Source of the DNA: a virus
Taxonomy: Duplodnaviria > Caudoviricetes
Reading direction: 5' to 3' (one strand)
Length of the DNA stretch: 64,000 nt
Virus record (IMG/VR): IMGVR_UViG_3300035497_000258
Coordinates: 46,347-110,346 of that record
The notes below the pieces were generated by a model, which was not told the DNA's origin, did not search any database, and saw only the letters and a list, made by a program, of their open reading frames with translations. Below are positions 1 through 64,000 of this stretch, one piece after another. The translations under genes were made by a program, and so were the position numbers. Every line of letters begins with the position of its first letter. Position 1 is the first letter of the stretch.

Positions 1-197
1 TCAACTAATTTTAGCTATAGCTCCTAAGCCGCTGTTGCAGCTTCTTCTATGTCTTTGGTAAAGGCGTCCCCAAATTTGGCTTTAGAAAAATCATAAGTAG
101 CAATCTTCTCTAAAGAGGTTTGTACTTCTTTTAATTTAGCATTTAGCTAAGCAGTATCTGCACTAAATGCAATTTCATAATTTAATCTTTTAGCCAT
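1..197 (-). CDS. N-terminus of a TAG-recoded protein, probably tail tape measure (runs off window start)
   Basis: ATG at 197 after AGGAG; MAKRLNYEIAFSADTA*LNAKLKEVQTSLEKI is helical; follows the tail tube and chaperone-like genes; in-frame TAGs. Confidence 0.55.
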
Positions 198-231
198 ATT
201 TTCTCCTTTCTCTCCTATATAAAAATAAAAA

Positions 232-262
232 GCCTTTGAGAACTTAATCTCAAAGGCTTTAA
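232..262 (-). terminator. Intrinsic terminator-like hairpin
   Basis: AAGCCTTTGAGA...TCTCAAAGGCTT stem with a T-rich tail on the minus strand. Confidence 0.55.
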
Positions 263-300
263 TTCTCTATTATTATTAAATTTTTTTTTGATATAATGAA

Positions 301-816
301 TTAATCACGACCAGCAATATCTTTAATTGCGGAAAGCTGCTCAAGGCCTTCACCATTCTTGATATTTTCTAAAATAGCCTTGATTTGCTCGCTCATAGAG
401 CCAGTGTCCTCGCTCAGATTACCCATCATTCCCGCAAAAGACTGGTTATAACGTGTAATATCACTAGCTGTAGTATACACGCAGTCCCGCAGAAATGCAA
501 GTTCTTCACCCGGGATACCAATATAAATCTTCTCGATGATATGATTACTAGCTAACTTATCATAAATATCATAAATCTTTAGACTATCATCGATCTCGAT
601 ATCAGTATACCACTTAGCAAGCGCCACGTCAAAGAAAGACTTTAGAACCACAGGACTAAAATTAAATGTATTCTCATCCATAGAGTTTTGAATAACATAG
701 TTAATAAATTCAATCTTACTTTGCAGCGGCACATATCTCTTAATTTCAAAATCACCATAATCCGAGGTCATAGGATTGGTATTATTAGTTACAGGAAGGT
801 CAGAAAGCTTAATCAT
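301..816 (-). CDS. Hypothetical protein, possible tail assembly chaperone
   Basis: 171-aa ORF with AGGAG RBS, directly upstream of the putative tape measure gene. Confidence 0.6.
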   Translation of the reverse strand: MIKLSDLPVTNNTNPMTSDYGDFEIKRYVPLQSKIEFINYVIQNSMDENTFNFSPVVLKSFFDVALAKWYTDIEIDDSLKIYDIYDKLASNHIIEKIYIGIPGEELAFLRDCVYTTASDITRYNQSFAGMMGNLSEDTGSMSEQIKAILENIKNGEGLEQLSAIKDIAGRD

Positions 817-865
817 TTTACATTCTCCTTTTTCTCTTTTGTTTTATTATAACAAATTTTTATAG

Positions 866-2257
866 TTAATTCAAAAAAATATTTATACCATCAGATTTTT
901 TTACAAATTTTTCTAGGTTGTCAATATTTAGTTTTCCATATGATTTAATTGCGTATATAGCTGCTTTAACTTCTCTAATTCTTTTTAGCTTGGCATAATT
1001 ATTATTATCATACCCACCATACCATTTATTCTATACACGCTCTATAACTATAGTAAATCCATCTCTATTACCATACTCTCGTTTTCCGGCACTTTGAACT
1101 TGATTAATCTATTCTACTATAGCACTAATGATGCCTAGCATAGAATAAGCTTTAAAATCATGTATTAAAATTCGCTATACTTCTTGCTAGTTTGTACCAA
1201 CTATATATTTTTCTGCCATTTCATTAATTAAATCTCCACGGATAATTCTATAGTTCTAATCTAATGTAGCATTTGCTCCAGACCCAAAAGCTAAAGTATT
1301 ATAAATCTAATAGTCTACTAAAGCACCATTTCCGTAGAGTGAGTGTAACAATGGCATGACTTGAGAATACTAGCCTGAATATGACACCATCTTTGTAGGA
1401 CCGCTATTACGATAAGCTTTAACAGAAGCATAATTCTATACGTTCATATCTGTCATAAATTCAAGTGTTTTATCATTTAATTTACTATAAGCAGAATAAT
1501 TAAAACCTTCTCCACCAAAAGTAATATCAGCAGCCTTAGAAAATGTATTACCATCATCTACTTGGCTGCCACTTGTGCCAGTTAGTCCTTTTGTTGTAGC
1601 GACAAAATTTCCTATCTAATTTAATGCCATACCCTAAGCAGAACTTGCTACAACTAGAGCTAAAGCCTCAGAAGTAGGAGTTAAAGCATTAGATAGCCAA
1701 CCTACATCATAGCTATCTTTACCCTTTTTCATAGAAGATTTAATTAATGCTAAAAAGTTCTTTAATCTTAGGACCTATTGTACGCTACTTTCTTGAATTT
1801 CATTAGGATTTTCAATCATGCCTAATAAAACAGAAGCAGAACTCTCATTAGCCTAAAATACACTTAATAAATCATTTAAAGCTTCCGCTGCAGCCTGGGT
1901 ATCTGTCCCTTTCAAGGCATCCTCAAGAGAACCTACAGCCGAGTTATAATTACCTATTAAACTACTAGCCTACTCTGCTGCTTCATTATATTTTTTAACT
2001 ACAGCTACTTCTATGGCTTTTTCCATGCGCTCAAACTTCGCCAAATCCATAGCTTGAATATATTCCTATTTAGTGGTTCCTGCGTTCTAACTAGCTAGCT
2101 ACGCCCGCAAAGCCTGAAGATATCTAGTTTTTATTTTCTTAAAAGAACTACCTGCGGACTGGCCGTATGCACGTAGCGTACCACCTTGGTAATTTTCTGC
2201 ATGACCGTGAATATTAATTACTTTTTCCTCGCCATACTAAAATACATATTTAGCCAT
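866..2257 (-). CDS. Hypothetical virion-region protein (~463 aa, many in-frame TAG)
   Basis: ATG 2257 after GGAGG; 1392 nt in frame with TAA at 866; missing from the ORF track because of TAGs. Confidence 0.65.
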
Positions 2258-2277
2258 AATTTCCTCCAAAAACGAAG

Positions 2278-2302
2278 AAAAGGGAGGGTATAAACCCTCC
2301 CT
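2278..2302 (-). terminator. Intrinsic terminator after the tail tube gene
   Basis: AGGGAGGG-loop-CCCTCCCT hairpin followed by a T-run on the minus strand. Confidence 0.7.
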
Positions 2303-2388
2303 TAATTAATCATCTTCATATTCGTCAACATTATCTTGACTATTGATTTCTTCTTCTTTTTGCTCGTCAGAAATCATAGACCGAGCGT

Positions 2389-3608
2389 TTAACCCCCCGA
2401 TGTCTCGGAGTCCGCAGGCTTTTCAACAATGCCCTTCTCGCAATCACGTATTAAATCAACATCAAGTTCATCTTCATCAATCACCTGAATCAGAGCCAAA
2501 ACTTTATTATCGCTAAATTTCGTATAAGCGGGGAAAGCATCAACCACAAAGTTAAAAGTAGAAGGATCACCGCTAGAAGCCATACTAAATGTAAAGTTAG
2601 ACTGGACTTTACCATTAGGAATAATAAACTCAGCAGGCATATCTCTACCATCGCTCTCGCGTCTAAACAAGGTATCGCCTTCAATGTAGAAGTTGCCAGA
2701 GAAACTATCAGCAGTAATTTCCATCTACAGCGCACCACTCTTTTTTGCAACATAATAATCAACTAAAATAATCTTATTAGCTTTAATCTTAGAACAAGTA
2801 ATTGTAGTATTACCATTACTATAAGTTACTGCTGTAGGTACACAAGGTTCATCAGTAATATAACCATTATCATCAAGAACCATAATATACATATCCGCAT
2901 TTTCATTATAATTATCACCAGCAGTTAAATTATTACAAGCGGTAATATGTTCAAGAGTAATAGTACCATCAACACTTGCTTTAATTTGAGAAGTAGAATG
3001 AACATAAACGGGAGCCTCATCTTTAGCAGAAATTAGTCTTGCACCAGATAAAATGGAAAATCCTTCAGGAGTTAGTAAAGCATCTTCCATATTAAAAGTA
3101 AGAGTTTTCTCGCCGTCCCAAGCAATTAAGCGCGTGTTACCTCGACCCATTATTATTCCAATAAGCTCGCTACAGCTTATTGCGTTCTCTTATGAACTGC
3201 TATATCTTTATATATACATATAGATTAGACTATATCTTTTTCTCTTATAGAGAAATCTTCCATTTCGACCGCCAATCACTTGCGGCCTACGTCTTTCGAC
3301 TAGTCGTTGAACCTTACTTGAATTCTATATCTTTAGTAAGATATTCAAGCCTTGGCTGCTGATTGCCTAGTGAGGATTTTTACTAGGTTTTCCAGCAATT
3401 AGAAAGATTTGCTAATTCTTATCACTAAGAATAGGGGCAATCATTTACCCTGGGCATAAACTGTGGTAACAGCACCTTCTAAGCTAGAAGTTTTTAAAGA
3501 ATCAAAATAAATAACAGGCTCATTCTTTAAGAATTCTCTTGAACCAAGTCTCATTCTGCTACGCGCACGGAAAACAACATTGCAAATCTCGCGCGATCCA
3601 AACCGCAT
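2389..3608 (-). CDS. Major tail (tube) protein; exons 3608-3447 and 3147-2389; one in-frame TAG at 2727-2725
   Basis: Splicing gives ...TTVYAQG|GRGNTRLIAWDGEKTLTF...; ...KKSGAL*MEITADSFSGNFY... is continuous in frame; position in the morphogenesis operon. Confidence 0.75.
3148..3446 (-). ncRNA. Group I intron, ORF-less, 299 nt, in the tail tube gene
   Basis: 5' exon ends in U (CAGGGU) and can pair with intron GCCCC; intron ends in G; core strings AATTGCTGGAAA, AATCAGCAGCCAAG, GTTCAACGACTA, AAGATATAGTCT; removal restores the frame. Confidence 0.88.
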
Positions 3609-3622
3609 AATTAATTTCCTCC

Positions 3623-4360
3623 TTAATGAATATTTTTCATCCAATTTTCTACTTGTTCTTCAGGTTTGCCACCCGCAAGTCGTGACTTCAAATCTACGTC
3701 CCAGCTTACTTGTAGCATATATCTATCAACCAGATCAAACAACTAAAAAACCGTTAAATTTAAACAATCCTATAGTGTCATAGAATTTAATCCTACTACC
3801 AAAATAGAAATGTATCTCGTTAAAACACTGCCCTAATCAGCAGATTTTATTTGTGCTATTTTGCGGCGAGAAGCTTCTAATTTATCAGCTATCTTCTTAG
3901 CTGCCGCATTAGCCGGATTATATACTATATCGTTATCTCCCTTAAATATCTACTTTGTACAAGAAACCTAATTTAATACATTCTAAAAAACTGAAAAGTT
4001 TGATTCATCTATTATGCTAGATTCTTTTTCTTTATTCATTAAAATAATGCTATTTGGAGTGACTAAAGTTTTACGATCCGGAAACAATAGCTACAAAGCA
4101 GTCAGAATAATTTGCTTTTTATCTTTAAACTCTGGCTGCATTAGTATTTTCATTAATACCTAAAAATTCGTAACAGTCTCTAAAAGAGACTCGTCCTAAA
4201 TGAACTAACGTTTCTCTAAACATAAATACTATATAGCCTAAAAATAATCCTCCTCACCCATGAAGGCTATATCCTATAGAGTGGGAGGATGTAGTGTAAG
4301 CTATAATTCTGGAATAGGAATGTCAATTCCAGCCATTAAAGATAAAGTTAAATCTTTCAT
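3623..4360 (-). CDS. Hypothetical tail-region protein (~245 aa, TAG-rich)
   Basis: ATG 4360 overlaps the upstream TGA; MKDLTLSLMAGIDIPIPEL*LTLHPPTL*DIAFMGEE...ENWMKNIH-TAA; 738 nt. Confidence 0.75.
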
Positions 4361-4893
4361 TCAAGAGGATTAACTTCATCTTCATGTCCTCTAACTGCTA
4401 AATATCTTAATGTGATTCCGCCAAATTCATCATCATAAACATCCTAATCAGCACCCATAAAATTTAATACTCCAATACCGGTTAAATGCTAACTATCTAA
4501 CATAGAATCAATTTCACCAGCTATTCGGTACGGCCGCAGTTCATAATCTCCTAAATCCCAATTAGCGAAATGACATATAATCTTAATTTCAACTACATGG
4601 TCTCGGTAGTAAGGATTTGAGGCATTAGGGGTAAAACTATCATAAGTAATACGTATATAATTCAATTTATCTGAATTTACTACTATCTTAGGAATATTAG
4701 AAATATTTTTCTACTCAAATAATGATTTAATTTGTTCAGAAGTAAGATTTGGTTTTTTCTGCCAATCTTTTACATTATAATAAAGCAATTTAAGAACATC
4801 TTGATTACCGAGTATTTTATCCATGATAAGAGAAGTGTCCTTCGACATTCCTAAAAAACTGGACTTAGGATACTCGTAAAAATTCCTTTTCAT
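4357..4893 (-). CDS. Putative tail terminator/neck protein (178 aa, TAG-recoded)
   Basis: Track ORF 4711-4893 continues through TAGs (...ELRPYRIAGEIDSML...) to TGA at 4357. Confidence 0.7.
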
Positions 4894-4914
4894 TTCTCCT
4901 GTTTCTCCTATCTA

Positions 4915-5886
4915 TTAAAACAAAGATTCAACTACGATTACTTTCTCTCGTAATATATCATCTTTGGACCATTGTAAAGTAAACTATCCACTTACAGACT
5001 TTAACCAAGTTAAAGAAATAGTTTTATCATCAACTGGTATAATTTCTACTGGAGCTTTTTCTTTAACACACCAAACACCACCTTCATCCGAGCTATATTG
5101 TTCTGCGATTTTGGGTTTGATGAATGTTAAACCTTCAATTCCACTATTAGGCATAGAATCAACAGGTTCAATAATAAGACCATTCTTCATTTCATTTGTT
5201 TTATCATCTGTATCTCTATCTATATAGTACTCTTCTGCGTTAATTTCAATTATATTTTTCATACTAATTGAATCAACCGCTTGTACCTACCAACATTTTC
5301 CAGCAAACAGAAATTCAGAATAACGGTCAAAAGCCTAGATAGTTTTATCATTCTACGGGAGTAAAATATTCAAACTCCAGTTAGGTCTATCAACTCGTAT
5401 TTGATTCTTCTGGATAGATTCAATCTACGTTTCAACAGGACCTCTTATAGCTGCCCAAGTAGAATACCAGTTACCAGAAGCATCTTTAAATTTTAATTTA
5501 TATTTGCATTGTCTAATTTCCCCTCTGAAATAAGCATCCTCAGTCAACTACTAAAGATAAATAATCCAGAAGGTCTAAGTACCAACCCAACAAAATACAT
5601 CACCGAGTTGATAATTATATTTATAATCAATAGAGAGAATCTTATCATCATAATCTTGTTTAACTTTATCAGGATTAATCAAAGCTCTATAGACTTCGTT
5701 AATTTGCATATCCTAATCAAGAGAAGAATCATCTTCGCTTAAGCACTCGCTATAAGGTTGTACTAAAGTGACATCACAACCTTGATAAGAATATAACAAA
5801 CTCTTTAGAAAAGTATTATACTTATCTTGAATCATGCGGGCTTCCTGCTAAATGCCGCCTTGATACTCGAGGCGTTTCCGCATCAT
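4915..5886 (-). CDS. Putative head-closure/neck protein (~323 aa, TAG-recoded)
   Basis: Open frame from ATG 5886 (or GTG 5904) to TAA 4915 when TAG is sense; includes track ORF 4984-5262. Confidence 0.7.
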
Positions 5887-5893
5887 ATCATAA

Positions 5894-6205
5894 TTAGTAG
5901 TCACTACTTTTCACCGCCTTCGCCATAATATCTATACAGCGAAAAACTGTTTTGCGATAAATCATGAAATCATCGCAAATCTCGCTTTTTAATCCCTCTA
6001 GCTTAGATAGCAAAATCAAAAAATCTAGCTCACTAGAAAATACTTCCTGGAGTCCCGCAATTTCTTCAATAATAGTATTGAGATGATTCTCCCAATTTTC
6101 ACTATTTTCTCGCATTGGAATTAGCTTCCAAATCTAATTAATAAGCCTGCGGGAATCGACAGAAACGGTACTGTCATTAATCTCAAAGTTATACTTAGTT
6201 ATCAT
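5894..6205 (-). CDS. Hypothetical virion-region protein (103 aa, 1 TAG)
   Basis: MITKYNFEINDSTVSVDSRRLIN*IWKLIPMRENSENW extends track ORF 5894-6115. Confidence 0.7.
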
Positions 6206-6698
6206 CTAAAGCACTCGTTTCTATTAAAGTAGACCAATTAGACTTTACTGATCCATTAGAATCAATATATTTGCGACGTTTGTATAAACGCTGCATATGT
6301 CTATCTTGTCGTTCAGCCTCTTGTTTAAGTTTCATAAGCTTGTCCAGATGATTCGCCTAGCTCGTCATCTTATAGTCCGCTCCCGAGTATTTCATCCGCA
6401 CGTTTTCTATAGATGCTATCTATCTTTGTAACCAGGTATTATACATAAGATGAGCGAGGATATTAACTTCCTCGCTCGTTAAATGACAATTAAATTCTAA
6501 ATTCTCTGTATTGTAATCATATAATGGGAATCGAGGAAATTCAAAGCCAGGAATGGCGTCAAGTAGAATATTAAGAAGATCCTTCTCAGTATCTTCTTTA
6601 GTCCAAATGAAATACATATCATCTGTTATTTTACCAAAGAACCGGTCATAAATTTCCTAGAAAGAGGTATTGGTTCCAGTAATTGGATATTCTGCCAT
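6195..6698 (-). CDS. Putative head-tail adaptor (167 aa, TAG-recoded)
   Basis: GAGGTG RBS and ATG 6698; frame open through TAGs to TAA 6195; located just after the capsid genes. Confidence 0.7.
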
Positions 6699-6712
6699 TT
6701 TTTGGCACCTCC

Positions 6713-7264
6713 TCATTCTCCGTCTTTAGGAATCACCAAAGCTTCCTTTTTAGCATAACTAGGCGTAGCGACACGTCTCTTAGAAGTTTCGACTTCTTCA
6801 ACCTTATCTTCTTTTGATGCCTCATTCAAAGCAATAGCAGAAGTAACATTAAATCCAAGAAAATCTAAAACTGCCTGCCGTTTATTCACATCATTCAAAG
6901 GAACTGAAACTGAATACTTCTTAATTAAATCTTTAACTCCAACAGGAGCGAACTGTAAAGCATCCTTAAACTCATCTAAAGAACATTCATTAATCCAGGT
7001 AGGAATAATATCTTCGGTAAGCCAATATTCAGGCTCTTCTGTCAGATTAAGCCCTTCATGGATAGCTTCCTTGTTCTGAATCAAAAGGAAGTTATACAGC
7101 AGTTCTCTTCCGCCAGGTTGTGCGGCGACCGCAGTTATCTCACCGTATTCGACCTACTTGGTCTCCTTCGGATAGAATTCTCTGCGGATTCCCCGTTCAG
7201 GAATGATATAAACCACTGAACCTTCGCTACGATTAGTTATCTTAATCATATCTGTACTCTTCAT
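6713..7264 (-). CDS. Hypothetical protein after the capsid gene (183 aa, 1 TAG)
   Basis: AGGAG RBS and ATG 7264; MKSTDMIKITNRSEGSVVY...KETK*VEYGE joins track ORF 6713-7084. Confidence 0.75.
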
Positions 7265-7284
7265 TTTTTATCTCCTTTTACTCA

Positions 7285-7320
7285 GCGGTTAGGAGGGGAT
7301 TAACCCCTCCTACCTTTTTA
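7285..7320. terminator. Hairpin after the major capsid gene
   Basis: TAGGAGGGG...CCCCTCCTA inverted repeat. Confidence 0.55.
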
Positions 7321-7323
7321 TAA

Positions 7324-8355
7324 TCAAGCTCCGATAGTATCCAGCTTACCAGCCAGAGTAGTATCCACGTAGGAGCAAATATTGTTAGTCAGCATCACAC
7401 CAACGCCCACCTTACGATAGACCTGGATATCACGAGACCAATCCTCATTCTCGCGCTCGCGCACATTGGTATTACCCTCAAAGGCAATCTTCACGGGCTT
7501 CATATTAGCGCCAGCGGGAATAACCCAAGCATAACCGGGGTCAATAACTTTACGGCTGTTGGTTTCATCCTCATAAGACTGGGGCAGAACGATAACCTGA
7601 CAACCCTTATAATTGCCCAGATAACCCTGATTCCAACGGGTATCACGCATATTATCAGAAACCCAGCCGGTCTCAGGCACCATCTTCACTGCAAATTCAT
7701 AAGTGCAGTAAATAGTAGGCTGACCATAGGCAGAAGCAACCTGAATCAGACGGTCCATAGAAGCCTCATCAAAACGGTTGGTAGAAACTTTATTAGCTGC
7801 AGGGAGCTGGTTAATAGAACTCATAAGAGCACGGGCAATCTCACGATAGATTAAATCATCCATGCCTTCCATGATAATATTTGTGACTTCTGCGAAATCG
7901 GCACGACCATCGAGAAATTCCTCAAAACCAATTTGAGCAGCGCCGCCAATAGCATTGGTCTGCACTTCAAAGCTCTCCCCGCCCAGCTTAAAGACTTCAT
8001 ACACGCCAGCCAGACCAACATGGGTCACGAACTGCTTAGCACGCATATGGCCCATACGGCGAGTAAACACAGGACGATCGCCCTGAGCAAAAGTCTTAGT
8101 CTCAGCGAACTGACCATAACGCTCAAGAACACGAGTAGGAAGAATATCATTCATAGTCTCCTCAATCAGAGAGAAAATAGTATTCTTATTCTCACGGTAC
8201 AGAGCATTAGTACCAGCGAGCTCATTCAGCTCATTCCGCAAAGTCTCATTTAGTGCCCCGTAGGTCATAGAAACACCATTCACGCTATAAGTGCCGGAGG
8301 GATTAGCCTTCGCCACAGTTTTCATTAAAGATAAAAGGTCATTATACTGTAACAT
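7324..8355 (-). CDS. Major capsid protein
   Basis: 343 aa; follows protease/scaffold and decoration genes; biased codon use typical of high expression; no in-frame TAG. Confidence 0.8.
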   Translation of the reverse strand: MLQYNDLLSLMKTVAKANPSGTYSVNGVSMTYGALNETLRNELNELAGTNALYRENKNTIFSLIEETMNDILPTRVLERYGQFAETKTFAQGDRPVFTRRMGHMRAKQFVTHVGLAGVYEVFKLGGESFEVQTNAIGGAAQIGFEEFLDGRADFAEVTNIIMEGMDDLIYREIARALMSSINQLPAANKVSTNRFDEASMDRLIQVASAYGQPTIYCTYEFAVKMVPETGWVSDNMRDTRWNQGYLGNYKGCQVIVLPQSYEDETNSRKVIDPGYAWVIPAGANMKPVKIAFEGNTNVRERENEDWSRDIQVYRKVGVGVMLTNNICSYVDTTLAGKLDTIGA

Positions 8356-8372
8356 TATCTATCTCTCCTTTC

Positions 8373-9023
8373 TCAAGCAATGCGCTGAAGCTTAACGGCG
8401 GGCTGGTTATCAGCCAGAGTATAAACCTTAACAACCTGGAAGGTAGGACCTTCCTCGTCACCAGACTTACAAAGGAAGCCATCAGAACCGACAGTCAGCT
8501 TATCACCTTTATCCAGAGAAGCCTCATTCACGCCATTGGTAGTAAAAATATCACCCACATTGGTCTTAATAACACGGGGGAACATCTTCTGACCATCGTC
8601 AAGATACTGAGGATAATCATAAGCAGGAATCTGAATAGTAGCACCTTCATCAGAATTCTCTCTGACAGCCTCCTCACTGTGGTCAAGCACGGTCAGAAGA
8701 TCAGAGCTACTCTAACCAACAGGGCTATAAACACGAGCATTGTAATTCTGCTTAATCATAGCAAAATCCTCGTACTGCTGACGATCCTCATAAAGCTTAA
8801 CCTCATTAAAGACCATCATCCACTCGCCATCACCAGTGAAATTAACCTCGCCATTAGCATAATCATACTTCACAAACTGGCCATTCTCTAAAATATTAAT
8901 ATCAGCGGCAGCAGGTAACTGGGCATAGATTTGACCAGTGCGCTGTGCAGACAGGTGGTTAGGCTCAACTTGAGAATAACCACGCTTAACAAAGCTAGCG
9001 CCGCTTAAACGTGTAATTGCCAT
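8373..9023 (-). CDS. Putative head decoration protein (216 aa, 1 TAG)
   Basis: Track ORFs 8712-9023 and 8373-8690 share a frame and are joined by VYSPVG*SSSDLLTVLDHSE. Confidence 0.75.
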
Positions 9024-9043
9024 TATTACATTTCCTCCTTATT

Positions 9044-10354
9044 TTAATTCATTTTTGATTCAGTATCTTTAACAGCCTGAATCCAAGCAGGGATAACAGA
9101 ATCCTGCTCAACTTCTGATAAACTAAATGTCACACCAGGCTTTTCCTCTTCTTCTTGAGAGAAATTAACTCTATTGCGTACGCAAGCAATAGATAGTTTA
9201 GCCTCAATGTCATCTAAAGAATAATTATCAATATTAGCTTGAACATCTGCTTTATCTTCATCAGAAAGCATATAGAAGCTATTAATCATATTCTGCTTAT
9301 CTTCATGCTCTTTAGCAAGTTTAAACTCCTTGAGAGGAGAAATCTCAGCTTGAAGTGCGGAAACGGTAGCTTCGAGCTGCGCGTATTCTGAAGTTAAAGC
9401 GTCGAACTTTTCCTTCAGCTCCGCATACTCAGTAACTTCGTCAAGATTATACTTCTTTTCGTCCTTACATTCATGCTTAGTTTCATTCTTCTTCTCTTTC
9501 TCATCCTCCGCAGGTTCAGACTTAGGGTCCTCTTCCTTCTCTTCGGGCTCAGAGTTCTTCTTATCTTCAGGCTTCTTATCATCTTCGGCCTTAGCATAAG
9601 AATCTGTATCAATCGTATTGACTAAAGACTCACTCGACTCAACAACATTAATAGCTGCTGTTGTATTAATTTGTTCCATCTTGTATTCTGTACCTCCTTT
9701 ACTTAAAGCTTCTTGTAATTCTTGTACCATCGAGTACATTTCAGCTTTAAAATCTTGTAGAGAAAATTCAGATTTAATCTACGCACCTTCGAAACAAGGT
9801 TCGACATTCTCTCCAAGAATACATAGTTTTTCAATCAATGCTTCACTATAAATAAAAAATCTACTACCTAAATTTATATTTTCTGCCCAAGTTCCTTTTT
9901 GAGTTTTACTATTAATTTCCATAGACTGATTATTACCTTGCTCTATAATTCGCTTAGAGTCAGGATAAGCCTCAGTCCATAAATAGCCTTCTGTCACTAG
10001 ATATTCTCTTTCAATACCTTCATCAGAAAATTTCTGAAACCAAACTTGAGCATTAGTAGGAACAAATCCATAGGGACGTGTAACATCAATGATAGACCAC
10101 TTACCGTCCTTGATCTCCACTTCCCGCTCATGGGCTTCAAAATCCTTAGTATCTTGATTATAATAACCAACGATCGGACTTCCCGGCAGATTTCTTCCCA
10201 TTTCAGTAGCAACTTCTTTTGTTATAACTGTATGGTTCCTATTAGGTTGTTGACCAACATAACAGACTTTAATCTAACAATGACTAATTAAAGGACTAAT
10301 CTTTGTCATTTCAATAAATTCCATTGTTGAATCAACAGGAATACTAATATGCAA
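9044..10354 (-). CDS. Prohead protease/scaffold fusion (436 aa, TAG-recoded)
   Basis: TTG 10354 after GGAGG; N-terminal domain ...QSME...LCILGENVEPCFEGA*IKSEF... then an acidic coiled-coil tail; lies between portal and capsid. Confidence 0.75.
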
Positions 10355-10373
10355 CGTCAATCCCTCCTTTCAA

Positions 10374-11960
10374 TTAGCTCATTGCTTCACGATTCTGCAA
10401 TGTTTTATCAGACTTCTCGTCGTCAGCTTTCTCCGGCCGCCCCACTTCATTCTCACTACTATTGTTTTTAGAGGTTGAAGAAGAATGTGCTGCTTGCTAC
10501 TATTGCTGTAACACATTACTATTCATAGTATTACTAGACATAGGCGGCAGCATGATTTCAGACAGATGGAGAATTTCATTCTCAAAATGAGCAGTAGCGA
10601 TAATACTAGATTGAGAGTGACCTAAAGCTATCTGCGGCAACATCTTAGAATAACCAATCTAGGTTTGCTCTTTATACATTTTAGCTATATCTTTATAATT
10701 ATAAATCGTAGTTTCAAGAATCTCGATTCTAAAATTATATTGAGTTTTATCAAAACGCTTAATAATTGTATTTAAAAGCATCTCAAATTGATATACTAAA
10801 TCTCGCATAGTAGCTTCATCGTTTAAGATAGATTTTTCAAGAGCTGTATTACCTTCGGTATTAAACAAATTCTGTGAAACACCTAAATTATTATACACTG
10901 TTCTTTCTACTCTTTGCAAATCATCGCTGGTTGCAGTCGAGTTATCATCCTGCATATCAGCTACTTCTGTATCAGCAAAAGTAGTAAGAACATCAACACC
11001 TACTGCTCTCTTCAACATAGTAACTGCATTATTGTGCAGATCTCGAGCTTCATCGAGGTCAAAGACCAAGTCTCCATTTTTGTCAATCGGCAGCTTTTGG
11101 ATAACTATTTTCAAGAGCTACTGCATGGTCTTTTTACGGTCGAGTTCTTGTGCTTCGTCTAAGTCAATGATAGAAGGAATAGCTTGAATGAGAGGCGGAA
11201 AATCACTATCATTCAAGTTAAATTTAACTCCAACACCAGGATCAAGCATAAACCAGCCATAATCATCACCGACATCTTGCTTTAGTTTTCCCTCTTTAAA
11301 CTTTATATAAGCTTTTTGTAATTCTTTGGGGAAAAGAGACAAGACTTTTAGACGATACTAAACATTAGAGAAACAGGAGTCAAAGAATTGGAGATTAACC
11401 TCTACGATATCCTATCCATTTTTCTTAAATCTACTTCTACAATAACGTGCGGGAAGCTGCTAAACCTAGAAGCTACTGCCCTCGTCAACTAGATATCCGT
11501 AATAAACACCATCTTTTACTACTGCTAAAGCTATATCGCCAAGAACCTTCTTGACGTTAGAATCATCAAAGTAAAATAAAACTTTAGTATAATCTTTAAG
11601 TAATTTACTATCATTAGCTTTATCTTTTGCAAATGGCGTTACGTGCCAATCGTATCTATAAAGAAAAGCAAGATATTTACAAATTCGTTGATATATTCCG
11701 CTAGATTCATAATAGTAATTTGATATTTCTCTTAGAGTATTAATATCTTTGCGCTTGATAGTATTAAGGATAAAATTTTTATCACCATACTAGCGGTGTG
11801 CTTTCTTGAAGCTTCCAATATTTACAACCGCGTCTTCAAGCTTCTTCACACCTATACGAACCGCATTATTCTCGGTAGGCACTTCATCTTCTAAAGAATA
11901 TTGTACTCTACCAAACATATCAAATCCTTTATCATGGATCTCTTCTTGTCTACTTGCCAA
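10374..11960 (-). CDS. Portal protein (528 aa, TAG-recoded)
   Basis: TTG 11960 after GGAGGTG; 1587-nt frame joins track ORFs 11118-11342 and 10659-11114 via KKTMQ*LLKIVIQKLP; size and synteny. Confidence 0.75.
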
Positions 11961-11972
11961 TATCTCACCTCC

Positions 11973-12333
11973 TTAATATCCAGCTTTTTTGAATATATAA
12001 TCGTAGTTTACTCGTTCTTCTTCCCAATAAGGAATTTCAATTAGTTTTATATTATGTTCAGCGCAATAAAGGCGTTTCTTTTCATCATTATACTTTTGTT
12101 GATATAAACCTTTAGTGCCGCCAAATTTACTAACTGCTTGATAATGTTGTTTACCTTGATATTCAATTAGAAAATCAATACGTCCATCATCATCGAAAAT
12201 GGCGAAGTCAAAGCTATCGAAGAGGATTACCATTAGTACTCAATAAATCAGGAAATTCATATTCTTCTTGAAAGTTAATTTCATTAGCTTCTAAAATACG
12301 ATAGATTCTAATTTCACCTCTGCTAGCCCTCAA
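11973..12333 (-). CDS. PD-(D/E)XK-type endonuclease-like protein with an internal +1 frame break near 12210
   Basis: MRASRGEIRIYRILEANEINFQEEYEFPDL..NPLR in frame 0, then FDFAIFDDDGRIDFLIEYQGKQHY in the +1 frame. Confidence 0.6.
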
Positions 12334-13236
12334 TTACACCACCTCCTCATAAAAACACCACTTTAATTTTTCTCCAGTTTCTGGGTGAATACCAGCTGTT
12401 TCTTTTTTACCTAAGCAACAAGCTTTAATGCTTTTTCCAGTATCGAATAGACTAGACCATTTAGCAGCAGAAAGCATAGAATTAAAGATCTAATTAGTAT
12501 TTATACAAATAACCTTTATACTACGTTTATCTTTATACTATCTTGTGTCTATATTTTCTACATCGTTAATATAAATCCAATGTAACGGTATCCCAGATTC
12601 AGGATGTTTGCCAGAGCTTTTTCGCTCACCCCTGCAGCATTGCCCTATTCCAGAAACACTTTTAAGACCGCACCAATTAGCGGCCTCTTTTATTGTTGTA
12701 AAAATTTTTCCAGTCTCTAAATTTTTAACAATTTTACTATTTGGATTTTTATCTCCTTGACATTCTTTAATGCGTTTCTCTCTTTTAATAGGATCATTCC
12801 AGAAATTTTTTACTCCTCGCTATAAATTTTCTTCAGCTTTTTGAGCGAATTCTTTATTAGACCAAGATTTCTTTCTAGCCTCAGAGAAGCTTTTACTCAT
12901 TTTCGCTTTATATTCTGGATTTTTCCACATCTATTCCATATAATTATTTCCACCAGGAGTTAAATTATATCCTTTATCAGAGTTAAAACTATCATAATAA
13001 GCAATCCAATAAACTTCTCGTTCGTTGGCTTCTTGAAAAGTTAAATTATCTTCAATAATTTCATGCGAAAAATTTTCCCATCCATACTTCTAAATTGCTT
13101 TCCAAAATAAAGTGCATCCTTTATAATAAATACCATTACAGCTAAATCGCTATTTAATATTTTGTGTCTAGCCTATATAGATTTTCCCGTTAGTTAAATT
13201 AGTATGTTTATATATACAATATTTCTTTTCTTCCAT
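12334..13236 (-). CDS. Free-standing GIY-YIG homing endonuclease with NUMOD-like C-terminal repeats (300 aa, TAG-recoded)
   Basis: YCIYKHTNLTNGKIYIG*T...AI*KYGWENFSHEII...ANEREVYWI...GYNLTPGG; two C-terminal AGKHPESG/AGIHPETG repeats. Confidence 0.85.
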
Positions 13237-13323
13237 AAGGATTTATACCTCTATTTTCTTATAAAGTTCTCTTTATTAGTTATAAAAAATCAACTAATTG
13301 TATTAAATAAATCTGTCCTAGTC

Positions 13324-15973
13324 TTAGTTAAAGAACATCCAATCTTTAGCGTTAAATCTCTTTTTTCTTTTGACGTTATCTTCTTCTTGTCTAATATAAT
13401 ATAATCCATAACATAAAGCAGAAAATTTATCTTTTTTAATTGATTTACTTGATTGTTTTAATATAATATTTATACCTTCACGCTCTTCATAAAGATTAAG
13501 TAATTCTTCCTTTAATGTAGAGGTTAAAGTAAATGGCATAAGGTATTCCTCACGCTTTTCAGGAGTCATATTCTAGCCAACCTTAGTACCCATTAGTTTG
13601 TTTTTAGCCAATCTAGGTTCAATAAGGAATTTTAATCTACCACTATTAAGCGCAGACTAGACTGTAGAATATGCTTCTGTATTGATAGGAGCATTAGCTT
13701 TAATAATATAAATTGCTCCATCTTCCGTGTCGTTAGTTCTGAACTTTTTATAAAAACCTTCTTTATCATTATAGATACCAAAAGGAGGTAAAACCTCACC
13801 TTCATGTGTTAGCTAGGCCTTTACCATATAATCTAGAAGTCCAATGCCTACATTACATTCTATATAAAACGCTACTCTTATATACGTTCTCTCATGAACT
13901 GCTTGCGGTTTCCCGCAAGATTAGACCATATCATCTTCTCATTGAGAAGCTTTCCGCTTCCACTATCAATAGCTTATAGTGTACTCTCTTTCGAGATGGT
14001 CGTTGAACTTTTTCCTTTAAAAAGGAACTTAGCTGCTGATTAGCATATCTTTCGACTTAGCTTTCCAGCAATTCAAAAAGTTTGCTTATGCTGTCGCCAA
14101 CATAAGGGGCTAAACATTTAACCCGTTGCCATCTATCACAACACGTCTAGCATTATATTTATAAAAAGTCTCCTTGATTTTAATTGCCTAATCTTCGAAG
14201 TGTCCATCTTCTATAGTGTAAATATTAACTAAAGATTTAACAGATTCTCCTTGCGCGTGCGGCGTTACCTTGAAGACCAAGATCTCGCTATTACACCCCT
14301 TACGACCTACATCGACCGCAAGTATATAATATTGACCTTTTGTTGACTTAATAGTTGCTTCATATTCAGGTTTTTGTAATGTACGGTTAGCGTCAAAGCG
14401 CTCACCATCGAAGAAAGCACCCTCCGCAGTTCCAGTCCACTAGCTGCCCAATTATCTTAAATACTAGTCGAATTATTCTAGTATCCATATACTGCTTTAT
14501 CTTTCGATAAAGTTGAGACTATATCATTATTTAAATATATTTAAATATTTTGCACTTCGATTTAAGGGGTTTTCACCCACGCCATTATATTCTTGCGCCC
14601 TACTCCTATTGTCTTTATGACCTATGGGATAGTCGTTGAACTTTTCTCTATTCGAGACTTAGCTGCTGATTACCCAATTTGCTTAATTTTCAAACATTCG
14701 CACTTAAGTTTATTTCATCTTTATGCTGTAGTTTAAGCAACTCTAAGGGCCTTCCAGCAATTCACAAAATTTATAGAGTACAGTCTTTTATACTCTCGGT
14801 CGAAGGAAGCTTCATCGAAAGTTCCCTCTCTCTTTAAATCACTGACGAAATCCTTATTAAGCATCCCTGCAAGCACAGGAACTCTATAAGTACCACCTAA
14901 TATGAAAGCTTTTTCAGGTTCTACTATCATCTAAACAAGAGTAGTGATAAGTTTTTGGTAAGCGAAACTACCCTTATAACCTGCGGTCGTTATATATAAC
15001 TAAGCCTAGTTTAAAACTTCATCCTAGTCCTATGAGCCATCTGCCCGCAATCGCGCAACGTTCATTGTAGGAATTAGAACTTCTTGTAGAATTTTACCAT
15101 CCATACTAGCACATTCCTCTAATACCCCAGCGTTACGACGTTTACCTCTTGTCCGCTCATTTGCCGCAAGGTTATCTATAAATGATTTATTTTTAAACCT
15201 GTATATACAGTAGTCTTTACTCTCTTTTGTTTTACCTGGTCGTCTATCAATCTCGTTATCAAATGCAGGAATCATTCGACATATTTCATCCATTTTTTCT
15301 TGCAGGATTCCAGCGCTCTGTTGTTTGCCTCCTGCGGAAGTAAATAGTTTAGCATTTGGATACAATATAGCTCGTATTATAAGGATTAAAACCGAGAGGA
15401 ATGATTTACTATCATTGTATTCTAATAAGTGCGCAACTACTTATTACGTTCTCTTATGAACTGCTTACGGTTTCCCGCAAGATTAGACTATATCTTCATC
15501 TCATTTAAATAAATGAGAGTTCCCTATTTCGATTTAAGGGATTTTCACCCACCCCGTTAGCTTGGGCCCTACTCCTATTGCTCCTATTTCCGCGGGAGCT
15601 AAAGGATAGTCGTTGAAGCTTATTTCGTTGCCTGCGGATTCCCATGCTTAGAAGCGCACAAAATCTAAGTTTAGGGTTCCCGCAATTAAAGGAATTAGGG
15701 CAATATCATTCACCCACGCGGATAGACGCAATACACATAGCGATATCGCATTGCGACTCTTAAAAATACTCTCTAATAAAACTAGAGTTCAAGTTCTTTC
15801 TTTCTTGTATCATCTCTACCAGTTTGCATGAAATCCACAAATATATCTGGATACATCCTCCACTAAGCTACATACTATCCAGCAATAGGAAGAATAGCTT
15901 TAACTCGCTCTTCTGATAGACCAATTTTATTTCCTCTAGCTTGAGAAAGATTTAATAAGTCTTGGAGTGCCAT
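13324..15973 (-). CDS. terL: Terminase large subunit; exons 15973-15712, 15412-14790, 14448-14121, 13850-13324 (~579 aa, TAG-recoded)
   Basis: Spliced product has Walker A-like PRG|YSKSF, RGKRRNAGVLEE (Walker B), YITTAG, AVDVGR and VIDGNG|LGIG nuclease motifs, and KDKFSA; exon lengths keep the frame. Confidence 0.88.
13851..14120 (-). ncRNA. Group I intron 3 of terL (270 nt, ORF-less)
   Basis: Exon ends GGGU; terminal G; AATTGCTGGAAA, AATCAGCAGCTAAG, GTTCAACGACCA, GATATGGTCTAATC cores; splicing gives DGNG-L-GIG. Confidence 0.88.
14449..14789 (-). ncRNA. Group I intron 2 of terL (341 nt, ORF-less)
   Basis: Exon ends GAGUAU and pairs with intron GUACUC; terminal G; cores AATTGCTGGAA, AATCAGCAGCTAAG, GTTCAACGACTA, GATATAGTCT; splicing gives FDREY|GS*WTG. 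Confidence 0.88.
15413..15711 (-). ncRNA. Group I intron 1 of terL (299 nt, ORF-less)
   Basis: Interrupts the Walker A Tyr codon (T|AT); cores AATTGCGGGAA, AATCCGCAGG, TTCAACGACTA, AAGATATAGTCT; terminal G. Confidence 0.88.
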
Positions 15974-17232
15974 TAAATCTCCCCCTTTATAGCTAATTCG
16001 TGAAGATACTCCATATCTTCTTCGCTCATTTTCTCTTCTTCTTCATAGAACTCTTGGAAATCTTCTGTGCGGAGCTCATGGTAAGAATCCTTGTAATCAA
16101 ACAAATGTTCTTCCGCCATAACTTCATCATTCTCGTCATAACCTAATTCGCCAGCCTCTTTAATAGTTTGCCGCTCATCTTCAAGCTGTCGAATTGCATT
16201 TTCGATAAGATTACCAAGTCCCATTTCCTCAGTAACAAGAGTATGAACGTAGTGTTGTGTATCTTCTATAACTCTATCTACTTTATCTTTAGGTTTATCG
16301 ACATAGTATTTAGGAATGTAGCCATCTTGTTCACAAAGAACAACTAACTCGCCTACTGCATCAATAAACTCGCCCTATTCCGCTTTATTCTAGACGGCGG
16401 TAAATTTCCCGCTTTTCATAAGGGTGTCATAGGCCTTGAGCATTTTCTGAAAGTTATCTATGTCTCCCGCATCTAAAAGCTAATTGGCTTTAAGGGAAGT
16501 CTTGCAGAGTTTAATTAAAGTATCTTTATGGCCGGCAGTTTGAATATCATAAGAAGCCATCATATCATTGTAGAATTGCTCTAATTGAACCCACTCGCTG
16601 GGCCGATAGCTAGTTCCCCATTTAATGCGGAGATAAGTTGTATCTTCTTCTGTTAGCCCAAGATTTTTTTCTTCTTCCAGTATTTCCTAAACAGAAGGAA
16701 AGAGTGATGATGTGCCGGAGTCGGAGCTATTAGGATCCTCTTTTCCGGAGATCGGCAGTTGGGCACTTTCTTCTTCAACTAAACTTATCCACCCAGGTGC
16801 CTTTATTAGCTCCTTGTCCTATGCGAGTTCAACCTAGATCTCATCCTCCGATAAGCCGGAATCCCGCATTGTCTATATGCGCTTTTCCTCTATTTCAGCT
16901 TCTATCCGCTCAGTATCGGCCCATCGCGCGGTCTTCCACTGCGACAGCCGCATTTTAGAGAGATATTTACCTAAGATTGTTTTTCCTGTTAGTGCCTCTA
17001 AGTCATTTTCATATTTCTTTAGAAGGCTATCCCATTGTGTTTTGATGTATGGGACATCTATTTCTTTGAGTAGAGGCTTAAAAGTCTCTGGGTCAAAGTT
17101 ATCCACAAGCATCGTCGCGCATTTTTTACACTCGTTAAGCTTGCCATTGGGATATTTTTCTAAATTATAAGAAGAGTAAAACTCAGAAGCGTTCATTGTT
17201 TGTCTGCAAGTTTTACAATAACATTGTTCCAT
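15973..17232 (-). CDS. Zn-finger-containing protein upstream of terL, candidate terminase small subunit (TAG-recoded)
   Basis: MEQCYCKTC...ECKKC; track ORFs 16873-17253 and 15973-16224 are in one frame separated only by TAGs. Confidence 0.65.
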
Positions 17233-17234
17233 TG

Positions 17235-18269
17235 TCAGCCCTTCTTTCTGCAACTTCTACAGGACTTGCAAATACTGTAGAAAGTATCTTTACTTGCATT
17301 ATTTCTTGAAAAAAAGATACTGTGGCTTGGCTTTTTTTGCCCACAACGAGAACATTTCTTAAAAGGAAGGTCTCTGTAGTGATAATACCAGATTAGATAC
17401 TCCTCTATAGCGGCGTGCGCAATTAGTTTTGGGATTTTAGTAACCCAGAGATTTGAGATGTACTCGATAGAGTATGTGGAATCGAATATTTCGCTAAGTC
17501 CTTGCTATATTTCAAGATTAGAAGCGCCATCGATCTTGCGCTCGCACACATATTTTAGTTTAGGCTCGTCCGCAAGAGCTTTGTCGCAAACTCGGTCGAA
17601 AGATTCTAAGAGATACCACATATCACCCTCGAATTTACCGTAGGCGTCTTGCCGCAACTTGGAGTAATTTTGGAGGATTGCACTTACTACTTCGGTACGT
17701 AGTAGAGATACTCCTTCTGCTGATATTTCGTAATTGGAGGGTACGGTGACGTGTTCATCAAGAGAAGGAAAAATGGACTGCGGGCGCGTCAGCTTTTTGG
17801 GGATTACAGGCTAGGTATAAGATTGCTTTATGACATACTAGTCTTTCCGCATATCTATTATTGCTTTTTTCATTATAAAAGCATCTCTGCCGCTAGCTTT
17901 CTTGATAGCGCTCTACCATTGATCTAGCGACTCCCGCAGTTGAGAGAGAAAGGGAATTGTATCTAAATCGGTTTGTGTAATTGAAATTTTAGGGGTTAGA
18001 GGTGTTTGAATATCAGAAACTAGATTGTAAATTCCATCTTCGCCATTTTCGAGAGAGGAAACTAGGCCTTCGAAGGAAGTTTCTCGTTTATTGATGGTAG
18101 CAAGACGGTTTTCAGTAAGTAGTTTACGTTGTTTCTTTTCAAAGCCGAGTATAAGATAGTCAGCAAGCTTTTCAAGATATTGAGAAGGAGGATTAGGAGT
18201 TTCTTGAAGGATTTGGTCTACTAAAGCTTTGCGCTAGTCTAAATCGGTTATTGTATAATCTAATTTTAT
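17235..18269 (-). CDS. Hypothetical protein with a C-terminal CxxC...CxxC Zn ribbon (~344 aa, TAG-recoded, apparent ATA start)
   Basis: GAGGTG RBS 7 nt before ATA AAA TTA GAT TAT; frame ends KCSRCGQKK...FYSICKSCR...TGA. Confidence 0.65.
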
Positions 18270-18989
18270 TGGGTTTCACCTCTTTTTATTTTAGTATAAC
18301 AAATTGTAAAGGGAATGTAAAAGTAAGTCGCTTCGCTTCTTACTTTTTGGGGCTTAGAAGCCGGAGCTTTGCTTTTTGAAAATTTTTTTGATAAGATTTA
18401 ATGGAAGGAAAGGAATAGGAGTTAAAAATTATTTTAAAATTAAATATTGTATTTATTAATACTGTGTTTTGAATTTAAAATTGAATATCGTGTTTTGAAA
18501 TTGAAAATTGCTTTGGGAGATTGTTTGGAGCAGGGCGGAGCCGAATTAAAAAAATAAAAAATTTTCTCCCGAATTACACCCCCGGGTACTTCGATACTTC
18601 AACCTCAAAAAAATTAGCGAGTACTACCTAACCCTCCGCTTTCAATTTTCATCTAGTTCAAAACAACCCGCCTAAATGAGACTTCATTTTTAAAATCAAT
18701 TAACATTCAAAATCGTTCAAGTCTACGCTCAAATAATAAAAGTCTTACAAAAAGTAACAAAACAATTAAAATTTAACAATAAAATACTTTGTAAGAGAAA
18801 CAAAAGAAAAAATACAAAGATACTTAAAGGTACTGAGTAGCCGCTCGACTCCACGAGGATGTACCTTCCAGAGTCTGCAGGATTGCGAGAAAAGAGGTAG
18901 AATGTTTTCTAGTTTAAATTCAAAGCTGGACTGCTACTGGAAAATTTTACAAGTAGAACCAGGTTTTGGTAAACGGCGAGCAGCTATCT

Positions 18990-19325
18990 TGTCCTTTTGC
19001 TTTAGCGCACTAAAGTTCTACAGTTTAATACGTTAAAGTCCGAATTTCTGGAAAATACTACCAATAGTGTAATTTTTTACCAATAAGCAGCCGCTCGCAC
19101 TTTAGCACACTAAAGAGCTAAAGCATTGAAGTGGCAACCACTTTAGCGCACTAAAGTGTAACAGTGTAATACACTAAAGTGCTAACGCTTTAGCGCACTA
19201 AAGCGCTAAAGAGAACTAACATACTTTGTTAATAGGTTTAGTACTTTACTACGCTAAAGATTTAAAGTGATGAAGTACGTTCAGTTTCGCACGCTAAAGT
19301 GTTACAGTGCAGTGCGCTAAAGTGC
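18990..19325. repeat. Cluster of imperfect palindromes CTTTAG-N4-CTAAAG
   Basis: Copies near 18999, 19100, 19141, 19188, 19244, 19285; more near 21163, 21342, 21419, 21546. Confidence 0.75.
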
Positions 19326-19562
19326 AGACCTTGTACTAAGTCGTGACTCACTTCCAACATTTTACAATTCTGGAGATTCGTCGAATTGCACAAAACAGAA
19401 GAAGAAACTTTGGCTCTTGTGAGATTCTACGAAATTAAGTTGATTCGATAGGTGGTATTGACGAAGGATCCAGAACTTGGTAAACCTACCAAGCGCTGGT
19501 ACGTAGATTGTGCAGGATGCACAAGAAAGACGTTGTAAACTCTTTGTTCTTTGTGCATTTTA

Positions 19563-19603
19563 CCACTTGCGGAAACGGTAGAATGATGGTATACTTTAGT
19601 CAA
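19563..19603 (+). promoter_or_regulatory. SigmaA-type early promoter, near-duplicated at 20458-20498
   Basis: CTTGCGGAAACGGTAGA(A/T)T(G/C)ATGGTATACTTTAGTCAAG occurs twice; TTGCGG...TG-GTATACT. Confidence 0.65.
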
Positions 19604-19650
19604 GCTCAAAGGAAAGAGCAAAACAATTTACTTTGAAAGGATTGAACGAC

Positions 19651-19938
19651 ATGAAAAAGGCAACGATGATTCTGGTAGCAGGTGCTATCATCGCAATGAT
19701 GGTTCTTGCAGGATGCAACGCAACGGCTTGCGACTACCACGAAGGTAACTACGGTGAAACCTACGGCTTAGATGCTTGGGTTGTTGATGAAAACCTGTGG
19801 GGTACTGAGGACGGAAACCTCTGGGGCTACGATACAGAGGGATTTAAGGAAGGCACCACCTACGTGATGATCCTGGCAGACAGCGATACACCACTAGACC
19901 AAACAGATGATGTAGTGTTTGGAGTGTATGAAGAGTAA
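19651..19938 (+). CDS. Small putative lipoprotein
   Basis: GAAAGGA RBS; MKK plus a hydrophobic stretch and an LAGC lipobox. Confidence 0.65.
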   Translation: MKKATMILVAGAIIAMMVLAGCNATACDYHEGNYGETYGLDAWVVDENLWGTEDGNLWGYDTEGFKEGTTYVMILADSDTPLDQTDDVVFGVYEE

Positions 19939-20190
19939 GCAAACAAGAGAAGGAAGAACAAAAGTTCTTCCTTTTTCTTTTGTAGTAATAGGTTACACAA
20001 GTACACGTAACTAGGTAACGTGGAAATCCAGTATTTTCCAAAACTGGTAAGATCTGGATTCAGCGCTTTGCACAATTCGACCGTGCGCATTTTGTCTATT
20101 TTGCCGCTTGTATTTCTGCTGTTTTCTGGTATAATGGAACCAAGATAAGGGAAGCGGATAACCCACTGAAACCGCAGAAAGGGATGCACT

Positions 20191-20391
20191 ATGACTAGAT
20201 ACAACAAAAGACTGAACGTGACATTCAATGTCATTGAAACAGAAGCGGAATACAAGGCAGAAGGTTTTGAGAACCATGAAATTTCCCTTGTCATGGAACA
20301 CGATAGATTGTACAACCTTGACGTGATGGGATGCACCACGCCGGGTGAAAGAGAAAGAATGTTTGAACTGGTGGAAATACTTGGATTGTAA
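20191..20391 (+). CDS. Small early hypothetical protein
   Basis: GAAAGGG RBS, own TATAAT promoter, downstream hairpin. Confidence 0.65.
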   Translation: MTRYNKRLNVTFNVIETEAEYKAEGFENHEISLVMEHDRLYNLDVMGCTTPGERERMFELVEILGL

Positions 20392-20841
20392 GGGCGAAAG
20401 CCCTTACTTTCTTTTGTAGAAATACACAATTCTAGCCTTCTGTTTTTGTGTATTTTACTACTTGCGGAAACGGTAGATTCATGGTATACTTTAGTCAAGA
20501 TAAAGAAAGGAAGTGCTCCTAATGTATGAATTTACTTTTCGTGATACCCTGACCAGTGAGATTATCATCCTCTTTGGCTATGATACCAAAGACGCATTTG
20601 AAAGAACGACTTTGGATAACAGTAACTGGAGATACAAATTTATAAGGATGGATGAAGCAGACTGAGGGGCAATGCCCCTCTTTCTTTTGGACAAACTGGC
20701 TACATGGTTACGCGTATCTAGGTAACCAGAGTTTGGCACTTTGCACAAATACAGCTTCAATTCTTTGGTTATTCTGCCTCTTGCTTTCTTTGAGAATTAT
20801 GGTATAATAAATACAGAAATTAAGAAAAGGAAGTGCTCCAA

Positions 20842-21009
20842 ATGAAAATGACGATTGAAGAATTGAGAACCGAATGGGCCGCATGGTGGGACGTTCATCC
20901 TGAAGCTGATGATATCGGCGCTATGATTTGCGGGTTTGCGGATGCTCACTCTAGTAACTTCGAAGAGTACAAGGAACTTGTCGAAGATATCTATGAGGTG
21001 TTCTACTAA
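20842..21009 (+). CDS. Small acidic hypothetical protein (55 aa)
   Basis: AAAGGAAG RBS; MKMTIEELRTEWAAWWDVHPEADD...; GAGGGCGAAAGCCCTC terminator follows. Confidence 0.6.
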   Translation: MKMTIEELRTEWAAWWDVHPEADDIGAMICGFADAHSSNFEEYKELVEDIYEVFY

Positions 21010-22144
21010 GAGGGCGAAAGCCCTCTTTCGTCATTCTGCACAAAAATAATTTTCGTCAAATTGCACAAAAAATAAATTTGTTAGATTACACAAACTTTGA
21101 ACGAGATTTTTGTGCACTTTGACCAATTACCAAAATTGGAAATTTTTGGCGACGGCGGCGCGCTTTCGACTGCTAAAGAGGAAGCGCGCCGTTTTTCCAA
21201 TTATTTACATTTATACCGGAATTTTGATTGGTAAAAGCTGGAAATAAACCATTTTCTTCCATTCCCAAAATCTTCCAAAACTGGAATTGTAACTTCCAGA
21301 AATTGGTAAGGAAAAAATTTCCAAATCTGGAAGTAGCGCCTGCTTTCGCACGCTAAAGTGCTAAATACCTATTACCTAGTAGGTAAATGGGTAATCCGCT
21401 CGAGCGGCCGGGCAACCACTTTAGCACGCTAAAGTTCTAAAGTTTAGTGTGTTAAACCTACTAACCTAGTAGGGAAGTAGCTTTTGGGTTACACAGTTAC
21501 GCGTATCTAGGTAACTAAACCTACTAACCCGGTAGGTAAGTCCGCTTTAGCAGTGTAAAGCGTAAAAGTCCGAATTTGCGCACCCCATTCCATTATACCA
21601 GATTTTTTACCCGCTGTCCATTGACAAACTAGACAAAAAATTGATCCCGAATTTGTACACTTCGACGAATCGTGATTTTGCACAAATTTTGATCCCGGTT
21701 TTTGTGCAGGTTTACTAATTATGCAGATTGCACAAAGCAGGAGGTGAAAATTCGTGTACTTTGACGGATCCGGAAATTTGCACAAAGTTTGCGGGCGCCG
21801 ATTGTGCAGGATGACGGCAACAGTTTGTCTACTGGGATCGGCTGGTAAACCTGGAAGCTAGATCCAGATTTTTTGTGCAGGCTGCACAATTTTGAGATCA
21901 AAATTTTGCTGTTATTTGTGCATTTAGGCTCTGGACAAACCAGGGGCGGCGGGTGTATAATGGGGGCACAGTTAAGGAAGGGACCCAAATCTTTGAAGGG
22001 AGAGCGGGCACGCGCACAAGGGGCCTCTTCCGGGCGGGCATAGGTCAGAATGCCCCGTGTACCTTGAAAACTGAATACCGGCATTTTCCAAAAACTACCA
22101 ACACATATGGCTTTATGGCCTGATTCAAGAAAGGATTGTTTTAC

Positions 22145-22471
22145 ATGAAAACAAGAGAACGTGTAACACTGAAGGAATATATGCGTGTTGTGGAAAACCG
22201 CCCTGATTACTGGAATATCGACAGCATTGAGGTTGTTGTCCATACTCACTACGATTGGTGGAAAAGAAAAACCCATAGATATTCCCCTTGGGAAATTCCT
22301 GCTGATTCCCACCTGTGGAATATGGAGATTCAAGCCGCCTATGTTCACCGGTTCGATGCCCCATATCTCCACTATAGGGACCTGTGCATCTACATTCTGG
22401 ATGATGTTGACCCATTCTTTCCGAACGGTAGAGGTCTGGATCTAACCATGCTCCCCATCGAATTCATCTAA
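22145..22471 (+). CDS. Early hypothetical protein
   Basis: GAAAGGATTG RBS; MKTRERVTLKEY... Confidence 0.65.
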   Translation: MKTRERVTLKEYMRVVENRPDYWNIDSIEVVVHTHYDWWKRKTHRYSPWEIPADSHLWNMEIQAAYVHRFDAPYLHYRDLCIYILDDVDPFFPNGRGLDLTMLPIEFI

Positions 22472-22545
22472 CCCCATAGGGCGCCGGGGTTTATACCCCG
22501 GCTTGCCCTGGCACCTTATCCGCTCGCTGATTCAAGAAAGAAGGT

Positions 22546-22773
22546 ATGTATATGGAATACAAATACTTCCTCTGCCAGGTGTGTGACCCTAACCCTGAAT
22601 TCCTTAAGGACGGTGACAAGTTCATAAGGGCTTATATGGTTCATCATATGCCTTATGGCGAACGACTTGAACCTAACGTTGAACTTTGGTTCATCCGCTA
22701 CGAAAGAATCCGGGAAATCACAGAAGAAGAAGCAGAAAGACTCATGGTAAAAGAAGGTCTTTACTTCCTGTAA
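22546..22773 (+). CDS. Early hypothetical protein
   Basis: ORF with RBS in the early cluster. Confidence 0.6.
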   Translation: MYMEYKYFLCQVCDPNPEFLKDGDKFIRAYMVHHMPYGERLEPNVELWFIRYERIREITEEEAERLMVKEGLYFL

Positions 22774-22829
22774 TAACAAACATATCGGCCGGGGTGAAAT
22801 TCCCCGGCCCACAAGAAAGGACGATACAC

Positions 22830-23153
22830 ATGACACTGAATGAGTACTATTCCAAGCTCTGGAACACTGAACACTACATCTCCGACATTGGCGAAACTTA
22901 CCTCGAGCTTGGCAAGTCCACTATCCCGCTGTCTATGCTTGACAGTGATGACTGCCTCTGGAACTTCCGTGTTCTGTCTGCCCGGCAGAGCGATATCTGC
23001 TCTTGCCCCGACCTGTACGTCGAAATTGCCTATGACCCCAATGAAGATATCTGGGAAGCCTTCGGTATCTGCTTCATTGATAAGCCCTACGAATATGAGG
23101 AATGGGTTGACCTCGATGAAGAATGGGTCCTCTGCGAGGAATATGCAAAGTAA
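22830..23153 (+). CDS. Early acidic hypothetical protein
   Basis: GAAAGGA RBS before ATG 22830. Confidence 0.65.
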   Translation: MTLNEYYSKLWNTEHYISDIGETYLELGKSTIPLSMLDSDDCLWNFRVLSARQSDICSCPDLYVEIAYDPNEDIWEAFGICFIDKPYEYEEWVDLDEEWVLCEEYAK

Positions 23154-23204
23154 GACACAACAACAAAAGCCGGGGCTTATTGCCCCGGCGCAACAAAAGA
23201 AAGG

Positions 23205-23420
23205 ATGATACATATGACACTGAGAATTTTCTTCCAGATCCCCGACCTTAGCGATTATGACGAAACAAGGATTCATTACACAACTGAAAGCGGCAAGGCT
23301 GTTGCACGCCTTATTGAAGAAATTCCTCCCGACTCCCCCGTTTGGGACTACCAGGTTACCGACGCCGCCCCAATCAAATGGAAATCTACAACTGAATATG
23401 AAATATTCACCATACACTAA
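23205..23420 (+). CDS. Early hypothetical protein
   Basis: GAAAGGA RBS; GGGGCC-TATAT-GGCCCC terminator follows. Confidence 0.6.
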   Translation: MIHMTLRIFFQIPDLSDYDETRIHYTTESGKAVARLIEEIPPDSPVWDYQVTDAAPIKWKSTTEYEIFTIH

Positions 23421-23639
23421 GGGGCCTATATGGCCCCTTTTCTTTTGAAAATCGCATATGTTCCTTACTCCAGCAGCGCCCCGTTGGAAAATTCTACCAA
23501 TTTGTATATGAAATTTTTCATTTCAATCCTATATGAATTTTGTACAGGTCTCTAGCCCCAAATTTGTGCACTTTGCCTCTTGCGGGGACCCCTGATTTGT
23601 GGTAAAATAGACTCAAGATAAAGAAAGGAAGTGCTTCAA

Positions 23640-23888
23640 ATGACAGCTACTTACAAAATCGAAACCACCCGCGGAACTTTCGCCTATGACCTGGATTGCG
23701 CTGATTTTCCGGCGAATATCAGAACCATTCTCCAAGCAACAGCCGGACTGGTTCCCACAGATGATACCTGGGCATATGAACTCCTGCATATGGGTATCGC
23801 AAGCTTTCAAGGTGAAAATGGATATACCCCGGTCATTTTGGAAACAGAAGAAAACAGAATTTGGACCTACCTGCCAGCTTTGGAATGA
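23640..23888 (+). CDS. Early hypothetical protein
   Basis: Own promoter and AAAGGAAG RBS. Confidence 0.6.
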   Translation: MTATYKIETTRGTFAYDLDCADFPANIRTILQATAGLVPTDDTWAYELLHMGIASFQGENGYTPVILETEENRIWTYLPALE

Positions 23889-24460
23889 GGGCCTATATGG
23901 CCCTCTTCCTACTTTGAAAGCAAAAGGAAAGAAATTGCGGACTCCCCTGCTACGTAGCTTTCATATGACTCGTTTCATATCACTATAGGGCAGGGACTCC
24001 CGCATTTCTTTTCTTACCAGTTTCCTTCTATTGTTTTATTTATTTCAAATAATTTTTTATAATAATTATAAAGAAACGGATAAGACTTCATTTTTAAAAT
24101 AAGATACCCCTTAAAATAAAAAATTACTTAGAATTTGAAATAAAAATATTTACTTTTATCCCAAAATTTGTAATTAAAGATTTGGCGGCGCGCCTTCGGG
24201 CGTCCAGGAGAAGGCGCGCCGAGTTTCCAAATAATTACAATTATACCACATTTTTCGCTCGAAATCTATATGCAGGTTGCATAAAGTTCTAGTCCCAGAA
24301 TTGTACAATTCGCCGAATCGTCAAATTATACAAAAATTTTTATTTTTCTCGCCCCGTTTTTGTAGAAGCTCACACTTGAAATTCTCCTTGTCCTCTGGTA
24401 TAATGTAATCAAGATAAGGGAAGAGGAAAACCCACTGAACCTCAGAAAGGATTGATAACT

Positions 24461-24799
24461 ATGAAAAACCTGTATCTCGCTTATCCCGGCACCTGCTTTG
24501 AAATCCCCAACTCCGCATATGAGTATATGGTCACCACTGGCGATAATGTGGTGAATCTCTGGACCGGTGAGCTGATGCCCACTTACAAGTTCATCGAACG
24601 ATATGGCCTCTCCGATGGATACCGGGAACACCACTATTTGGTTGAAGATATGGAAACTGGTGAAGTCATCCTCGTCTGCGCCTATATCCCCAAAGATGCC
24701 CTGAAGATTGCCTTTGAGCAACTTCGCTGGATGAACGCTCGTATCGTGGATGAATACACTGAACTCGAGGCCGAGCTTTCCGGTCTGGATGAACTTTAA
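24461..24799 (+). CDS. Early hypothetical protein
   Basis: TTGAAA...TATAAT promoter; GAAAGGATTGAT RBS. Confidence 0.65.
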   Translation: MKNLYLAYPGTCFEIPNSAYEYMVTTGDNVVNLWTGELMPTYKFIERYGLSDGYREHHYLVEDMETGEVILVCAYIPKDALKIAFEQLRWMNARIVDEYTELEAELSGLDEL

Positions 24800-24816
24800 G
24801 AAAGGGGCTGGTACAT

Positions 24817-25269
24817 ATGATTCTTTGCTTTGACCTTGACGGCACCGTGGCTGACCTTTATGGGGCCTCTGATTGGCTTTCTAGCCTAGAGGGAGAAAGA
24901 GCTGGGACATTTTCCCAGCTCAATCCCCTGGTCGATATGACCCGGCTTTCTGAAATCTGCTACGCCCTAAAAGACGCCGGATGGAAAATTTTGGTAATCA
25001 CCTGGTTGCCAAAAAATGCCTCTCCCGACTATGAGGCCACCTGCACTGAGGAAAAGGAAGATTGGGTATGGAATTATATGCCATACGTTGATTCCTTCCA
25101 TGCTCTCCGGTATGGCACCCCTAAGCAGTCCGTGATTCCATATCGAAACAAGGCAGTACTTGTGGATGATAGCTTAGAAGTGCGGGCAAGCTGGAACTCC
25201 CCCAAAAAGCGGACTAGCATTGACCCTGCAAATAATCTCCTCCAAAATCTGGAAAGGCTCCTGGGTTAA
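24817..25269 (+). CDS. HAD-superfamily phosphatase (5'-nucleotidase-like)
   Basis: FDLDGTVADLY motif I, ITW motif II, K, LVDD motif IV. Confidence 0.75.
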   Translation: MILCFDLDGTVADLYGASDWLSSLEGERAGTFSQLNPLVDMTRLSEICYALKDAGWKILVITWLPKNASPDYEATCTEEKEDWVWNYMPYVDSFHALRYGTPKQSVIPYRNKAVLVDDSLEVRASWNSPKKRTSIDPANNLLQNLERLLG

Positions 25270-25294
25270 ATCCCAGGGGCCAGGAAAAAGGGGG

Positions 25295-25323
25295 TTGACA
25301 AATCTCAAAAAATATGGTATAAT
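25295..25323 (+). promoter_or_regulatory. Consensus sigmaA promoter
   Basis: TTGACA-17 nt-TATAAT with a TG extension. Confidence 0.8.
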
Positions 25324-25949
25324 TTCAGTATCAAAAGAAAGGAATGAAAGATATGCGGTTTCTCAAGGTATGTGGGGTTATGTTTCTCGCCTGGTTCTTG
25401 CTTAGCTTCATCGAAATCACGCTCTTCAATTCTCACCCCGGCGCAACATACTCCACCTTCAACTTCTTCAATATGCTGTTCTGAGAGGGTTGATACCCAT
25501 GAAAAAATTCTACGTTGATTTCACCGGCTGGTGCGAAATCACAGCCAAAGATGAGAAAGAGGCACGGTATAAGTTTGAATCTTATATCGCAGAAAACAAG
25601 CCTTTGCCTTGCAACATCTACGAGGTACAAAACGTCAAAGAAAAAGACGTAATAGATTGGAATGATTAAAGTTTAGTTCCAATTCGGCATTTTGCACAAA
25701 TAAAAATTTTGTGCATTTTGCCTATTGACGGGCCGCCCATTATACCAAAAGCGGGCGGCCCGCAATCCAGCGCTGCGGGCCGAATTTTGCCATAAACTTC
25801 CATTATAGCAGATTTTTTACAGCTTGTCAACCAGCAATCTGCACAATTTTATCTTCCCGAATTTGTGCAACTTTCCATCTTGCAATCCCGCACACCCTGT
25901 GCTATACTATAATTGTTCCAAGGAAAGGAACAGAAAGGATTGATACATT

Positions 25950-26363
25950 ATGTTCAAACTGAAAGATGACCCTCGCTTCCTTATCCGCTCTGAGCGAGAT
26001 ATCCGCGCGCTTGACCTGGGCACTCATTTTGTACCCCTGGATGAAGAAAACTGCGAGTGTATTGTCACTCGTGGGCAGTGCGGGGATGACAAGGCCATTA
26101 TTATGGTATGGAACGATGATTTCTTCATCTTCCCCATATGGCAATTTGCCGACTTCTGGCATGATGACCTCTACGGCGAATACCTGTTCTATGAGGTAGA
26201 AGATACCATGTCAGGAAAACGGTTCCAACTTCGGGCTTTCTCCGCCAAGAGCGCAGAAGAAAAAGCATATGATATTCTCAACTGGCGAGTGAAAGTCAAC
26301 CGTATCGTGGTAGACCCAGAAGCGAACGGGCAGGTTCCGGCTCTCTGGTTCGATGGTGACTAA
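25950..26363 (+). CDS. Early hypothetical protein
   Basis: GAAAGGATTGAT RBS; 137 aa. Confidence 0.65.
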   Translation: MFKLKDDPRFLIRSERDIRALDLGTHFVPLDEENCECIVTRGQCGDDKAIIMVWNDDFFIFPIWQFADFWHDDLYGEYLFYEVEDTMSGKRFQLRAFSAKSAEEKAYDILNWRVKVNRIVVDPEANGQVPALWFDGD

Positions 26364-26408
26364 AGGAACGGGGCTATATGCCCCGTCCTTGAAACAAAAG
26401 GAGGTAAT

Positions 26409-26888
26409 ATGGATTACAAGCTGTTGGCACTTTTTATCGTGCTAAATATCATCAATGTGATTATTTCCACCATAAAGTCCATCGCCACGGTAAAGTGCGG
26501 GAAGGGTGGCGCAGCGGTGGCGAATGCCCTCGGTTATGGTTTTTATACCATCGTTGTGGTTTATATGGTGAGTGACCTGCCCTTGTGGGCAAAGGTCTTG
26601 GTAGTCGGTGGATGTAACCTTGTAGGGGTGTATATCGTTAAGGCTATCGAAGAAAAAATTCAGAAAGAAAAGCTATGGAAAATCGAATTGACAGTGAAGA
26701 ACTCTCAGGCAGAGAAACTGCACAAGGAACTTTCTGGATTCAAAATCCCGCACAACTACATTGAAAACGTGGGCAAGTGGACTATTTTTAATGTCTACTG
26801 CGCTACTAAGAAAGAAAGTGCTTTCGTTAAGGAAGTAGCAGTGAGAAACAATGCAAAGTTTTTCGCAAATGAAACAAAGATTCTCTAG
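26409..26888 (+). CDS. Membrane protein (DUF2179/DUF5698-like); ends at TAG
   Basis: GGAGG RBS; three N-terminal TM segments plus a soluble C-terminal domain; next gene's RBS immediately follows the TAG. Confidence 0.7.
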   Translation: MDYKLLALFIVLNIINVIISTIKSIATVKCGKGGAAVANALGYGFYTIVVVYMVSDLPLWAKVLVVGGCNLVGVYIVKAIEEKIQKEKLWKIELTVKNSQAEKLHKELSGFKIPHNYIENVGKWTIFNVYCATKKESAFVKEVAVRNNAKFFANETKIL

Positions 26889-26901
26889 GGAGGGATTTGG
26901 T

Positions 26902-27165
26902 ATGATAAAACGTATCTATTACAAGGAGATGAGCAAACTCGCCGCAGGGCTACAAAGACGTGGCACTAGGTTCGTTATCCGCACTTACCAAGGCGGGTTA
27001 CAGATTCTCTGCAAGGGAAGAGGGTGGGACGCAATTTGTCACGACTATTCTTACGGACATGAAGATGGGTTACTTGAAGTCATGGGGCTTCCGCAATGCA
27101 ACGGTGACGTTATCGGTTACTTAACCGCAGAAGAAATTCTGAAAATGGTGGATGAAAACTCTTGA
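26902..27165 (+). CDS. Early hypothetical protein
   Basis: GGAGG RBS; WDAICHDYSYGHEDGLLEVMG motif. Confidence 0.65.
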   Translation: MIKRIYYKEMSKLAAGLQRRGTRFVIRTYQGGLQILCKGRGWDAICHDYSYGHEDGLLEVMGLPQCNGDVIGYLTAEEILKMVDENS

Positions 27166-27898
27166 CAACTCTTAGGTTTGGTGCTATAATAAGACTATCA
27201 AGAACAGAAAGGATTGATTAAACGACATGAAATGTAAAGACTGTCCCTACGCCTGGGAAGAAGATGACAGCGGTATCTTGGTATGCCACTGCGAAGAAGC
27301 AACAGCCCCGTGTGAGGAAGGAGAAGATGATGAAGTTCCAACTTAACTTTGAAGGTTGGTATGAAACCGAAGCAAATCTCGAAGAAGAAGCGATAGAAGA
27401 ACTCGAAGCGTTTTTTGAATCGCTTCCCGGACTTAAAGACCTGGATATCTGGGCCGAAGAACAGGAGGATGATTAACCGGGAGAAATCCCGGTTAATTTT
27501 TGTGCAATTTGACTATTGACAAACAGCTTCGAGTGTGCTATAATTGGCGGGCCGCCAACGCCCAAGCGGCCCGAATTTTCCATAAATTTCCATTATACCA
27601 CATTTTTTCTCCGCTGTCAATAGGCAAAATAACCAAACCTGGGATCCCGAAATTGTGCAAGTTGACGAAGGCGCGAATTTCCAAAATTTGGAAGGCCGCG
27701 GACCCTCCCCCTTCATTATACCACGGGTGCACGCCGCTTGTCAATAGGCAAACCGCACAAATTTGATCCCCGGATTTTGTGCAATATTCCATGTTGTGTT
27801 TTCGCTATTTTTCTGGTATACTAATAGTGTTCCAAGGGGAACGCAATCCGGTAGGGGACACGATGGTAAACCCCTATCTAGTGAAAGGACTTGATATT

Positions 27899-28879
27899 TT
27901 GGGAAAACGCAACTACTACCTAGTTCTGGACACCGAAACCGCTACTTTACCTTTTGTCAACCAGTACGGCAAAAGCGAAGCAATCCGCAAGAAAATTGCG
28001 ATTGCAAAACCGCTGGTTTATGACATTGGGTGGCAAGTTATTGACACTCAAGGTAAAGTATACAAACAACGGAATTTCCTTATTCAGGAAACCTTCTTTG
28101 TTCCTTCTGTTTTCGATACCGCTTACTATCGAGACAAACGCCCCAAATACATTGAAATGATGGAAAAAGGCGAAATCGAGGTAGCGTGTTGGTATCAGGC
28201 AATCAATCAACTTCTGTGCGATTGTGAGAACGTCAAGGCGGTCTGTGCTTATAATGCCGCTTTTGATTTCAAGAAGGCTATTCCGTTCACTGAGGCGTAT
28301 ATCTATGCGCTATACCATAACTACCAAGCTTTTGAGGACAAACAGAAGGAAAGTATACAAAGGATTCTTTCCGGCCCGTCCAAAGACACAAACCCTGAAT
28401 TTCTGAGCCCTGTTTTCAAGTTACGAGGTGAAGAATTTCCCATCATCGACTTGTGGGAAATTGCTTGCGATAGGCTTTTAAACAACAGAGCGTACAAGAA
28501 ATACTGTCTTTCCCATGGTCTTTGGACTAACAGCGTTCAGTATTTCAAGTCAAGCGCAGAATCTTCCTATCAATACTTGATGAAAAACCACGCTTTTGAG
28601 GAATCACACACGGCGTTGGATGATGCAAGGATTGAAAGTGAAATTCTTGTAAAGGCTCTTAAGAAGGGCAAGGTTGAACCCTGTATGGGCTGTTTCCCCT
28701 TCCGCAACTTAGGAAACACCTTTGAGTTTGCGGAAAAGCACGCTAAGAAGCAACTTGAACCTCTCGCAGATGCTTTGAGCGAGTACATCGAAACACTCGA
28801 TGAAACAAGCGTATACTGCAAGAAAATGTTAAACCAGCTCCGCAAGCTGGAAGCGAAAATTCTTTACGAAAACGCTTGA
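27899..28879 (+). CDS. DnaQ/DEDDh-family 3'-5' exonuclease
   Basis: VLDTETA (ExoI), AYNAAFD (ExoII), HTALDDARIE (ExoIII); GAAAGGA RBS before TTG. Confidence 0.85.
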   Translation: MGKRNYYLVLDTETATLPFVNQYGKSEAIRKKIAIAKPLVYDIGWQVIDTQGKVYKQRNFLIQETFFVPSVFDTAYYRDKRPKYIEMMEKGEIEVACWYQAINQLLCDCENVKAVCAYNAAFDFKKAIPFTEAYIYALYHNYQAFEDKQKESIQRILSGPSKDTNPEFLSPVFKLRGEEFPIIDLWEIACDRLLNNRAYKKYCLSHGLWTNSVQYFKSSAESSYQYLMKNHAFEESHTALDDARIESEILVKALKKGKVEPCMGCFPFRNLGNTFEFAEKHAKKQLEPLADALSEYIETLDETSVYCKKMLNQLRKLEAKILYENA

Positions 28880-28991
28880 CGGATACCAAGATTTATGGTA
28901 TAATAACTACGTTGTCAAGGGAAGGGCAAAACCTTCTTGACAAATACATCAAAGACAAGGACAGTCTCAAAAACCAGAAAGGATTGATACT

Positions 28992-29354
28992 ATGAAGAAG
29001 ATTACTAAGGCTCAGAGAAACGCTGACATCATCGCCATTCTGACCGGCAAAACCCCCGAACACGGTACCACCATTCAGGAAGCCGTGGCCCACCTGGAGA
29101 ACGAGAACCGCCTTCTTGCCAATCGCAAGTCTAGTAAGAAGGTCTCCCCCGAGAACGTGGAACGCACCGAGAAGCTGTACGAGCTGATTTCCGCAAGCGA
29201 CAAGCCCGTTCTCCTGTGCGAGGTCACCAAGGGCAACCCCGACTTCTATGATATTTCCTCTCAGCAGGTGACTGCGTTTGCAAACCGCCTGTGCGCTGAT
29301 AACCGCATCGTGAAGGAAGTCATCAAGGGCCGTACTCACTTTGTCGCAGTGTAA
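28992..29354 (+). CDS. Probable winged-helix DNA-binding protein (paralog of 35966-36358)
   Basis: MKKITK...helix...ISSQQVTAFANRL...IVKEVIKGRTHF pattern. Confidence 0.55.
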   Translation: MKKITKAQRNADIIAILTGKTPEHGTTIQEAVAHLENENRLLANRKSSKKVSPENVERTEKLYELISASDKPVLLCEVTKGNPDFYDISSQQVTAFANRLCADNRIVKEVIKGRTHFVAV

Positions 29355-29403
29355 ACCTTATCGGGGAAGGGGTAAAACCCTTCCCCCTTGAAAGGGGGAT
29401 TCA

Positions 29404-29805
29404 ATGAGTAACACCGAGAAAGAAACCCAAATCCAGCGCATTATGAAAGGCATCCCGTGCGGACGTGCGGAAGCAGAAGAAATTTACGCCTATGACCTAA
29501 AAGTCAACTCCATGACCACCCGGCAGGAAATTCAATCGGACTTGACACCAGAACAACAAGCAGTAGTAAAGAAGATGAAGCAAGCCGAACGCAAGAAAAC
29601 GGTTTACAAGTTTTCCACAAGAGAAAAGAAGAAGGATACCGCAAAGGAAGATATCATTTCTGCGCTTGTGCGGTTTGTGGAGAATGAAATCTGCGAAGGC
29701 TCCTGCATCGTGGAAAATCCATCCAGGAAATTCCAATTTGAGTTAGGCGGTGATACATACGACATTACATTGACACGCAAGAACAAGAAAAAGGGAGCGG
29801 GGTAA
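29404..29805 (+). CDS. Hypothetical protein
   Basis: 133-aa ORF with RBS. Confidence 0.65.
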   Translation: MSNTEKETQIQRIMKGIPCGRAEAEEIYAYDLKVNSMTTRQEIQSDLTPEQQAVVKKMKQAERKKTVYKFSTREKKKDTAKEDIISALVRFVENEICEGSCIVENPSRKFQFELGGDTYDITLTRKNKKKGAG

Positions 29806-29835
29806 CACCCGCTCCCGCACGGAGAAAGGAATACC

Positions 29836-30075
29836 ATGTTAATCTACGTCAATCGCAACGAGGGCTTGATTTTTAATGAGGCAGGCTATGAAGGTACTCT
29901 TGAACGGCAGGCAAACGACGCTATGATTCATCTGACAGAGGACTTCCTGGAATTTATTGACAAAACCTGCACTCCGAGGAAGGCCTACATGGAAAGCGGA
30001 AGTGATGAAATTTTTGGTGCATACGTTGACTACTTGAAGGAAAATTCCCAGAATTGGGAGAAAATGGAAATCTGA
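29836..30075 (+). CDS. Hypothetical protein
   Basis: GAAAGGA RBS. Confidence 0.6.
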   Translation: MLIYVNRNEGLIFNEAGYEGTLERQANDAMIHLTEDFLEFIDKTCTPRKAYMESGSDEIFGAYVDYLKENSQNWEKMEI

Positions 30076-30353
30076 TGATTCTACGTTTTGCACAAATCTT
30101 GGCAACGAGATTTGTGCAAAATTTTTTCGCCAAAAGGCTTGACAGCTGGCGGAAAATGTGATATAATGGACGGCTCGATAACTGGCGCATCGAGCCGAGT
30201 TTCCGCAATCTTTTTATTATACCAGATTTTTTGCCCAAAGTCTATAGGCATTTTATACAAACTTTGGATCCTGATTTTGTGCAATATTCCATCTTGTAAT
30301 TCTGCGGAATTATGGTATAATAAATACAGAAATTAAGAAAGAGGTTGATAACT

Positions 30354-30590
30354 ATGGAAATTTATCTTGTGAGGTTTTCTGATGACTGTGGTGACTTAAA
30401 TTCCTGCTGGACTTCTTACAGAAAAGCCTGGGAATATATCGAAGGTGAAGCTAAAAGATGTGGCTGGACCAGGATTTCTGAATATCGCAATTTCGATGCC
30501 AGTTATGGGGAGTACAAATTTTCTTTCAATGGTAATATTTTTACCGCTGAAATTGAAGGTTTTACTCTTGATGAAAGGCCCTATTTCTAA
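30354..30590 (+). CDS. Hypothetical protein
   Basis: Promoter TTGTAA...TATAAT and RBS. Confidence 0.6.
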   Translation: MEIYLVRFSDDCGDLNSCWTSYRKAWEYIEGEAKRCGWTRISEYRNFDASYGEYKFSFNGNIFTAEIEGFTLDERPYF

Positions 30591-30609
30591 TAGAAAGGAT
30601 TGATAGCAA

Positions 30610-30801
30610 ATGGAACTAAATGAAACTCGGTTGAAAGAGGTGATAACCGCCTTTGTTGATTACAACGGCTCTGATTGCTCTTGCTGTCCTGCCATGGAAG
30701 AATGTCCATTTAACCCGAGACTGGTGGAACCAGACTGCGAAAAAGAAATACTGAAATACGTCACTAAACAGGAGGAAAGAAATGAAGATAGAAGTAAGTG
30801 A
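30610..30801 (+). CDS. Small Cys-containing hypothetical protein
   Basis: GAAAGGATTGAT RBS; CSCCP...C...C. Confidence 0.55.
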   Translation: MELNETRLKEVITAFVDYNGSDCSCCPAMEECPFNPRLVEPDCEKEILKYVTKQEERNEDRSK

Positions 30802-31441
30802 TTACCGCTTACGGGAAATCATCAACGGTTTTCTTGCTCTTGATGAAAACTGTGACTTCTGCCCAGGTAAAAACCGTTGTCCCTTTGAATCGGAAGAAGA
30901 AGCAAACTGTGAGAAAGTGATACTTGACTTTCTTACTGGCCAGGATTGACAAAATCCTGGCTTCTTTTTTGTGCATTTTGCCTATTGACAACAGGAGGAA
31001 AGTATGATAAAATTGGCGGACTGCGAGCGGGAGTGGCAGTCCGAATTCGCGCATTATCTCGTTCATTGGAGATTTTTATCTGCGGTTGCCGCGCCCGCTT
31101 TCTATTTCTCTGCTTCCCAAAATTTTAAAATCGAGTAAGACTTCATGATTTCAATAAACTATTAAAATCAAACTATAAAACAATTAAAAATTTCAATAAA
31201 AATTTTTTGCCTTTTCCGCAAATTTAGAGTAAAATAAACTTAGAAAATTAAAGAAAGGAGAAAGATTATGCTAGAGCTTTGGAAAGCGCTTATCCTTATC
31301 GTTGAATTTTGTACCGAGCAAGATTCCTGTGAGTCTTGCCCTATTCGCTCTATGTGCGGCAAGATTCCTTCTGAATGGTGATAAGCCAGGGCCCGTAATA
31401 GGGTCGTTTTTCCAGCCCACTCTAGCGTTAGGTGATTTTTC

Positions 31442-31669
31442 ATGCAAGAAACAGAGTTCACTAGAAAAGTAGATTCCATGGGAAGAATTATTATCCCCTC
31501 GAAGTTGCGGGAACGTCTAGGTATTAAAGCCGGAATCCCGTATAAGTTTTACGTCCATTCCGCAGGTGGAGAAGTATTTGTAGGCATTAAGTGTAAAGAT
31601 ACTCAAACCGTGAGAGATTATATTTTCGCTCTTGAAAGAGCTGGCTATGAAGTTACAAAAAAGACTTGA
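31442..31669 (+). CDS. AbrB/MazE-family transcriptional regulator
   Basis: RKVDSMGRIIIPSKLRERLGI motif. Confidence 0.85.
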   Translation: MQETEFTRKVDSMGRIIIPSKLRERLGIKAGIPYKFYVHSAGGEVFVGIKCKDTQTVRDYIFALERAGYEVTKKT

Positions 31670-31875
31670 CAAATCTTCCGGAGTATGGTATACTATAAAG
31701 GGAGCTGCGGCGGGCTGCTAACGGAGTAAGCACCCGAATTTTGTCAAATCACACTCCCATATGCAATTTTTCATATCAATCCAGCTCATATGCAAATTTT
31801 CCGCTCGATCCTGAAAATCTTTATTCCTTTCTTTTTTTAGAAGAGGCTGACCTTTAGAGTCAACCTCTTTTTATT

Positions 31876-32565
31876 TTATGCACAGCCTTCTTCATCAACT
31901 AACAACGTCTTTTTAATCGGCATGAAACCTAGCTTTTTCTTCACTAAATAAACAAAAGTAGGAAGAGCTTTAGGTTCACTTTCTCCAATCGCCACATCTC
32001 TTTCCTCTTGTTTTATTCTTCCTCTGCGATAATCGTCATCAATCGCCGCAGCTTTTAGTCCTTTTCCTCTATATACCATCTTAGCGCATTTCCGCATAAC
32101 TTGTAATTTTTCCTTAGGCAAAGGAGTTTTCCCATCTTGGTCCATCCACACATATTCACTGCGGCCGCGCGTTCCGTAGTCTTCATCCAGGTGATTTCTA
32201 CCATAACGCTCAACTTTAACTTTACAAGTATAGTTTATAGCAGTTTCTTCTGTTATTCTAGCAGCTAATTCTGGATGTTTCTGGTGGATTGCTTTTCCAA
32301 CTCTAACGCAAGTATCTATCCCGCTCGAGTTCCACTCTTTAGAAAATTCAGCTTCTACTATTTCATGCGTCTTACTGAACTCAGGTATATAGATGCGATC
32401 TATGTAGAGTTTATTTGATCGGCCCTCAAGATGATAATCAGCATAATGCTTTAAGATTTCAAGCTTCTTCTCTCTTCTACCTTTTCCTTTATTTAGTGTA
32501 TCTTCATTAAGACCAAACCATCTTGATAATTCTCTCCATGTCATCTTACCCAAATGTAACTCCAT
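31876..32565 (-). CDS. Hypothetical DNA-binding protein, paralog of 33390-34085
   Basis: AGGAG RBS; N-terminal HTH-like MTWRELSRWFGLNEDTL. Confidence 0.65.
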   Translation of the reverse strand: MELHLGKMTWRELSRWFGLNEDTLNKGKGRREKKLEILKHYADYHLEGRSNKLYIDRIYIPEFSKTHEIVEAEFSKEWNSSGIDTCVRVGKAIHQKHPELAARITEETAINYTCKVKVERYGRNHLDEDYGTRGRSEYVWMDQDGKTPLPKEKLQVMRKCAKMVYRGKGLKAAAIDDDYRRGRIKQEERDVAIGESEPKALPTFVYLVKKKLGFMPIKKTLLVDEEGCA

Positions 32566-33389
32566 ATTTGCTCTCCTGTTCTGTATTATAATTTTATTTA
32601 TTTTGAAATATAGTATATAATTATCTTGTAAAAAAAAGAAAAATAGAATATGATTTTTAGATTTTTAAAGCAAAAGAAGAAAAGTAGAAGAACCGATTCA
32701 AAATATAAACCACAATAAATTCTAAATTTTTTTTAATACTTTTTATTTTCTATGAGTTCTTGTACGATAAAAGAATAAAACTATTAAATTACATAAATAA
32801 TTTATTATTAAAAATAATAAAATTTTAAAAGTCTAAAGCAAAAGGAAAAAAGAAAGATTGCGGGTTCCGCTGCTCCATAGTGGTATTATATCTAGCTTTA
32901 ACGCATTATACCTTGTTCCTATCTTTAGACGAAAGCATTTTATATTTAGGTTTGTGAAATAATATATTAAGAATATATATTTCTATTATACTAGGTTCTA
33001 AATACTGGATTCTTAACATAGAATTTTACTACGATAAAGTAAGTATACATATGCGCGAGTCCTAGGTTTAAAGCGCTTTATAGCTACCGATTCCGCTTCC
33101 GCTATTTCTTTCTCTTGTTATCTACGGCTTATAGTCTCTTTTGAATAGTTGCTCTATTTTCAGTTCAATTTTCAAAATCTAACTCGATTTCTATTTTCAT
33201 TTCAACTTTCTAAAAAGTACTCCTCTGGCCGATGAGCGCGAAGGCGAGAAGTGCGAAGCACGAACGCCGAGTGTGAATCGATGTTCCAGAGAAGTACTTT
33301 TTCCTATTTTCCTTTAAAATAAAATTTATGCTAATGTGCTTGAGGGATGCGCTCACGTTCGTTCGCGACCCTCAAGCTTTATTTTTTAA

Positions 33390-34085
33390 TTAGAAAGCAC
33401 AACGCTAATATAAAGGAACTTTCATAGGTCTACAATTATTATTATTCTACATATATTTCTCTATACCTGCAATAAAGGCATTATACTTCAATTCGCCCAC
33501 TGTATTATTAGCCTCTTCTTTGCTAATTAAACCTTCATTTCTTTTAGTCATTGCGTTTTCTTGTTCTTCGAGATTTTCTTTATCGCAATCTCTAAAGTAG
33601 CTGCGCAACTCTTTAACTTGAGCATCAGTCATTTCAATATACTAATTAGCTTGATAATCTAAAAAACACCATTTATAATCAGTTAAAGTATAATAACCTG
33701 AGTTAATAAGTTCTTTTAAATTAGCTCTAGTATAATTAGTAATCGTACTTAATTGACAATTTAAAGCTTGAATTTCTTCTTCTACATAAATAATACGAGC
33801 TATATTAGAACCAGTCTGTCTGGGCTCGGTCTTAATAACTGCTTTTGCTTTATTTTGGATTAGTTTATTTTTTTTAGATTTACAATAATCTTTATATGGA
33901 ATAAAATCTCCATATTGCTCGGTAAAAATATAAATTATACCTCGACCTTTAGGTTCTGTCATAAAATCATAGAATAATCTTAAATGATTTTCATATTTTT
34001 GCCTATTTTTCCTAAAGGTCTAATATCCTATGTCCATCTCCTTTGCAAGTTCTTTCGTAGTGTATATCTAGTTTAATTGTAACAT
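33390..34085 (-). CDS. Hypothetical DNA-binding protein (231 aa, TAG-recoded)
   Basis: MLQLN*IYTTKELAKEMDIGY*TFRKN joins track ORFs 33642-33962 and 33447-33632 in one frame to TAA 33390. Confidence 0.65.
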
Positions 34086-34107
34086 GATATCATGCCCCCT
34101 AACGGTA

Positions 34108-34163
34108 ATGTTGATTTTTTTGTGCGCCGTAATATAAGGGACCGCACAAAAAAATCAACATTG
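34108..34163. repeat. Long inverted repeat (second one at ~34431-34489)
   Basis: AATGTTGATTTTTTTGTGCG...CGCACAAAAAAATCAACATT; TATGTAAGTCTG...CAGACTTACATA. Confidence 0.7.
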
Positions 34164-34792
34164 CCACCACCAACCTAAGTTAATAGTGATATTGTGCGAA
34201 GTCCATGATAAAAGACGCAACTATTGTAGATAACCACATTATATTATAAAAATTTTATATTATCGCTAAATCAAATTTGTCCCTTAACAATACTAGAAAG
34301 CATGATATTATGTTTCTTTGTTTTTATCCAATCAGCTATTTCTTTAGTTGACATTCGTCCTAATTTCAACTCACTCATGTTATTTCTCCTTAGATTTTTA
34401 TTTTCTTACAACCGAAGTAACTGGCATTTGTGTCATTTTTTTATGTAAGTCTGGGTTCTTAATATTCAGACTTACATAAAATCATGACAAAGTTGACAAA
34501 ACTATTATTATGCCATATCTCTCAATATATCTTGAAATTCTAAAGATAAGCTTAAATTTTTTTTGCCCAATAAACTGCATTAAAACGAAGTCTTAGAACT
34601 TCTATACCTAGAAATAGCTGCCCCATAGGGTATTAAAATTACCTAAAATTTTTGCGCTTTAAAGAGGTTTATGTCATAGTTATTATTTCCCTAGAACTAA
34701 AACAAAAGAGCGAAAGAACCAGAATTAAATCCCTATACTTTCGAGTGACGGAGGGGTGAGGGAGAGAAGAGGGGGTTGATTTTTTTTATTAA

Positions 34793-35215
34793 TTAAAGCC
34801 AGCTCCTCTAGCCCTTTTTCACCTTATAACTCGCAAACCGCGCCTATCGCAAAATAAACATAATGTCAATAAAATTCCCAGCCCGCACACCAGTTTCTTC
34901 CACAGCTCTATCTAACAAAAACGTGTCTTTATCCTACAACCACAAAAAAACTTCTAAAGCTTCATCGCTCAATCCAACCTTCGCTCTCCGCAACATTTTA
35001 CCATCAACCCCGAAATTCGGTACTTCATATCTTTTCTTCTCTTGATTCCACTAGATTTCACTCCCAAGCGCTTTCCGCATCTTCTTAGAAATTGCGGCAC
35101 CTGTATACCCTGTGTCTCTACCAATTCTAGCTGGAGAATATTCTTTACTACTAAGCCAAACAATATCCCCTTCTTTGCGGCCGTTCATATAAATCCATAC
35201 AGTTAAAATATCCAT
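34793..35215 (-). CDS. Hypothetical protein (140 aa, 4 in-frame TAG)
   Basis: MDILTVWIYMNGRKEG...RIGRDTGYTGAAISKKMRK (HTH-like); open to TAA only if TAG is sense. Confidence 0.5.
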
Positions 35216-35513
35216 TTTAACATCTCACTTATCAAAAAATTTTTAAAACGAATTGTGCTTCGTCTTTAAGAACAACTCTTATTTTCTTTAAAAAAATATC
35301 TATATTCTGAAACAAAATTTGTCCAAATCTTTTTCTTTTAATGTAATAATTATACTATAAATTTTATATAAATACAAGTATCTTCCAACCCAGTTCTCTC
35401 TTCTCTTACTAACAAAATTAAAATTTGCAAAAACGAAAAAATTTTGGTATTATATCTACAGAAATAAAGAAGGGCATAAGCCCGACAATCTAAAGCAAAA
35501 GGAAGAATATAAA

Positions 35514-35846
35514 ATGGACTTCAACGAAATTATTAACTCTTACCTTGAGGAAGGTTACACCGAAGAGCAAATTCGAGAAGCTTTTTCCAACAACCTCGAA
35601 TCCGCTACTTCCAAGAATTGGTACGCAGATACCACTCTTCCCTACACTGCAATCGAGTATCTCAAGAACTACATCGCAAAAATCTATCAAGAGGCAAAAA
35701 CAATCGAGTTCTCCGAGAAAGACCTCAATGATTTCACAGACCTTGCGGATGAGGCTGTTCGTAGTACACTACTTACCTACCACAAACTCTCTAACTCCGA
35801 CTTAGCTACTTCTTTGCGGGAGCTGGAGAATTTACTCTTCCACTAA
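35514..35846 (+). CDS. Hypothetical protein
   Basis: Promoter and AAGGA RBS; 110 aa. Confidence 0.65.
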   Translation: MDFNEIINSYLEEGYTEEQIREAFSNNLESATSKNWYADTTLPYTAIEYLKNYIAKIYQEAKTIEFSEKDLNDFTDLADEAVRSTLLTYHKLSNSDLATSLRELENLLFH

Positions 35847-35965
35847 CCTCGATACAAAGATACCAGTAAGCGGCGTTCCCGCTTGCGAAATTTCAAAAAA
35901 TATTATAAAATAAAATAAAAACAAAACAACGAGGGTGTAAGCCCCGAGTAAAGGAGAAAATTAAA

Positions 35966-36358
35966 ATGGAAAAGATTACTAAGCGTGATATGTATAAGGC
36001 AATTATCGAATTCGTTGGCGGCGAGGATCTTGCCTATCCCGCAGATGATGTTGTTGCGTTCTGCGAAGCCGAAATCAATATCCTTGATAAGAAGGCCGAG
36101 GCAGCTAAGGCTCGCGCAGAAGCTAAGCGCGCAGAGGGTGATGCTCTTCAGGAGCGCATTTTCTCGGTTCTGTCTACTGAGGAGTTTATGACTGTTGAGG
36201 AGATTCTCGCTGCTCTTGATGACGAAGACCTCAGCTCTCAGAAGATTATTCCTCGACTGAACAATCTGTTCAAGTTCGACAAGATCGAGAAGGAAGATGT
36301 TACTACTCAGAATTCTCAGGGCAAGAATAAGAAGAAGGTTGGTTATAAGGCCATCTGA
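35966..36358 (+). CDS. Probable winged-helix DNA-binding protein
   Basis: AAGGAG RBS; similar to 28992-29354; terminator GGGAGGGCGAAAGCTCTCCC follows. Confidence 0.6.
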   Translation: MEKITKRDMYKAIIEFVGGEDLAYPADDVVAFCEAEINILDKKAEAAKARAEAKRAEGDALQERIFSVLSTEEFMTVEEILAALDDEDLSSQKIIPRLNNLFKFDKIEKEDVTTQNSQGKNKKKVGYKAI

Positions 36359-36458
36359 TTTTAAGGGAGGGCGAAAGCTCTCCCTTGTTTTTTAATTCTT
36401 TGTGTGTCACGAAATTACAATTATTTTATTACCTGTGCCCACATTTTTAAGGAGAAAT

Positions 36459-36650
36459 ATGAATCATAAAGACGAACCTAGAAATACATACGTCAAGTTT
36501 AGAGTTACAGAACGAGAAAAAAATAATCTTCGTGCGTTTTCAAGAATTACTGGATTATCAATTTCAGAACTAATTAGAGAAAGATGTGAAGCTTTACTAA
36601 AAGGAGATGACTTATGGCTAGACGAGACTGTTACATCAGATGTAGAGTAA
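36459..36650 (+). CDS. Ribbon-helix-helix (MobC/CopG-like) protein
   Basis: YVKFRVTEREKNNL...GLSISELIRE. Confidence 0.7.
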   Translation: MNHKDEPRNTYVKFRVTEREKNNLRAFSRITGLSISELIRERCEALLKGDDLWLDETVTSDVE

Positions 36651-36811
36651 CAGGAGAAGAAAAGATGATTCTCGAAAACTACGCAAAACACTCAAACTTA
36701 AGCTTAAGCGATTTTATTCGCCATGGGTGTCAATTAGCTGTAACCGAGATTGACGATAAACTCGACTTTCAAGAAAACTTTGAAAGATATTGTAAAGGAG
36801 TAAATAAATGA
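36614..36811 (+). CDS. Second ribbon-helix-helix protein
   Basis: YIRCRVTGEEKMIL...NLSLSDFIR. Confidence 0.7.
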   Translation: MARRDCYIRCRVTGEEKMILENYAKHSNLSLSDFIRHGCQLAVTEIDDKLDFQENFERYCKGVNK

Positions 36812-36975
36812 AAGAGAAAGTCATTTATACTAAAAGAATTGCTTATGAACTTAGACTACAAGGTTTTAAAATCCTTAGAACTGGCATAAACAAAAACTAT
36901 CCTCAATTTACTACTTGGATTTTTGAAGATACAAAAGAACTAAATGACGCTCTCTCTAACTTAAAATAAAGGAGA

Positions 36976-37311
36976 ATGTCAAATATGCCAAATTATATAC
37001 AAGCTCCTACCCTAGTTCAAAATGGAGTAAAACAAAAGGAAAATGATAAGAATTTCTACCTACTACCGCAAACCCTTATGGACAAAATATTTAATGAATT
37101 AGGCAATAGATCTGCGGAAGTGCGGTTAATGGTGATATTAGTCGGTACTAAACCTGGGTTTAAATTATCTGATGCTTGGGTACAAGAAAGAACCGGTCTA
37201 AGTCATGCATCTTATAATCGAGCTAGAAATTCTCTAATAGAAAGAGAATGGTTAAGTTATAATAAAATCTCAAATGAACTTATTATAAACTATGATAATA
37301 TCTATAAATGA
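36976..37311 (+). CDS. HTH replication-initiator-like protein
   Basis: ERTGLSHASYNRARNSLIEREWL wHTH; followed directly by iteron-like repeats. Confidence 0.55.
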   Translation: MSNMPNYIQAPTLVQNGVKQKENDKNFYLLPQTLMDKIFNELGNRSAEVRLMVILVGTKPGFKLSDAWVQERTGLSHASYNRARNSLIEREWLSYNKISNELIINYDNIYK

Positions 37312-37381
37312 TGTAATACCATAATACACCATATGATGTAATATCATAATACACCATAGAGGTAATACCATGATACACATA
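37309..37381 (+). repeat. Three ~25-bp direct repeats (iteron-like)
   Basis: TGATGTAATACCATAATACACCATA / TGATGTAATATCATAATACACCATA / GAGGTAATACCATGATACACATA. Confidence 0.75.
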
Positions 37382-37463
37382 ATATATAAAGGGGTAAATA
37401 GATAAAAAGAACAAATAAATAAGCGGCTTCGCCGCCTGTTTGGCGCACTTCAGTTTTATTTTA

Positions 37464-37500
<37 letters not shown>

Positions 37501-37625
37501 TATATTACCTTTAAGCAATGTGTACACATTTACAGAAACAATTAAAAATTCCCATCAAGGCGTATAAAACAACTAACACTAACTCATACAACAAACTCTA
37601 ATTTATTAAAACAGGAGGACGTAGA

Positions 37626-38396
37626 ATGAAATATTCTCTAACTGTAGGAAATAAATACCTAGAATCCGCAGATGAAGTAACGTGCGGATGGAACAGGCTA
37701 GGAGACGTATATGATCTCGTTAAAAAGAACCCTAACCGCAGATATAGAATCCTATTTCCAGAATCTAGTGAAACAGACTATAACAAACTCCTACAACAAG
37801 TAACTCTAATTAAAGCATTAACTCCAAACTATACAATAGCAACGAAGGATTTCCATATTCTGCAAAAACTAGTAAATTCTGGAAACAACGCCTACCTCAA
37901 TCTCCCCGTCACAGACTGGGATACTTTTTCCCAGCTGGAATCCGCAGGTGTATCTGACGTTCTAGTAGCAGGACCCCTAGGTTTTCAAATGAATACCATC
38001 GCCCGCCGCAAATCTCAATCCAGTATTGTCATCAGAGCCCGTCCCGCGCACCCTTCCACACTTCTTCCTACTGTTTCAATCTCTGACTTTTACATCCGTC
38101 CAGAAGATCTTCAATACTACACTGCAATCGACTACCTAGAATTTGATGTCATCTATCGTGATGAAGAAGAATCTTTCTATTCTCTTTACCAAAAGACTTC
38201 ATTTCCCTTCAATCTCTCTCTCCTGATTCATGACCTAGAACCTTCGGTACCAAGTATCTACATTCCCGCAGAATTTGGAGAACAAAGAGCAAACTGCGGG
38301 CAGCGGTGCCGTGAAGCGCCTCAAAGCTGTAGATTCTGTACTACTTGTGCGCGGTCCGCGGCTATGATGGAACTTTATTCTAAGTCGCAATCTTAA
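37626..38396 (+). CDS. Hypothetical protein, possibly distant U32-peptidase-like
   Basis: GVSDVLVAGPLGF, FYIRPEDL, C-terminal CGQRC...CRFC. Confidence 0.55.
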   Translation: MKYSLTVGNKYLESADEVTCGWNRLGDVYDLVKKNPNRRYRILFPESSETDYNKLLQQVTLIKALTPNYTIATKDFHILQKLVNSGNNAYLNLPVTDWDTFSQLESAGVSDVLVAGPLGFQMNTIARRKSQSSIVIRARPAHPSTLLPTVSISDFYIRPEDLQYYTAIDYLEFDVIYRDEEESFYSLYQKTSFPFNLSLLIHDLEPSVPSIYIPAEFGEQRANCGQRCREAPQSCRFCTTCARSAAMMELYSKSQS

Positions 38397-38449
38397 TTTA
38401 TTTATAATAAAAAATATAATATTATATTTATATAAAGAAGGAGGGCCTT

Positions 38450-39826
38450 ATGGATATTAACGAAATTACAAATCAGATAGAAGCAGTTATCTCCAACGTT
38501 GAAGATTTTGGGGAGCGGGAACCAGATTTTGGTAAAATTGTAAATTTATGGAAAATCCGCAAGGCCCGTTTCATCGAACTCTTCGGCGGAGAACCCATCT
38601 ATGAAATTCCTAACTCTATTACTATTGAATTAAATGAAGAACAAAAGACTCAAATGTTTAGTAAACTACTGAGCCAGATGTCTCACGAAGGCGCCGATGA
38701 AAAATTTATCGAGTTCCTTGAAAAAAATGAATCTAGCTTTTACGAGAATCGAGTCTCCTATCCGGCCGAAGGAACTGATATGAAGGAAGGGGCTAAATTG
38801 CTAAAGTCCTTCAAATACGTTCTTCCTCCTGATTCTTTACGGAAGTGCCAGGACATTGCGTCGCGAGTAATCCAACAGAACAAAGTAACAGGAAAACTTT
38901 GTTTCTCAGTGCATCCGCTAGATTATATTACGATTTCCCAGAATAATTGCGGATGGAGTAGTTGCCACTACATTGAGGGAGACTATCGTGCGGGTAATTT
39001 CTCCTATATGCTAGATTCTTCTACTGTTGTTGTATATCTTAAAACAGAAGAAGATACTCATCTTAAGTATTTTCCCGAAGAACTTGAGTGGAATAACAAA
39101 ATTTGGCGTATGCTAATCCACATTACTAAATCTGGGAAAATAATCCATTACAATAAGCAGTACCCATTCTTTTCTTCTGTTTTAATGGATGAAGTTAGAC
39201 GCAATTATCCTGGACCGCAGCAAGACGATCTTGAATGTACCGGTTTCAGCAAGATTGATAACGACTCAGGAACGCACTTTCCGCAAGTACCCGGATTTAT
39301 TTTAAATGGTTTTATCACTTCTTATGACGATATTGTAGAGGATAAAAGCGATACTTTAGCTTATAACGACATCTTAGCTTGTAACAATTTTAATCCTTAT
39401 CTTTCTCACGCAAGAAGTATTACTCTTTTAAACTACTCACGCGAGGACCGCAAAGCTACTAAAGAAAAATTGCGAGTAAAAGTAGGCTCTTTAGTACCTT
39501 GTCCTTGCTGTGATAAAACTCTCGATGATTCTGAACATTATATCTGTACTTCTTGCGCAGAAGCTGCTCAAAGATTTGAACTTGGTCTTGACCTGTGTGA
39601 TAATTGTAAAGATGAATTTTATAAAGAAGAATTGATAGAATTTAAAGGTAAAAAATATTGCGCCGAATGTTTCTTTGAAATGGAAGAACTTGATCGAGAA
39701 GAAAGAGGCGTACAACTTTGTTATTGGTGTGGAGAAGAATACGATATTGAAGATATGAAGATGCTGGATGATGAACCCCACTGTCCGCACTGCTATGAAG
39801 AAAGGATGGCGAAATTAAATGATTGA
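38450..39826 (+). CDS. Hypothetical protein with C-terminal Zn-finger repeats
   Basis: SVHPLDYITIS...WSSCH motif; several CxxC pairs at the C-terminus. Confidence 0.7.
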   Translation: MDINEITNQIEAVISNVEDFGEREPDFGKIVNLWKIRKARFIELFGGEPIYEIPNSITIELNEEQKTQMFSKLLSQMSHEGADEKFIEFLEKNESSFYENRVSYPAEGTDMKEGAKLLKSFKYVLPPDSLRKCQDIASRVIQQNKVTGKLCFSVHPLDYITISQNNCGWSSCHYIEGDYRAGNFSYMLDSSTVVVYLKTEEDTHLKYFPEELEWNNKIWRMLIHITKSGKIIHYNKQYPFFSSVLMDEVRRNYPGPQQDDLECTGFSKIDNDSGTHFPQVPGFILNGFITSYDDIVEDKSDTLAYNDILACNNFNPYLSHARSITLLNYSREDRKATKEKLRVKVGSLVPCPCCDKTLDDSEHYICTSCAEAAQRFELGLDLCDNCKDEFYKEELIEFKGKKYCAECFFEMEELDREERGVQLCYWCGEEYDIEDMKMLDDEPHCPHCYEERMAKLND

Positions 39827-39973
39827 TGTAATTATGGGCATTGTATGGGCTTGCTTTGGTGGAGTAGATGTATATCTCTCTCTGAATGGCCGACCTGACT
39901 GTATAGTAGGAACAGTTCCCTGTTTCTTCCTGGCTATTCTACATTTTATGAGTATTATCTAAGGAGGATATTT

Positions 39974-40279
39974 ATGGCACGTAGAGGCGATATTGCACGT
40001 GAGAAGGTTGTAAAGACTATTACGGAAGCTTTTGGAAACGCATATTTAGGAACAGAAGCGAAGAAGCTATACGTGGTAGCGGATGACGGAGATGAAAAGA
40101 TTCAGTTTTCTATTAGCATCACAATGCCGAAAGCTGAATTTGATCCTGCGCGAGCCGAAGCTCCAAAGCCCACTAACCCTAACGATTGGACTACCGATGA
40201 CCCTGCTCCGAAGAAAGTTGAACCTACTGCCGCAGACCAAGCGAAGGTTGATTCTCTTCTAAAGATGTTGGGCCTTTAA
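39974..40279 (+). CDS. Hypothetical protein
   Basis: GGAGG RBS; 101 aa. Confidence 0.7.
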   Translation: MARRGDIAREKVVKTITEAFGNAYLGTEAKKLYVVADDGDEKIQFSISITMPKAEFDPARAEAPKPTNPNDWTTDDPAPKKVEPTAADQAKVDSLLKMLGL

Positions 40280-40379
40280 CTCTTCTTTTGATTTTAAAGC
40301 TCTGCGGATGCAGAGCTTTTTATTTTTTTAAAAAAATACATTATAATATTTATAGAAAGTTGAGAGAGGAGAAAAGTTC

Positions 40380-40616
40380 ATGGAGATTTCTAAAGAGGAT
40401 GCAAAAATTTTGTTAAGCACTATTAAAGAACTTAAGCAGCAGAAGCAGCAACTCTTAGATGCTCTTCTTATCGCTGGAAAATATGCACGAGAGAATCTTC
40501 CTGCTGCTTTTCCTTCTGATTCTTATTATGCCAATATCTATGTTAATGGCACAAACCGTGATCCCGAAGGTAGAGAGTTCGCAAATTATTGGTTCCATTT
40601 AGCTAGAAAGGATTGA
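40380..40616 (+). CDS. Hypothetical protein
   Basis: TATAAT promoter and RBS. Confidence 0.6.
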   Translation: MEISKEDAKILLSTIKELKQQKQQLLDALLIAGKYARENLPAAFPSDSYYANIYVNGTNRDPEGREFANYWFHLARKD

Positions 40617-40620
40617 TATT

Positions 40621-41094
40621 ATGTCAACAGCACCTTCTTTTGCAAACTACAAGCGTCTTTCTGACCCATACGAGAAAAATGGAAAGATGTACATAGATGT
40701 CGAGCATCCCAATACCAAGAATCGACGCGCCGTCCGCTGGTATACTGAGGGTGAGGTAGCTAAGAATTACGGGAAGAAAGTCAAGGAAGAAGAACCTAAA
40801 GATTTAAAGCGGGTGCGCGGGTTCTCTAAAGGTCCAATTCTCGTTATTCGTGGAATCCGCACTAAAGCAGATGAAGAATGGTGTCAACTCTCTAATGCAC
40901 GATATGCGGTAGGTATTGGGTGGCATATTGTCTCAGAAGAAACCCTCCCTGAGCAGTGGCCGCCGCATTTTAAATTCCTTCTGCTTGGATGGAATGAAGC
41001 TTCTTATGATGATAAGCATCTTAAATCCGCGAGCGACATTGCGAATATCCTTACAGCTAAAGAAAAGAAAGGGGAGTATATCAACTTTGGGTGA
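40621..41094 (+). CDS. Hypothetical protein
   Basis: GAAAGGATTGAT RBS; 157 aa. Confidence 0.65.
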   Translation: MSTAPSFANYKRLSDPYEKNGKMYIDVEHPNTKNRRAVRWYTEGEVAKNYGKKVKEEEPKDLKRVRGFSKGPILVIRGIRTKADEEWCQLSNARYAVGIGWHIVSEETLPEQWPPHFKFLLLGWNEASYDDKHLKSASDIANILTAKEKKGEYINFG

Positions 41095-41297
41095 TTTAAC
41101 AGCAGTCTGTACTGTTCATTTCTTCGTAGATAACGAAGAACTAAAAGACAATATTGTTATGACTAATGTAAGTTCTTTAGTAGAAGTTAGCGAAAGACTT
41201 TATGCTTACTACAAAGATGATTTATATAGCGTAACTATTTCGCTTATTGACTCTACTTTCCTTGAGATTACTGATGAAGAAAAGGAGAAGATTCTAA

Positions 41298-41729
41298 ATG
41301 GAAAAGATTGAAATCTATAGAGCAGAAGATGGAACTGATTTTGAGGATGAAAACTCCTGTATTGCATATGAAGTAGGTCTTAAATTGAAGGAAGTACAGG
41401 GAGAACTTTTCCTCTACGATTGCGATGGAGAAATTACTCCTAATGAAGATGTCGAACTTGAGGAAGTTGGTTTTATTCATTTTGCAACTCCGAGAGCCGT
41501 TGAAGCACTTATCCAAATTCATGACCTTCAGGACTATTGGATCCCTGAAGAATTGAGATACGCGGAAGCTCCTGCATATTTCTTCTATGACTATAGAGAG
41601 GGCGATTGGAAGAATCTGAAAGAAGAATACGAAAGACTGGATAGCTATGCTGAAGTTATGGGCGCAAGAAGATCTTCCTTTATTTTTGACGTTGATAATG
41701 ATGGAGAGTGGACAAAACTGGAAGATTGA
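41298..41729 (+). CDS. Hypothetical protein, paralog of 41762-42130
   Basis: Shared YRAxDGTDF...C..YE N-terminus. Confidence 0.65.
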   Translation: MEKIEIYRAEDGTDFEDENSCIAYEVGLKLKEVQGELFLYDCDGEITPNEDVELEEVGFIHFATPRAVEALIQIHDLQDYWIPEELRYAEAPAYFFYDYREGDWKNLKEEYERLDSYAEVMGARRSSFIFDVDNDGEWTKLED

Positions 41730-41761
41730 GCATTTCCAGATTTTGGTAGAGGAGGTAAAAT

Positions 41762-42130
41762 ATGGAAATCATCTATAGAGCTCCCGATGGCACTGATTTT
41801 ACAAGTAGAGAAGCCTGTGAGAAATACGAACTCGAGAAATATAAAGATGAAATTCATCTTTATAGCAAAGATTTTGAACCTTTGGCATTAAACCACGATT
41901 ATCTTGAATTTGTAGTTTATTGCTATTGCGAAACAGACGAAGCGGCTGTAGCTTTGCACGATTTCTATGAGGCTGACTTAACTTGGGTCTCGCCTTATCA
42001 CGAATTTAAGCAGCCGACCGCGGGTATCTATTATTACAGTAATAATTGCAATAAATTCCTTAAACTTGAAGATGAAATGACTCGTCTAAATAACATTAAA
42101 GAAAGAATGTGTGTTGGACAAAAACATTAA
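41762..42130 (+). CDS. Hypothetical protein, paralog of 41298-41729
   Basis: MEIIYRAPDGTDFTSREACEKYE. Confidence 0.65.
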   Translation: MEIIYRAPDGTDFTSREACEKYELEKYKDEIHLYSKDFEPLALNHDYLEFVVYCYCETDEAAVALHDFYEADLTWVSPYHEFKQPTAGIYYYSNNCNKFLKLEDEMTRLNNIKERMCVGQKH

Positions 42131-42348
42131 ATTCCTTAAATAAAATTTTTAAAAGGAGATATAGCTATGCTGATTAAAGTTGATATGCAGTCCCCTAAGA
42201 CTTGTGCGCAGTCTATTTGCAACCTCGATATTAACCTCTCTAAACCTGCGGAAACCGCCGATGCCATTAAGAACTCTGTTATCTTTCCTTTTGCTTATCG
42301 CAATGGAATTTCTGAAACAAAAGTAAAGTGGAACTGGGAGGTATGTTA

Positions 42349-42837
42349 ATGCAAGATATTATTGAAATTCAGGGCTATAAACTCCTTATCCTCGATGAAA
42401 ATAGATTCTGCTATAAAGCTATGGTTTTAAACTCTGAACTGACTAGTACTTATACTAATATTGTAGAGGAATGTGATTATTGGTTTAAAACATTTCCTCT
42501 TAAAAACATGGTAACCGAACTTAGAGAGGTAAATAATACTCCTCTATATGGTGGATATAGGAGTGGAAGAGCTGGTTTGTGTTTGCCTCTATCTTTTGAT
42601 GAATACCGCAAATATCAAGATATCATAGTGAAATATGATAAACGAATCCAAACTTTGTTATTTACGTCTTGGACGGATAAAGAAGGCGCGATAATGCTGA
42701 AAGGTGGAATTACTCATATAGGAAGGGACTCTGTTGTTCCTGTTGCTCCTATCATTATGATTTCAAAGGATGCTTTACTGCTTTCTTCTGCTTCTACTGA
42801 GGCTTTAATTGAGGAACTACGTAAAAGAGTTCTTTGA
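42349..42837 (+). CDS. Hypothetical protein
   Basis: GGAGG RBS near 42337. Confidence 0.6.
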   Translation: MQDIIEIQGYKLLILDENRFCYKAMVLNSELTSTYTNIVEECDYWFKTFPLKNMVTELREVNNTPLYGGYRSGRAGLCLPLSFDEYRKYQDIIVKYDKRIQTLLFTSWTDKEGAIMLKGGITHIGRDSVVPVAPIIMISKDALLLSSASTEALIEELRKRVL

Positions 42838-42887
42838 AATTTTAAGAAATTTATTATATAATGTATATAGAAAGTGAGGGAACCGAT

Positions 42888-43127
42888 ATGAGTTATTTCA
42901 GTTATGAAGTTAAGGTTTATTCTACGGAAGCTTGCACAACACTTGAATCTTATCAAGGTATCGTAACTGCTGAGGATTACCATAAAGCTATGGATCAAGT
43001 GATGGATTTTTATGGGGCTGAATATCTTAGTAGTATTCGTCTTGAGGACTGGGAAACTGAAGGTACGGTTCTTGAGCTTACTGAACAGGCAATTCGTGAC
43101 TTGAGAGGAGACGAAGCAAATGGATAA
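42888..43127 (+). CDS. Hypothetical protein
   Basis: TTGAAA...TATAAT promoter and GAGG RBS. Confidence 0.6.
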   Translation: MSYFSYEVKVYSTEACTTLESYQGIVTAEDYHKAMDQVMDFYGAEYLSSIRLEDWETEGTVLELTEQAIRDLRGDEANG

Positions 43128-43554
43128 GAATGTGCGGAAACTGCGGCTTGAAAACCGCATTAACCTGCTGCAAAATAAGGGTGACTTTAATCAGCGAATT
43201 GTGAATAAGTTGAAGCGGGAACTGAGAAAATTCTAGGAACTAAAGTTTACTAGTATTGAACTAGTAGATGGAAGCGGAAATGTAGCGATAAAAATTCTTT
43301 GATATAAAATAAAAAATATTATATAATATCTATAGAAAGTTGAGGGAAGGCAATGTTTGAAATGATTCATTTCACTGGCAACGACCATGAAATTCATCGA
43401 GTGTATAATACCTACGATGAAGCGATTGATGAATATAATAGAATGAGGCTCCATGGACTTATCTATGAGAATGTCGTTATTGTCGATCTCTCGACCGGAG
43501 AAGTCGCTTATGACCATTTAGATGGTTGACTGCTAGGAAAGACTAGCTCGATAA

Positions 43555-43640
43555 GGCGGTGTGATGGAACAGGTAGACATAACGGTCTTAAAAACCGTTG
43601 GTTTTATACCGTGAGGGTTCAAATCCCTTCACCGCCACCA
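43555..43640 (+). tRNA. tRNA-Leu(TAA)
   Basis: GGCGGTG/CACCGCC acceptor; ACGGT-CT-TAA-AA-ACCGT; long variable arm; encoded CCA. Confidence 0.9.
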
Positions 43641-43644
43641 TTAT

Positions 43645-43714
43645 GCAGGATTGGCGTAAGATAGCGTATTTGCTCAAAAGGCAAAGAATAGAGGTTCAAA
43701 TCCTCTATCCTGCA
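43645..43714 (+). tRNA. Atypical tRNA-like gene (anticodon loop TCAAAAG, no CCA)
   Basis: GCAGGAT/ATCCTGC acceptor and AGAGG-TTCAAAT-CCTCT T arm; weak D arm; C at position 33. Confidence 0.55.
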
Positions 43715-43720
43715 CGATAT

Positions 43721-43794
43721 GCGGATGTAGTTCAACGATAGAACGCTAGCCTTCCAAGCTAGATATGAGGGTTTGATTCCCTTCGTTCGCTCCA
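43721..43794 (+). tRNA. tRNA-Gly(TCC)
   Basis: GCGGATG acceptor; CTAGC-CT-TCC-AA-GCTAG; TCCA end. Confidence 0.9.
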
Positions 43795-44051
43795 TGGTAG
43801 TCTTTAATCTACCTAATTTTAGTTCTTTACTGATATAAACTCCTTTTTAGTATAGAGGTTTAAGCCGAGGGTTTCTCTATAATATAAACTTCGGCATCTT
43901 TTGAAATTTAATAAAAAATATTATATAATATTTATAGAAATTAAGGAGAGCGTACTAAGGAGGAAGCAAAATGTTTGACGATTTTGATACTCAGATTCAG
44001 AGTGATGAGATGGCATGGAAATATGAGCTTCTTGAGGAGTTAGCTACAGAT

Positions 44052-44129
44052 GTTCCGGTAGTCCAATCGGCAGGAGACAAATGATTTAGGTTCATTTCAG
44101 TGAGAGTTCGAGTCTCTCTCGGAACACCA
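44052..44129 (+). tRNA. tRNA-Leu(TAG) with a short variable arm
   Basis: GTTCCGG/TCGGAAC; AATGA-TT-TAG-GT-TCATT; ACCA end. Confidence 0.8.
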
Positions 44130-44388
44130 GCGATCGCTGCACGTCGCTTAATTATTAGATGCAGTAAAGATACGAGTATGGTATCCGGCGCTTCGATAGT
44201 CGTTAAAGGTGAGATAAAACTGAATCGAAAAGCGTTACATTGGTTTAATACTTAAGCTACCACCGGCTTTAGGAGATACGTGGCATTGTGAGAACGCTAT
44301 ATAAGAAGTAAAGTAAAGTATATTCAGGTTTAAGAGTACCTTGGGTTTTAGAAACTTGTGAAGCCTAAAACATTGAACTCTTTTATAT

Positions 44389-44462
44389 AGCCGATTGGTG
44401 TAGTGATAGCATCCGAGAATTTGACTCTCGTGGTGGAGGTTTGATCCCTTCATCGGCTGCCA
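44389..44462 (+). tRNA. tRNA-Gln(TTG)
   Basis: AGCCGAT/ATCGGCT; CGAGA-AT-TTG-AC-TCTCG; GCCA end. Confidence 0.85.
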
Positions 44463-44465
44463 TAA

Positions 44466-44569
44466 AGACGCTTACAGCAACTTTTTAAAACAAGTAATTT
44501 GATTAATGTACTTTCAAAAAGTAGTGCCTTTCTTTGCGGAGATTGGATAACAAAATTTAAAGCGTCTAG
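44466..44569 (+). ncRNA. ACAGCAA hairpin motif, copy 1 (copies 2 and 3 at 45197-45256 and 45501-45541)
   Basis: AGACGCTT-ACAGCAA...AAGCGTCT-AG; each copy starts 3-4 nt after a tRNA CCA; closing stems covary between copies. Confidence 0.6.
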
Positions 44570-44597
44570 TTTTTATTTAAAAAGGAGCAAGAGAAAA

Positions 44598-44825
44598 ATG
44601 ATTCATTTTAGTAATTGTGGAACTTGTAACTCTGCTTTTAATTTTAATGCGGTTTCTGCGGATGCGGCTGCGCGAGAGCTAGCTATGCATCCCGAGTGGG
44701 CTAGAGATGAAGTGGCGCAGGACCGGGTTTGCCGCAAGTATGGCATTTTCTTAGATCAGATTACAGATGATGAAGCATCTTACATTTCTTCTCTTGTTAT
44801 TGAATACGCGAGGGCAATGCGATGA
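44598..44825 (+). CDS. Hypothetical protein inside the tRNA cluster
   Basis: AAGGAG RBS before ATG 44598. Confidence 0.55.
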   Translation: MIHFSNCGTCNSAFNFNAVSADAAARELAMHPEWARDEVAQDRVCRKYGIFLDQITDDEASYISSLVIEYARAMR

Positions 44826-44968
44826 AATTTAAAGATTTAGAAAGAGGTATGTTTCGCTGGAAAGGCTTAGTTTATACTAAGTTTTGTAGAACGGCAGCGG
44901 CTGTTATTACTTCTGGTAAAGTAGTTAGATTTGAAGCAGAAGAAGAGATAGAAGAAATGTGAAAATAT

Positions 44969-45044
44969 TCTAGTGTAGCTTAGTAGGTTAAAGCCTCCGA
45001 CTTATAATCGGAAAACTAGGGTTCAAATCCCTACACTAGGACCA
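44969..45044 (+). tRNA. tRNA-Ile(TAT)
   Basis: TCCGA-CT-TAT-AA-TCGGA; GGTTCAAATCC; ACCA end. Confidence 0.85.
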
Positions 45045-45116
45045 AGCGCTTAGCGCTACATATACCTTGCCTCCAAGTGTTTTTAGTCCTAAGTATGACT
45101 TAAAACTGCTTGATAC

Positions 45117-45193
45117 GCGTCAGTGGCCAAGTTGGTAAGGCTCCAAACTTTTAATTTGGAAATGCGTGAGTTCAAGTCTCACCTGACGCACCA
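45117..45193 (+). tRNA. tRNA-Lys(TTT)
   Basis: GCGTCAG/CTGACGC; CCAAA-CT-TTT-AA-TTTGG; ACCA end. Confidence 0.88.
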
Positions 45194-45407
45194 TTTTAGA
45201 CACTCACAGCAACCATTCTAAAGATTTAATGTTATAAAATTTTTGCCTGTGTCTAGTTATTTTAAATTTAGAAAGGAGAATATGAATGTACGATATTGAT
45301 GATTTTATTTTTGGAAATGAGACTCCCACTATCAGCAATAGATGAATATGATGTATAATGCGGCCGATGATGGTGGTTCCAAGCCCACGCAAACGCAGAG
45401 GATACAT

Positions 45408-45497
45408 AGAGGATTACCCAAGTTAGGTTATAAGGGGTCAGTTCGCTAAACTGATAGGGCTACGGCCGCAAGAGTTCGAATCTCTTATCCTCTGCCA
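45408..45497 (+). tRNA. tRNA-Ser(GCT)
   Basis: AGAGGAT/ATCCTCT; TCAGT-TC-GCT-AA-ACTGA; long variable arm; GCCA end. Confidence 0.85.
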
Positions 45498-45668
45498 TAG
45501 TAGATACCAACAGCAAACTTTCTGGTGATTGTAGTATCTAGTTTTAAGGCTTCCTTCTTACGAGGGAAGCCTTTCTTTTATGCTCAAAACCCTGGACAAA
45601 AATATATAATTCATAGTTTTAATTTTTTAGAATACTATGAGATAGTATTGAAAAGGGGAGACTTGCAT

Positions 45669-45971
45669 ATGATTACAGCTAGTACAAATAATATTCGCAA
45701 GACTTTCTATAATATGGCTGAGTTCTTATGCGATTATCAAAGTGATGTAGCTGATTTGCCTACTGATTGTGGAGTTGGTTCTAAAGCTTTTGTGATTGAA
45801 AACTCTAATGTTTATATTTTAAATGGTTCAAAAATATGGATTTTGTAGAGTACGACTGGAAATGAAAGTTCATCTTCAGGCGAAAATAATTCTTATGATG
45901 GCGGAGATTTAGATGATAACTTTTCTTCTTCAGGTGAAAACAATCTCTATGATGGTGGCGACTTAGACTAA
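45669..45971 (+). CDS. Small virion-associated protein (100 aa, 1 TAG)
   Basis: EFLCDYQSDVADLPTDCGVGSKAFVIE...KIWIL*STTG, then two SSSGENN-x-YDGGDLD repeats to TAA. Confidence 0.65.
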
Positions 45972-45994
45972 AATTATAGAGGAGTGGAAAAGGT

Positions 45995-46339
45995 TTGGCT
46001 GAAACAACAATAATTAAATTTAAGCGTGGTTCTGCAAATACATGGATTCGATTAAATCCAATACTTGAATCTGGCGAGCCTGGATATGAAAAAGATACAG
46101 GCAAACTTAAAATTGGAGATGGCACTACTGCTTGGAATGATTTAAAATACTTCGAGGGAGAAGCATCCATTTCTATTGATAATAAAAGTTTGACTTTATA
46201 CGGCGATGCCATAGAATTATACGGTTTTAGTGCAGCGACCGCCGGTCAAATCCCTTCTAAAGGGAGCGACGGAAATCTTGAATGGGTTGACAAGAATATT
46301 CCTTTAACTGAAAAGGAAATTCTTTCAATATTAAATTAA
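45995..46339 (+). CDS. Tail-fibre adaptor-like protein (Mtd-N/hyaluronidase N-terminal type domain)
   Basis: KFKRGSANTW...NPILESGEPGYEKDTGKLKIGDGTTAWNDLKY. Confidence 0.75.
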   Translation: MAETTIIKFKRGSANTWIRLNPILESGEPGYEKDTGKLKIGDGTTAWNDLKYFEGEASISIDNKSLTLYGDAIELYGFSAATAGQIPSKGSDGNLEWVDKNIPLTEKEILSILN

Positions 46340-46355
46340 AAGGGGAGGTTATCAA

Positions 46356-47108
46356 ATGGTAAAAGTTCTTGACCAAGCTGGTTTAGTTACATTATGGGCG
46401 CAAATTAAGGGCTATAATGCAGACGCTATTTCTGAAGCTTTAACTAACTATAAAACTAGCTCTGAATTAGTTGAAATCTTAAGTGATTATGTCACAGAAG
46501 ATAAACTTCAAGAAGCTATTGCAGAAGTTACTACAGACGTAACTAGAGTATTTACTTATAAGGGTAGTATTGATAATTATTCTGAATTACCTGCTGATGC
46601 AGCTATTGGAGACGTTTATAATGTCATAAATGCAGACGCAGATAATGGTATTAATCCTGGTGATAATGTTGTTTGGACTGGAGATTCTTGGGATAAACTT
46701 GCTGGCTCTATTGATCTGAGTAATTATGCTACTAAGTCTGATCTTGATAATAAAACTACTTAGAGCATTAAAGACGTGAATGGCGAGTCGCTTGTTTGGA
46801 ATGAAACTTCTGGCGGTGGCGCTAAATTTATTCATACTGATGGTACTGAATCTTTCGTTGGAGTAAATGATGGTGGCGCCAATGGCATGGTTGCTCAAAT
46901 TTATGCTGATAAAGAGGTTAATGGCGACTGGATCGGTTCACGTTTAAACGTGTATCAAAAAGGTATGTTCTATCACAATGCAGAAGATAAAGCTTCTGGT
47001 AATTATGTTGCTGATGATCCTGAGCATGAAGTAGCAGTTAAGAAAGATATCGAGGCTGTTATTCCTGAAGCCTTAACCGAGGATGAAATTAAAACTATTT
47101 GCGTATAA
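46356..47108 (+). CDS. Tail fibre-like protein (250 aa, 1 TAG)
   Basis: YKGSIDNYSELP...GDVYNV...WDKLAGSIDLSNY; DNKTT*SIKDVNGE joins two track ORFs. Confidence 0.7.
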
Positions 47109-47126
47109 GGGAAGGAGGACAATTAA

Positions 47127-47489
47127 GTGTCTAAATTCCTAGACCAATCAGGCGTAAGTATACTATGGACTCTTATGAAAGATAAGGGTTCAAAAAGAGA
47201 TAATTATTTTAATTATGAAGATACCTATGTCCCTGATAATGGACAAATTTGTTTTGTAGATACCGCTAAAGATGGTCTACAAATAAAAATCGGTGATGGT
47301 ATTACTCCATGGATCTAGCTTTCATACCTCTAGGCATCTGAGGATTCCGCGGGTATTATGAAACTTTATCAAAGTTTAGGAACTAATACAGATGGAGCGA
47401 TAAGTTAGAAAGTTATTACCGATGAATTAGAGAATAAATTTAGCGTAGAAGTGAATAACTCTCAAGAGCTTATTCGTTTTTATAAATAA
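47127..47489 (+). CDS. Tail fibre-associated protein (120 aa, 3 TAG)
   Basis: KIGDGITPWI*LSYL*ASEDSAGIMKLYQSLGTNTDGAIS*KVITDEL. Confidence 0.7.
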
Positions 47490-47511
47490 AAAATAAGGAG
47501 ATTTTTAATTT

Positions 47512-48711
47512 ATGTCAATTTTTGAATATACTGCTGGCTCTGTGCTAAGCCAAATTGAGCTAGGCGGCGTTACTTATTTATTAAAAGACGCTGATGCACG
47601 TAGTATTTTAGACACTCTGGGTAATGCTTCTTTAAAGGATGTTTCTACTAGCGGTGTTGCTGAAGGCGAGAATGGTCTTGTCACAGGTGCTCAAGTTCAG
47701 TCTGCTATTGCTGGTTTAACAGGTGTTCTGCATTTTAAAGGCAAGCTTGATGAGTTGCCCACTGATGTTTCTACATATGAGAGTGGCGATGTCATCATTG
47801 TTGGTACTAAAGAGTATCTTTTTTATGATGGTGCATTTACTGAACTTGGTGATGAAGGCGCATATGTCCCTAAGACCCGTAAGATCGCTAATATCGCTCT
47901 CGACGCTGACATCAGCGTAGCTTCTTTACAATCTGCGCTTGGCTTAAAGGCTCTTGCTTATAAGGATTCAGCTTCTGGCACTGTTGAAGTTACTACTGGT
48001 ATCAATGGCGCTTCTTATACTCCTGCTGGTACTGTTTCCACCACTCTTTCTACTGAATCTAGTACTGTGAGTTCTTCTGGTAAATTTACTCCTGAAGGTT
48101 CGGTATCTGGTAGCGTGACTCCTTCTGGTAAAGTGACACTCTCTGTTGATAATACTAATGGCGTTACTCTTGGTGGCACTGTATCAGCTCCTACAATTAC
48201 TGTGACTCCTTCTACTACTACCGTAAAGCATATTTCTTCTGTGGGTACTCTTCCTTCTTATACAGCGGCTTCTTATACCGCTCCTAGCGTATCTGAATCT
48301 ACTAGTAATTTTGCTACTTCTGGCGTGACTGCTACTGTGAGTGGTGAAACTCTGACTTTAGGTACTGCTTCTACTAGTGCCGCTGTGACTTCTACTGGCT
48401 TTAAAGCTGGTTCTTTCACTGATGGTACATTTTCTGCTGGTACTCTACCTTCTCTTGATAGCGGCATTACTGTGGTTACTGGTATTGAATCAGCTACTGC
48501 TACCGCTCCTACCTTTACCGGTAATAAATATTCTGCCACTTTCGCAGGGAATACTAATACAATTTCTGCTACATTTAGTGGTTCTGAAGGTGACGTCAGT
48601 GTAAGTGGTAGTTATACTAAAGCTACTGATGTTTCTAGTACATTTAAGGGTACAGCAGATACTATTACTCCCACTCTGACAAAGAGTACAAAGACTGTTA
48701 CTGTTTCCTAA
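47512..48711 (+). CDS. Ser/Thr/Gly-rich fibre-like structural protein
   Basis: 399 aa; repeated TPxGTVS / PTFTG motifs. Confidence 0.7.
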   Translation: MSIFEYTAGSVLSQIELGGVTYLLKDADARSILDTLGNASLKDVSTSGVAEGENGLVTGAQVQSAIAGLTGVLHFKGKLDELPTDVSTYESGDVIIVGTKEYLFYDGAFTELGDEGAYVPKTRKIANIALDADISVASLQSALGLKALAYKDSASGTVEVTTGINGASYTPAGTVSTTLSTESSTVSSSGKFTPEGSVSGSVTPSGKVTLSVDNTNGVTLGGTVSAPTITVTPSTTTVKHISSVGTLPSYTAASYTAPSVSESTSNFATSGVTATVSGETLTLGTASTSAAVTSTGFKAGSFTDGTFSAGTLPSLDSGITVVTGIESATATAPTFTGNKYSATFAGNTNTISATFSGSEGDVSVSGSYTKATDVSSTFKGTADTITPTLTKSTKTVTVS

Positions 48712-48733
48712 TTAAAAGGACGGTGTGAAGTAA

Positions 48734-49918
48734 GTGGCAGATTTAGCTAATATTAAAGTAGGCAGCACCACTTACACTCTAAAAGATACTGCTGCGAGGG
48801 ATCGTCTTGACATTATTGAGACGACCCTCGCATCAGGACTTATCTTTAAGGGTACAGTCTCAAGTGCTGCCGATATTACAGGATTAACGGATTATAAAGT
48901 TGGTTGGACTTACAAAGCCTCTGCCTCTTTTAGTATAACAAATATAGGAAGTATAGAATCAGGAGACATGATTATTTGTGTTTCTGCGTATAGTTCTTCC
49001 TATAAAGCAACAGACTGGACTGTGGTTTAGAATAATGTTGATACATTTACTGGCGCAAGTGCGAGCACGGCAGGTACAAGGGGTTTAGTGCCCTAGCCTT
49101 CCGCAGGTAGCCAATCTAAGTTCTTACGTGGAGACGCGACTTGGGCTTCTATAGACTCAGTACCTAAATTAACCACTGCCCGCACAATAACTGTGGACGG
49201 CGATGAGTCGGGCTCTGCTTCTTTTGATGGTTCTTCTAATGTTACTATCAATCTAACTGATAATCGCTTTGTAATGGGCACTCAGACAGCTTCTACCGCA
49301 GATTGGACTGGTAATTTACATGGTGTCAAAGCATTATATGATGGACTTTGTATTAATTATTGGCTTCCTTATGCTTCTGTGAGTAGTACTAATGTTACTT
49401 TAAATTTAACTCTCGACGATGGTACTACTACAGGCGCTATTGATTGTTATAGATGGGCAACTTCAAGATTAACTACGCATTATGGGGCCAATTATCTTGT
49501 TACATTAACCTATCGTTCTGGAGTAAATATTAATGGAACTACTTATACTGGTTGGTGGGCTACTGGTGATGCAAATTCTACTTACTCTAATGCTTCACTG
49601 GGATAGGGATATGTAACGTGCTCAACAGCGGCAGCTACTACTGCCAAAACAGCTTCTTTAAGTAGCTATTCTTTAACTACTGGAGGCATCGTTGCTGTTA
49701 AATTTACTTATGATGTACCTGCAAATGCTACTTTAAGCATTAATTCTAAAACCGCAAAAAGTATTTACTATAACGGAGCAGCTATTAAAGCTGGTGTAAT
49801 AAACGCTGGAGATATAGCTTACTTTATCTATAGTTCTCAATATCATTTATTGGGGAAAAATACCACTTTGGATGACGTAGCTTCTGCTTTAGATAGTGTT
49901 ACATGGTTTGATTTTTGA
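48734..49918 (+). CDS. Tail fibre protein (394 aa, 3 TAG)
   Basis: DWTVV*NNVD...AGTRGLVP*PSAGSQSKFLRGDATW...SNASLG*GYVTCSTAAATTAKT. Confidence 0.75.
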
Positions 49919-50136
49919 TATTAGGGGACTCGTTTATGAGTCCCCTTTTTTCTTTAGATTTAAGGATCTTTTTTACAAAAATCTTTGAAATTTCAAAAAA
50001 AATATCATATAATATTATTGTAGTTAAGGGAACGAAGCTACAACAAGGTTTACTTTTATGGGTGTTTGAAAAAGGGTTGGTTAACGAGGAACCCAAATCC
50101 TCCATCGAGCTGTGGAACGTAGCCTGGGCTCTTTAT

Positions 50137-50210
50137 GGTAGATTAGTTTAATGGTAAAACGAGATACTTGTAATATCTTGTTGCCTGTTCGATTCAGGCA
50201 TCTACCTCCA
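50137..50210 (+). tRNA. tRNA-Thr(TGT)
   Basis: GGTAGAT/ATCTACC; AGATA-CT-TGT-AA-TATCT; TCCA end. Confidence 0.85.
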
Positions 50211-50213
50211 AAC

Positions 50214-50299
50214 GGAGCGGTACTGAAGCGGTCATAACAGCCTAGTCTTGAAAACTAGCGTGTCTACGAGACACGGGGGTTCGAATCCCTCTCGCTCCG
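50214..50299 (+). tRNA. tRNA-Ser(TGA)
   Basis: GGAGCGG/TCGCTCC; CTAGT-CT-TGA-AA-ACTAG; long variable arm. Confidence 0.85.
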
Positions 50300-50453
50300 C
50301 GTCATCAAGATAAGAGCCTTCTCGTGGCGATGATGTTTTAACAAATCTTATCAATTATATAAATTAGATAGCAATAGAGAAAAGAATCGGAAAAATTAAA
50401 TGTAGAAAATAATGTAGAAAGAACCTAAAGACTAAATAAGCTATCTTACATAT

Positions 50454-50528
50454 GGAGGTGTAGTGTAATGGTAGCACAGAGGGCTCTAACCCCTCGGGTC
50501 TTGGTTCGATTCTGAAGCGCCTCTGCCA
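50454..50528 (+). tRNA. Amber-decoding tRNA (anticodon CTA), probably Gln-charged
   Basis: GGAGGTG/CGCCTCT acceptor; GAGGG-CT-CTA-AC-CCCTC; G discriminator and CCA. Confidence 0.85.
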
Positions 50529-50574
50529 GACTAAAAGGGAGGGAAACCTCCCTTTATTTTTTATAGGAGAAATT

Positions 50575-52230
50575 ATGTATAAAGAACATTACCCGTTTTT
50601 TAGTAGCGTGTGTTTGAACCTCACTGACGCGTGTAACCTAGAATGCAAGTATTGCGCACCAGCCGGCACTAAGATCTTAATGGCTGATGGTAGCACGAAA
50701 AATATTGAAGATATTGAAATCGCTGATAGAGTTATGGGGTTTGAAGAAGAAGCTCCCCATAGAGTAAAAACAACTAAAGTTCTTAATATTTTTGTAAGAG
50801 AAGCTAGAACTTTATTTAAAATTGTTACGAAGGATAAACATAAAATTTATCTTACAGGAAATCATCCTATCTTAACTGGAGTAAATAAATGGACCCAGGT
50901 AAAAGATTTAAAGCCTGGGATCGATGTGGCTTACATATTTGGAGATATAGGGCTATATAGTTCTATAATTGAATCTGTCGAAGAAATTTTTGAAACTACG
51001 CAGGTTTATAATTTTGAGACTAGTGAACATACTTATTTTGCAGATGGTTTTGCTGTTCATAACTGCTTTGTTAAGCAATGTAACCACTATATGACTTACG
51101 AAATTGCAGAACAAAGCGTTGATTTTTTAATGAATAATGTTAAACAAAAGGAAGAATTAACTGGAATTAAGCAAGATCCTTCTATTACTTACTTTGGCGG
51201 TGAACCTACTATAATGTGGGATAGTATTATTGTGCCGCTGACTAAGCATATTAGAGAGAAATATGGAGATACTATTACTCTTACAATGACCACTAATGGG
51301 ACGCTGCTAGACAAGGAAAGAATTGATTTTATGCGGAAGTATGATATCTATCCCCATCTTTCTTTCGATGGTCCTAAAGAAGTTCAAGATAAAAATCGTC
51401 CAATGCGGAATGGGCAAAGTAGTTATGAGGCGGCGGCTTCCAATATTTCCTATTTATTACAGAATTTTCCAAACACCACTATGAGAGCAACCATTGACCA
51501 AGCTACAGTTGATGGCACTTTTAACTCGTATGTTTTCGCTATGGAGCACGGTTTCCGCAATTTCTTTACAATGCCTAATGGTAGAGAAACTTGGTCAGAA
51601 GAAAATATTCAAAAACTTGATGAAGAAGTAGAGAAGATTTTTGCGTTGATGTATCTACAGTTTTCTGAGGGTCATAAACCTTTTACTTCTTTCTCTCGTA
51701 TTGATAAAACTTATGAAGATATATTAAATAGAGATTTACAGTTCTATCATAATAGATTTAATAATGTTTCTATTCATCGCGAGCCTTTTAGATGCGGCCT
51801 TGGTACTACTTCTGCTTCTATTTCTTATGATGGTAGAATTTATGCTTGTCAAGAGCAAGATTCTTATGGAAATAGTTTCTTCTTTATCGGTGATATTTGG
51901 AATGGCGTAGATAGAAAAAAGCATGAAGCTTTGTTAGATGAATATACAAAAGAAGCAATAAATGAGTGTGAGAAGCCTGAACTCTGCAAAACTTGCCCCT
52001 TACGGCAGGTGTGCCAGACCAATGGTTGTCCTTCTTCTAACTATGATACTTATGAAGATTTCTTTATCAATCCAGAAGTAGCTTGTAGGTGGAACCAAAT
52101 TTTGTTTAAACACGCTGTTAATATGATGAAATGTTTAGTAGAAGAAAATAACTTAGTTTTTAAAGATTATTTAGATAATGAATGTCATTATAAAAATTAT
52201 TGTAGAAAGGAGAAGAAAAATGAGTTGTGA
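50575..52230 (+). CDS. Radical SAM/SPASM-domain enzyme containing a mini-intein
   Basis: CNLECKY[intein]C; FGGEP, TTNGTLL, SFDGPKEVQDKNR; SPASM CGLG...GRIYAC...CKTC...C...GC. Confidence 0.9.
   Translation: MYKEHYPFFSSVCLNLTDACNLECKYCAPAGTKILMADGSTKNIEDIEIADRVMGFEEEAPHRVKTTKVLNIFVREARTLFKIVTKDKHKIYLTGNHPILTGVNKWTQVKDLKPGIDVAYIFGDIGLYSSIIESVEEIFETTQVYNFETSEHTYFADGFAVHNCFVKQCNHYMTYEIAEQSVDFLMNNVKQKEELTGIKQDPSITYFGGEPTIMWDSIIVPLTKHIREKYGDTITLTMTTNGTLLDKERIDFMRKYDIYPHLSFDGPKEVQDKNRPMRNGQSSYEAAASNISYLLQNFPNTTMRATIDQATVDGTFNSYVFAMEHGFRNFFTMPNGRETWSEENIQKLDEEVEKIFALMYLQFSEGHKPFTSFSRIDKTYEDILNRDLQFYHNRFNNVSIHREPFRCGLGTTSASISYDGRIYACQEQDSYGNSFFFIGDIWNGVDRKKHEALLDEYTKEAINECEKPELCKTCPLRQVCQTNGCPSSNYDTYEDFFINPEVACRWNQILFKHAVNMMKCLVEENNLVFKDYLDNECHYKNYCRKEKKNEL
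50653..51063 (+). mobile_element. Mini-intein (137 aa, no endonuclease domain)
   Basis: Block A CAPAGTKILMADG, block B LTGNHPI, blocks F/G VYNFET...YFADGFAVHN, followed by +1 Cys. Confidence 0.92.
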
Positions 52231-52810
52231 AACTTGTGTTAGCTGTCAAGACTGCGATGGCTGCAATACTTGTAATGATAGTTGTAATAATTGTGACAAT
52301 GGTAATTGTACAACCTGTGATGATGCACAAACGTATTGTAAAGTTCAAGAAGTTTATAGTATCGATTGCTCTAATAAGTTTGCATGGAATGGCGGGGTAA
52401 CTGCTGGAAGTGAATTAATTAAACTTACCGATTGGAATAGGCTTCCTGCATATGTTAAAGCTTTAAGATCTAAAGGTATTGGGGGCAAGAGTACCAGCGG
52501 AATTACAACACAAACTGATAAAGAAGTTAAAGCATCTTGGTTTAATAATTATGCTGCATTAGTGGGAAGCTCCAAAAGAGCAACAGCAGGAAAAACTTAT
52601 ATTTATGGCTCTTATTTTGAAGATTTAGCCAATAAAGCTAATGATTTAACTTATGAAAAAAATCAGTGTACTGTTTGCAATACTGGTTGCAATACTTGTG
52701 ATAGCTGTAAAGGCTGTAACTTATGTAAATCAGGTAATACAACAAGCTCCAAGTGTAAAAGCGGAAATACCTGTACTACAGATTGTAGCCAAACATCTAG
52801 CAGTTCGTGA
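52220..52810 (+). CDS. Cys-rich CxxC-repeat protein, candidate radical SAM substrate
   Basis: AGGAG RBS; start overlaps the rSAM gene end; CETCVSCQDCDGCNTC at the N-terminus and CTVCNTGCNTCDSCKGCNLC at the C-terminus. Confidence 0.75.
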   Translation: MSCETCVSCQDCDGCNTCNDSCNNCDNGNCTTCDDAQTYCKVQEVYSIDCSNKFAWNGGVTAGSELIKLTDWNRLPAYVKALRSKGIGGKSTSGITTQTDKEVKASWFNNYAALVGSSKRATAGKTYIYGSYFEDLANKANDLTYEKNQCTVCNTGCNTCDSCKGCNLCKSGNTTSSKCKSGNTCTTDCSQTSSSS

Positions 52811-52816
52811 AAAGTA

Positions 52817-53347
52817 ATGAAAGAATTAATTGAACAAATAGAGAAATATCTCTTAAAACAAGAGAACACAATAGCTAAAGCAGTCCTTCGATATTTTAAA
52901 ACAGAAGGAAAAGGTGAAGAATTGTTCGACGAATACTACGATTCTTTTGAAAAAGTATTAGCTATGTGTATAAAATATATTACTACAGAATACGAGATTG
53001 AAGTCCCCGGCGACATAGCTGTATTTTCAGTAACCTATGATGATATGGAAACCTTTGAATCTCGAGTGCGGGAGTGGCTGAACTGCGGCGACCGCAATCT
53101 AGCTCTATATCATTGTCTTTTGATTCTTGATAATGAGTGTTATACTATTGTGAATAGAATTGCTTATAACTTATTTAAGGATATTCCTGATATGTATGGC
53201 GAAATTCTTCATGCCGAGGATTGTTGCGGTTATTGCGCCGATACGTTTGACGGACCTCCAGTCCCTGTCTCTGAAATAAAAGAAATTCCTCCTTATCATC
53301 CTTCATGTCGATGCGTTTATACTTATTTTAGAAAAGAAATTACTTGA
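52817..53347 (+). CDS. Protein with a MuF/SPP1-gp7-like minor head C-terminal motif
   Basis: CCGYC...IPPYHPSCRC. Confidence 0.55.
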   Translation: MKELIEQIEKYLLKQENTIAKAVLRYFKTEGKGEELFDEYYDSFEKVLAMCIKYITTEYEIEVPGDIAVFSVTYDDMETFESRVREWLNCGDRNLALYHCLLILDNECYTIVNRIAYNLFKDIPDMYGEILHAEDCCGYCADTFDGPPVPVSEIKEIPPYHPSCRCVYTYFRKEIT

Positions 53348-53438
53348 AATTTTATTATAAAAATTGTATAATGTATATAGAAAGTTAAGAGAGATACTTT
53401 TCTTGAAAAAAGAAAAGTCAGCAAAAAGGAGATTTTAT

Positions 53439-54911
53439 ATGTTAAATGAATTAAAGATTGAAGCATCTAAGACTTATACTGAAAATGGCGGCGTGAGTTA
53501 TTCTACTACTGCAGATCGAGTGTTCGATCTCTTTAGCCTTGGTGGCGCATATAGAGAGCGTAGTAAAGAAGATACGATTGCACTTTTTGCTTCTGCTTAT
53601 CGAGAGAATCCTACTTTTGCTTTGAAGTGCTTGTTTTACTTGCGTGATGCGCGCGGAGGCCAGGGCGAAAGAGCCTTTTTCCGAGTTTGTTTGAAGTGGT
53701 TGGCTAATTATGACCCTGATGCAGTTCTGCGGAATCTTGGATATATTCCTGAGTTTGGTAGATGGGACGATTTATTCGAGCTGTTTGATACTCCGGTTGA
53801 AGCTGAGGTTATGCAATTTATCGCAGAACAGCTTGCGATGGATATTAAGAACGCTCTTAAGGAAGATTCTATTAGCCTTCTTGCTAAATGGCTTCCTAGT
53901 GAAAATACTTCTAGTCAAGAAACTCGAAGAAAGGCTAAGAAGATTCGAGAATATCTTCATATGACTCCCAAGCTGTATCGTAAGACTCTGTCAGAATTGC
54001 GGAATTATTCTAACGTTCTTGAGCGTCTTATGAGTGATAAGAGATGGGATGAGATTGATTTCTCGGCTGTTCCTTCTAAGGCTGGTTTGAAGTATTCTAA
54101 AGCTTTTTTGAAGAATAAGGAAACTTCTGAGCGATATCAGGAATTTATTCAGTCTAAGAATACTAAAGTCCATGCTGGAACTCTGTATCCTGCTGATGTA
54201 GTGCATAAGGTTATGGGTAAGAGCTATTATGATATGCACTATACTGACTTAGAAGATAGAGCAATATATAACAAGTATTGGGGAAATCTTACCGACTATT
54301 TTAAGGGCGCAAAATTCAATGGTATTGCAGTGGTAGATACTTCTGGTAGTATGTACGGACGCCCGATCGAAGTTGCAATCTCGTTAGGTTTGTATTGCGC
54401 TGGAAAGTGTAATCCTGGGAGTCCTTTCTATAACCATTATATTTCTTTTTCTAGCCGACCTGAACTAGTAGAGATTACTGGACAAGATTTCTGTAGTCAG
54501 GTAATTAATATCTATGATAATATGCTCTGCGATAACACTAATATTGAAGCTGTATTTAATCTACTGCTCAATACCGCCTTAAAGCATCAGCTCCCGCAGT
54601 CTGAACTTCCTGAGAATATTATCATTATCTCTGATATGGAATTTGATAGTATGACGAACTACAGAAGCTTAGAGGGCCTTTACTCTGGTATGGAGACTAT
54701 TAGAAACAAATGGGAAGAATATGGATACAAGATGCCTAATCTTGTATATTGGAATGTCAATGCTAGACATAACCTTATTCCTGAGGCTCCTAAGAACGGT
54801 GTTTCTTTTGTAAGTGGTTACTCCCCGGTCATTTTGGATTCTATTCTTACCGGCAAGACTGGTAAAGAACTGATGTTTGAAACTTTAAAGAAGTATGACA
54901 TGATTCGATAA
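53439..54911 (+). CDS. DUF2828-family protein (TROVE/Ro60-like plus vWA domain)
   Basis: TENGGVSYSTT...DLF, RDARGGQGER, EFGRWDDL, AKWLPSE, MIDAS VDTSGSM, IISDMEFD, YWNV; AGGAG RBS before ATG 53439. Confidence 0.8.
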   Translation: MLNELKIEASKTYTENGGVSYSTTADRVFDLFSLGGAYRERSKEDTIALFASAYRENPTFALKCLFYLRDARGGQGERAFFRVCLKWLANYDPDAVLRNLGYIPEFGRWDDLFELFDTPVEAEVMQFIAEQLAMDIKNALKEDSISLLAKWLPSENTSSQETRRKAKKIREYLHMTPKLYRKTLSELRNYSNVLERLMSDKRWDEIDFSAVPSKAGLKYSKAFLKNKETSERYQEFIQSKNTKVHAGTLYPADVVHKVMGKSYYDMHYTDLEDRAIYNKYWGNLTDYFKGAKFNGIAVVDTSGSMYGRPIEVAISLGLYCAGKCNPGSPFYNHYISFSSRPELVEITGQDFCSQVINIYDNMLCDNTNIEAVFNLLLNTALKHQLPQSELPENIIIISDMEFDSMTNYRSLEGLYSGMETIRNKWEEYGYKMPNLVYWNVNARHNLIPEAPKNGVSFVSGYSPVILDSILTGKTGKELMFETLKKYDMIR

Positions 54912-54926
54912 GGAGGATATTTAAGT

Positions 54927-55226
54927 ATGGACGCTAAGATTTATCTCGATTACGCACACAAGATTATTGAGTATACCGATTATCTTGACAAGATTAGTGA
55001 AGTTCTTTATCCTGCCGATCTTTATTACTCTCCATTCAATGATATCATCGACCCCGCTTGCGAAATGCTTGCGCGGCTGGTAGATCTTGAGGGGATTGAA
55101 CTCGGAGATTGGACGTGCGCTTTTATGAACGTTGTTTTTAATAAGGACGAGCTGAGTGATACTAAGCTGCTTAGTCTAACTGACCCAGAGGAAGCTAAGG
55201 TTTTGATTGATAGATATTGTCATTAA
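54927..55226 (+). CDS. Hypothetical protein
   Basis: GGAGG RBS; terminator follows. Confidence 0.65.
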   Translation: MDAKIYLDYAHKIIEYTDYLDKISEVLYPADLYYSPFNDIIDPACEMLARLVDLEGIELGDWTCAFMNVVFNKDELSDTKLLSLTDPEEAKVLIDRYCH

Positions 55227-55296
55227 GGGAGCTACGGCTCCCTTTTATTTTTTTATAATAAAAATGTTATAATAAAATAAAAAGGAAATAATAAAT

Positions 55297-55776
55297 ATGT
55301 TAGGAATAATTTTAGTAATTTTAATTTCAGCAGGCATAATTGGTATTATTCTTTTCGCTAATGCTTGCTCAAACGATAAAGTAAAATTTATAGAAAAAAG
55401 AAAAATAAAAAAACGTTATTATGAATGTTTATATGATGGACCAACTATCACATATGAAATATTTAAAGATTTGTATGAAGTAAATCCAAATAGATGGGAA
55501 CTTCCTCGTGATTTTCAGTGGAGATATAGAGAAGATAACTTCGAGAGTCATTATGTTAGAATGAGCTTTGAAGATTTTTTAGCTACTAGAAGATTAGTTA
55601 AACATAAAAAAGCACTTGAAACTCAAGCTAAGAATAATGAGGCAATGATTGCTATTTATAAATCTGTACAACGTGATATCGAGAGGCTGCATGAACAAGC
55701 TAAAGAAGAAATTCAAACTAGTGGTGATAAGATCGTTGAGATTGCAGAAAGGATTGAGAATAGATGCAAGGAGTAA
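55297..55776 (+). CDS. Membrane-anchored hypothetical protein
   Basis: N-terminal TM segment; C-terminal coiled coil. Confidence 0.65.
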   Translation: MLGIILVILISAGIIGIILFANACSNDKVKFIEKRKIKKRYYECLYDGPTITYEIFKDLYEVNPNRWELPRDFQWRYREDNFESHYVRMSFEDFLATRRLVKHKKALETQAKNNEAMIAIYKSVQRDIERLHEQAKEEIQTSGDKIVEIAERIENRCKE

Positions 55777-56099
55777 CTATTCTAAATGAATTTAGTATTA
55801 TCGCTGAACGTAATTGGACTGTAGCAACATTCATAGGATTTATAATTATTATACTTATGATATGTGCGGTTGGAACTATAGCAGTAACTTCCCTTGGAGG
55901 TGTAGGATACGTATTACTTTTATGCTCTGCAATTTTTGGTTTTTTTGGTATTCAAGCTATTGGGTACTTAACTAGTGAGCCAGTATATGAGACTCATTAT
56001 CAAGTGATGATAGATGATTCAGTTTCTATGATTGATTTTTCAAATAGATATGAAGTATTAGAACAACAGGGTAAGATATTTATCGTGAAAGATAAGTGA
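55764..56099 (+). CDS. Membrane protein with two TM segments
   Basis: Two hydrophobic stretches. Confidence 0.6.
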   Translation: MQGVTILNEFSIIAERNWTVATFIGFIIIILMICAVGTIAVTSLGGVGYVLLLCSAIFGFFGIQAIGYLTSEPVYETHYQVMIDDSVSMIDFSNRYEVLEQQGKIFIVKDK

Positions 56100-56159
56100 T
56101 TTTATTTTATAGAAAAAATATAGTATTATATCTATAGAAAGTTAAAGGAGAAAGAAGAA

Positions 56160-56759
56160 ATGACTTGCATTGTTGGATTTACAGATAAAGAAACTAATCA
56201 GGTTTGGATAGGCGGAGATGCCTTAGGTAGTAATGGTTATACTAAAGACGTACAAGCTTTGCCAAAAGTATTTAGACATGATACATTTAAAAATGTCATT
56301 ATGGGAAGCACAGGGTCGTTTCGCCATATGGATTTGTTAAAGTATAGTGAAAAACTTTTTCCTGAAATTGATTGGTATAAAGGAAAAGATATTGACCATA
56401 AATATATGGTTAAAACTTTTATTCCTAATCTAATAACTTTATTTCAAGAAAATATTATTGATAAGCCTAGCGAAGAACGAGGTGGAAACTTCCTCCTTGG
56501 AGTAGAAGATAAGCTATTTGAAATTCAAAGTGATTATTCTGTTTTGCGATCGAATTCTGGATTTGCGGCGGTTGGTTGTGGTGAAAATGCAGCACTAGCA
56601 AGTCTAATTACTACGACAAAGCATTTTAAAGATAAGCTAACTCCAGTTGAACATATTACTTACGCTCTTGAAGCAGCAGAAGAGCTATGTGAGGGAGTAC
56701 AACGTCCTTTTTGTATTTTAAGCACGAATCAAGAAGTAGAACCAATTATTATTGTTTGA
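56160..56759 (+). CDS. HslV/proteasome-beta-like Ntn-hydrolase
   Basis: N-terminal (M)TCIVG nucleophile Thr, GGD, K, AVGCG motifs. Confidence 0.75.
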   Translation: MTCIVGFTDKETNQVWIGGDALGSNGYTKDVQALPKVFRHDTFKNVIMGSTGSFRHMDLLKYSEKLFPEIDWYKGKDIDHKYMVKTFIPNLITLFQENIIDKPSEERGGNFLLGVEDKLFEIQSDYSVLRSNSGFAAVGCGENAALASLITTTKHFKDKLTPVEHITYALEAAEELCEGVQRPFCILSTNQEVEPIIIV

Positions 56760-56775
56760 GAAAGGATTGATGGTT

Positions 56776-57549
56776 ATGAAGAATTTTCACTCTGATGAAT
56801 GGATTATGGCTCGCATGGAAGAAATTTATGCGCTGTGCGCGGACCGCTGCGTAAAAGAGAATAACATCGTAGGGCTGTTCTACTACGGCTCTGGCAACTA
56901 TGGGCTTGATACTGAGCAGTCCGATGTTGATACTGTTCTTCTTGTAACTCCTACTCTTGACCAGCTTATCAATGGTGAGATGGTTACTTATGAAACTACC
57001 ACCAATGATACGTGGCATATCGTGGTTAAGGACATTAGACTTTGGTATCAGAGTCTTACGAAGCCGAGTATCTCGATTCTTGAAACTTTGTTCACGGATT
57101 ATAAAATCGTGAATCCTAAGTATAAGGATGAATGGGACCTACTCACCGCCGCACGCGAAGATCTTGTAAGACTTCATCCTCTTGCTTTAGCCAACAATAT
57201 TCGAGGTATGGCCAAGAATGAGCATAAGAGAATCCGTGATGGAAGAGAAGATTATTCCAAGTGTCTCAGCCATCTGTTCCGACTTGAATATCTTCTGCTG
57301 AATTACATGGCTACTAAGAACTATGAGGCTTCTTTGAAGGAAATTCCTTGGACCCAGGTTAAAGAAGCAAAAGAAGGAAAATGGAATTTGGAAGAAGCTA
57401 AAGCTATGGCAGATATGATTATGCCTACCTTTACTCTTTTTAAAAGTTATTTTCCTGTGGAACCTAGCAACCAGAACTTGAGAAAAGATTATCGAGAAGT
57501 CGTAAACTATATGGTGCGGAAGTGCGTTAAGGAGGAAGCTAATGGATAA
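56776..57549 (+). CDS. Pol-beta-superfamily nucleotidyltransferase
   Basis: YGSGNYGLDTEQSDVDT motif; KDIR; LETLFT. Confidence 0.8.
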   Translation: MKNFHSDEWIMARMEEIYALCADRCVKENNIVGLFYYGSGNYGLDTEQSDVDTVLLVTPTLDQLINGEMVTYETTTNDTWHIVVKDIRLWYQSLTKPSISILETLFTDYKIVNPKYKDEWDLLTAAREDLVRLHPLALANNIRGMAKNEHKRIRDGREDYSKCLSHLFRLEYLLLNYMATKNYEASLKEIPWTQVKEAKEGKWNLEEAKAMADMIMPTFTLFKSYFPVEPSNQNLRKDYREVVNYMVRKCVKEEANG

Positions 57550-58045
57550 TTATATCTACGTCAATGGGCGGAAGCGTTATCTGAGCAATGAAGAAGCAAA
57601 TCATCTGGAGAGTATTTACTTCAAAAATGAGTTTGATAGACAGTCAGACGATCTATTTTACTTCATTGATATTGATGGTGAAGTGGCCGAAGAAGGAGAT
57701 TGCAACTCTACATTTGAGGATAGTCTATATGCAGTAGGAAATTACTGTACTAATGAAGCTATGATGGTTCAGCAAAGCTATCGAGAAATTCTGCGGAGGC
57801 TGCTGTGGCGATACACTATGCAGTATGAAGGAGATAAGATTGAGCTGACGAGAGATGAAGCTGTTTTTATCATTTGTTTTTCTGATAATGAATTTAGCGT
57901 TAAATGTCTCGCGGCAGGAGAGACTGAACAAGTTCCTTTTCTTTCTATTGTTTTTATTGATAGAGTTACTGCTCTTGGAGCAATAAGAGAAGTTGTGATG
58001 CCTTTTATTAACCAGCATCCCGATTTTGATTGGAGGGTAATGTAA
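57542..58045 (+). CDS. Hypothetical protein
   Basis: GGAGG RBS; overlaps the upstream gene. Confidence 0.65.
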   Translation: MDNYIYVNGRKRYLSNEEANHLESIYFKNEFDRQSDDLFYFIDIDGEVAEEGDCNSTFEDSLYAVGNYCTNEAMMVQQSYREILRRLLWRYTMQYEGDKIELTRDEAVFIICFSDNEFSVKCLAAGETEQVPFLSIVFIDRVTALGAIREVVMPFINQHPDFDWRVM

Positions 58046-58046
58046 T

Positions 58047-59339
58047 ATGTATTGCGCATACGTGACTACTTTAAAGAATGTGCGGAAGGCCGAGAATAGT
58101 GACCGTTTGTATCTCGCTGAATGTTACGGCGAGGGCGTTATCGTAGGTCCTGATTCTGTTGATGGTGATAAGGTACTTTATCTTCCGCAGGATGGACAGA
58201 TTGAGCGATGGTTTGGAGACGCCTTCAAGCTTTTCCGCAAGAATATGGATGGTAGTATCCAAGGTGGATATATCGAGAATAATGGTCATATTAGAGCAAT
58301 TAAGCTGAGAGGAAACCGCTCGGAAGGTATTGTTATTCCTATCTCTAAAATTTATAGTGTATTTGGCTATCAGAATTGGAATGATGGACAAGAAGTAACC
58401 TCTATCTTTGTGGATGGGAAAGAAAAGCGATTCTGTAAAAAGTATATTCCTAAGCAAACTGATGTTTATCATGGGGCTAAGAAAACTTCTTATAAGGGCC
58501 GCAAAGCTGAAGGTATCATTTATCCTGAGTTCTCTATGCACTCTGACACTCAACAGTTAGCTTATAATATGGATGCTTTTAAGCCTGGTGATAAGATTAA
58601 TATTACTTTGAAGATGCACGGCACTAGCCAGCGTTCTATGATGACTTATGGTGAGCTTCCTAATAATTGGTTCCGCAGATTATTTCATATGAAGAAAAAG
58701 ACTAAGCCTGCTTATGTGCTTGGTACTAGACGTACTGTTATTCATGAAAATTCTACTGGGTACTATGGAACTGATACTTTTAGATTTCCTCACCATGAAG
58801 CATTGGCGCCTTTTATGCAGGACTCACTTGAGGTATACTATGAAGTAGTTGGATATTATGGGCCTCAAGAAACGCAAACTATTATGCCTATTTGTGATAA
58901 TGCAAAAATCAATGATAAAAATTTCGTAAAGCAATATGGGGATACCACCACTTTTAACTATGGTTGTACTCCCGGTCACTCTGCGATGTGGATTTACCGT
59001 ATTACTTCTGATAATGGACGCAAGGAATGGACGCCTGATGAAATTACTGAATGGTGTAATATTCATAACTTTAATCGAGTTCCTGTAGTGGATGATTTCG
59101 AGTTTACTACCGCCGAAGACCTGCAGAACCGCATTAACGCATATTTTGAAGATTTGACTGATCCTATCGGCAAGACTCATATCAAAGAAGGCGTAGTAGT
59201 TAGAATTGTAAACCGACCTCGGTTTGAAGCTTATAAGTCTAAGACCGTAGAATTTAAGATTCTGGAAGGTTTAATTAAGGATAGCGCCAAAGCACCCGAT
59301 ATGGAAGAAGCACAAGAGTTGGAGGTGAATGATAATTAA
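58047..59339 (+). CDS. ATP-dependent RNA ligase (Rnl2/DRB0094-like) with an N-terminal tRNA-binding-type OB domain
   Basis: NSDRL...KLRGNRSEG N-terminal domain; motif I TLKMHGTS, YYEVVG, EGVVVR, YKSK. Confidence 0.8.
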   Translation: MYCAYVTTLKNVRKAENSDRLYLAECYGEGVIVGPDSVDGDKVLYLPQDGQIERWFGDAFKLFRKNMDGSIQGGYIENNGHIRAIKLRGNRSEGIVIPISKIYSVFGYQNWNDGQEVTSIFVDGKEKRFCKKYIPKQTDVYHGAKKTSYKGRKAEGIIYPEFSMHSDTQQLAYNMDAFKPGDKINITLKMHGTSQRSMMTYGELPNNWFRRLFHMKKKTKPAYVLGTRRTVIHENSTGYYGTDTFRFPHHEALAPFMQDSLEVYYEVVGYYGPQETQTIMPICDNAKINDKNFVKQYGDTTTFNYGCTPGHSAMWIYRITSDNGRKEWTPDEITEWCNIHNFNRVPVVDDFEFTTAEDLQNRINAYFEDLTDPIGKTHIKEGVVVRIVNRPRFEAYKSKTVEFKILEGLIKDSAKAPDMEEAQELEVNDN

Positions 59340-59817
59340 AAATATAAATACAGATTATATTTTAATTATTATTGTATGGGCTATAGTATTAATTGCTGTA
59401 GTAATGTTATTCGTAAGCGGAGAAAATTCTGATTCGGCGCCCGCAAACTTCGCTTTAAATGAAACATCAACCACTAGGTCTTATAACCTTACAGCTACGG
59501 CCGCAGAAGAGTTTACAACTTACTCACAGTATGCTGCCCCAGCAGAAGGATATGAAGTAGAAAGAATCTACTTCGTATTTGATAATACAAGTGAATCTTC
59601 TATTAACATTGGCAGTCTTGACTTCTCTTGCTATGCAGATGATATAATGTGTGAAAACTGGGTGTTCGGGAATGAGGAAGATGCGTTTCCTATAGGGACT
59701 GAATGTAAATCGGGAGAGACTGTAGAGGGATGGATTTACTTTACTGTGCCTTCTGATTTTCAGAAATGTATTATCGAGTTTTTGAATACTACTAAGTTTG
59801 TTATTGGAGGAAACTAA
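59329..59817 (+). CDS. Membrane-anchored DUF4352-like protein
   Basis: N-terminal TM segment; GETVEGWIYFTVP motif. Confidence 0.6.
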   Translation: MIIKNINTDYILIIIVWAIVLIAVVMLFVSGENSDSAPANFALNETSTTRSYNLTATAAEEFTTYSQYAAPAEGYEVERIYFVFDNTSESSINIGSLDFSCYADDIMCENWVFGNEEDAFPIGTECKSGETVEGWIYFTVPSDFQKCIIEFLNTTKFVIGGN

Positions 59818-60044
59818 TGATTTTTGCTACTATTGTTGTTATTGCAGTAATTATTTATTGTTTGTTCTATGAGAAACTTAATACTCCATTGTTTTTTGTT
59901 GTTGGCTGGAGTATCGTACTTGCGTGTGATATTATTGCAATTATAATGGGGATTACTTGCACTTGGGATCTAGCTATTGGGCCTGTTATTTGTCTTGTTC
60001 TTGAAAGTTTTAATATATATTTTAGTAATAAATCTAATAAATAA
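59817..60044 (+). CDS. Small membrane protein
   Basis: Mostly hydrophobic, 75 aa. Confidence 0.55.
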   Translation: MIFATIVVIAVIIYCLFYEKLNTPLFFVVGWSIVLACDIIAIIMGITCTWDLAIGPVICLVLESFNIYFSNKSNK

Positions 60045-60140
60045 GATTAAAAGCTCTCTTTGGCTAGAGAGCTTTTATTTATTTTTAATAAAATTTATAT
60101 TATAATATCTATAGGAAGTTAAGGAAAGGATTGATTGAAA

Positions 60141-60509
60141 ATGATGAAGATGTGGATTGATGATGTGCGGCCTGCTCCTAAAGGTTATCGCTGGATTAAG
60201 ACTGTTAATGAAGCTAAGATGCGCTTCAAAGGAATGGCTCGCTTCGAGAAGTACTACGATGAAAATCATCAACTCTGCTACATTAAGAAATTTAATGTAG
60301 AGGTAATTGATATTGACCATGATGCTGGTGATTATGGTTCTCCGGCCGATGGAGGAGATTATATTGAGTTTCTTAACTGGCTCGAATATAATGCTCATGT
60401 CAATGATTGAATTATTCCACCTATCAAAATCCATAGCATGAACCCAGTTGGTGCACAGAAGATGAGGGCTATCATCAAGGCAAATGGTTGGACTGAAAGA
60501 ATTGATTGA
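60141..60509 (+). pseudogene. Cyclic-phosphate-processing receiver-like domain protein with an internal in-frame TGA
   Basis: WIDDVRPAP...DIDHDAG...D-TGA-IIPPIKIHSMNPVG: conserved-looking motif continues past the TGA at 60408-60410. Confidence 0.55.
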
Positions 60510-60523
60510 AAGGATTGGTACTT

Positions 60524-61108
60524 ATGAAATATGTAATTTATTTTCCTTCTTCTAAGACTTACTACGCCCAAGACAGCAAAGGAGCATTAGTATTCGCTGC
60601 TAGTATTGAGTCTGCTGCTAAGTTTAGTAATGCTAATTATGCAGAAAGAGAGAAAGAAATTCGGCTGAATAAAGGAGAATCTTCTTTTGAAGAAGCGCAG
60701 ATTATTCCTTACGATTCAAGCCTTCCTCAAACAGAAGAAGAAGTTGCAGATATTGAAGCTAAGTTTGATAACTTGCTTGATGCAGCAAACGCTTTTTCTA
60801 AGAGCACTAAAAACCTTAAGTCTTTAAAGGCTTATTATACTATGAAGCTAAGTGAATATGACAAGATGCAAGAAGATATCCTTCATAAAATCGAGTTTGA
60901 AGAGATGGTAGGCTTACGAGCTATTTGTTTGATGAAACAACTGAAAGAAGTCAGAGAAAAGCGAAGAGAAATTAAAGACAAATTTACTCTTATTACAACG
61001 CTTGAAAAAGCTGGAGCTATTAACGTAGCTAATCTGATTGATAAATATAACAGCAATCTTGAAACTAGAACTTACTCGCCTAGAGTATTAAAGGAGTTAT
61101 TTGAATAA
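60524..61108 (+). CDS. Coiled-coil hypothetical protein
   Basis: GAAAGGATTG RBS; EDILHKIE...RREIKD...YSPRVLKELF. Confidence 0.65.
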   Translation: MKYVIYFPSSKTYYAQDSKGALVFAASIESAAKFSNANYAEREKEIRLNKGESSFEEAQIIPYDSSLPQTEEEVADIEAKFDNLLDAANAFSKSTKNLKSLKAYYTMKLSEYDKMQEDILHKIEFEEMVGLRAICLMKQLKEVREKRREIKDKFTLITTLEKAGAINVANLIDKYNSNLETRTYSPRVLKELFE

Positions 61109-61125
61109 TAGAAAGGATTGATAAA

Positions 61126-61764
61126 ATGAGTGTTTATGCAGTATCAGATCTCCATGGCCGATATGATATTTATTTGAAGATTTGTGAACTTCTTAACCCC
61201 GAAGATAAAGTTTGTTTTCTTGGGGACGCCGCAGATAGAGGTCTTGATGGTTGGAAGTTGATTAAAGCTATTTATAATAATCCTCAATGGATTTATGTTA
61301 AAGGCAACCACGAACAAATGTTAGAAGATGCAATGAGAAATGATTGCGAACTTCCTTTACTCCAATGGAACGGCGGGAGTATCACTTATGCGGAATGGCA
61401 GAAAGAAGGCGCCGATGAGTCTTGGATTAAAAAACTTGAAGAGCTTCCTCTTAGTGTTGAGCATTTTAGCGAAACTGGACATATGATTTTATTAAATCAT
61501 TCTGGCTGTGAGAGTGAAGATCCAGAAGAAGTTCTTTGGGATAGACATAATTTCTTAGAAGAGCCGATTGGCTATGACATTATTGTACATGGACATACTC
61601 CAGTTCAAGAAATGGAAGGATATATCGGTAAGAAGTTAGAAAATCTCGGCCCTATGTGGTATTGCAACGGCCATAAAATTGATATTGATATTGCGAGTGC
61701 GTATACTGGAAAAGCTGTCTTGTTTAACCTTGATACTTTTGAATCTCGCGTAGTAGGAGGTTAA
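61126..61764 (+). CDS. Calcineurin-like metallophosphoesterase (Ser/Thr phosphatase-like)
   Basis: SDLHG, GDAADRG, GNHE, HGHTP motifs. Confidence 0.88.
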   Translation: MSVYAVSDLHGRYDIYLKICELLNPEDKVCFLGDAADRGLDGWKLIKAIYNNPQWIYVKGNHEQMLEDAMRNDCELPLLQWNGGSITYAEWQKEGADESWIKKLEELPLSVEHFSETGHMILLNHSGCESEDPEEVLWDRHNFLEEPIGYDIIVHGHTPVQEMEGYIGKKLENLGPMWYCNGHKIDIDIASAYTGKAVLFNLDTFESRVVGG

Positions 61765-61772
61765 ACAAAAGG

Positions 61773-62039
61773 ATGAAAATGTGTGTACATGATTTATATT
61801 GTTTAAATTGCGGGAACCGCAGCTTACCGGTGTATAGAAATCGAGGTAGCTTTCGGGAGAAATTCCATAGAAAGAAATTATATTGTCCTAATTGCAAGGC
61901 AGCGTGTAATCACGTAGAAATTAAAAATAGCAAAGAACTCTTAGAGTTTAAGAAGAATTTTGAAGCGGGAGAATTTAAAGAAGAAGCTGCCGCATCTATT
62001 TTAGAAGTTGAAAGAGAGGAATCTATTTATGACTTATGA
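61773..62039 (+). CDS. Small Zn-ribbon protein
   Basis: CLNC...KKLYCPNC. Confidence 0.6.
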   Translation: MKMCVHDLYCLNCGNRSLPVYRNRGSFREKFHRKKLYCPNCKAACNHVEIKNSKELLEFKKNFEAGEFKEEAAASILEVEREESIYDL

Positions 62040-62532
62040 GATTATTATGATGTGCGGAATTCCTGCTTCTGGCAAGTCTACATGGGCTAACAAGCAAGCG
62101 GAGCTTCATAGAAGAGATGGAGATACTGCGGTAGTAATTTCTCGAGATGAATTCCGTAAAGAGCTTATTGGTGAAGATACGGAGAATTATTTCTCCAGAG
62201 AAGAAGAAGTATTTAATAACTTTATTGATAGAATTAATTCTTCTATTAAGGAAGGTGTAAAGTATATCTTTGTCGATGCGACTCATGTAAGTCATGCTTC
62301 TCGCCACAAACTGCTTTCTCGTATTAAGATTGAAGGAAATATCATGCTGCGGGTCGCGGTAATGCTTACTAGCTATGAAAGTGCAGTCCAGCGTAATGCA
62401 GAACGATCTGGTTTCGCGCACGTACCCGATTCCGCTATTGAATCTATGTTTGATAATTTTTCTTATCCTACTGTTCCTGAATTGATTGGTTATGGTTTTA
62501 GATCTGTATTGATTGAGAGGTTTGAGAATTGA
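62029..62532 (+). CDS. Polynucleotide-kinase-like P-loop protein (AAA_33)
   Basis: GIPASGKST, SRDEFR, DATH, RNAER. Confidence 0.8.
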   Translation: MTYEIIMMCGIPASGKSTWANKQAELHRRDGDTAVVISRDEFRKELIGEDTENYFSREEEVFNNFIDRINSSIKEGVKYIFVDATHVSHASRHKLLSRIKIEGNIMLRVAVMLTSYESAVQRNAERSGFAHVPDSAIESMFDNFSYPTVPELIGYGFRSVLIERFEN

Positions 62533-63098
62533 GTATTTGGGTTACTTCTGATTGGCATTTTAACCATGATAAAAGTTTTATCTGGGAAGCAAGAGGATTT
62601 GAATCAGTAGAAGAAATGAATCAAGAAATCGTGCGGCGGCACAATGAGTTAGTGCGGCCGGAGGATACTGTTTATGTGCTAGGTGATTTGTGTCTTAGTA
62701 CCGACATTGAAGGTAATAAAAACCTAATTGAAAGTATGAACGGTAAATTGCATATTATTGTAGGAAACCATGATACTATTAAACGGCAAGAAATGTATGA
62801 AACTTGTTCCAATGTATCTTATATTTCTCATAGTTACCTAATGTATAAATCTAAACCTATGATTCTATTCAGCCATTTTCCTACTCTTGTTTCCAATATA
62901 GATGATTATAAGAAATCCTTTAAAACTAGAATTTTGAATATTTGTGGTCATACTCATACTCCGAATAGATTCTCCGATTGGAATAAAGGGATGATTTATC
63001 ATGCAGATATGGAGGCACATGACTGTAGACCTATTGAATTAGATGAAATTATAAAGGAGTGCAAAGAAGCATGGAACCCAGAATTTATAAGAATTTAA
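62529..63098 (+). CDS. Metallophosphoesterase
   Basis: SDWHFNH, LGD, GNHD, SHFP, GHTH motifs. Confidence 0.85.
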   Translation: MSIWVTSDWHFNHDKSFIWEARGFESVEEMNQEIVRRHNELVRPEDTVYVLGDLCLSTDIEGNKNLIESMNGKLHIIVGNHDTIKRQEMYETCSNVSYISHSYLMYKSKPMILFSHFPTLVSNIDDYKKSFKTRILNICGHTHTPNRFSDWNKGMIYHADMEAHDCRPIELDEIIKECKEAWNPEFIRI

Positions 63099-63943
63099 AC
63101 TTAGAAAGAGTTTTTATTAGAGATAAAGATTTCAGCTATGCTCGGTTCGAAGATTGTGAATTTAAGAATATTATTGTCTCTGATGTAAAATTCGAGAATT
63201 GTGTTTTTGTTAATTGCGTATTTTATGGAGATTCTAGCTTTTATAATTGTACGCTAGATACAGTATTTTTCTTAAATTCTAGTATTGAATATTCTAGTAT
63301 TAAAAAGATGTGTTTCTATAATTGCATTTTCTGTAAGACTGATTTTACAGCTTGTATTATTAAAGGCGTATTCTTTCAGAAAGATTGTGCTTGTATCCAT
63401 TGTGATATTCAAGATAATGATTTCTTGGAAGCTGAAATAAGAATTAAATTTGATAGCTGTACTATTTATAGCAATTTTTATACTTGTAATTTTCTGTATT
63501 CTAAGTTTACTGCAAATAATGTTATAAATATTTATGATTTTTATCATAATTATAATTGTGGTTCATTTGAATCTATAGAGCCTCATAACCTATTTTTAAG
63601 ACCTGGTATAGATTGTCCTTCCGAGGGCTCTTATATTGCTTTTAAGAAAGTTTGGAGTAAAAATGGACGGTCTGCGATTGCAAAGCTAGAAATTCCTGCA
63701 GATGCAAAGCGGAGTTCTGCAGGAGGACCTAAATGTAGAGCAAGTAAAGCTAAAGTTCTGTCTATTGTTGATAAAGATTGTCCTAATATATACTATGATA
63801 AAGCTTTTAGTCAGTATAATGTATCTTTTATTTATCGGGTTGGAGAAACAGTGGAAGTAAAGGATTTCGATGACAATAGATGGGAAGAGTGCGCGCCCGG
63901 TATCCATCATTTTCTGGATAAATATAACGCATTAAACTATTGA
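63071..63943 (+). CDS. Pentapeptide-repeat protein with a C-terminal DUF5758-like domain
   Basis: F-x-x-C-x periodic repeats; KLEIPADAKRSSAGGPKCRASKAKV...ECAPGIHHF. Confidence 0.75.
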   Translation: MEPRIYKNLNLERVFIRDKDFSYARFEDCEFKNIIVSDVKFENCVFVNCVFYGDSSFYNCTLDTVFFLNSSIEYSSIKKMCFYNCIFCKTDFTACIIKGVFFQKDCACIHCDIQDNDFLEAEIRIKFDSCTIYSNFYTCNFLYSKFTANNVINIYDFYHNYNCGSFESIEPHNLFLRPGIDCPSEGSYIAFKKVWSKNGRSAIAKLEIPADAKRSSAGGPKCRASKAKVLSIVDKDCPNIYYDKAFSQYNVSFIYRVGETVEVKDFDDNRWEECAPGIHHFLDKYNALNY

Positions 63944-63947
63944 TATA

Positions 63948-63978
63948 ACCCCTGGAGGTATAATACCTTCAGGGGTTT
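63948..63978 (+). terminator. Intrinsic terminator
   Basis: AACCCCTG(G)AGGTA...TACCTTCAGGGGTT hairpin. Confidence 0.6.
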
Positions 63979-64000
63979 CGTTGTATTAAGTTATGCTCCG

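Follow-up and report, generated by a model that had tools for sequence, protein, structure and literature searches.

The late genes of a large gut phage appear to read UAG as glutamine, a reading that is strongly supported by comparison of sequences; the gene classes are genuinely split, with in-frame TAG in late genes and none in early or middle ones. The DNA analysed (a 64,000-nucleotide stretch, hereafter the window) represents about half of a ~136-kb genome from what looks like a virulent phage, and was compared with a sister genome (G002) that is ~95% identical to it. We consider it highly probable that UAG would mean Gln in late genes, that early and middle genes would be written in the standard code, and that the decoder would be a phage-encoded tRNA(CUA). 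Besides packaging, head, neck and fibre genes, the late genes concerned would include those for a sigma-like regulator, a homing endonuclease and two proteins with no assigned function. The window is a further case of a code switch already described (Borges 2022, Babkin 2023); it offers a clean two-code phage genome in a lineage whose recoding had previously been described for distant relatives only.

In total, 115 in-frame TAG codons were found in the window: 98 in a minus-strand packaging and head block (301-18269; 21 ORF segments, no in-frame TAA or TGA), 8 in a plus-strand tail-fibre cluster of 6 ORFs (45525-49918, including an Mtd_N protein at 45995-46339) and 9 in two minus-strand genes without an assigned function (33390-34085 and 34793-35215, with 5 and 4 TAG codons, respectively). 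The block count covers the late ORFs plus exon 1 of the large terminase (TerL) gene; the 5,292 codons of the late ORFs held 94 TAG, 0 TAA and 0 TGA in frame. Re-calling genes with TAG as sense rather than under table 11 raised minus-strand cover of the late block by ORFs of at least 100 aa from 0.306 to 0.831 (controls: TGA as sense, 0.350; TAA as sense, 0.385) and ORF cover of the fibre cluster from 0.679 to 0.965; cover of the middle block (50560-64000) was 0.889 under table 11 vs 0.894 with TAG as sense. Cover was calculated block by block and by strand in place of a whole-window value; two-strand whole-window cover was dropped as a test, as it did not discriminate (0.83 with TAA as sense vs 0.81 with TAG as sense). 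PHROG matches reached full length only with TAG readthrough (for example, the portal protein, E = 5 × 10−85), and annotation under table 11 destroys most of the virion genes.

Labels for TerL, portal and capsid-like proteins were based on PHROGs and annotated homologues; Pfam matched none of the three, with TerL searched piece by piece. The portal gene (10374-11960, minus strand; 9 TAG) matched phrog_2739 over residues 63-525 and, by tblastn, annotated portals. TerL (13324-15973, minus strand; 15 TAG) comprised four exons (about 15710-15973, 14733-15440, 14086-14451 and 13324-13827), of which exon 2 matched annotated large terminases by tblastn; the fused exons 2 and 3 of G002 matched phrog_2. 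Other genes on this strand included a GIY-YIG homing endonuclease (12334-13236; 7 TAG; PF01541, phrog_314) that G002 lacks, a phrog_4051 protein (3623-4360) with 14 TAG vs 5 CAA/CAG codons, and a 467-aa virion-block protein (866-2269; no family match) with 17 TAG vs 12 CAA/CAG codons. The TAG share of Gln codons was uneven across late genes (chi-square 54, df 20, P = 5 × 10−5) and fell to 0 of 13 in the capsid-like gene (7324-8355, minus strand; phrog_4088). The bases before and after TAG showed no marked bias relative to those around CAA and CAG.

The claim in the earlier note that most morphogenesis and fibre genes are broken only at TAG holds in that no TAA or TGA lies in frame, and needs amending in two respects: the capsid-like gene and two other late ORFs are without any TAG, and TerL and a virion gene at 2389-3150 are not interrupted only by TAG, because group I introns split both. 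With a cut-off of 50 bits for RF00028, the window had four hits at 75-108 bits, all on the minus strand: three in TerL (15464-15788, 75.3 bits; 14495-14829, 87.4 bits; and 13902-14129, 108.2 bits) and one in the virion structural gene, phrog_2729 (3206-3456, 94.8 bits). Two of these introns are absent from G002, where the genes run uninterrupted: window bases 14449-14789 (TerL intron 14495-14829) and 3148-3447 (intron 3206-3456) are missing there, and the intron-less virion structural allele of G002 matches positions 3-240 of 252 of the phrog_2729 profile. The earlier note had overlooked the splitting of TerL by group I introns.

Early and middle genes contained no in-frame TAG in 8,465 codons (late vs these, Fisher P = 6 × 10−40; the early class is defined by ORF size, strand and position only, and the lysis cassette lies outside the window). 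They comprise 17 small early-type ORFs (22145-30801, plus strand) and 37 middle ORFs beyond the fibre cluster (35514-63943, plus strand), the latter ending in 19 TAA and 18 TGA stops. The region 18300-31200, which had no match by megablast to a phage collection, was ruled out as ORF-free, as it carries small plus-strand genes in series that are 87-93% identical in G002.

An alternative account of the split is that TAG is sense from the onset of infection, in a host that lacks effective RF1 or itself reads TAG, with the distribution reflecting mutation history or expression level. The rarity of TAG stops even among early and middle genes (1 of 54 stops), a host-type promoter on the tRNA and the uneven TAG share, with its zero in the capsid-like gene suggesting a link to expression level, would all suit this account. 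However, none of the 214 early and middle Gln codons is TAG, vs 36% in late genes, and TAG serves as a true stop in one early gene only (26409-26888, plus strand; 159 aa), where the coding signal ends at the TAG, frame and periodicity shift directly after it, and G002 has TAA instead. Moreover, TAG read as Gln is not known from any bacterium, and the hosts of cultured kin are Bacillota with the standard code (Enterococcus, Bacillus and others). Related contigs were binned with three MAGs, two from Bacillota/Clostridia and one from Bacteroidales, and with an isolate classified no further than 'Bacterium'. We therefore regard TAG as sense from the onset as improbable, and infer that the host uses the standard code.

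The residue placed at TAG was assessed from homologues, from codon exchanges and from the tRNA, all of which agree with the earlier note that TAG falls where Gln is expected. In 10 standard-code relatives, Gln occupied 180 of 610 cells of TAG columns (29.5% vs 4.1% background, a 7.2-fold enrichment), with Glu enriched 1.5-fold, Lys 1.25-fold and Tyr 0.35-fold, and Trp in 0 of 610 cells; across 43 relatives, Gln made up 632 of 2,299 cells. The best-fitting substitution profile was that of Gln (log-likelihood -1381 vs -1658 for Glu), 277 log units ahead of the next best. Relative to G002, 17 of the 23 codon changes involving TAG, and 17 of the 20 swaps between TAG and a sense codon, were with CAA or CAG. 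Four motifs that the earlier note had read with TAG at an expected Gln were located with TAG at the starred position: YIG*T (13165-13179, minus strand), FY*R (15770-15781, minus strand), DGAIS*K (47391-47411, plus strand) and SLG*GY (49595-49612, plus strand).

The tRNA evidence is compatible with this assignment. ARAGORN found 11 tRNAs in the window, and ARAGORN and Rfam agreed on an intact suppressor tRNA at 50454-50528 (plus strand) with anticodon CUA, G73, a G1·U72 pair, encoded CCA and an irregular T arm, as well as a short variable loop. It is the lowest scoring of the 10 tRNAs above the Rfam gathering threshold (38.1 bits, cut-off 29); its T stem is weak, and it has one base too many unless the acceptor stem is taken as 8 bp long. 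It is identical in G002, where the flanking DNA is only about 85% identical. Bacterial tRNA-Gln identity involves G73 at the discriminator position and weak pairing of 1:72, which this tRNA matches; the tRNA-Gln(UUG) that had also been reported is present in the window (44389-44462, plus strand, by ARAGORN; A1-U72, G73), and Gln-type CUA tRNAs of two relatives, G004 and G007, likewise have G73, with 1:72 mismatched.

That TAG encodes some other residue (Tyr, Trp, Glu, Lys, Leu, Ser or pyrrolysine) could draw on several of these observations: Glu (12.5%) and Lys (9.8%) come next after Gln in TAG columns, G73 is also compatible with Glu, Trp, Asp and Ser tRNAs, ARAGORN names every CUA tRNA 'Pyl', and one relative (G012) appears to read TAG as Tyr. 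Against this stand the column enrichments, the lead of the Gln profile and the CAA or CAG swaps, together with the short variable loop, which is at odds with Tyr, Leu and Ser types, and we consider any residue but Gln very unlikely. There is next to no likelihood that the in-frame TAGs reflect decay of the phage or assembly or sequencing error, which would account for the fragmented look of late genes under table 11, given that TAG is the sole interrupter, that 86 TAGs are unmoved in G002 (an independent assembly), that third-position periodicity of substitutions between the window and G002 identifies the frames that contain TAG as coding and under purifying selection, and that most of 45 related contigs share the same TAG habit.

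With UAG read as Gln in late genes, the decoder would most likely be the phage tRNA(CUA), presumably charged by a host enzyme because neither a Glu/GlnRS nor a release factor gene turned up in G002 (no RF-1, PCRF or tRNA-synt_1c domain was found in it); the tRNA would then have to be charged with Gln, directly or via amidation of Glu-tRNA, and to outcompete host RF1. Release factor domains were likewise not found in G004, G007, G008, G009 or G012; several of the records searched, G002 included in the set, are incomplete. The CUA tRNA was absent from the tRNAs detected in 4 of 7 TAG-recoded relatives (G006, G008, G009 and G010), although these four carry 38-57 in-frame TAGs around the portal. 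In E. coli, the amber suppressors supE (tRNA-Gln CUA) and supF (tRNA-Tyr CUA) read UAG in competition with RF1; a CUA-anticodon tRNA is proposed from sequence to do the same here, but its gene belongs to the phage, and roughly 36% of the Gln codons in late genes would rely on it.

Whether the tRNA also gates late expression, as the earlier note proposed, is more evenly balanced. Build-up of tRNA(CUA) could time late protein synthesis, which fits the data, and we give this about even chances. The tRNA lies with tRNA-Thr (50137-50210) and tRNA-Ser (50214-50300) in a plus-strand cassette (49923-50555) with its own promoter and terminator: terminators lie at 49923-49946 and 50534-50555, and a promoter-like site (49985-50013; TTGAAA-17-TATAAT) matches the sigma-70-type consensus at 11 of 12 positions. 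With so near-consensus a promoter, the CUA tRNA may exist from the onset of infection, and timing based on transcription is therefore weakened.

A further idea is that the code switch acts upstream of late transcription, beyond tuning late translation. The late block opens with the gene for a sigma-like protein (17235-18269, minus strand; phrog_5767), which has 5 TAGs, the first at codon 12, and a probable, weak ATA start codon after GAGGTG; the protein might therefore appear only after tRNA(CUA) has built up, such that synthesis of a late transcription factor would hinge on suppression and this factor in turn would switch on the TAG-rich virion operon. This translation-to-transcription relay is doubtful. 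The sigma-like label comes from phrog_5767 and deposited annotations; the protein is 38.8% identical to those of EF1-type phages and has a four-Cys motif at its C terminus, and VIA-align placed residues about 210-291 close to sigma region 4 (top 8 rows all sigma factors, at middling Z of 7.5-6.7). No Pfam sigma domain was found (E up to 1), nor did its model have a Foldseek match in the PDB (E up to 0.001).

Among described phages, phAss-1 and Enterococcus phage EF1 are remote relatives by tblastn (portal identity 40.6% and 31.7%, respectively), and homologous portal, TerL and sigma-like genes are common to the window and the phAss-1/Enterococcus EF1-like group. As the cited sections of Babkin et al. 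2023 describe it (PMC10607447), phAss-1, of the proposed Phassvirus group, is a ~136-kb gut phage (GenBank OQ749652) and kin of EF1, with TAG as Gln in its genes for TerL, the portal, the tail and fibres, and with tRNA-Sup(CTA) genes and no synthetase of its own. The phage studied here resembles that account in genome size (about 136 kb), TAG as Gln in TerL, portal and fibre genes and a phage CUA tRNA, but differs in its distant portal and in having one CUA tRNA in the window, whereas phAss-1 has three. TerL group I introns, an intein and relatives reading Tyr or Trp go unmentioned in sections 2, 2.5 and 3 of that paper; the intein is a by-product of our analysis.

Code-15 gut phages include crAss-like, Lak, Agate, Garnet and other phages (Borges et al., bioRxiv 10.1101/2021.08.26.457843; Peters et al. 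2022, PMC9523058, in the parts cited). The relevant parts of the Borges preprint report recoded stops in structural and late genes, the standard code elsewhere and phage-encoded suppressor tRNAs, together with a late-gene timing model and a recoded intron endonuclease. The window shares with those accounts late-gene recoding, a phage suppressor tRNA and a TAG-containing homing endonuclease, but belongs to another lineage, likely with Bacillota hosts, and no RF2 gene was found in G002.

The relatives, a family defined by the portal (42-98% identity), fall into four groups by code: standard, TAG as Gln, TGA as Trp and, in one member (G012), apparently TAG as Tyr. G012 appears to read TAG as Tyr on the basis of its alignments and tRNA, as its TAG columns correspond to Tyr and it has a CUA tRNA with A73 and a long variable arm; no tRNA-synt_1b domain was found in it. 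In open full text, the only item bearing on TAG as Tyr in phages was an isotype tally for tRNA-Sup (69.4% Gln, 19.4% Trp, 10.0% Ile and 1.1% Tyr) within the cited part of Kienbeck et al. 2024 (PMC10879173), and 'Tyr' does not occur in the Borges preprint (bioRxiv 10.1101/2021.08.26.457843). If confirmed, the portal family would make it possible to ask, within a small set of related phages, how readily the code changes and what residue is adopted, and this comparative by-product may outweigh the window itself in importance.

The cited part of the same paper (PMC10879173) describes theta (HDV-like) ribozymes adjoining phage suppressor tRNAs in gut phage tRNA arrays. The window likewise has a gut phage tRNA array with a tRNA-Sup, but the 3' side of the CUA tRNA here carries encoded CCA and a terminator hairpin, with no theta ribozyme match (no HDV-family Rfam match in 43000-51000, E up to 1). 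A twister-like candidate (Twister-P1, RF03160) lies 5' of tRNA-Ser(GCU) at 45352-45406, scoring 50.9 bits, below the gathering threshold of 67.2 (E = 2.6 × 10−9 over 8 kb); its optional hairpin is missing and its conserved core letters are kept.

The DNA is that of a phage. PHROG scans of open reading frames (ORFs) with TAG read as Gln (code 15) matched a portal protein (10374-11960; E = 5 × 10⁻⁸⁵), a capsid-like protein (7324-8355; phrog_4088, E = 1.5 × 10⁻⁶⁶), virion structural proteins, a GIY-YIG homing endonuclease and a sigma-like protein. By tblastn, the portal matched 92 phage records, led by an unannotated faecal contig (52.3% identity), phAss-1 (40.6%) and EF1-type Enterococcus phages (31.7%). 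IMG/VR contains 45 related loci, among them the sister genome G002 (136,132 bases), which aligns collinearly over the entire window at ~83-98% DNA identity. Packaging and head genes lie on the minus strand (301-18269), followed by many small plus-strand genes that have ribosome-binding sites and hairpins of their own (~20.5-31 kb), three minus-strand genes (31.9-35.2 kb) and plus-strand middle genes (35.5-64 kb; including a radical SAM enzyme with an intein, an RNA ligase, phosphoesterases and DUF2828), among which are two tRNA arrays and a tail-fibre cluster (45525-49918). Four related contigs had been binned, two in Bacillota/Clostridia metagenome-assembled genomes (MAGs), one with an unclassified 'Bacterium' isolate and one in a Bacteroidales MAG, the binning of phage contigs being weak evidence of host.

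An earlier note had described most morphogenesis and tail-fibre genes as interrupted only at TAG, and the 5,292 codons of the late ORFs include 94 in-frame TAGs and not one TAA or TGA (98 TAGs once exon 1 of the terminase gene TerL is included); all four motifs that it quoted were found in place, with TAG at every marked position. The window holds 115 in-frame TAGs (98 in the late block, 8 in the fibre cluster and 9 in two minus-strand genes). The proposed comparison of coding density initially failed to discriminate when ORF cover was taken over both strands, but did so by block and strand: relative to the standard code (table 11), reading TAG as sense raised minus-strand cover of the late block from 0.306 to 0.831 (controls: 0.350 for TGA and 0.385 for TAA as sense) and cover of the fibre cluster from 0.679 to 0.965, with cover of the middle block (50560-64000) nearly flat (0.889 to 0.894). 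Independently of ORF calls, the phase of mismatches to G002 (3,254 in 56,459 aligned bases) marked frames in which the only stops are TAG (late block) or which are free of stops (middle block).

Residues aligned with TAG point to glutamine. A tblastn search of the 45 loci with 18 late proteins, every TAG written as X, gave 2,299 aligned cells at 89 TAG sites once two near-identical loci were set aside; 632 of these cells (27.5%, against a background of 3.8%) were Gln and 110 were TAG itself, and the residue profile resembles that at true Gln sites, where Gln accounts for 35.1%. Circularity was removed by counting only 10 representative relatives without in-frame stops, and the Gln enrichment expected by the earlier note persisted (180 of 610 cells at 87 sites, 29.5% versus 4.1%), with Glu at 12.5%, Lys at 9.8%, Tyr at 1.6% and Trp absent from these cells. 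Gln was also the best-fitting substitution profile at TAG columns (log-likelihood −1381, versus −1658 for Glu), and of the 65 TAG sites with at least 4 relatives, 25 have Gln as their most frequent residue. Between the window and G002, 86 TAGs are kept in place and 23 differing codon pairs involve TAG. Seventeen of these are exchanges with CAG or CAA, 16 in real genes (15 in genes of the TAG class, one in the doubtful ORF 19477-19938) and one in the non-coding read-through tail beyond 26888; the others comprise three exchanges with other residues (GCA, TTT and GGG), two TGG-to-TAG changes at doubtful positions and one TAG-to-TAA change ending an early gene.

Recoding divides by gene class, with the early class assigned from size, strand and position. 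No in-frame TAG occurs in 17 small early-type ORFs (1,931 codons) or 37 middle ORFs (6,534 codons), in which all 214 Gln codons are CAA or CAG and the stops are 30 TAA, 23 TGA and one TAG (late block versus early and middle: Fisher P = 6 × 10⁻⁴⁰). The sole TAG stop ends gene 26409-26888, where 18 of the 20 mismatches to G002 fall at third positions. Because the coding signal ends there, G002 has TAA, an indel relative to G002 lies seven bases past the stop, and the periodicity then takes up the frame used by the following ORF (26902-27165), TAG can apparently act as a stop in this genome, in this one case. Late-block genes differ in how many of their Gln codons are TAG (chi-square 54, df 20, P = 5 × 10⁻⁵), from 0 of 13 in the capsid-like gene and 2 of 21 in gene 9044-10360 to 17 of 29 in gene 866-2269 and 14 of 19 in gene 3623-4360. 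Beyond the window, the large tail genes of G002 are also TAG-rich (for example, a 2,379-codon ORF with 66 TAGs), and TAGs occur in a few plus-strand genes.

Comparable systems have been reported. Babkin et al. (PMC10607447) describe TAG as Gln and suppressor tRNAs with no synthetase in phAss-1 and some of its kin, for which Eubacteriales are proposed as hosts; Borges et al. (bioRxiv 10.1101/2021.08.26.457843) set out the general recoding pattern, a late-gene model and a recoded intron endonuclease, which the window's GIY-YIG gene (7 TAGs) resembles; and Peters et al. (PMC9523058) report peptide proof of recoding in crAss-like phages. The window's recoding therefore belongs to a kind already described.

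Both the CUA tRNA (50454-50528, plus strand) and the tRNA-Gln(UUG) lie where the earlier note placed them, and the former has the G73 discriminator claimed for it. It also has a G1·U72 pair, an encoded CCA, a short variable loop, a weak T stem (one C·A mismatch and two G·U pairs) and one extra base, which ARAGORN places in an eighth acceptor pair; against Rfam it scores 38.1 bits. The gene is 100% identical in G002, in surroundings of ~85% identity, and two relatives, G004 and G007, have CUA tRNAs that likewise combine G73 with a mismatched 1:72 pair, a pattern that we take to be one of Gln identity. BLAST against annotated phages returned only weak partial matches, among them some annotated as tRNA-Gln, one as tRNA-Leu and one as tRNA-Pyl, and a search of G002 for RF-1, PCRF and Glu/GlnRS domains found none.

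The earlier note proposed that this tRNA gates late expression. The tRNA is part of a compact cassette, in which a terminator (49923-49946) directly follows the last fibre gene, and a promoter-like pattern match (TTGAAA-17-TATAAT, 49985-50013) precedes tRNA-Thr, tRNA-Ser, tRNA(CUA) and a second terminator (50534-50555); the only other 11-of-12 pattern matches in 43-51 kb belong to the first tRNA array, where each precedes a tRNA-Leu gene by ~120-230 bases. These pattern matches suggest transcription by host polymerase, possibly from the start of infection, which would place any timer in tRNA build-up and competition with RF1 and not in late transcription of the tRNA. Among the seven TAG-recoded relatives with retrieved tRNA sets, four (G006, G008, G009 and G010; tRNA regions L064, L067, L068 and L069) have no CUA tRNA among those detected by Rfam or ARAGORN and yet carry 38-57 in-frame TAGs near the portal, a distribution that, as read from these records, counts against simple tRNA gating. 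One unusual tRNA of G008 is assigned a four-base anticodon ('taaa') by ARAGORN.

Suppression might also act through the first late-block gene, labelled a sigma factor by phrog_5767 and by deposited Enterococcus phage annotations. This gene (17235-18269, minus strand) contains five TAGs, the earliest at codon 12; its first ~130 codons lack ATG, GTG or TTG, and at 18264-18290 a GAGGTG box is followed by ATA, so that it seems to use a rare ATA start, a position at which several relatives also have Ile or Leu codons. In an AlphaFold model (15 sequences, mean pLDDT 72.5), residues ~210-291 resembled sigma region 4 by VIA-align, with sigma factors in all of the top 8 rows (Z 7.5-6.7, middling per the tool); Foldseek with the model returned nothing at E up to 0.001, and Pfam found no sigma domain in the protein. 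A relay from suppression to late transcription via this protein is therefore possible but weakly based.

The 45 related loci form a patchwork of genetic codes. Six portal neighbourhoods (L033-L036, L039 and L040) have 1-21 in-frame TGAs each and lack in-frame TAG; of the 20-21 TGAs in each of the three longest, 8-10 align with Trp in the window. On these alignments, a single portal family thus includes standard-code, TAG-recoded and TGA-recoded members. A further locus, L041 (record G012; portal 47% identical), has 18 in-frame TAGs near the portal. In the window, 9 of the 18 aligned positions are Tyr and none is Gln or TAG; in standard-code relatives, Tyr fills 82 of 153 aligned cells. The CUA tRNA of G012 (L071:8308-8398) is 91 nt long, with a long variable arm, A73 and C1-G72, and a search of the record for a TyrRS domain found none; G012 seems to read TAG as tyrosine. 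In the open full texts searched, the only printed hint of such a reading in phages was a Tyr share of 1.1% among suppressor tRNA isotypes (n = 180), in PMC10879173.

Four group I introns above the Rfam threshold lie on the minus strand (3206-3456, 13902-14129, 14495-14829 and 15464-15788), three splitting TerL and one a phrog_2729 virion gene. Two are missing from G002, where the genes are uninterrupted with full-length matches, and G002 carries a 928-base insert inside the third, differences that mark a mosaic of putatively mobile introns. Also missing from G002 are the GIY-YIG gene and ~410 bases of the mini-intein in the radical SAM gene (50575-52230; Hint region ~50638-51064, with Hint, Hom_end_hint and Intein_splicing matches). 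G002 also carries an ~835-base insert at the tRNA-Gln(UUG) locus (window 44389-44462; G002 73994-74829), where ARAGORN calls an 89-nt tRNA-Gln; an intron or the insertion of a homing endonuclease might account for it. Shared with G002 is a tRNA-Phe (43645-43715, plus strand) whose anticodon, AAA, is unusual among bacteria and phages. A twister-P1-like ribozyme candidate (45352-45406, plus strand; 50.9 bits, below the 67.2 cut-off; E = 2.6 × 10⁻⁹) has the core letters, lacks the optional hairpin and ends one base short of tRNA-Ser(GCU) at 45408. Between the divergent late and early blocks (18300-21700), coding periodicity is slight at 18.3-19.5 kb. Short tandem motifs at 19139-19209 and 21026-21094 are akin to a TTGTGCAC/TTGTACAA-like word found repeatedly ahead of early genes, and are candidate operators or phage promoters.

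Follow-up and report, generated by a model that had tools for sequence, protein, structure and literature searches.

The DNA stretch analyzed here (the window, 64,000 nt in length) belongs to a tailed gut phage in which TAG is read as glutamine. Its large terminase gene, terL, is located on the minus strand (15973..13324) and is split by three group I introns. A gene for a free-standing GIY-YIG homing endonuclease starts 88 nt past the terL stop codon, and the portal gene comes after terL. All features are listed in Table 1.

Table 1. Features of the terL region and of related loci in the window, with the evidence for each.
Feature	Position	Strand	Evidence and remarks
Group I intron 4, 299 nt, in a virion structural gene	3148..3446	-	Rfam 94.8 bits
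Vsr/DUF2726-like small nuclease gene	11973..12333	-	phrog_9084, phrog_559; occupies the terL-portal interval in every relative checked
Diverged tract, directly downstream of the endonuclease gene	12200..12321	-	Ends at a 4-nt insertion
950-nt cassette (endonuclease gene and its own leader)	12322..13271	-	blastn breakpoints; G001 has 26 nt there
Free-standing GIY-YIG homing endonuclease gene, 300 aa, 7 in-frame TAG	12334..13236	-	Pfam PF01541; phrog_314
terL exon 4, remaining nuclease domain and stop codon	13324..13850	-	tblastn H1 TerL 414-591; phrog_24618
Group I intron 3, 270 nt, ORF-less	13851..14120	-	Rfam 108.2 bits; P1 GGGU/GCCC; last base G
terL exon 3, start of nuclease domain	14121..14448	-	tblastn H1 TerL 308-416; junction alignment
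Group I intron 2, 341 nt, ORF-less	14449..14789	-	Rfam 87.4 bits; P1 GAGUAU/GUACUC; last base G
terL exon 2, ATPase domain, ends ..FDREY	14790..15412	-	tblastn H1 TerL 97-309; phrog_15503
Group I intron 1, 299 nt, ORF-less	15413..15711	-	Rfam RF00028 75.3 bits; P1 GGGU/GCCC; last base G
terL exon 1	15712..15973	-	ATG at 15973; tblastn Enterococcus phage H1 TerL residues 20-95
tRNA, anticodon CUA	50454..50528	+	ARAGORN; Rfam tRNA 38.1 bits

Joining the four exons yields a frame of 1740 nt that encodes 579 amino acids, contains 14 TAG codons and no internal TAA or TGA, and is collinear with TerL of Enterococcus phage H1. The peptides at the three junctions (PRG-Y-SKS, REY/GSQW and DGNG-L-GIG) aligned with six intron-less homologues without a single indel. 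Exon 1 ends with the first base of the Tyr codon in the Walker A loop (..PRG-Y), and exon 3 ends with ..VIDGNG and the first base of a Leu codon. Intron 1 is located in the Walker A loop, intron 2 in the linker that joins the ATPase domain to the nuclease domain, and intron 3 four residues past a catalytic aspartate of the nuclease.

The TerL protein is only remotely similar to solved or Pfam terminases. Pfam searches with the four separate exon pieces returned no family, TerL matched Pfam Terminase_6C only weakly (E 0.079), and neither exon 2 nor a profile built from five TerL sequences had a relevant match in a sequence search of the PDB. The PHROG terminase families 5909, 9 and 5713 matched TerL with E-values of 2.9e-5 to 8.7e-4, and the TerL proteins of relatives carry a terminase annotation in GenBank. 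The fold was analyzed with L017, an intron-less homologue with 72% identity that stood in for the window's own spliced protein. The AlphaFold model of this homologue (pLDDT 86.1) shows an N-terminal ASCE ATPase and a C-terminal RNase H-like nuclease, and Foldseek returned T4 gp17 as top match (E 8.9e-17), followed by the large terminases of Sf6, HK97 and D6E. The fold matches, the PHROG families and the adjoining portal gene bear out the identification of the gene as terL in the initial annotation.

Both in-frame TAG codons at conserved glutamine positions and a tRNA with the anticodon CUA were found, as required for code 15 (TAG = Gln). This tRNA would serve the 14 TAG codons of terL and the seven of the GIY-YIG gene. 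At the TAG positions of TerL, glutamine is present in 38 of 84 homologue cells of the junction alignment with the six intron-less homologues, and at positions 67 and 382 all six have glutamine. In the YIGQT motif of the GIY-YIG protein, Q23 is encoded by TAG in the window and is a glutamine in 15/15 homologues. The relative phAss-1 has been filed under a "code 15 clade". Comparison of the tRNA-CUA with the tRNA-Gln(UUG) of the window did not reveal a special likeness, a result that is uninformative with respect to the amino acid carried. For terminase production the transcript would have to lose the three introns, after which the tRNA-CUA would read the 14 TAG codons. The same dependence on splicing and TAG decoding had been stated in the initial annotation, and it agrees with the 579-aa frame, which appears after the three removals.

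Rfam detected four group I introns in the window, three of them inside terL and all on the minus strand. The terL introns matched positions 1-253 of the RF00028 model and scored well above its gathering score of 50 bits, with spans of 13902-14129, 14495-14829 and 15464-15788. The 5' ends of the Rfam matches overrun into the exon for introns 1 and 2, and the boundaries were set by homology and by reading of the sequence. All 5' exons end in U, which can pair with a G of the internal guide (P1). ORFs longer than 47 aa were not found within the three introns. A minimum free energy fold of intron 3 recovered P1, P2, P4-P6 and P9 (z = -4.0). The P1 at site 2 covaries with the exon (GAGUAU/GUACUC in the window, GAGUUU/GGACUC in the more distant relative L142), and the same was observed for the P1 of an intron in the upstream gene (GGGGAU/GUCCCC and GGCGAU/GUCGCC). 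Inteins were rejected as candidates, since the insertions are out of frame and match an RNA model; group II introns were rejected since Rfam gave no such match in the window. Judged by their sequences, the three insertions are genuine group I introns, from which we infer splicing. With Rfam scores of 75-108 bits and a restored frame, the earlier description of three group I introns without ORFs, at the Walker A, linker and nuclease motifs, was confirmed.

The introns resemble each other in a mosaic manner, as had also been noticed before: positions 91-233 of intron 1 and 147-280 of intron 2 share 109 of 128 aligned bases, positions 207-299 of intron 1 and 178-270 of intron 3 share 81 of 91, and introns 2 and 3 have only core blocks in common (39/44 and 21/24). 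The fourth intron of the window has flanking exons that both match phrog_2729 and join at profile position 47. It has the same P1 (GGGU/GCCC) as introns 1 and 3, and the 3' domain is common to these three copies. Introns 1, 3 and 4 are probably paralogues with one guide sequence, and intron 2 is probably a chimera of a site-2-specific 5' part and a peripheral module similar to that of intron 1. The combination of a GGGU 5' flank and a GCCC guide is also present in the introns at site 1 of L021, at site 3 of L142 and at residue 346 of L113. A family of ORF-less introns that spreads without an endonuclease, within and between phage genomes, by guide-directed reverse splicing into GGGU sites is conceivable on this basis; the neighbouring GIY-YIG gene would then add only occasional mobilization in trans, which its seven TAG codons would restrict to the late phase of infection. 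We regard this scenario as rather unlikely.

Occupancy of the intron sites was compared among relatives. G001 and L012, both 96-98% identical to the window, are devoid of intron 2; in both, exon 2 runs straight into exon 3 (..FDREYGSQWTG..), representing a natural intron-2-less allele, and the blastn breakpoints in G001 are exactly 14790|14448. Intron 1 of G001 is 99% identical to that of the window over 212 nt and carries an ORF for a 281-aa HNH protein, placed by our interpretation of the alignments in the loop of the P6 hairpin. Intron 3 is present in G001 as a 97% identical copy and in L012 as a matching Rfam hit (106.6 bits). In L142, both site 2 and site 3 of terL are occupied: the intron at site 2 bears an HNH gene and is 74.7% identical to the 5' 150 nt of intron 2 of the window, the one at site 3 is 76% identical to intron 3. 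The codon interrupted by intron 1 also holds an intron in L021. For intron 2, P0151, P0169, P0173 and P0226 have read-through tails similar to that of the window.

In a set of 17 relatives, site 1 was occupied in 2 of 14 covering loci, site 2 in none of 14 and site 3 in 2 of 13. Among 74 further IMG/VR loci terL is interrupted in five (L113, L114, L142, L179 and L181), a count in which site-1 introns are under-sampled because the pattern used for collecting the loci spans an intact Walker A loop; HNH or LAGLIDADG ORFs are present in the insertions of four of these five. Since HNH genes are carried by intron 1 of G001 and by the intron at site 2 of L142, the ORF-less introns appear to be ordinary mobile introns that have lost their endonuclease. 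The introns would constitute a mobile population endemic to this terminase lineage, with sporadically occupied sites and an HNH gene in some of the copies. The ORF-less copies of the window may have lost their endonuclease gene or never gained one, and would persist because they splice.

The GIY-YIG protein matched PF01541 with 24.3 bits (cut-off 22.6) and the "homing endonuclease" family phrog_314 with an E-value of 3.8e-36. It has 289 homologues, the closest of which are 52-61% identical, with 61% for the best. An alignment of 16 sequences showed that the invariant residues Y20, G22, R30, E74 and N91 are kept and that Y9 is conserved as well; we take these conserved residues to correspond to the catalytic residues of I-TevI. 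Scans of IMG/VR with the protein and with the 16-sequence alignment yielded relatives that are at most 42% identical over the full length, or 47-56% identical in the N-terminus alone. L059 was the only one of 84 such loci to adjoin the portal gene of this phage family, and it contains a second GIY-YIG gene, 36% identical, at the same intergenic position. Relatives in the phage collection reached at most 37% identity, and the 74 further IMG/VR loci gave no GIY-YIG match at E <= 1e-4. Among the genomes compared, the window is the sole one with terL and the GIY-YIG gene together.

The cassette with the endonuclease gene is a clean insertion into the interval that separates terL from the gene following it, and Rfam did not detect an intron around it. 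With its intergenic insertion relative to G001 and its seven TAG codons, the gene is free-standing and recoded, in line with the initial annotation. In the tract of about 120 nt directly downstream of the endonuclease gene, 28 differences separate the window from G001; the density drops to 1-2 per 100 nt over the next 300 nt, and in terL it is 0-9 per 100 nt, mostly 1-5. On the other side, homology to G001 resumes at 13272 with no differences in 13272-13299 and background beyond, and the region from terL exon 4 to exon 3 is likewise at background. Strong divergence next to the GIY-YIG gene is thus confined to its downstream side, and comparison with G001 did not reveal a co-conversion tract joining the endonuclease gene to an intron site. 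This one-sided flank, which marks the end of a recombination event and not the point of cleavage, points to a putative target beside the insertion site of the GIY-YIG gene itself. The small nuclease gene that follows is distributed over two frames in the window (12333..12214 and 12233..11973) and is intact in G001 and L012, where it encodes 121 aa. This frameshift was considered as a scar of the GIY-YIG insertion, an explanation that was rejected, since L142 and L148 share the 4-nt insertion and have no GIY-YIG gene.

Taken together, it is likely that the terL gene of this TAG=Gln phage harbours three self-splicing introns from an endemic mobile population and that the GIY-YIG gene represents a selfish element in its own right, with a target near its insertion. 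The endonuclease would most likely cut endonuclease-free genomes near its insertion site and be copied in by repair, and the nearby introns 2 and 3 could at most hitch-hike with it.

A dead, fragmented terL gene or an assembly artefact, in which the "introns" are unrelated insertions, would account for the many short ORFs obtained with the standard code and for separate pieces without a Pfam terminase family. This is highly improbable, since the exons are collinear with intact homologues and in exact frame, without internal TAA or TGA, the Rfam E-values range from 1e-18 to 1e-28, and the intron-3 arrangement is common to three independent records. The identical arrangement in independent records rules out an assembly artefact. 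The GIY-YIG gene could be an inactive remnant, or be repurposed, and have no present role in mobility: its expression requires seven TAG read-throughs, Pfam detected no further (DNA-binding) domain beyond the GIY-YIG domain at E <= 0.01, and a relative with more than 61% identity was not found. Against such a remnant, all 300 codons are open under TAG=Q, every residue invariant across the 16 sequences is kept, both C-terminal repeats align with homologues, and the TAG density equals that of the neighbouring late genes, all of which makes inactivity quite improbable.

The initial annotation had suggested that collaborative homing may operate at this locus. In such a scenario the endonuclease would cut intron-less terL exactly at one insertion site (3 or 2), the intron would protect its carrier and both would spread together. 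The arrangement, a free-standing endonuclease 88 nt past a gene with ORF-less introns, is the one described in the available text of PMC3984707; intron 3 is without an endonuclease-bearing version in all four genomes that have it (the window, G001, L012 and L142), and relatives of the GIY-YIG protein with 33-35% identity are found under annotated terL features of Lactobacillus delbrueckii phages. The presence of both intron 2 and the GIY-YIG gene in the window and the lack of both in G001 and L012 would fit collaborative homing as well as the account of separate elements, but this co-occurrence amounts to one genome against two near-identical ones. Intron presence and absence across relatives, which had been proposed as a check, followed the endonuclease gene for intron 2 and not for introns 1 and 3 or for the intron at site 2 of L142: G001 has introns 1 and 3, and L012 and L142 have intron 3, without a GIY-YIG gene. 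Furthermore, HNH genes of their own are present in intron 1 of G001 and in the L142 intron at site 2, and it is the tract downstream of the endonuclease gene, outside terL, that is unusually diverged from G001, whereas the exon tracts beside introns 2 and 3 are not. The comparative data thus lend no support to collaborative homing, which we consider unlikely. Homing in trans by co-conversion, as for MobE of phage T4, would involve a cut near the endonuclease gene itself and tracts of about 2 kb that drag along intron 3 and sometimes intron 2. The distances from the endonuclease start codon (615-884 nt for intron 3, 1213-1553 nt for intron 2 and 2177-2475 nt for intron 1) place introns 3 and 2 close by, intron 2 and the endonuclease are present together or missing together, and PMC2790892, in its available text, gives co-conversion of up to 2 kb and predicts such layouts in intron-rich phage genes. 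The event behind the diverged flank, however, left terL unconverted, with homology to G001 back at 13272, and the nearest intron, intron 3, is present with or without the endonuclease. We regard trans homing as somewhat unlikely.

On the favoured account of mobile introns next to a separate endonuclease element, the locus is a well-documented but ordinary case of selfish-element turnover in a gene favoured by such elements, and it leaves the knowledge of how they work unchanged. terL genes with several introns, endonucleases of the free-standing type and recoded phages rich in introns have each been published already. According to the available text of PMC11878797, 5 of 52 terL genes are split in Bastillevirinae Bacillus phages, some of them by two or three introns; splicing was shown in vitro and in vivo, and HNH and Vsr-like endonucleases were reported in terL introns. 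The window shares with them the group I introns in the large terminase gene and differs in lineage, being a code-15 gut phage with a remote TerL whose three introns are all ORF-less and known from sequence alone. The same text discusses orf142 of phage Twort, also a single late gene with three group I introns, which shows exon skipping (Landthaler and Shub, 1999) but, unlike terL, encodes a tail tube protein. A free-standing endonuclease gene beside a gene with endonuclease-free group I introns is likewise found in the systems of collaborative homing (PMC3984707) and T4 MobE (PMC2790892), and introns 2 and 3 of the window are within the co-conversion range of about 2 kb of the latter; as far as these sources are available, the cleavage site was mapped in the published cases, whereas the sole informative recombination tract of the window faces away from terL.

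Delta and Zeta crAss-like phages are dense in introns and inteins and recoded at stop codons (PMC7886860, available text). Similar to the window, they are gut phages with stop read-through in late genes (TAG or TGA there) and many group I introns in core genes; they belong to the Crassvirales, and the Delta-group TerL typically holds inteins in that text, whereas the TerL of the window holds introns. The relatives of the window are phAss-1, the Enterococcus phages EF1/H1 and Geobacillus E3-type phages. phAss-1, of the proposed Phassvirus group (PMC10607447), has a TerL with 43% identity, TAG=Gln and tRNA-CUA genes, and the same gene order (upstream gene, terL, small nuclease gene, portal). Unlike in the window, its terL is intron-less, and the word "intron" does not occur in the main text of PMC10607447.

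Intron 2, the intron-borne HNH gene and the free-standing GIY-YIG gene vary among three near-identical genomes, which together capture the gain of elements and the loss of endonucleases and introns as ongoing processes, the comparison being compatible with either polarity for each change. The relatives supply natural intron-less and endonuclease-less alleles that can serve as substrates for questions of homing, collaborative or in trans. Gene callers break the terminase up into fragments, and the "unknown function" PHROG families 15503 and 24618 correspond to its two halves. To annotate this lineage of code-15 gut phages correctly, both TAG=Q and intron removal are required. A promoter scan was uninformative (20 promoter-like sites, 18.7 expected), and in a terminator scan three of seven "terminators" were the P1 or P2 hairpins of introns 1 and 3.

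Under the standard genetic code the region reads as scattered short ORFs, whereas with TAG read as glutamine the minus strand yields a clean gene order (see table). Two observations support this reading: TerL homologues carry Gln in 38 of 84 homologue cells at the TAG positions and in 6/6 at positions 67 and 382, and the invariant Gln of the YIGQT motif in the GIY-YIG endonuclease is one of the seven TAG codons of that gene. ARAGORN detected a tRNA with the anticodon CUA; this suppressor is part of an array of 11 tRNA genes. A match to the PHROG 'sigma factor' family phrog_5767 is located just upstream of the packaging genes.

Features of the window and their coordinates
Feature	Position	Strand	Length	Remark
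tRNA array	43555-50528	plus		11 tRNA genes
tRNA, anticodon CUA	50454-50528	plus		ARAGORN
phrog_5767 match	17235-17873	minus
phrog_3314 gene (PHROG family 3314)	17271..15973	minus	432 aa	directly upstream of terL; zinc-finger-like N-terminus
terL	15973..13324	minus		one gene in four pieces
terL exon 1	15973..15712	minus	262 nt
terL intron 1	15711..15413	minus	299 nt
terL exon 2	15412..14790	minus	623 nt
terL intron 2	14789..14449	minus	341 nt
terL exon 3	14448..14121	minus	328 nt
terL intron 3	14120..13851	minus	270 nt
terL exon 4	13850..13324	minus	527 nt
GIY-YIG protein	13236..12334	minus	300 aa
Small Vsr/DUF2726-like nuclease gene	12333..11973	minus		split over two frames
Insertion hot spot in small nuclease gene	12200-12233	minus
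Portal gene	11960..10374	minus		phrog_2739
Intron 4	3148-3446	minus		group I, no ORF

Of the four group I introns identified by Rfam in the window, three separate the terL pieces, with scores of 75.3, 87.4 and 108.2 bits (gathering score 50). The annotated terminase large subunit of Enterococcus phage H1 aligns to the four pieces in order (residues 20-95, 97-309, 308-416 and 414-591). Rfam set P1/P2 of introns 1 and 2 inside coding sequence, so that its 5' coordinates are 77 and 40 nt too far upstream, and its 3' ends stop at P9, short of the real ends of introns 1, 2 and 3 by 51, 46 and 51 nt. Reading the sequence by eye, we found that each intron is preceded by a U able to wobble-pair with a guide G a few bases inside the intron (GGGU/GCCC for introns 1 and 3, GAGUAU/GUACUC for intron 2), and that all three end with a G. 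The joined exons give 1740 nt encoding 579 amino acids, in which the only internal stop codons are 14 TAGs, and the junction products PRGYSKSF, REYGSQW and DGNGLGIG show no indel compared to six intron-less homologues. Introns 1 and 3 are both inserted behind the first base of a codon; a transcript lacking exons 2 and 3 would therefore still be in frame (262 + 527 nt). For another multi-intron terL such skipping has been reported (PMC11878797), and joining of exon 1 to exon 4 is a possibility for the window terL.

The four separate pieces matched no Pfam family, a full-length homologue reached only E 0.079 with Pfam Terminase_6C, PDB sequence searches with terL returned no match, and PHROG terminase families matched at E 3e-5 to 9e-4. 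Since sequence libraries barely see this protein, the structure of L017, an intron-less TerL homologue with 72% identity, was predicted instead from a 25-sequence alignment; it stands in for the spliced protein of the window. The model has a pLDDT of 86.1, and its best Foldseek matches are T4 gp17 (E 8.9e-17) followed by the large terminases of Sf6, HK97 and D6E. In this model site 1, the position of intron 1, falls into the P-loop, which connects strand 78-82 to helix 89-103. Site 2 is located directly past helix 287-294, between the two domains, and site 3 four residues beyond the invariant D400, the last residue of strand 396-400. The initial annotation, which had placed the introns in the Walker A loop, the ATPase/nuclease linker and the nuclease motif, was therefore right on all three sites. 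The N-terminal half of this terminase lineage corresponds to PHROG family 15503 and the C-terminal half to family 24618, both listed with 'unknown function'; introns and TAG codons interrupting the gene in the source genomes probably gave rise to the separate families.

The nearest record, G001, is 96-98% identical across the region and lacks intron 2: exon 2 joins exon 3 directly, with breakpoints at exactly 14790 and 14448 of the window, and reads ..FDREYGSQWTG... Intron 1 of G001 carries an ORF for a 281-aa HNH endonuclease (phrog_59, E 1e-74), which by our reading of the alignments seems to occupy the place of the short P6 hairpin loop of window intron 1. The GIY-YIG gene is absent from G001, where 26 nt are found versus 950 nt in the window. 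The second near-identical record, L012, lacks intron 2 and the GIY-YIG gene over the part covered, and contains intron 3. The claim that terL is split by three ORF-less group I introns was thus borne out, and is sharpened by natural alleles that are intron-less or endonuclease-bearing.

Intron occupancy was counted in 17 relatives from phage, IMG/VR and metagenome collections. Site 1 is occupied in two of the 14 loci covering it (G001 and L021), site 2 in none of 14, and site 3 in two of 13 (G001 and L012). A profile-based scan yielded 74 further TerL loci, among which site-1 introns are under-sampled because one of the two scan patterns spans the intact Walker A loop; five of them have an interrupted terL. 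L142 contains 993 nt with an HNH ORF at site 2 and 255 nt without an ORF at site 3. The remaining interruptions are found after residue 346 (L113 and L114), after residue 202 (L179, HNH ORF), near residue 520 (L181, HNH ORF) and, as a second one in L114, near residue 549 (LAGLIDADG ORF). The L142 introns resemble those of the window, with 74.7% identity between the site-2 intron and the first 150 nt of window intron 2, and 76% between the site-3 intron and window intron 3. The ORF-less introns 1 and 2 of the window have endonuclease-bearing counterparts in relatives.

The L017 TerL had 1567 hits among 1.84 billion protein representatives, and the best 150 of these include many fragments that break at the same places as the intron sites: ten start at residues 294-297 and five end at 295-298, while seven end at 404-408 and four start at 397-412. 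Because some fragments may be plain contig ends, only those with intron-like tails were taken as evidence. Four fragments ending at site 2 run on into a tail resembling the window's own read-through into intron 2, and two read into a site-3 intron. Judged from the locus counts and the fragments together, sites 1-3 are recurrent landing sites in this terminase family.

Other insertions were observed in terL and in the gene upstream of it. Ten TerL relatives of 624-1027 aa (P0142, P0200, P0225, P0234, P0237, P0245, P0246, P0249, P0250 and P0268) match in two stretches, the second beginning at query residues 72-98; they look like carriers of putative inteins in or near the Walker A loop (P-loop), the region of intron 1. 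The terL of locus L023 contains a 303-nt insertion near residue 113-117 (878-1180) that has no Rfam match at the gathering score and may represent a different kind of intron at an additional position. The phrog_3314 gene is uninterrupted in the window; in L021, L011 and L149 it contains a group I intron after residue 270, which is ORF-less in L021, encodes an HNH ORF in the other two, and has a P1 that covaries with the exon.

Intron alignments confirmed the mosaic blocks that had been noticed among the terL introns. In the Rfam alignment the block common to introns 1 and 2 is bounded by the 5' strand of P7 and the 3' strand of P3, and we take it to be the P7.1/P7.2 extension commonly seen in subgroup IA. 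Further copies are found in introns of L181 (86% identity) and L021 (74%), and also in the head of the protein match P0211. The block common to introns 1 and 3 starts at P7', includes P9 and extends to the 3' end; intron 4 has it, too. Intron 2 thus consists of a site-2-specific 5' part and an intron-1-like module, a composition that would fit recombination between intron copies; differential loss of modules may also have produced it. The combination of GGGU before the intron and a GCCC guide is found for window introns 1, 3 and 4, the L021 site-1 intron, the L142 site-3 intron and the L113 intron at residue 346, which suggests that P1 complementarity chooses or filters new intron sites. Intron 4 (Rfam 94.8 bits) is inserted in the gene for a virion structural protein (phrog_2729), between ..VYAQG and GRGNTR.., and has the GGGU/GCCC P1 and the 3' domain in common with terL introns 1 and 3.

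The GIY-YIG protein scores above the Pfam GIY-YIG cut-off and matches PHROG 'homing endonuclease' families. It has 289 homologues at E <= 1e-5, the best with 61% identity and the same length, and in a 16-sequence alignment it keeps all invariant residues. Compared to G001 its gene is inserted cleanly between two others. The ~120 nt that follow on the downstream side (12321..12200) contain 28 differences from G001; this diverged tract ends at a 4-nt insertion, and the next 300 nt show 1-2 differences per 100 nt. Divergence on the terL side is at background level, indicating that the cassette came in together with a short stretch from a much more distant genome, on its downstream side only. Such a one-sided flank would be expected of a free-standing endonuclease whose target lies close to where its own gene is inserted. 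Locus L059 carries a different GIY-YIG gene (36% identity) at the same position, in the order terL end, endonuclease, small nuclease gene, portal. Neither 11 closer loci nor the 74 further loci have a GIY-YIG match between terL and the small nuclease gene.

The initial annotation had proposed collaborative homing, in which the target of a free-standing enzyme is the intron insertion site (PMC3984707). In trans homing, nearby cleavage mobilises an intron within ~2 kb (PMC2790892). In three genomes intron 2 and the GIY-YIG gene are either both present or both absent, which agrees with either idea, but this co-occurrence amounts to one record versus two near-identical ones, and the remaining comparative observations point away from a dedicated endonuclease-intron partnership. 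We consider collaborative homing of the GIY-YIG enzyme and the terL introns quite improbable, and mobilisation of these introns in trans by the enzyme unlikely though conceivable. Intron-dense recoded gut phages have been reported (PMC7886860), and the kind of element is already known. The main text of the paper on the group of phAss-1, a related code-15 phage (PMC10607447), does not contain the word 'intron', and the terL of phAss-1 itself is uninterrupted, unlike that of the window. We found no prior description of introns in this phage lineage in the open-access literature.

The small nuclease gene contains a hot spot for short insertions just after conserved Pro-Leu-(Arg) codons, and every insertion there contains TAG. 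Insertions are 4 nt long (TAGC) in the window, L142 and L148, 6 nt and in frame in L021 and L011, 7 nt in L168 and 8 nt in L024; the plain form is present in 58 of the 66 loci with a matchable motif. In one other locus, L144, a 14-nt spacer was taken as a mis-anchored match. The 4-nt form puts CUU UGA C, the sequence of the prfB +1 frameshift site, in the zero frame, an automatic consequence of the downstream TTT GAC. Three diverged genomes share this frameshift, so it does not stem from an assembly error; it may be the sign of a pseudogene, of programmed frameshifting or of an allele that resists an endonuclease. In L059 (1300-1345) the gene is frameshifted, too, through a single additional base elsewhere in the gene (residue 66). 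It is thus broken in both GIY-YIG-bearing loci (window and L059), a number too small to interpret. In L125 (6735-8269) two cargo genes encoding 359 and 156 aa, and no endonuclease, are located between terL and the small nuclease gene; the 156-aa protein contains what looks like a cytidylyltransferase-like motif.

Follow-up and report, generated by a model that had tools for sequence, protein, structure and literature searches.

To our knowledge, validated enzymatic thioether crosslinking of full-size proteins is restricted to very few cases (QhpC and, since 2026, CrpA), none of which is viral. In Methanococcus voltae, ranthionine links are introduced by CrpC into CrpA, a Cys-rich protein of 28.8 kDa (Dieter et al. 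2026, PMC13692751), and QhpD crosslinks QhpC by introducing intra-protein Cys-Asp/Glu thioethers into a protein subunit (PMC13692751). At the level of peptides, PapB joins Cys to Asp or Glu in C-Xn-D motifs, where n is 0-6 (PMC9413430). The names of the families TIGR04115 (CXXX-repeat target rSAM) and PF27846 ('tSAM_targ_Cxxx_rpt') already encode an rSAM with a Cys-repeat target, and a literature search found no paper describing them. No phage case was found in the literature searched; Supplemental Data set 1 of PMC13692751, which is described as listing RS-associated Cys-rich proteins across domains, may include viral or prophage entries. Protein-level thioether crosslinking already has an archaeal precedent in CrpC/CrpA.

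The gut-phage locus analysed here lies in a stretch of 64,000 nucleotides (the window) and consists of an rSAM/SPASM gene, a Cys-array partner gene and a MuF-like gene, all on the plus strand (Table 1). A sequence-only reading had described an rSAM/SPASM gene that overlaps the start of its partner, and this was confirmed: the ATG of the partner at 52220 falls before the end of the rSAM gene, which closes with a TGA at 52230, giving an 11-nt overlap, and AGGAG stands just 5' of the ATG. The two dense Cys arrays that it placed around a Cys-free core were recovered with 12 and 10 Cys in the 196-aa partner, and the PPxHPxCRC protein said to follow is a 176-aa ORF with PPYHPSCRC at aa 158-166. The partner and MuF-like genes are separated by 6 nt, and in consensus scans the next terminator appears only at 55225 and a promoter-like site at 53344-53372, before the DUF2828/DUF7788 gene, which is a recurrent neighbour of the rSAM/partner pair in the related phage group. 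All three genes end in TGA, so the TAG recoding of the phage does not join them; a Cys-array/MuF fusion protein made via TAG recoding is ruled out by the TGA stop of the partner. The head genes at 866-17271, on the minus strand, contain many in-frame TAG if TAG is translated as Q. In-frame TAG is absent from the pair, which is located in the standard-code, TAG-free part of the genome and adjoins an RNA-repair-like block.

Table 1. Features of the rSAM/partner locus and its surroundings, with positions in the window
Feature	Position	Strand	Basis and remarks
Tail-fibre-like genes	45995..49918	+	PHROG tail-fibre matches for 48734-49918; immediately upstream context
Suppressor tRNA, anticodon CTA, reads TAG	50454..50528	+	ARAGORN; directly upstream of operon
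Terminator-like hairpin	50534..50555	+	Consensus scan, pattern match only; 3' of tRNA cluster, 20 nt before rSAM start
rSAM/SPASM gene, 551-aa precursor, ~414 aa spliced, PapB/CteB-like	50575..52230	+	ORF, profile matches
Mini-intein, 137 aa, Cys1 ... His-Asn / Cys+1	50653..51063	+	Hint-domain matches; intein-less G001 allele
Cys-array partner, 196 aa, presumed substrate	52220..52810	+	ORF, family alignment
N-terminal Cys array, aa 3-50, 12 Cys	52226..52369	+	Partner sequence
Cys-free helical core, aa 51-149	52370..52666	+	Family alignment; AF2
C-terminal Cys array, aa 150-189, 10 Cys	52667..52786	+	Partner sequence, family alignment
Weakly MuF-like protein, 176 aa, putatively same transcription unit	52817..53347	+	ORF; C-terminal CxxC...PPYHPSCRC
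DUF2828/DUF7788 (TROVE/vWA-like) gene	53439..54911	+	Domain matches; context

The window enzyme belongs to the radical SAM superfamily according to Pfam Radical_SAM (PF04055; 54.3 bits, cut-off 29.5) and also matches Fer4_12 (27.7 bits, cut-off 22), and its match to Pfam SPASM scores 17.8 bits, under the gathering score of 21.5. In an alignment of 26 relatives, C20, C24 and C27 of the CxxxCxxC motif are nearly invariant, and the seven-Cys SPASM pattern for two auxiliary clusters (C-x9-15-G-x4-C ... C-x2-C-x5-C-x3/4-C ... C) is present, with C270, G283, C288, C334, C337, C343, C348 and C367 invariant. The SPASM cysteines align to the SPASM region of CteB with one spacing of x4 instead of x3, and CteB (5WGG/5WHY; E 4.4e-36) is also the closest solved structure by profile, with the rSAM core, bridging region and SPASM cysteines aligned. 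The PapB ranthipeptide maturase (NF047865) is the top NCBIfam match of all 14 phage enzymes tested, at 172 bits for the window precursor, 189 for its intein-less allele and 158-261 for 13 further phage enzymes; as these scores are under the cut-off of 340 bits, PapB is the nearest family throughout, though none of the enzymes is a member of it. The window enzyme reaches the cut-off of no curated NCBIfam family tested, scoring 69 bits with TIGR04115 (cut-off 350; relatives 84-133 among the matches listed) and 40 bits with the CrpC-type TIGR04463 (cut-off 525), and scores with SCIFF/CteB TIGR03974 (111-129 bits, cut-off 425), QhpD TIGR03906 (107-120, cut-off 453) and the HxsB model (79-93, cut-off 370) are likewise below threshold. 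The top matches are consistently Cys-thioether formers (PapB, SCIFF/CteB, CcpM and QhpD), 60-90 bits over the anSME and cyclophane families. Position 7 of the enzyme profile aligns to CteB residue 91 and the rSAM motif starts at residue 20, and the SCIFF, CcpM, nif11 and QhpD models are matched by phage enzymes only from model positions 77-113 onward. Judging by these alignments, the phage enzyme is without an N-terminal leader-binding RRE domain, which in CteB makes up the ~90 N-terminal residues, and the window enzyme thereby departs from a canonical RiPP maturase.

The rSAM gene of the window carries a mini-intein at the third Cys of CxxxCxxC, with Cys1 / Cys+1 as the junction. The precursor matches Hom_end_hint at 34.0 bits (cut-off 32.1), and the ends read CAPAGT...AVHN/C, as those of an intein do. 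A related phage, G001, possesses an intein-less allele of 412 aa with the junction CKY/CFVKQ, which is 98% identical to the window rSAM on both sides of the gap, and this allele proves the intein.

The partner contains 22 Cys and 12 CxxC, with no Cys in the core, and N/D/Q/E stands directly after eight of the first ten Cys of its N-terminal array. Its Cys columns are invariant or more than 90% conserved in 43 family members and its gene holds the sole real Cys array of the 64-kb window, so the arrays are not a product of chance. Cys accounts for one-third of array residues, with small polar spacers (N/D/S/G/T), and Cys is directly followed by N/D/Q/E in 73% of 1276 CxxC units and likewise in 73% of 740 CxxxC units, which creates overlapping C-X3-[D/N/E/Q] motifs; aromatic residues between Cys are rare (W 0.3%, F 0.6%, Y 2.4%). 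The repeat in the partner is mainly CxxC, not CXXX. Residues F54, W72, A105, G130, Y132 and F133 of the core are conserved in the family alignment, and AF2 pLDDT is 75-92 for the core and below 50 for aa 1-44 and the C-terminal array. The partner matched no virion protein family among Pfam, NCBIfam and PHROG profiles, the partner and five larger targets matched no NCBIfam family, and the partner and ten relatives matched no repeat-target family in Pfam. For the core, a Foldseek search of the PDB returned 0 of 38 matches at E<=0.001, the best match in BFVD was an uncharacterised Myoviridae protein (E 0.19) and the best Z in a wide VIA-align search was 5.4, inside the stated noise range of the tool; a complex prediction for the rSAM and partner returned a score of 0.00 and the verdict 'no answer', which counts neither for nor against an interaction. 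In hhalign comparisons of the partner family with larger array proteins, L040 was matched at 68% probability (E 4.9e-5, 64 columns) and L024 at 26%, which is only suggestive of a core domain common to both groups. PF27846 is found on 23% of the members of one look-alike cluster of the partner, and 53% of this cluster is viral. Between the window and G001, dS of the partner is 1.01, compared with 0.16-0.24 in the genes that flank it and 0.85 in a fibre gene, and its dN/dS is 0.16; it is a cassette that is swapped yet under constraint, like host-interaction genes.

With 196 aa and a Cys array that begins at residue 3, the partner does not resemble a canonical RiPP precursor. ORF and profile scans found no signal peptide, exporter, protease or immunity gene with the pair, and no protease or transporter was found in its conserved neighbourhood. 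The earlier statement that a leader, transporter and peptidase are absent nearby holds for this conserved neighbourhood; as to the peptidase, it has to be amended for the window, where an HslV-like peptidase, seen in near relatives only, lies 3.3 kb downstream.

As described in PMC13692751, CrpC and CrpA resemble the phage pair in that a SPASM rSAM is encoded beside a large Cys-rich repeat protein, the product stays a protein and acceptor-type residues follow Cys (C-X-X-Q/D), and their partly domain-to-domain binding is counted as a further likeness. They differ in being archaeal rather than viral, in the RRE of CrpC and leader-like N-terminus of CrpA, and in the 17-residue repeat of CrpA, which is confined to a single C-terminal region, whereas two short-period arrays flank a core in the window partner; the gene context of the phage pair is one of phage fibre, lysis or late genes. 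PapB/PapA of the freyrasin ranthipeptide shares repeated C-X3-D motifs and side-chain thioethers (PMC9413430), but PapA is a short leader-bearing peptide recognised via an RRE, whereas the presumed phage substrate has 196 aa, a folded core and no leader, and SCIFF, a ~45-aa peptide with six Cys, is similarly unlike it. QhpD, as described, is an rSAM/SPASM enzyme that acts on a protein subunit and not on a natural product, but its system involves three links in an enzyme subunit, an RRE and leader, and a periplasmic enzyme pathway. The HXS antiphage system likewise combines an rSAM maturase (HxsB/C) with a repeat-bearing effector in phage-bacterium conflict, but is described as bacterial, periplasmic and based on His-Xaa-Ser repeats (PMC13128918).

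The neighbourhood survey was approached from the rSAM side because searches with the partner gave few loci: a single-protein query of viral contigs found no related locus, and an 8-sequence alignment search recovered only G001-type contigs in IMG/VR, one 2-kb metagenome contig and one MAG contig. In addition, tblastn of the partner against 50,697 GenBank phage records gave no match, and a class-wide genome search matched 1 of 400 scored genomes. The clade sample comprised 33 phage rSAM clusters (90% identity) that reach 200 bits or more with the clade profile, and an array was counted where 30 aa contain 7 or more Cys and the coding strand is that of the rSAM, no further than 1.5 kb away. A dense Cys array adjoins the rSAM in 31 of the 33 clusters (30 by this definition and L042 by eye), the exceptions being L012 and L015/16, and is downstream in 29 of the 33; array density on the same strand is 0.39/kb near the rSAM and 0.038/kb elsewhere. 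Members of the partner family, an unannotated family of 143 representatives (50% clustering; 58 at E<=1e-10) with an array-core-array plan, lie directly 3' of the rSAM in one MAG contig and in 13 of 33 clusters, including L015/16 with a weak match (E 2.3e-4). When each ORF is called from its first start codon, the partner begins no more than 9 nt from the rSAM stop, or overlaps it, in all of the lineages examined (14 of 14). The enzyme clade co-varies with partner type: 5 label changes are needed, compared with 12 on average after shuffling, and none of 200 shuffles is as low, on a quick tree in which relatives share labels. Part of the adjacency seen in related phages is synteny by descent and to that extent not a set of independent events. 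The pair co-occurs in other genomes, being translationally coupled in many divergent phages, and since it does so and the enzyme lacks an RRE, the earlier proposal of a maturase whose substrate is a full-size protein, not a peptide with a leader, survives as a partly supported prediction.

The carriers of the arrays vary among relatives. Some array-bearing proteins match PHROG 'Hoc-like head decoration' at E 1e-84 to 6.5e-101, other relatives have Cys arrays on fn3 domains and on tail-PHROG proteins, and the large array proteins (747-1275 aa, 150-170 Cys) are always beside the rSAM. The divergent family member of L013 carries Peptidase_S74, the intramolecular chaperone domain of tail-fibre-type proteins (PF13884; 35.2 bits, cut-off 22), which Pfam does not find in the window partner; being present in this one member, it supports a fibre-like role of the family just indirectly. 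Arrays on Hoc-like, FN3, tail-type and Peptidase_S74 proteins make virion association plausible, and by analogy the small window partner may itself be virion-associated. Tail-fibre-like genes precede the pair in three lineages (window, G001 and L010). In Phass-like phages the pair is located between lysis genes (holin/amidase) and topoisomerase II, outside any structural module, and Phass-1 holds a divergent, unannotated member of the partner family. Of 15 relatives examined, 8 have in-frame TAG within the rSAM and partner, and TAG-recoded codons are said to mark late genes (PMC10607447).

The reading proposed here, with a probability of roughly 0.55, is that of a two-gene coupled module in which a PapB/CteB-like rSAM thioether-staples the 196-aa partner, likely a late, fibre-module or virion-surface component. 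The mini-intein would splice out, and only then would the [4Fe-4S]-binding CxxxCxxC be complete. The enzyme would act on the partner, whose folded helical core stands between two intrinsically unstructured arrays built of C-[N/D/Q/E]-[S/T/G] units, most likely by the chemistry of its nearest characterised relatives: SAM would be cleaved reductively, H abstracted from a side-chain or alpha carbon of an acceptor residue, and that carbon captured by a Cys thiol, yielding many thioether bridges (ranthionine or sactionine) of -2 Da each. Because the enzyme lacks an RRE, and a leader, protease and exporter are missing on the substrate side, recognition is probably protein-to-protein, involving either the core domain or the arrays as such. 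The product would stay a full-size protein, most likely serving in one of the late, fibre-module or surface roles named above. The arrays would become redox-insensitive, protease-resistant 'stapled' segments, useful in the reducing cytoplasm and on release into the anaerobic gut, as disulfides cannot be relied on there. The role of the partner as substrate and its stabilisation by stapling are predictions from sequence, and for the window pair the thioether chemistry is presumed by analogy.

The recurrent pairing points to chemical stapling, by phages, of some full-size proteins of their own, and the combination of a PapB-like enzyme and a Cys array pervades uncultured gut phages, which are often TAG-recoded. 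More tentatively, many phages of gut anaerobes may armour virion-surface proteins with rSAM thioether ladders in place of disulfides, using an RRE-less, leader-independent enzyme clade that is intein-gated in the window. The armoured proteins would be fibres, decoration proteins and small fibre-module proteins like the window partner; the intein, sitting on a cluster ligand, would additionally gate the window enzyme. If confirmed, stapling would be a new kind of post-translational modification in virion biology, would explain the unannotated partner family and would supply a thioether synthase, leader-independent by nature, that could interest those who staple proteins, with a clean test case in that a natural intein-less allele and cognate substrate are available as sequence. 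If true, it would constitute a viral protein-level counterpart of RiPP chemistry, with disulfides replaced in a reducing world.

The modified protein may alternatively be non-structural, a soluble effector set free at lysis or active inside the cell (in superinfection exclusion, in counter-defence or as a leaderless RiPP-like antimicrobial), by analogy with the rSAM-matured repeat effectors of bacterial defence. The position of the window pair beside the RNA-repair-like block in the TAG-free part, that of the Phass-like pair beside holin/amidase and topoisomerase genes, and the high-dS cassette, which is expected of conflict genes too, are consistent with such a role, and an rSAM-matured HxS-repeat effector is described as blocking phage DNA entry in bacteria (PMC13128918). 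This is considered unlikely, given the arrays on virion-type proteins of relatives, the fibre genes before the pair in three lineages, and the scans that saw no signal peptide, exporter, protease or immunity gene. It is also unlikely that the partner is an unmodified, metallothionein-like binder of Zn, Cu or Fe-S, perhaps an Fe-S/sulfur reservoir or scaffold for the three clusters of the rSAM, with the true substrate elsewhere. Such a binder would account for arrays that are one-third Cys with small polar spacers and, like apo metal-binding segments, unstructured in AF2, it needs no other Cys array or alternative substrate signature, and metal binding is also weighed for CrpA by its authors (PMC13692751). 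However, cluster supply hardly explains why like arrays are fused to unrelated carriers always beside an rSAM, the 73% N/D/Q/E after Cys fits acceptor logic and not metal ligation, and the enzyme clade co-varies with array type.

As the curated thioether families are all matched under cut-off, and anSME, cyclophane-forming and other SPASM families are matched too at lower scores, the enzyme might instead perform another SPASM reaction (formylglycine formation as in anSME, C-C cyclophane formation or epimerisation) on the arrays or elsewhere. The 60-90-bit lead of the thioether formers makes this very unlikely; the partner sequence also contains no CxPxR-type sulfatase motif, and the near absence of aromatics from the arrays argues against cyclophanes. 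Stapling of the partner is likewise preferred over a single head-morphogenesis unit of rSAM, Cys-array protein and MuF-like protein, which is highly improbable. The overlap, the 6-nt gap and the distant terminator would suit such a unit, as would the relative of the MuF-like protein 4 kb upstream of the pair in L011, and a language-model look-alike search returned Phage_Mu_F clusters for 21 of 30 matches, a lead only. Against it, phmmer found the MuF-like protein close to the pair in no lineage of the 33 clusters but window/G001 and L011, a word-index search found only 2 homologues, the head module of the window phage is 35 kb away on the opposite strand, and the MuF score is sub-threshold: PF04233 (Phage_Mu_F, cut-off 29.6 bits) has no match at E<=10 on the window protein and scores 15.8 bits (E 0.025) on the L011 relative. 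The MuF-like gene, which the earlier title named together with the pair, is accordingly not a conserved member of the system. Its MuF likeness is limited to the C-terminal CxxC...PPxHPxCxC part, PHROG 4728 'head morphogenesis' matching at E 5.1e-4 over aa 118-174 only, and the mean AF2 pLDDT of the protein is 56.6.

The ORFs and Cys positions of the region confirm the arrangement described in the sequence-only reading, in which a radical SAM/SPASM enzyme gene (rSAM) overlaps the gene for a 196-aa protein, its presumed substrate (the partner), with two dense Cys stretches (arrays) around a Cys-free core. Of the partner's 22 Cys, 12 fall within residues 3-50 and 10 within 150-189, residues 51-149 being Cys-free, and the protein has 12 CxxC motifs. 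The window derives from a large tailed phage in which TAG is a sense codon, and contains 11 tRNA genes, including a suppressor. Genes 1, 2 and 3 all stop with TGA, and so TAG recoding neither lengthens nor joins them, and the pair contains no in-frame TAG. TAG use is sharply divided across the window: head-module genes are rich in it, and no gene from 50575 to the window end, the right-hand 13 kb, needs TAG read-through. A single transcript for genes 1-3 is compatible with the predicted terminator and promoter sites. The nearest record found is G001, a related 136-kb virus contig with an intein-less rSAM allele, which has 32% of sampled 31-mers in common with the window.

Features of the window, with hairpins and promoter-like sites being pattern matches from a consensus scan only
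Feature	Position	Strand	Remarks
Head-module gene set	866-17271	-	long frames with TAG=Q, up to 17 in-frame TAG; includes portal (PHROG 2739, E 5e-85) and other head-module families
Homing endonuclease gene, GIY-YIG type	12334-13236	-	amid head-module genes; PHROG 314, E 3.8e-36; 7 in-frame TAG
Tail-fibre-like genes	45995-49918		short ORFs under table 11; TAG=Q joins 46356-47108 and 48734-49918
Upstream fibre gene	47512-48711		compared with G001
Terminator-like hairpin	49923-49946		after fibre genes
Promoter-like site	49985-50013
Suppressor tRNA gene	50454-50528		anticodon CTA; directly upstream of rSAM operon
Terminator-like hairpin	50534-50555		after tRNAs
Gene 1, rSAM	50575-52230	+	551 aa; Radical_SAM, Fer4_12 and Hint matches
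Mini-intein	50653-51063		137 aa; in gene 1
Gene 2, Cys-array partner	52220-52810	+	196 aa; ATG 11 nt inside gene 1, AGGAG upstream
Gene 3, MuF-like	52817-53347	+	176 aa; 6 nt after gene 2; C-terminal CCGYC...PPYHPSCRC
Promoter-like site	53344-53372
RNA-repair-like block	53439-59339		downstream of pair
DUF2828/DUF7788 (TROVE/vWA-like)			in RNA-repair-like block; PHROG 'RNA-binding protein'
Terminator-like hairpin	55225-55244
HslV-like peptidase fold protein	56160-56759		RNA-repair-like block
RlaP-like nucleotidyltransferase	56752-57549		RNA-repair-like block
RNA ligase	58047-59339		RNA-repair-like block

Absence of the pair from other genomes, which had been named as an argument against the system, is not what was found: the pair co-occurs in other phages. 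At E≤1e-10, rSAM has 372 homologues, none of which bears a functional name. Searches for related loci based on the partner gave a weak yield; IMG/VR relatives were found with a 26-sequence rSAM alignment, and six-frame HMM scans placed a partner-family member directly 3' of rSAM in many of the best 80 of 92 loci. A clade set of 42 loci, each with a clade-profile score of 200 bits or more, collapsed into 33 clusters when grouped at 90% identity. In 30 of these clusters, the strand that encodes rSAM carries, no more than 1.5 kb from it, an array with 7 or more Cys per 30 aa; L042, a related locus whose array was masked by the overlap filter but plain on inspection, brings the total to 31 of 33. 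The counts do not represent independent events, since much of the adjacency is inherited among related phages. The array is downstream of rSAM in 29 clusters, and same-strand array density is 0.39 per kb close to rSAM versus 0.038 per kb elsewhere. In 14/14 lineages examined, the enzyme stop is at most 9 nt from the partner start or overlaps it (first-start ORF calls). The core-type family adjoins rSAM in 13/33 clusters, that of L015/16 only weakly (E 2.3e-4), and among lower-scoring loci, which were not de-duplicated, an array lies within 1.5 kb in 18 of 34. The clusters of the 33 without an adjacent array are L012 and L015/16. At L012 (6157-8485) and L016 (3309-5127), rSAM lies beside a Cys-poor protein of 205-243 aa, and the protein after that has a small number of Cys at its N-terminus, matches the core only weakly and resembles a cell-wall peptidase in its C-terminal region; these proteins could represent a partner that has degenerated or taken on another role.

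Phage Phass-1 (complete genome in GenBank, OQ749652; code 15 clade) encodes an unannotated 174-aa partner-family member at 6147-6671, immediately 3' of rSAM and followed by a topoisomerase II subunit. The deposited annotation splits its rSAM into two hypothetical proteins, and close upstream, at 3935-4966, is another rSAM gene of shorter length. A term search of the available text of the Phass-1 paper gave 0 occurrences of radical SAM (PMC10607447). On a 3.5-kb contig of an Erysipelotrichaceae MAG, found from the partner side, 5 nt separate an rSAM/SPASM C-terminus from a downstream family member of 216 aa; a DUF2828 gene is also present, and no MuF-like gene was found beside the pair.

The rSAM precursor matches Radical_SAM (54.3 bits) and Fer4_12 (27.7 bits) in Pfam, both above cut-off. 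When 26 relatives with 43-64% identity are aligned, the rSAM cysteines vary hardly at all and the SPASM pattern C270...G283-x4-C288...C334-x2-C337-x5-C343-x4-C348...C367 does not vary. NCBIfam was searched with the window precursor, the intein-less allele and 12 other phage relatives, and the top match for every enzyme was the PapB family ranthipeptide maturase (158-261 bits), with nif11-type, SCIFF, CcpM and QhpD maturases as runners-up. None of these enzymes reaches a curated NCBIfam cut-off, PapB requiring 340 bits, and TIGR04115 'CXXX-repeat target family' scores at most 133 bits against a cut-off of 350. Among solved structures, 5WGG/5WHY comes closest by profile (E 4.4e-36), and 5WHY is CteB (PMC13692751). 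Position 7 of the rSAM profile, where the alignment starts, lies against CteB residue 91, and peptide-maturase models align to the phage enzymes only from model positions 77-113 onward. Given these late starts, the phage enzyme lacks the leader-binding domain (RRE) that makes up the N-terminal ~90 residues.

The G001 orthologue is 412 aa (8332-9570 of locus L002) and 98% identical on either side of a clean gap, aligning to residues 1-27 and 164-548 of the window rSAM, with ...CKY and CFVKQ... meeting at the junction. Given this gap, the insert is a mini-intein; it has Cys at its start and His-Asn at its end followed by Cys+1, and is without an endonuclease domain. The precursor has intein/Hint matches (Hom_end_hint 34.0 bits, above cut-off). 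The intein is positioned exactly at the third cysteine of CxxxCxxC, and therefore the ligands of the active-site cluster are complete only after splicing. The NCBIfam model 'intein-containing Rv2578c family radical SAM' matches the same region of the precursor (residues 15-114, E 6.8e-17), which suggests a recurrent insertion site. No DNA-level match to the region was found among GenBank phages except within the intein, where the N-terminal 73 nt exhibit 78% identity to RecA/UvsX-like genes of Proteus phages PM2 and Pm5461.

The partner has no match in Pfam, NCBIfam or PHROGs, and a word-index search returned only three relatives (99%, 77% and 36% identity). An exhaustive search of 1.84 billion representatives with a 3-sequence profile yielded a family of 143 proteins at E≤1e-3 (58 at E≤1e-10), mostly of 150-260 aa, with a common plan of N-terminal Cys array, core of ~100 residues and C-terminal array. 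Array Cys columns are 90-100% conserved, and the core has F54, W72, A105, G130, Y132 and F133 as its conserved positions. AF2 with the family alignment predicts a small helical domain for the core (51-150, pLDDT 75-92), for which a known-fold search gave no match, and pLDDT <50 for both arrays. The 144 family sequences have a median of 21 Cys, a Cys spacing of two residues is commonest (1246 units) and three is next (740), and N, D, Q or E directly follows Cys in 73% of both unit kinds, with S/T/G next. In the window partner, N/D/Q/E follows 12 of 22 Cys (8 of the first ten) and stands at +4 for 14 of 22. This spacing thus creates overlapping C-X3-[D/N/E/Q] motifs along the arrays. PapB forms Cys-Asp/Glu links in C-X3-D and tolerates n=0-6, according to the available text of PMC9413430.

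In an 'array-only' rSAM clade (15 rows, quick tree), the next gene encodes proteins of 238-788 aa in which CxxxC arrays are joined to PHROG 10993 'Hoc-like head decoration' regions (E 1e-84 to 6.5e-101) or, in others, to fn3 (46.4 bits) or tail-protein PHROGs. L013, a divergent member of the small family (HMM E 4e-7), carries a C-terminal Peptidase_S74 'chaperone of endosialidase' domain (35.2 bits, cut-off 22), a mark of trimeric tail fibres and spikes. In profile comparison, there is a hint that the small-family core may resemble the post-fn3 domain of L040 (68% probability, E 4.9e-5), and the comparison with L024 gave only 26%. Partner type co-varies with enzyme clade, with 5 label changes where shuffling gives a mean of 12 and 0/200 shuffles are as low, on a quick tree in which kin share labels.

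Tail-fibre-like genes precede the pair in the window, G001 and L010, and fibre-like proteins of 887-941 aa precede it in L027 and L012; the gene order of Phass-like phages runs holin, PhoH, amidase, second rSAM, rSAM, partner, topoisomerase II. In-frame TAG is present in rSAM itself in 8 of 15 relatives examined (1-8 each), and the partners of L011 and Phass-1 contain three each; suppressed stops mainly mark late genes, as stated in the available text of PMC10607447. Six other lineages also have DUF2828 at ~2.5 kb or less from the rSAM pair. Comparison of the window with G001 gives a protein identity of 98% for rSAM (dS 0.24), the MuF-like protein (dS 0.17) and DUF2828 (dS 0.16), 77% for the partner (dS 1.01) and 58% for the upstream fibre gene (dS 0.85). 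The partner has a dN/dS of 0.16, and each of its Cys aligns to a G001 Cys. Given the high dS and low dN/dS, the partner is a constrained yet exchanged cassette, resembling the upstream fibre gene.

The best-supported reading, drawn from sequence comparison, is thioether linking of both arrays by the neighbouring enzyme with the product kept full-size: after splicing, an RRE-less PapB/CteB-like enzyme would install multiple thioether links in both partner arrays, and the matured partner would stay a full-size protein. The enzyme and Cys-array partner of the original interpretation are retained, as the pair recurs in other phages, and its MuF-like gene is dropped. Gene 3 bears on the rival that the three genes form a head unit. 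Its 'head morphogenesis' label comes from a PHROG match confined to residues 118-174 (E 5.1e-4), and 21 of 30 matches among its look-alike clusters carry PF04233, as a lead only. Gene 3 itself has no Pfam MuF match at E≤10, its L011 relative (26% identity) reaches 15.8 MuF bits against a cut-off of 29.6, a word-index search found only two homologues, and a MuF-like gene lies close to the pair only in the window/G001 lineage and in L011 (4 kb upstream). Since the labels are weak and the neighbourhood occurrence rare, the gene is not counted in the system.

The other rivals concern chemistry and destination, and are less well supported than thioether linking. A partner that binds metal and stays unmodified would account for CxxC arrays, and is to be weighed against the Cys-then-N/D/Q/E pattern and the adjoining enzyme; that the enzyme runs other SPASM chemistry is to be set between its sub-cut-off NCBIfam scores and the consistent PapB top match. 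The partner could also be a soluble effector, to be set beside the decoration, tail and fibre domains joined to arrays in relatives. Under thioether linking, a late, fibre-module or surface component is the likeliest identity of the product. We infer a rationale for such stapling in crosslinks that are redox-independent and protease-resistant, on proteins that are synthesised in a reducing cytoplasm and end up in the anaerobic gut. The hosts are probably anaerobic Bacillota, judging from the MAG contig, the taxa of look-alike clusters and a guess by the Phass-1 authors in the available text (PMC10607447).

That SPASM enzymes install thioethers at the protein level is already known from QhpD/QhpC and, from September 2026 on, also from CrpC/CrpA in Methanococcus voltae (PMC13692751); the available text of that paper mentions similar clusters across domains of life, with 0 occurrences of 'phage' or 'viral' by term search. 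What is new is a viral pair that appears leader- and RRE-independent, and which has presumed array-core-array substrates and links to virion-type proteins in phage relatives. 'CXXX-repeat target' families have already been named in databases (TIGR04115, and Pfam PF27846, which was seen on one look-alike cluster); in the literature searched, a single paper cites these names, and it is not relevant. A search of literature that includes few subscription journals found neither an account of such an enzyme encoded by a phage nor one of phage proteins with thioether modifications. Distant phage rSAM/SPASM genes among the lower-scoring loci (L047 734-6074, L053 670-4488 and L061 1448-3688) adjoin giant array proteins of 747-1275 aa with 150-170 Cys in CxxxC/CxxC spacing, and the rSAM protein of L047 starts with a 140-aa CxxC array of its own.
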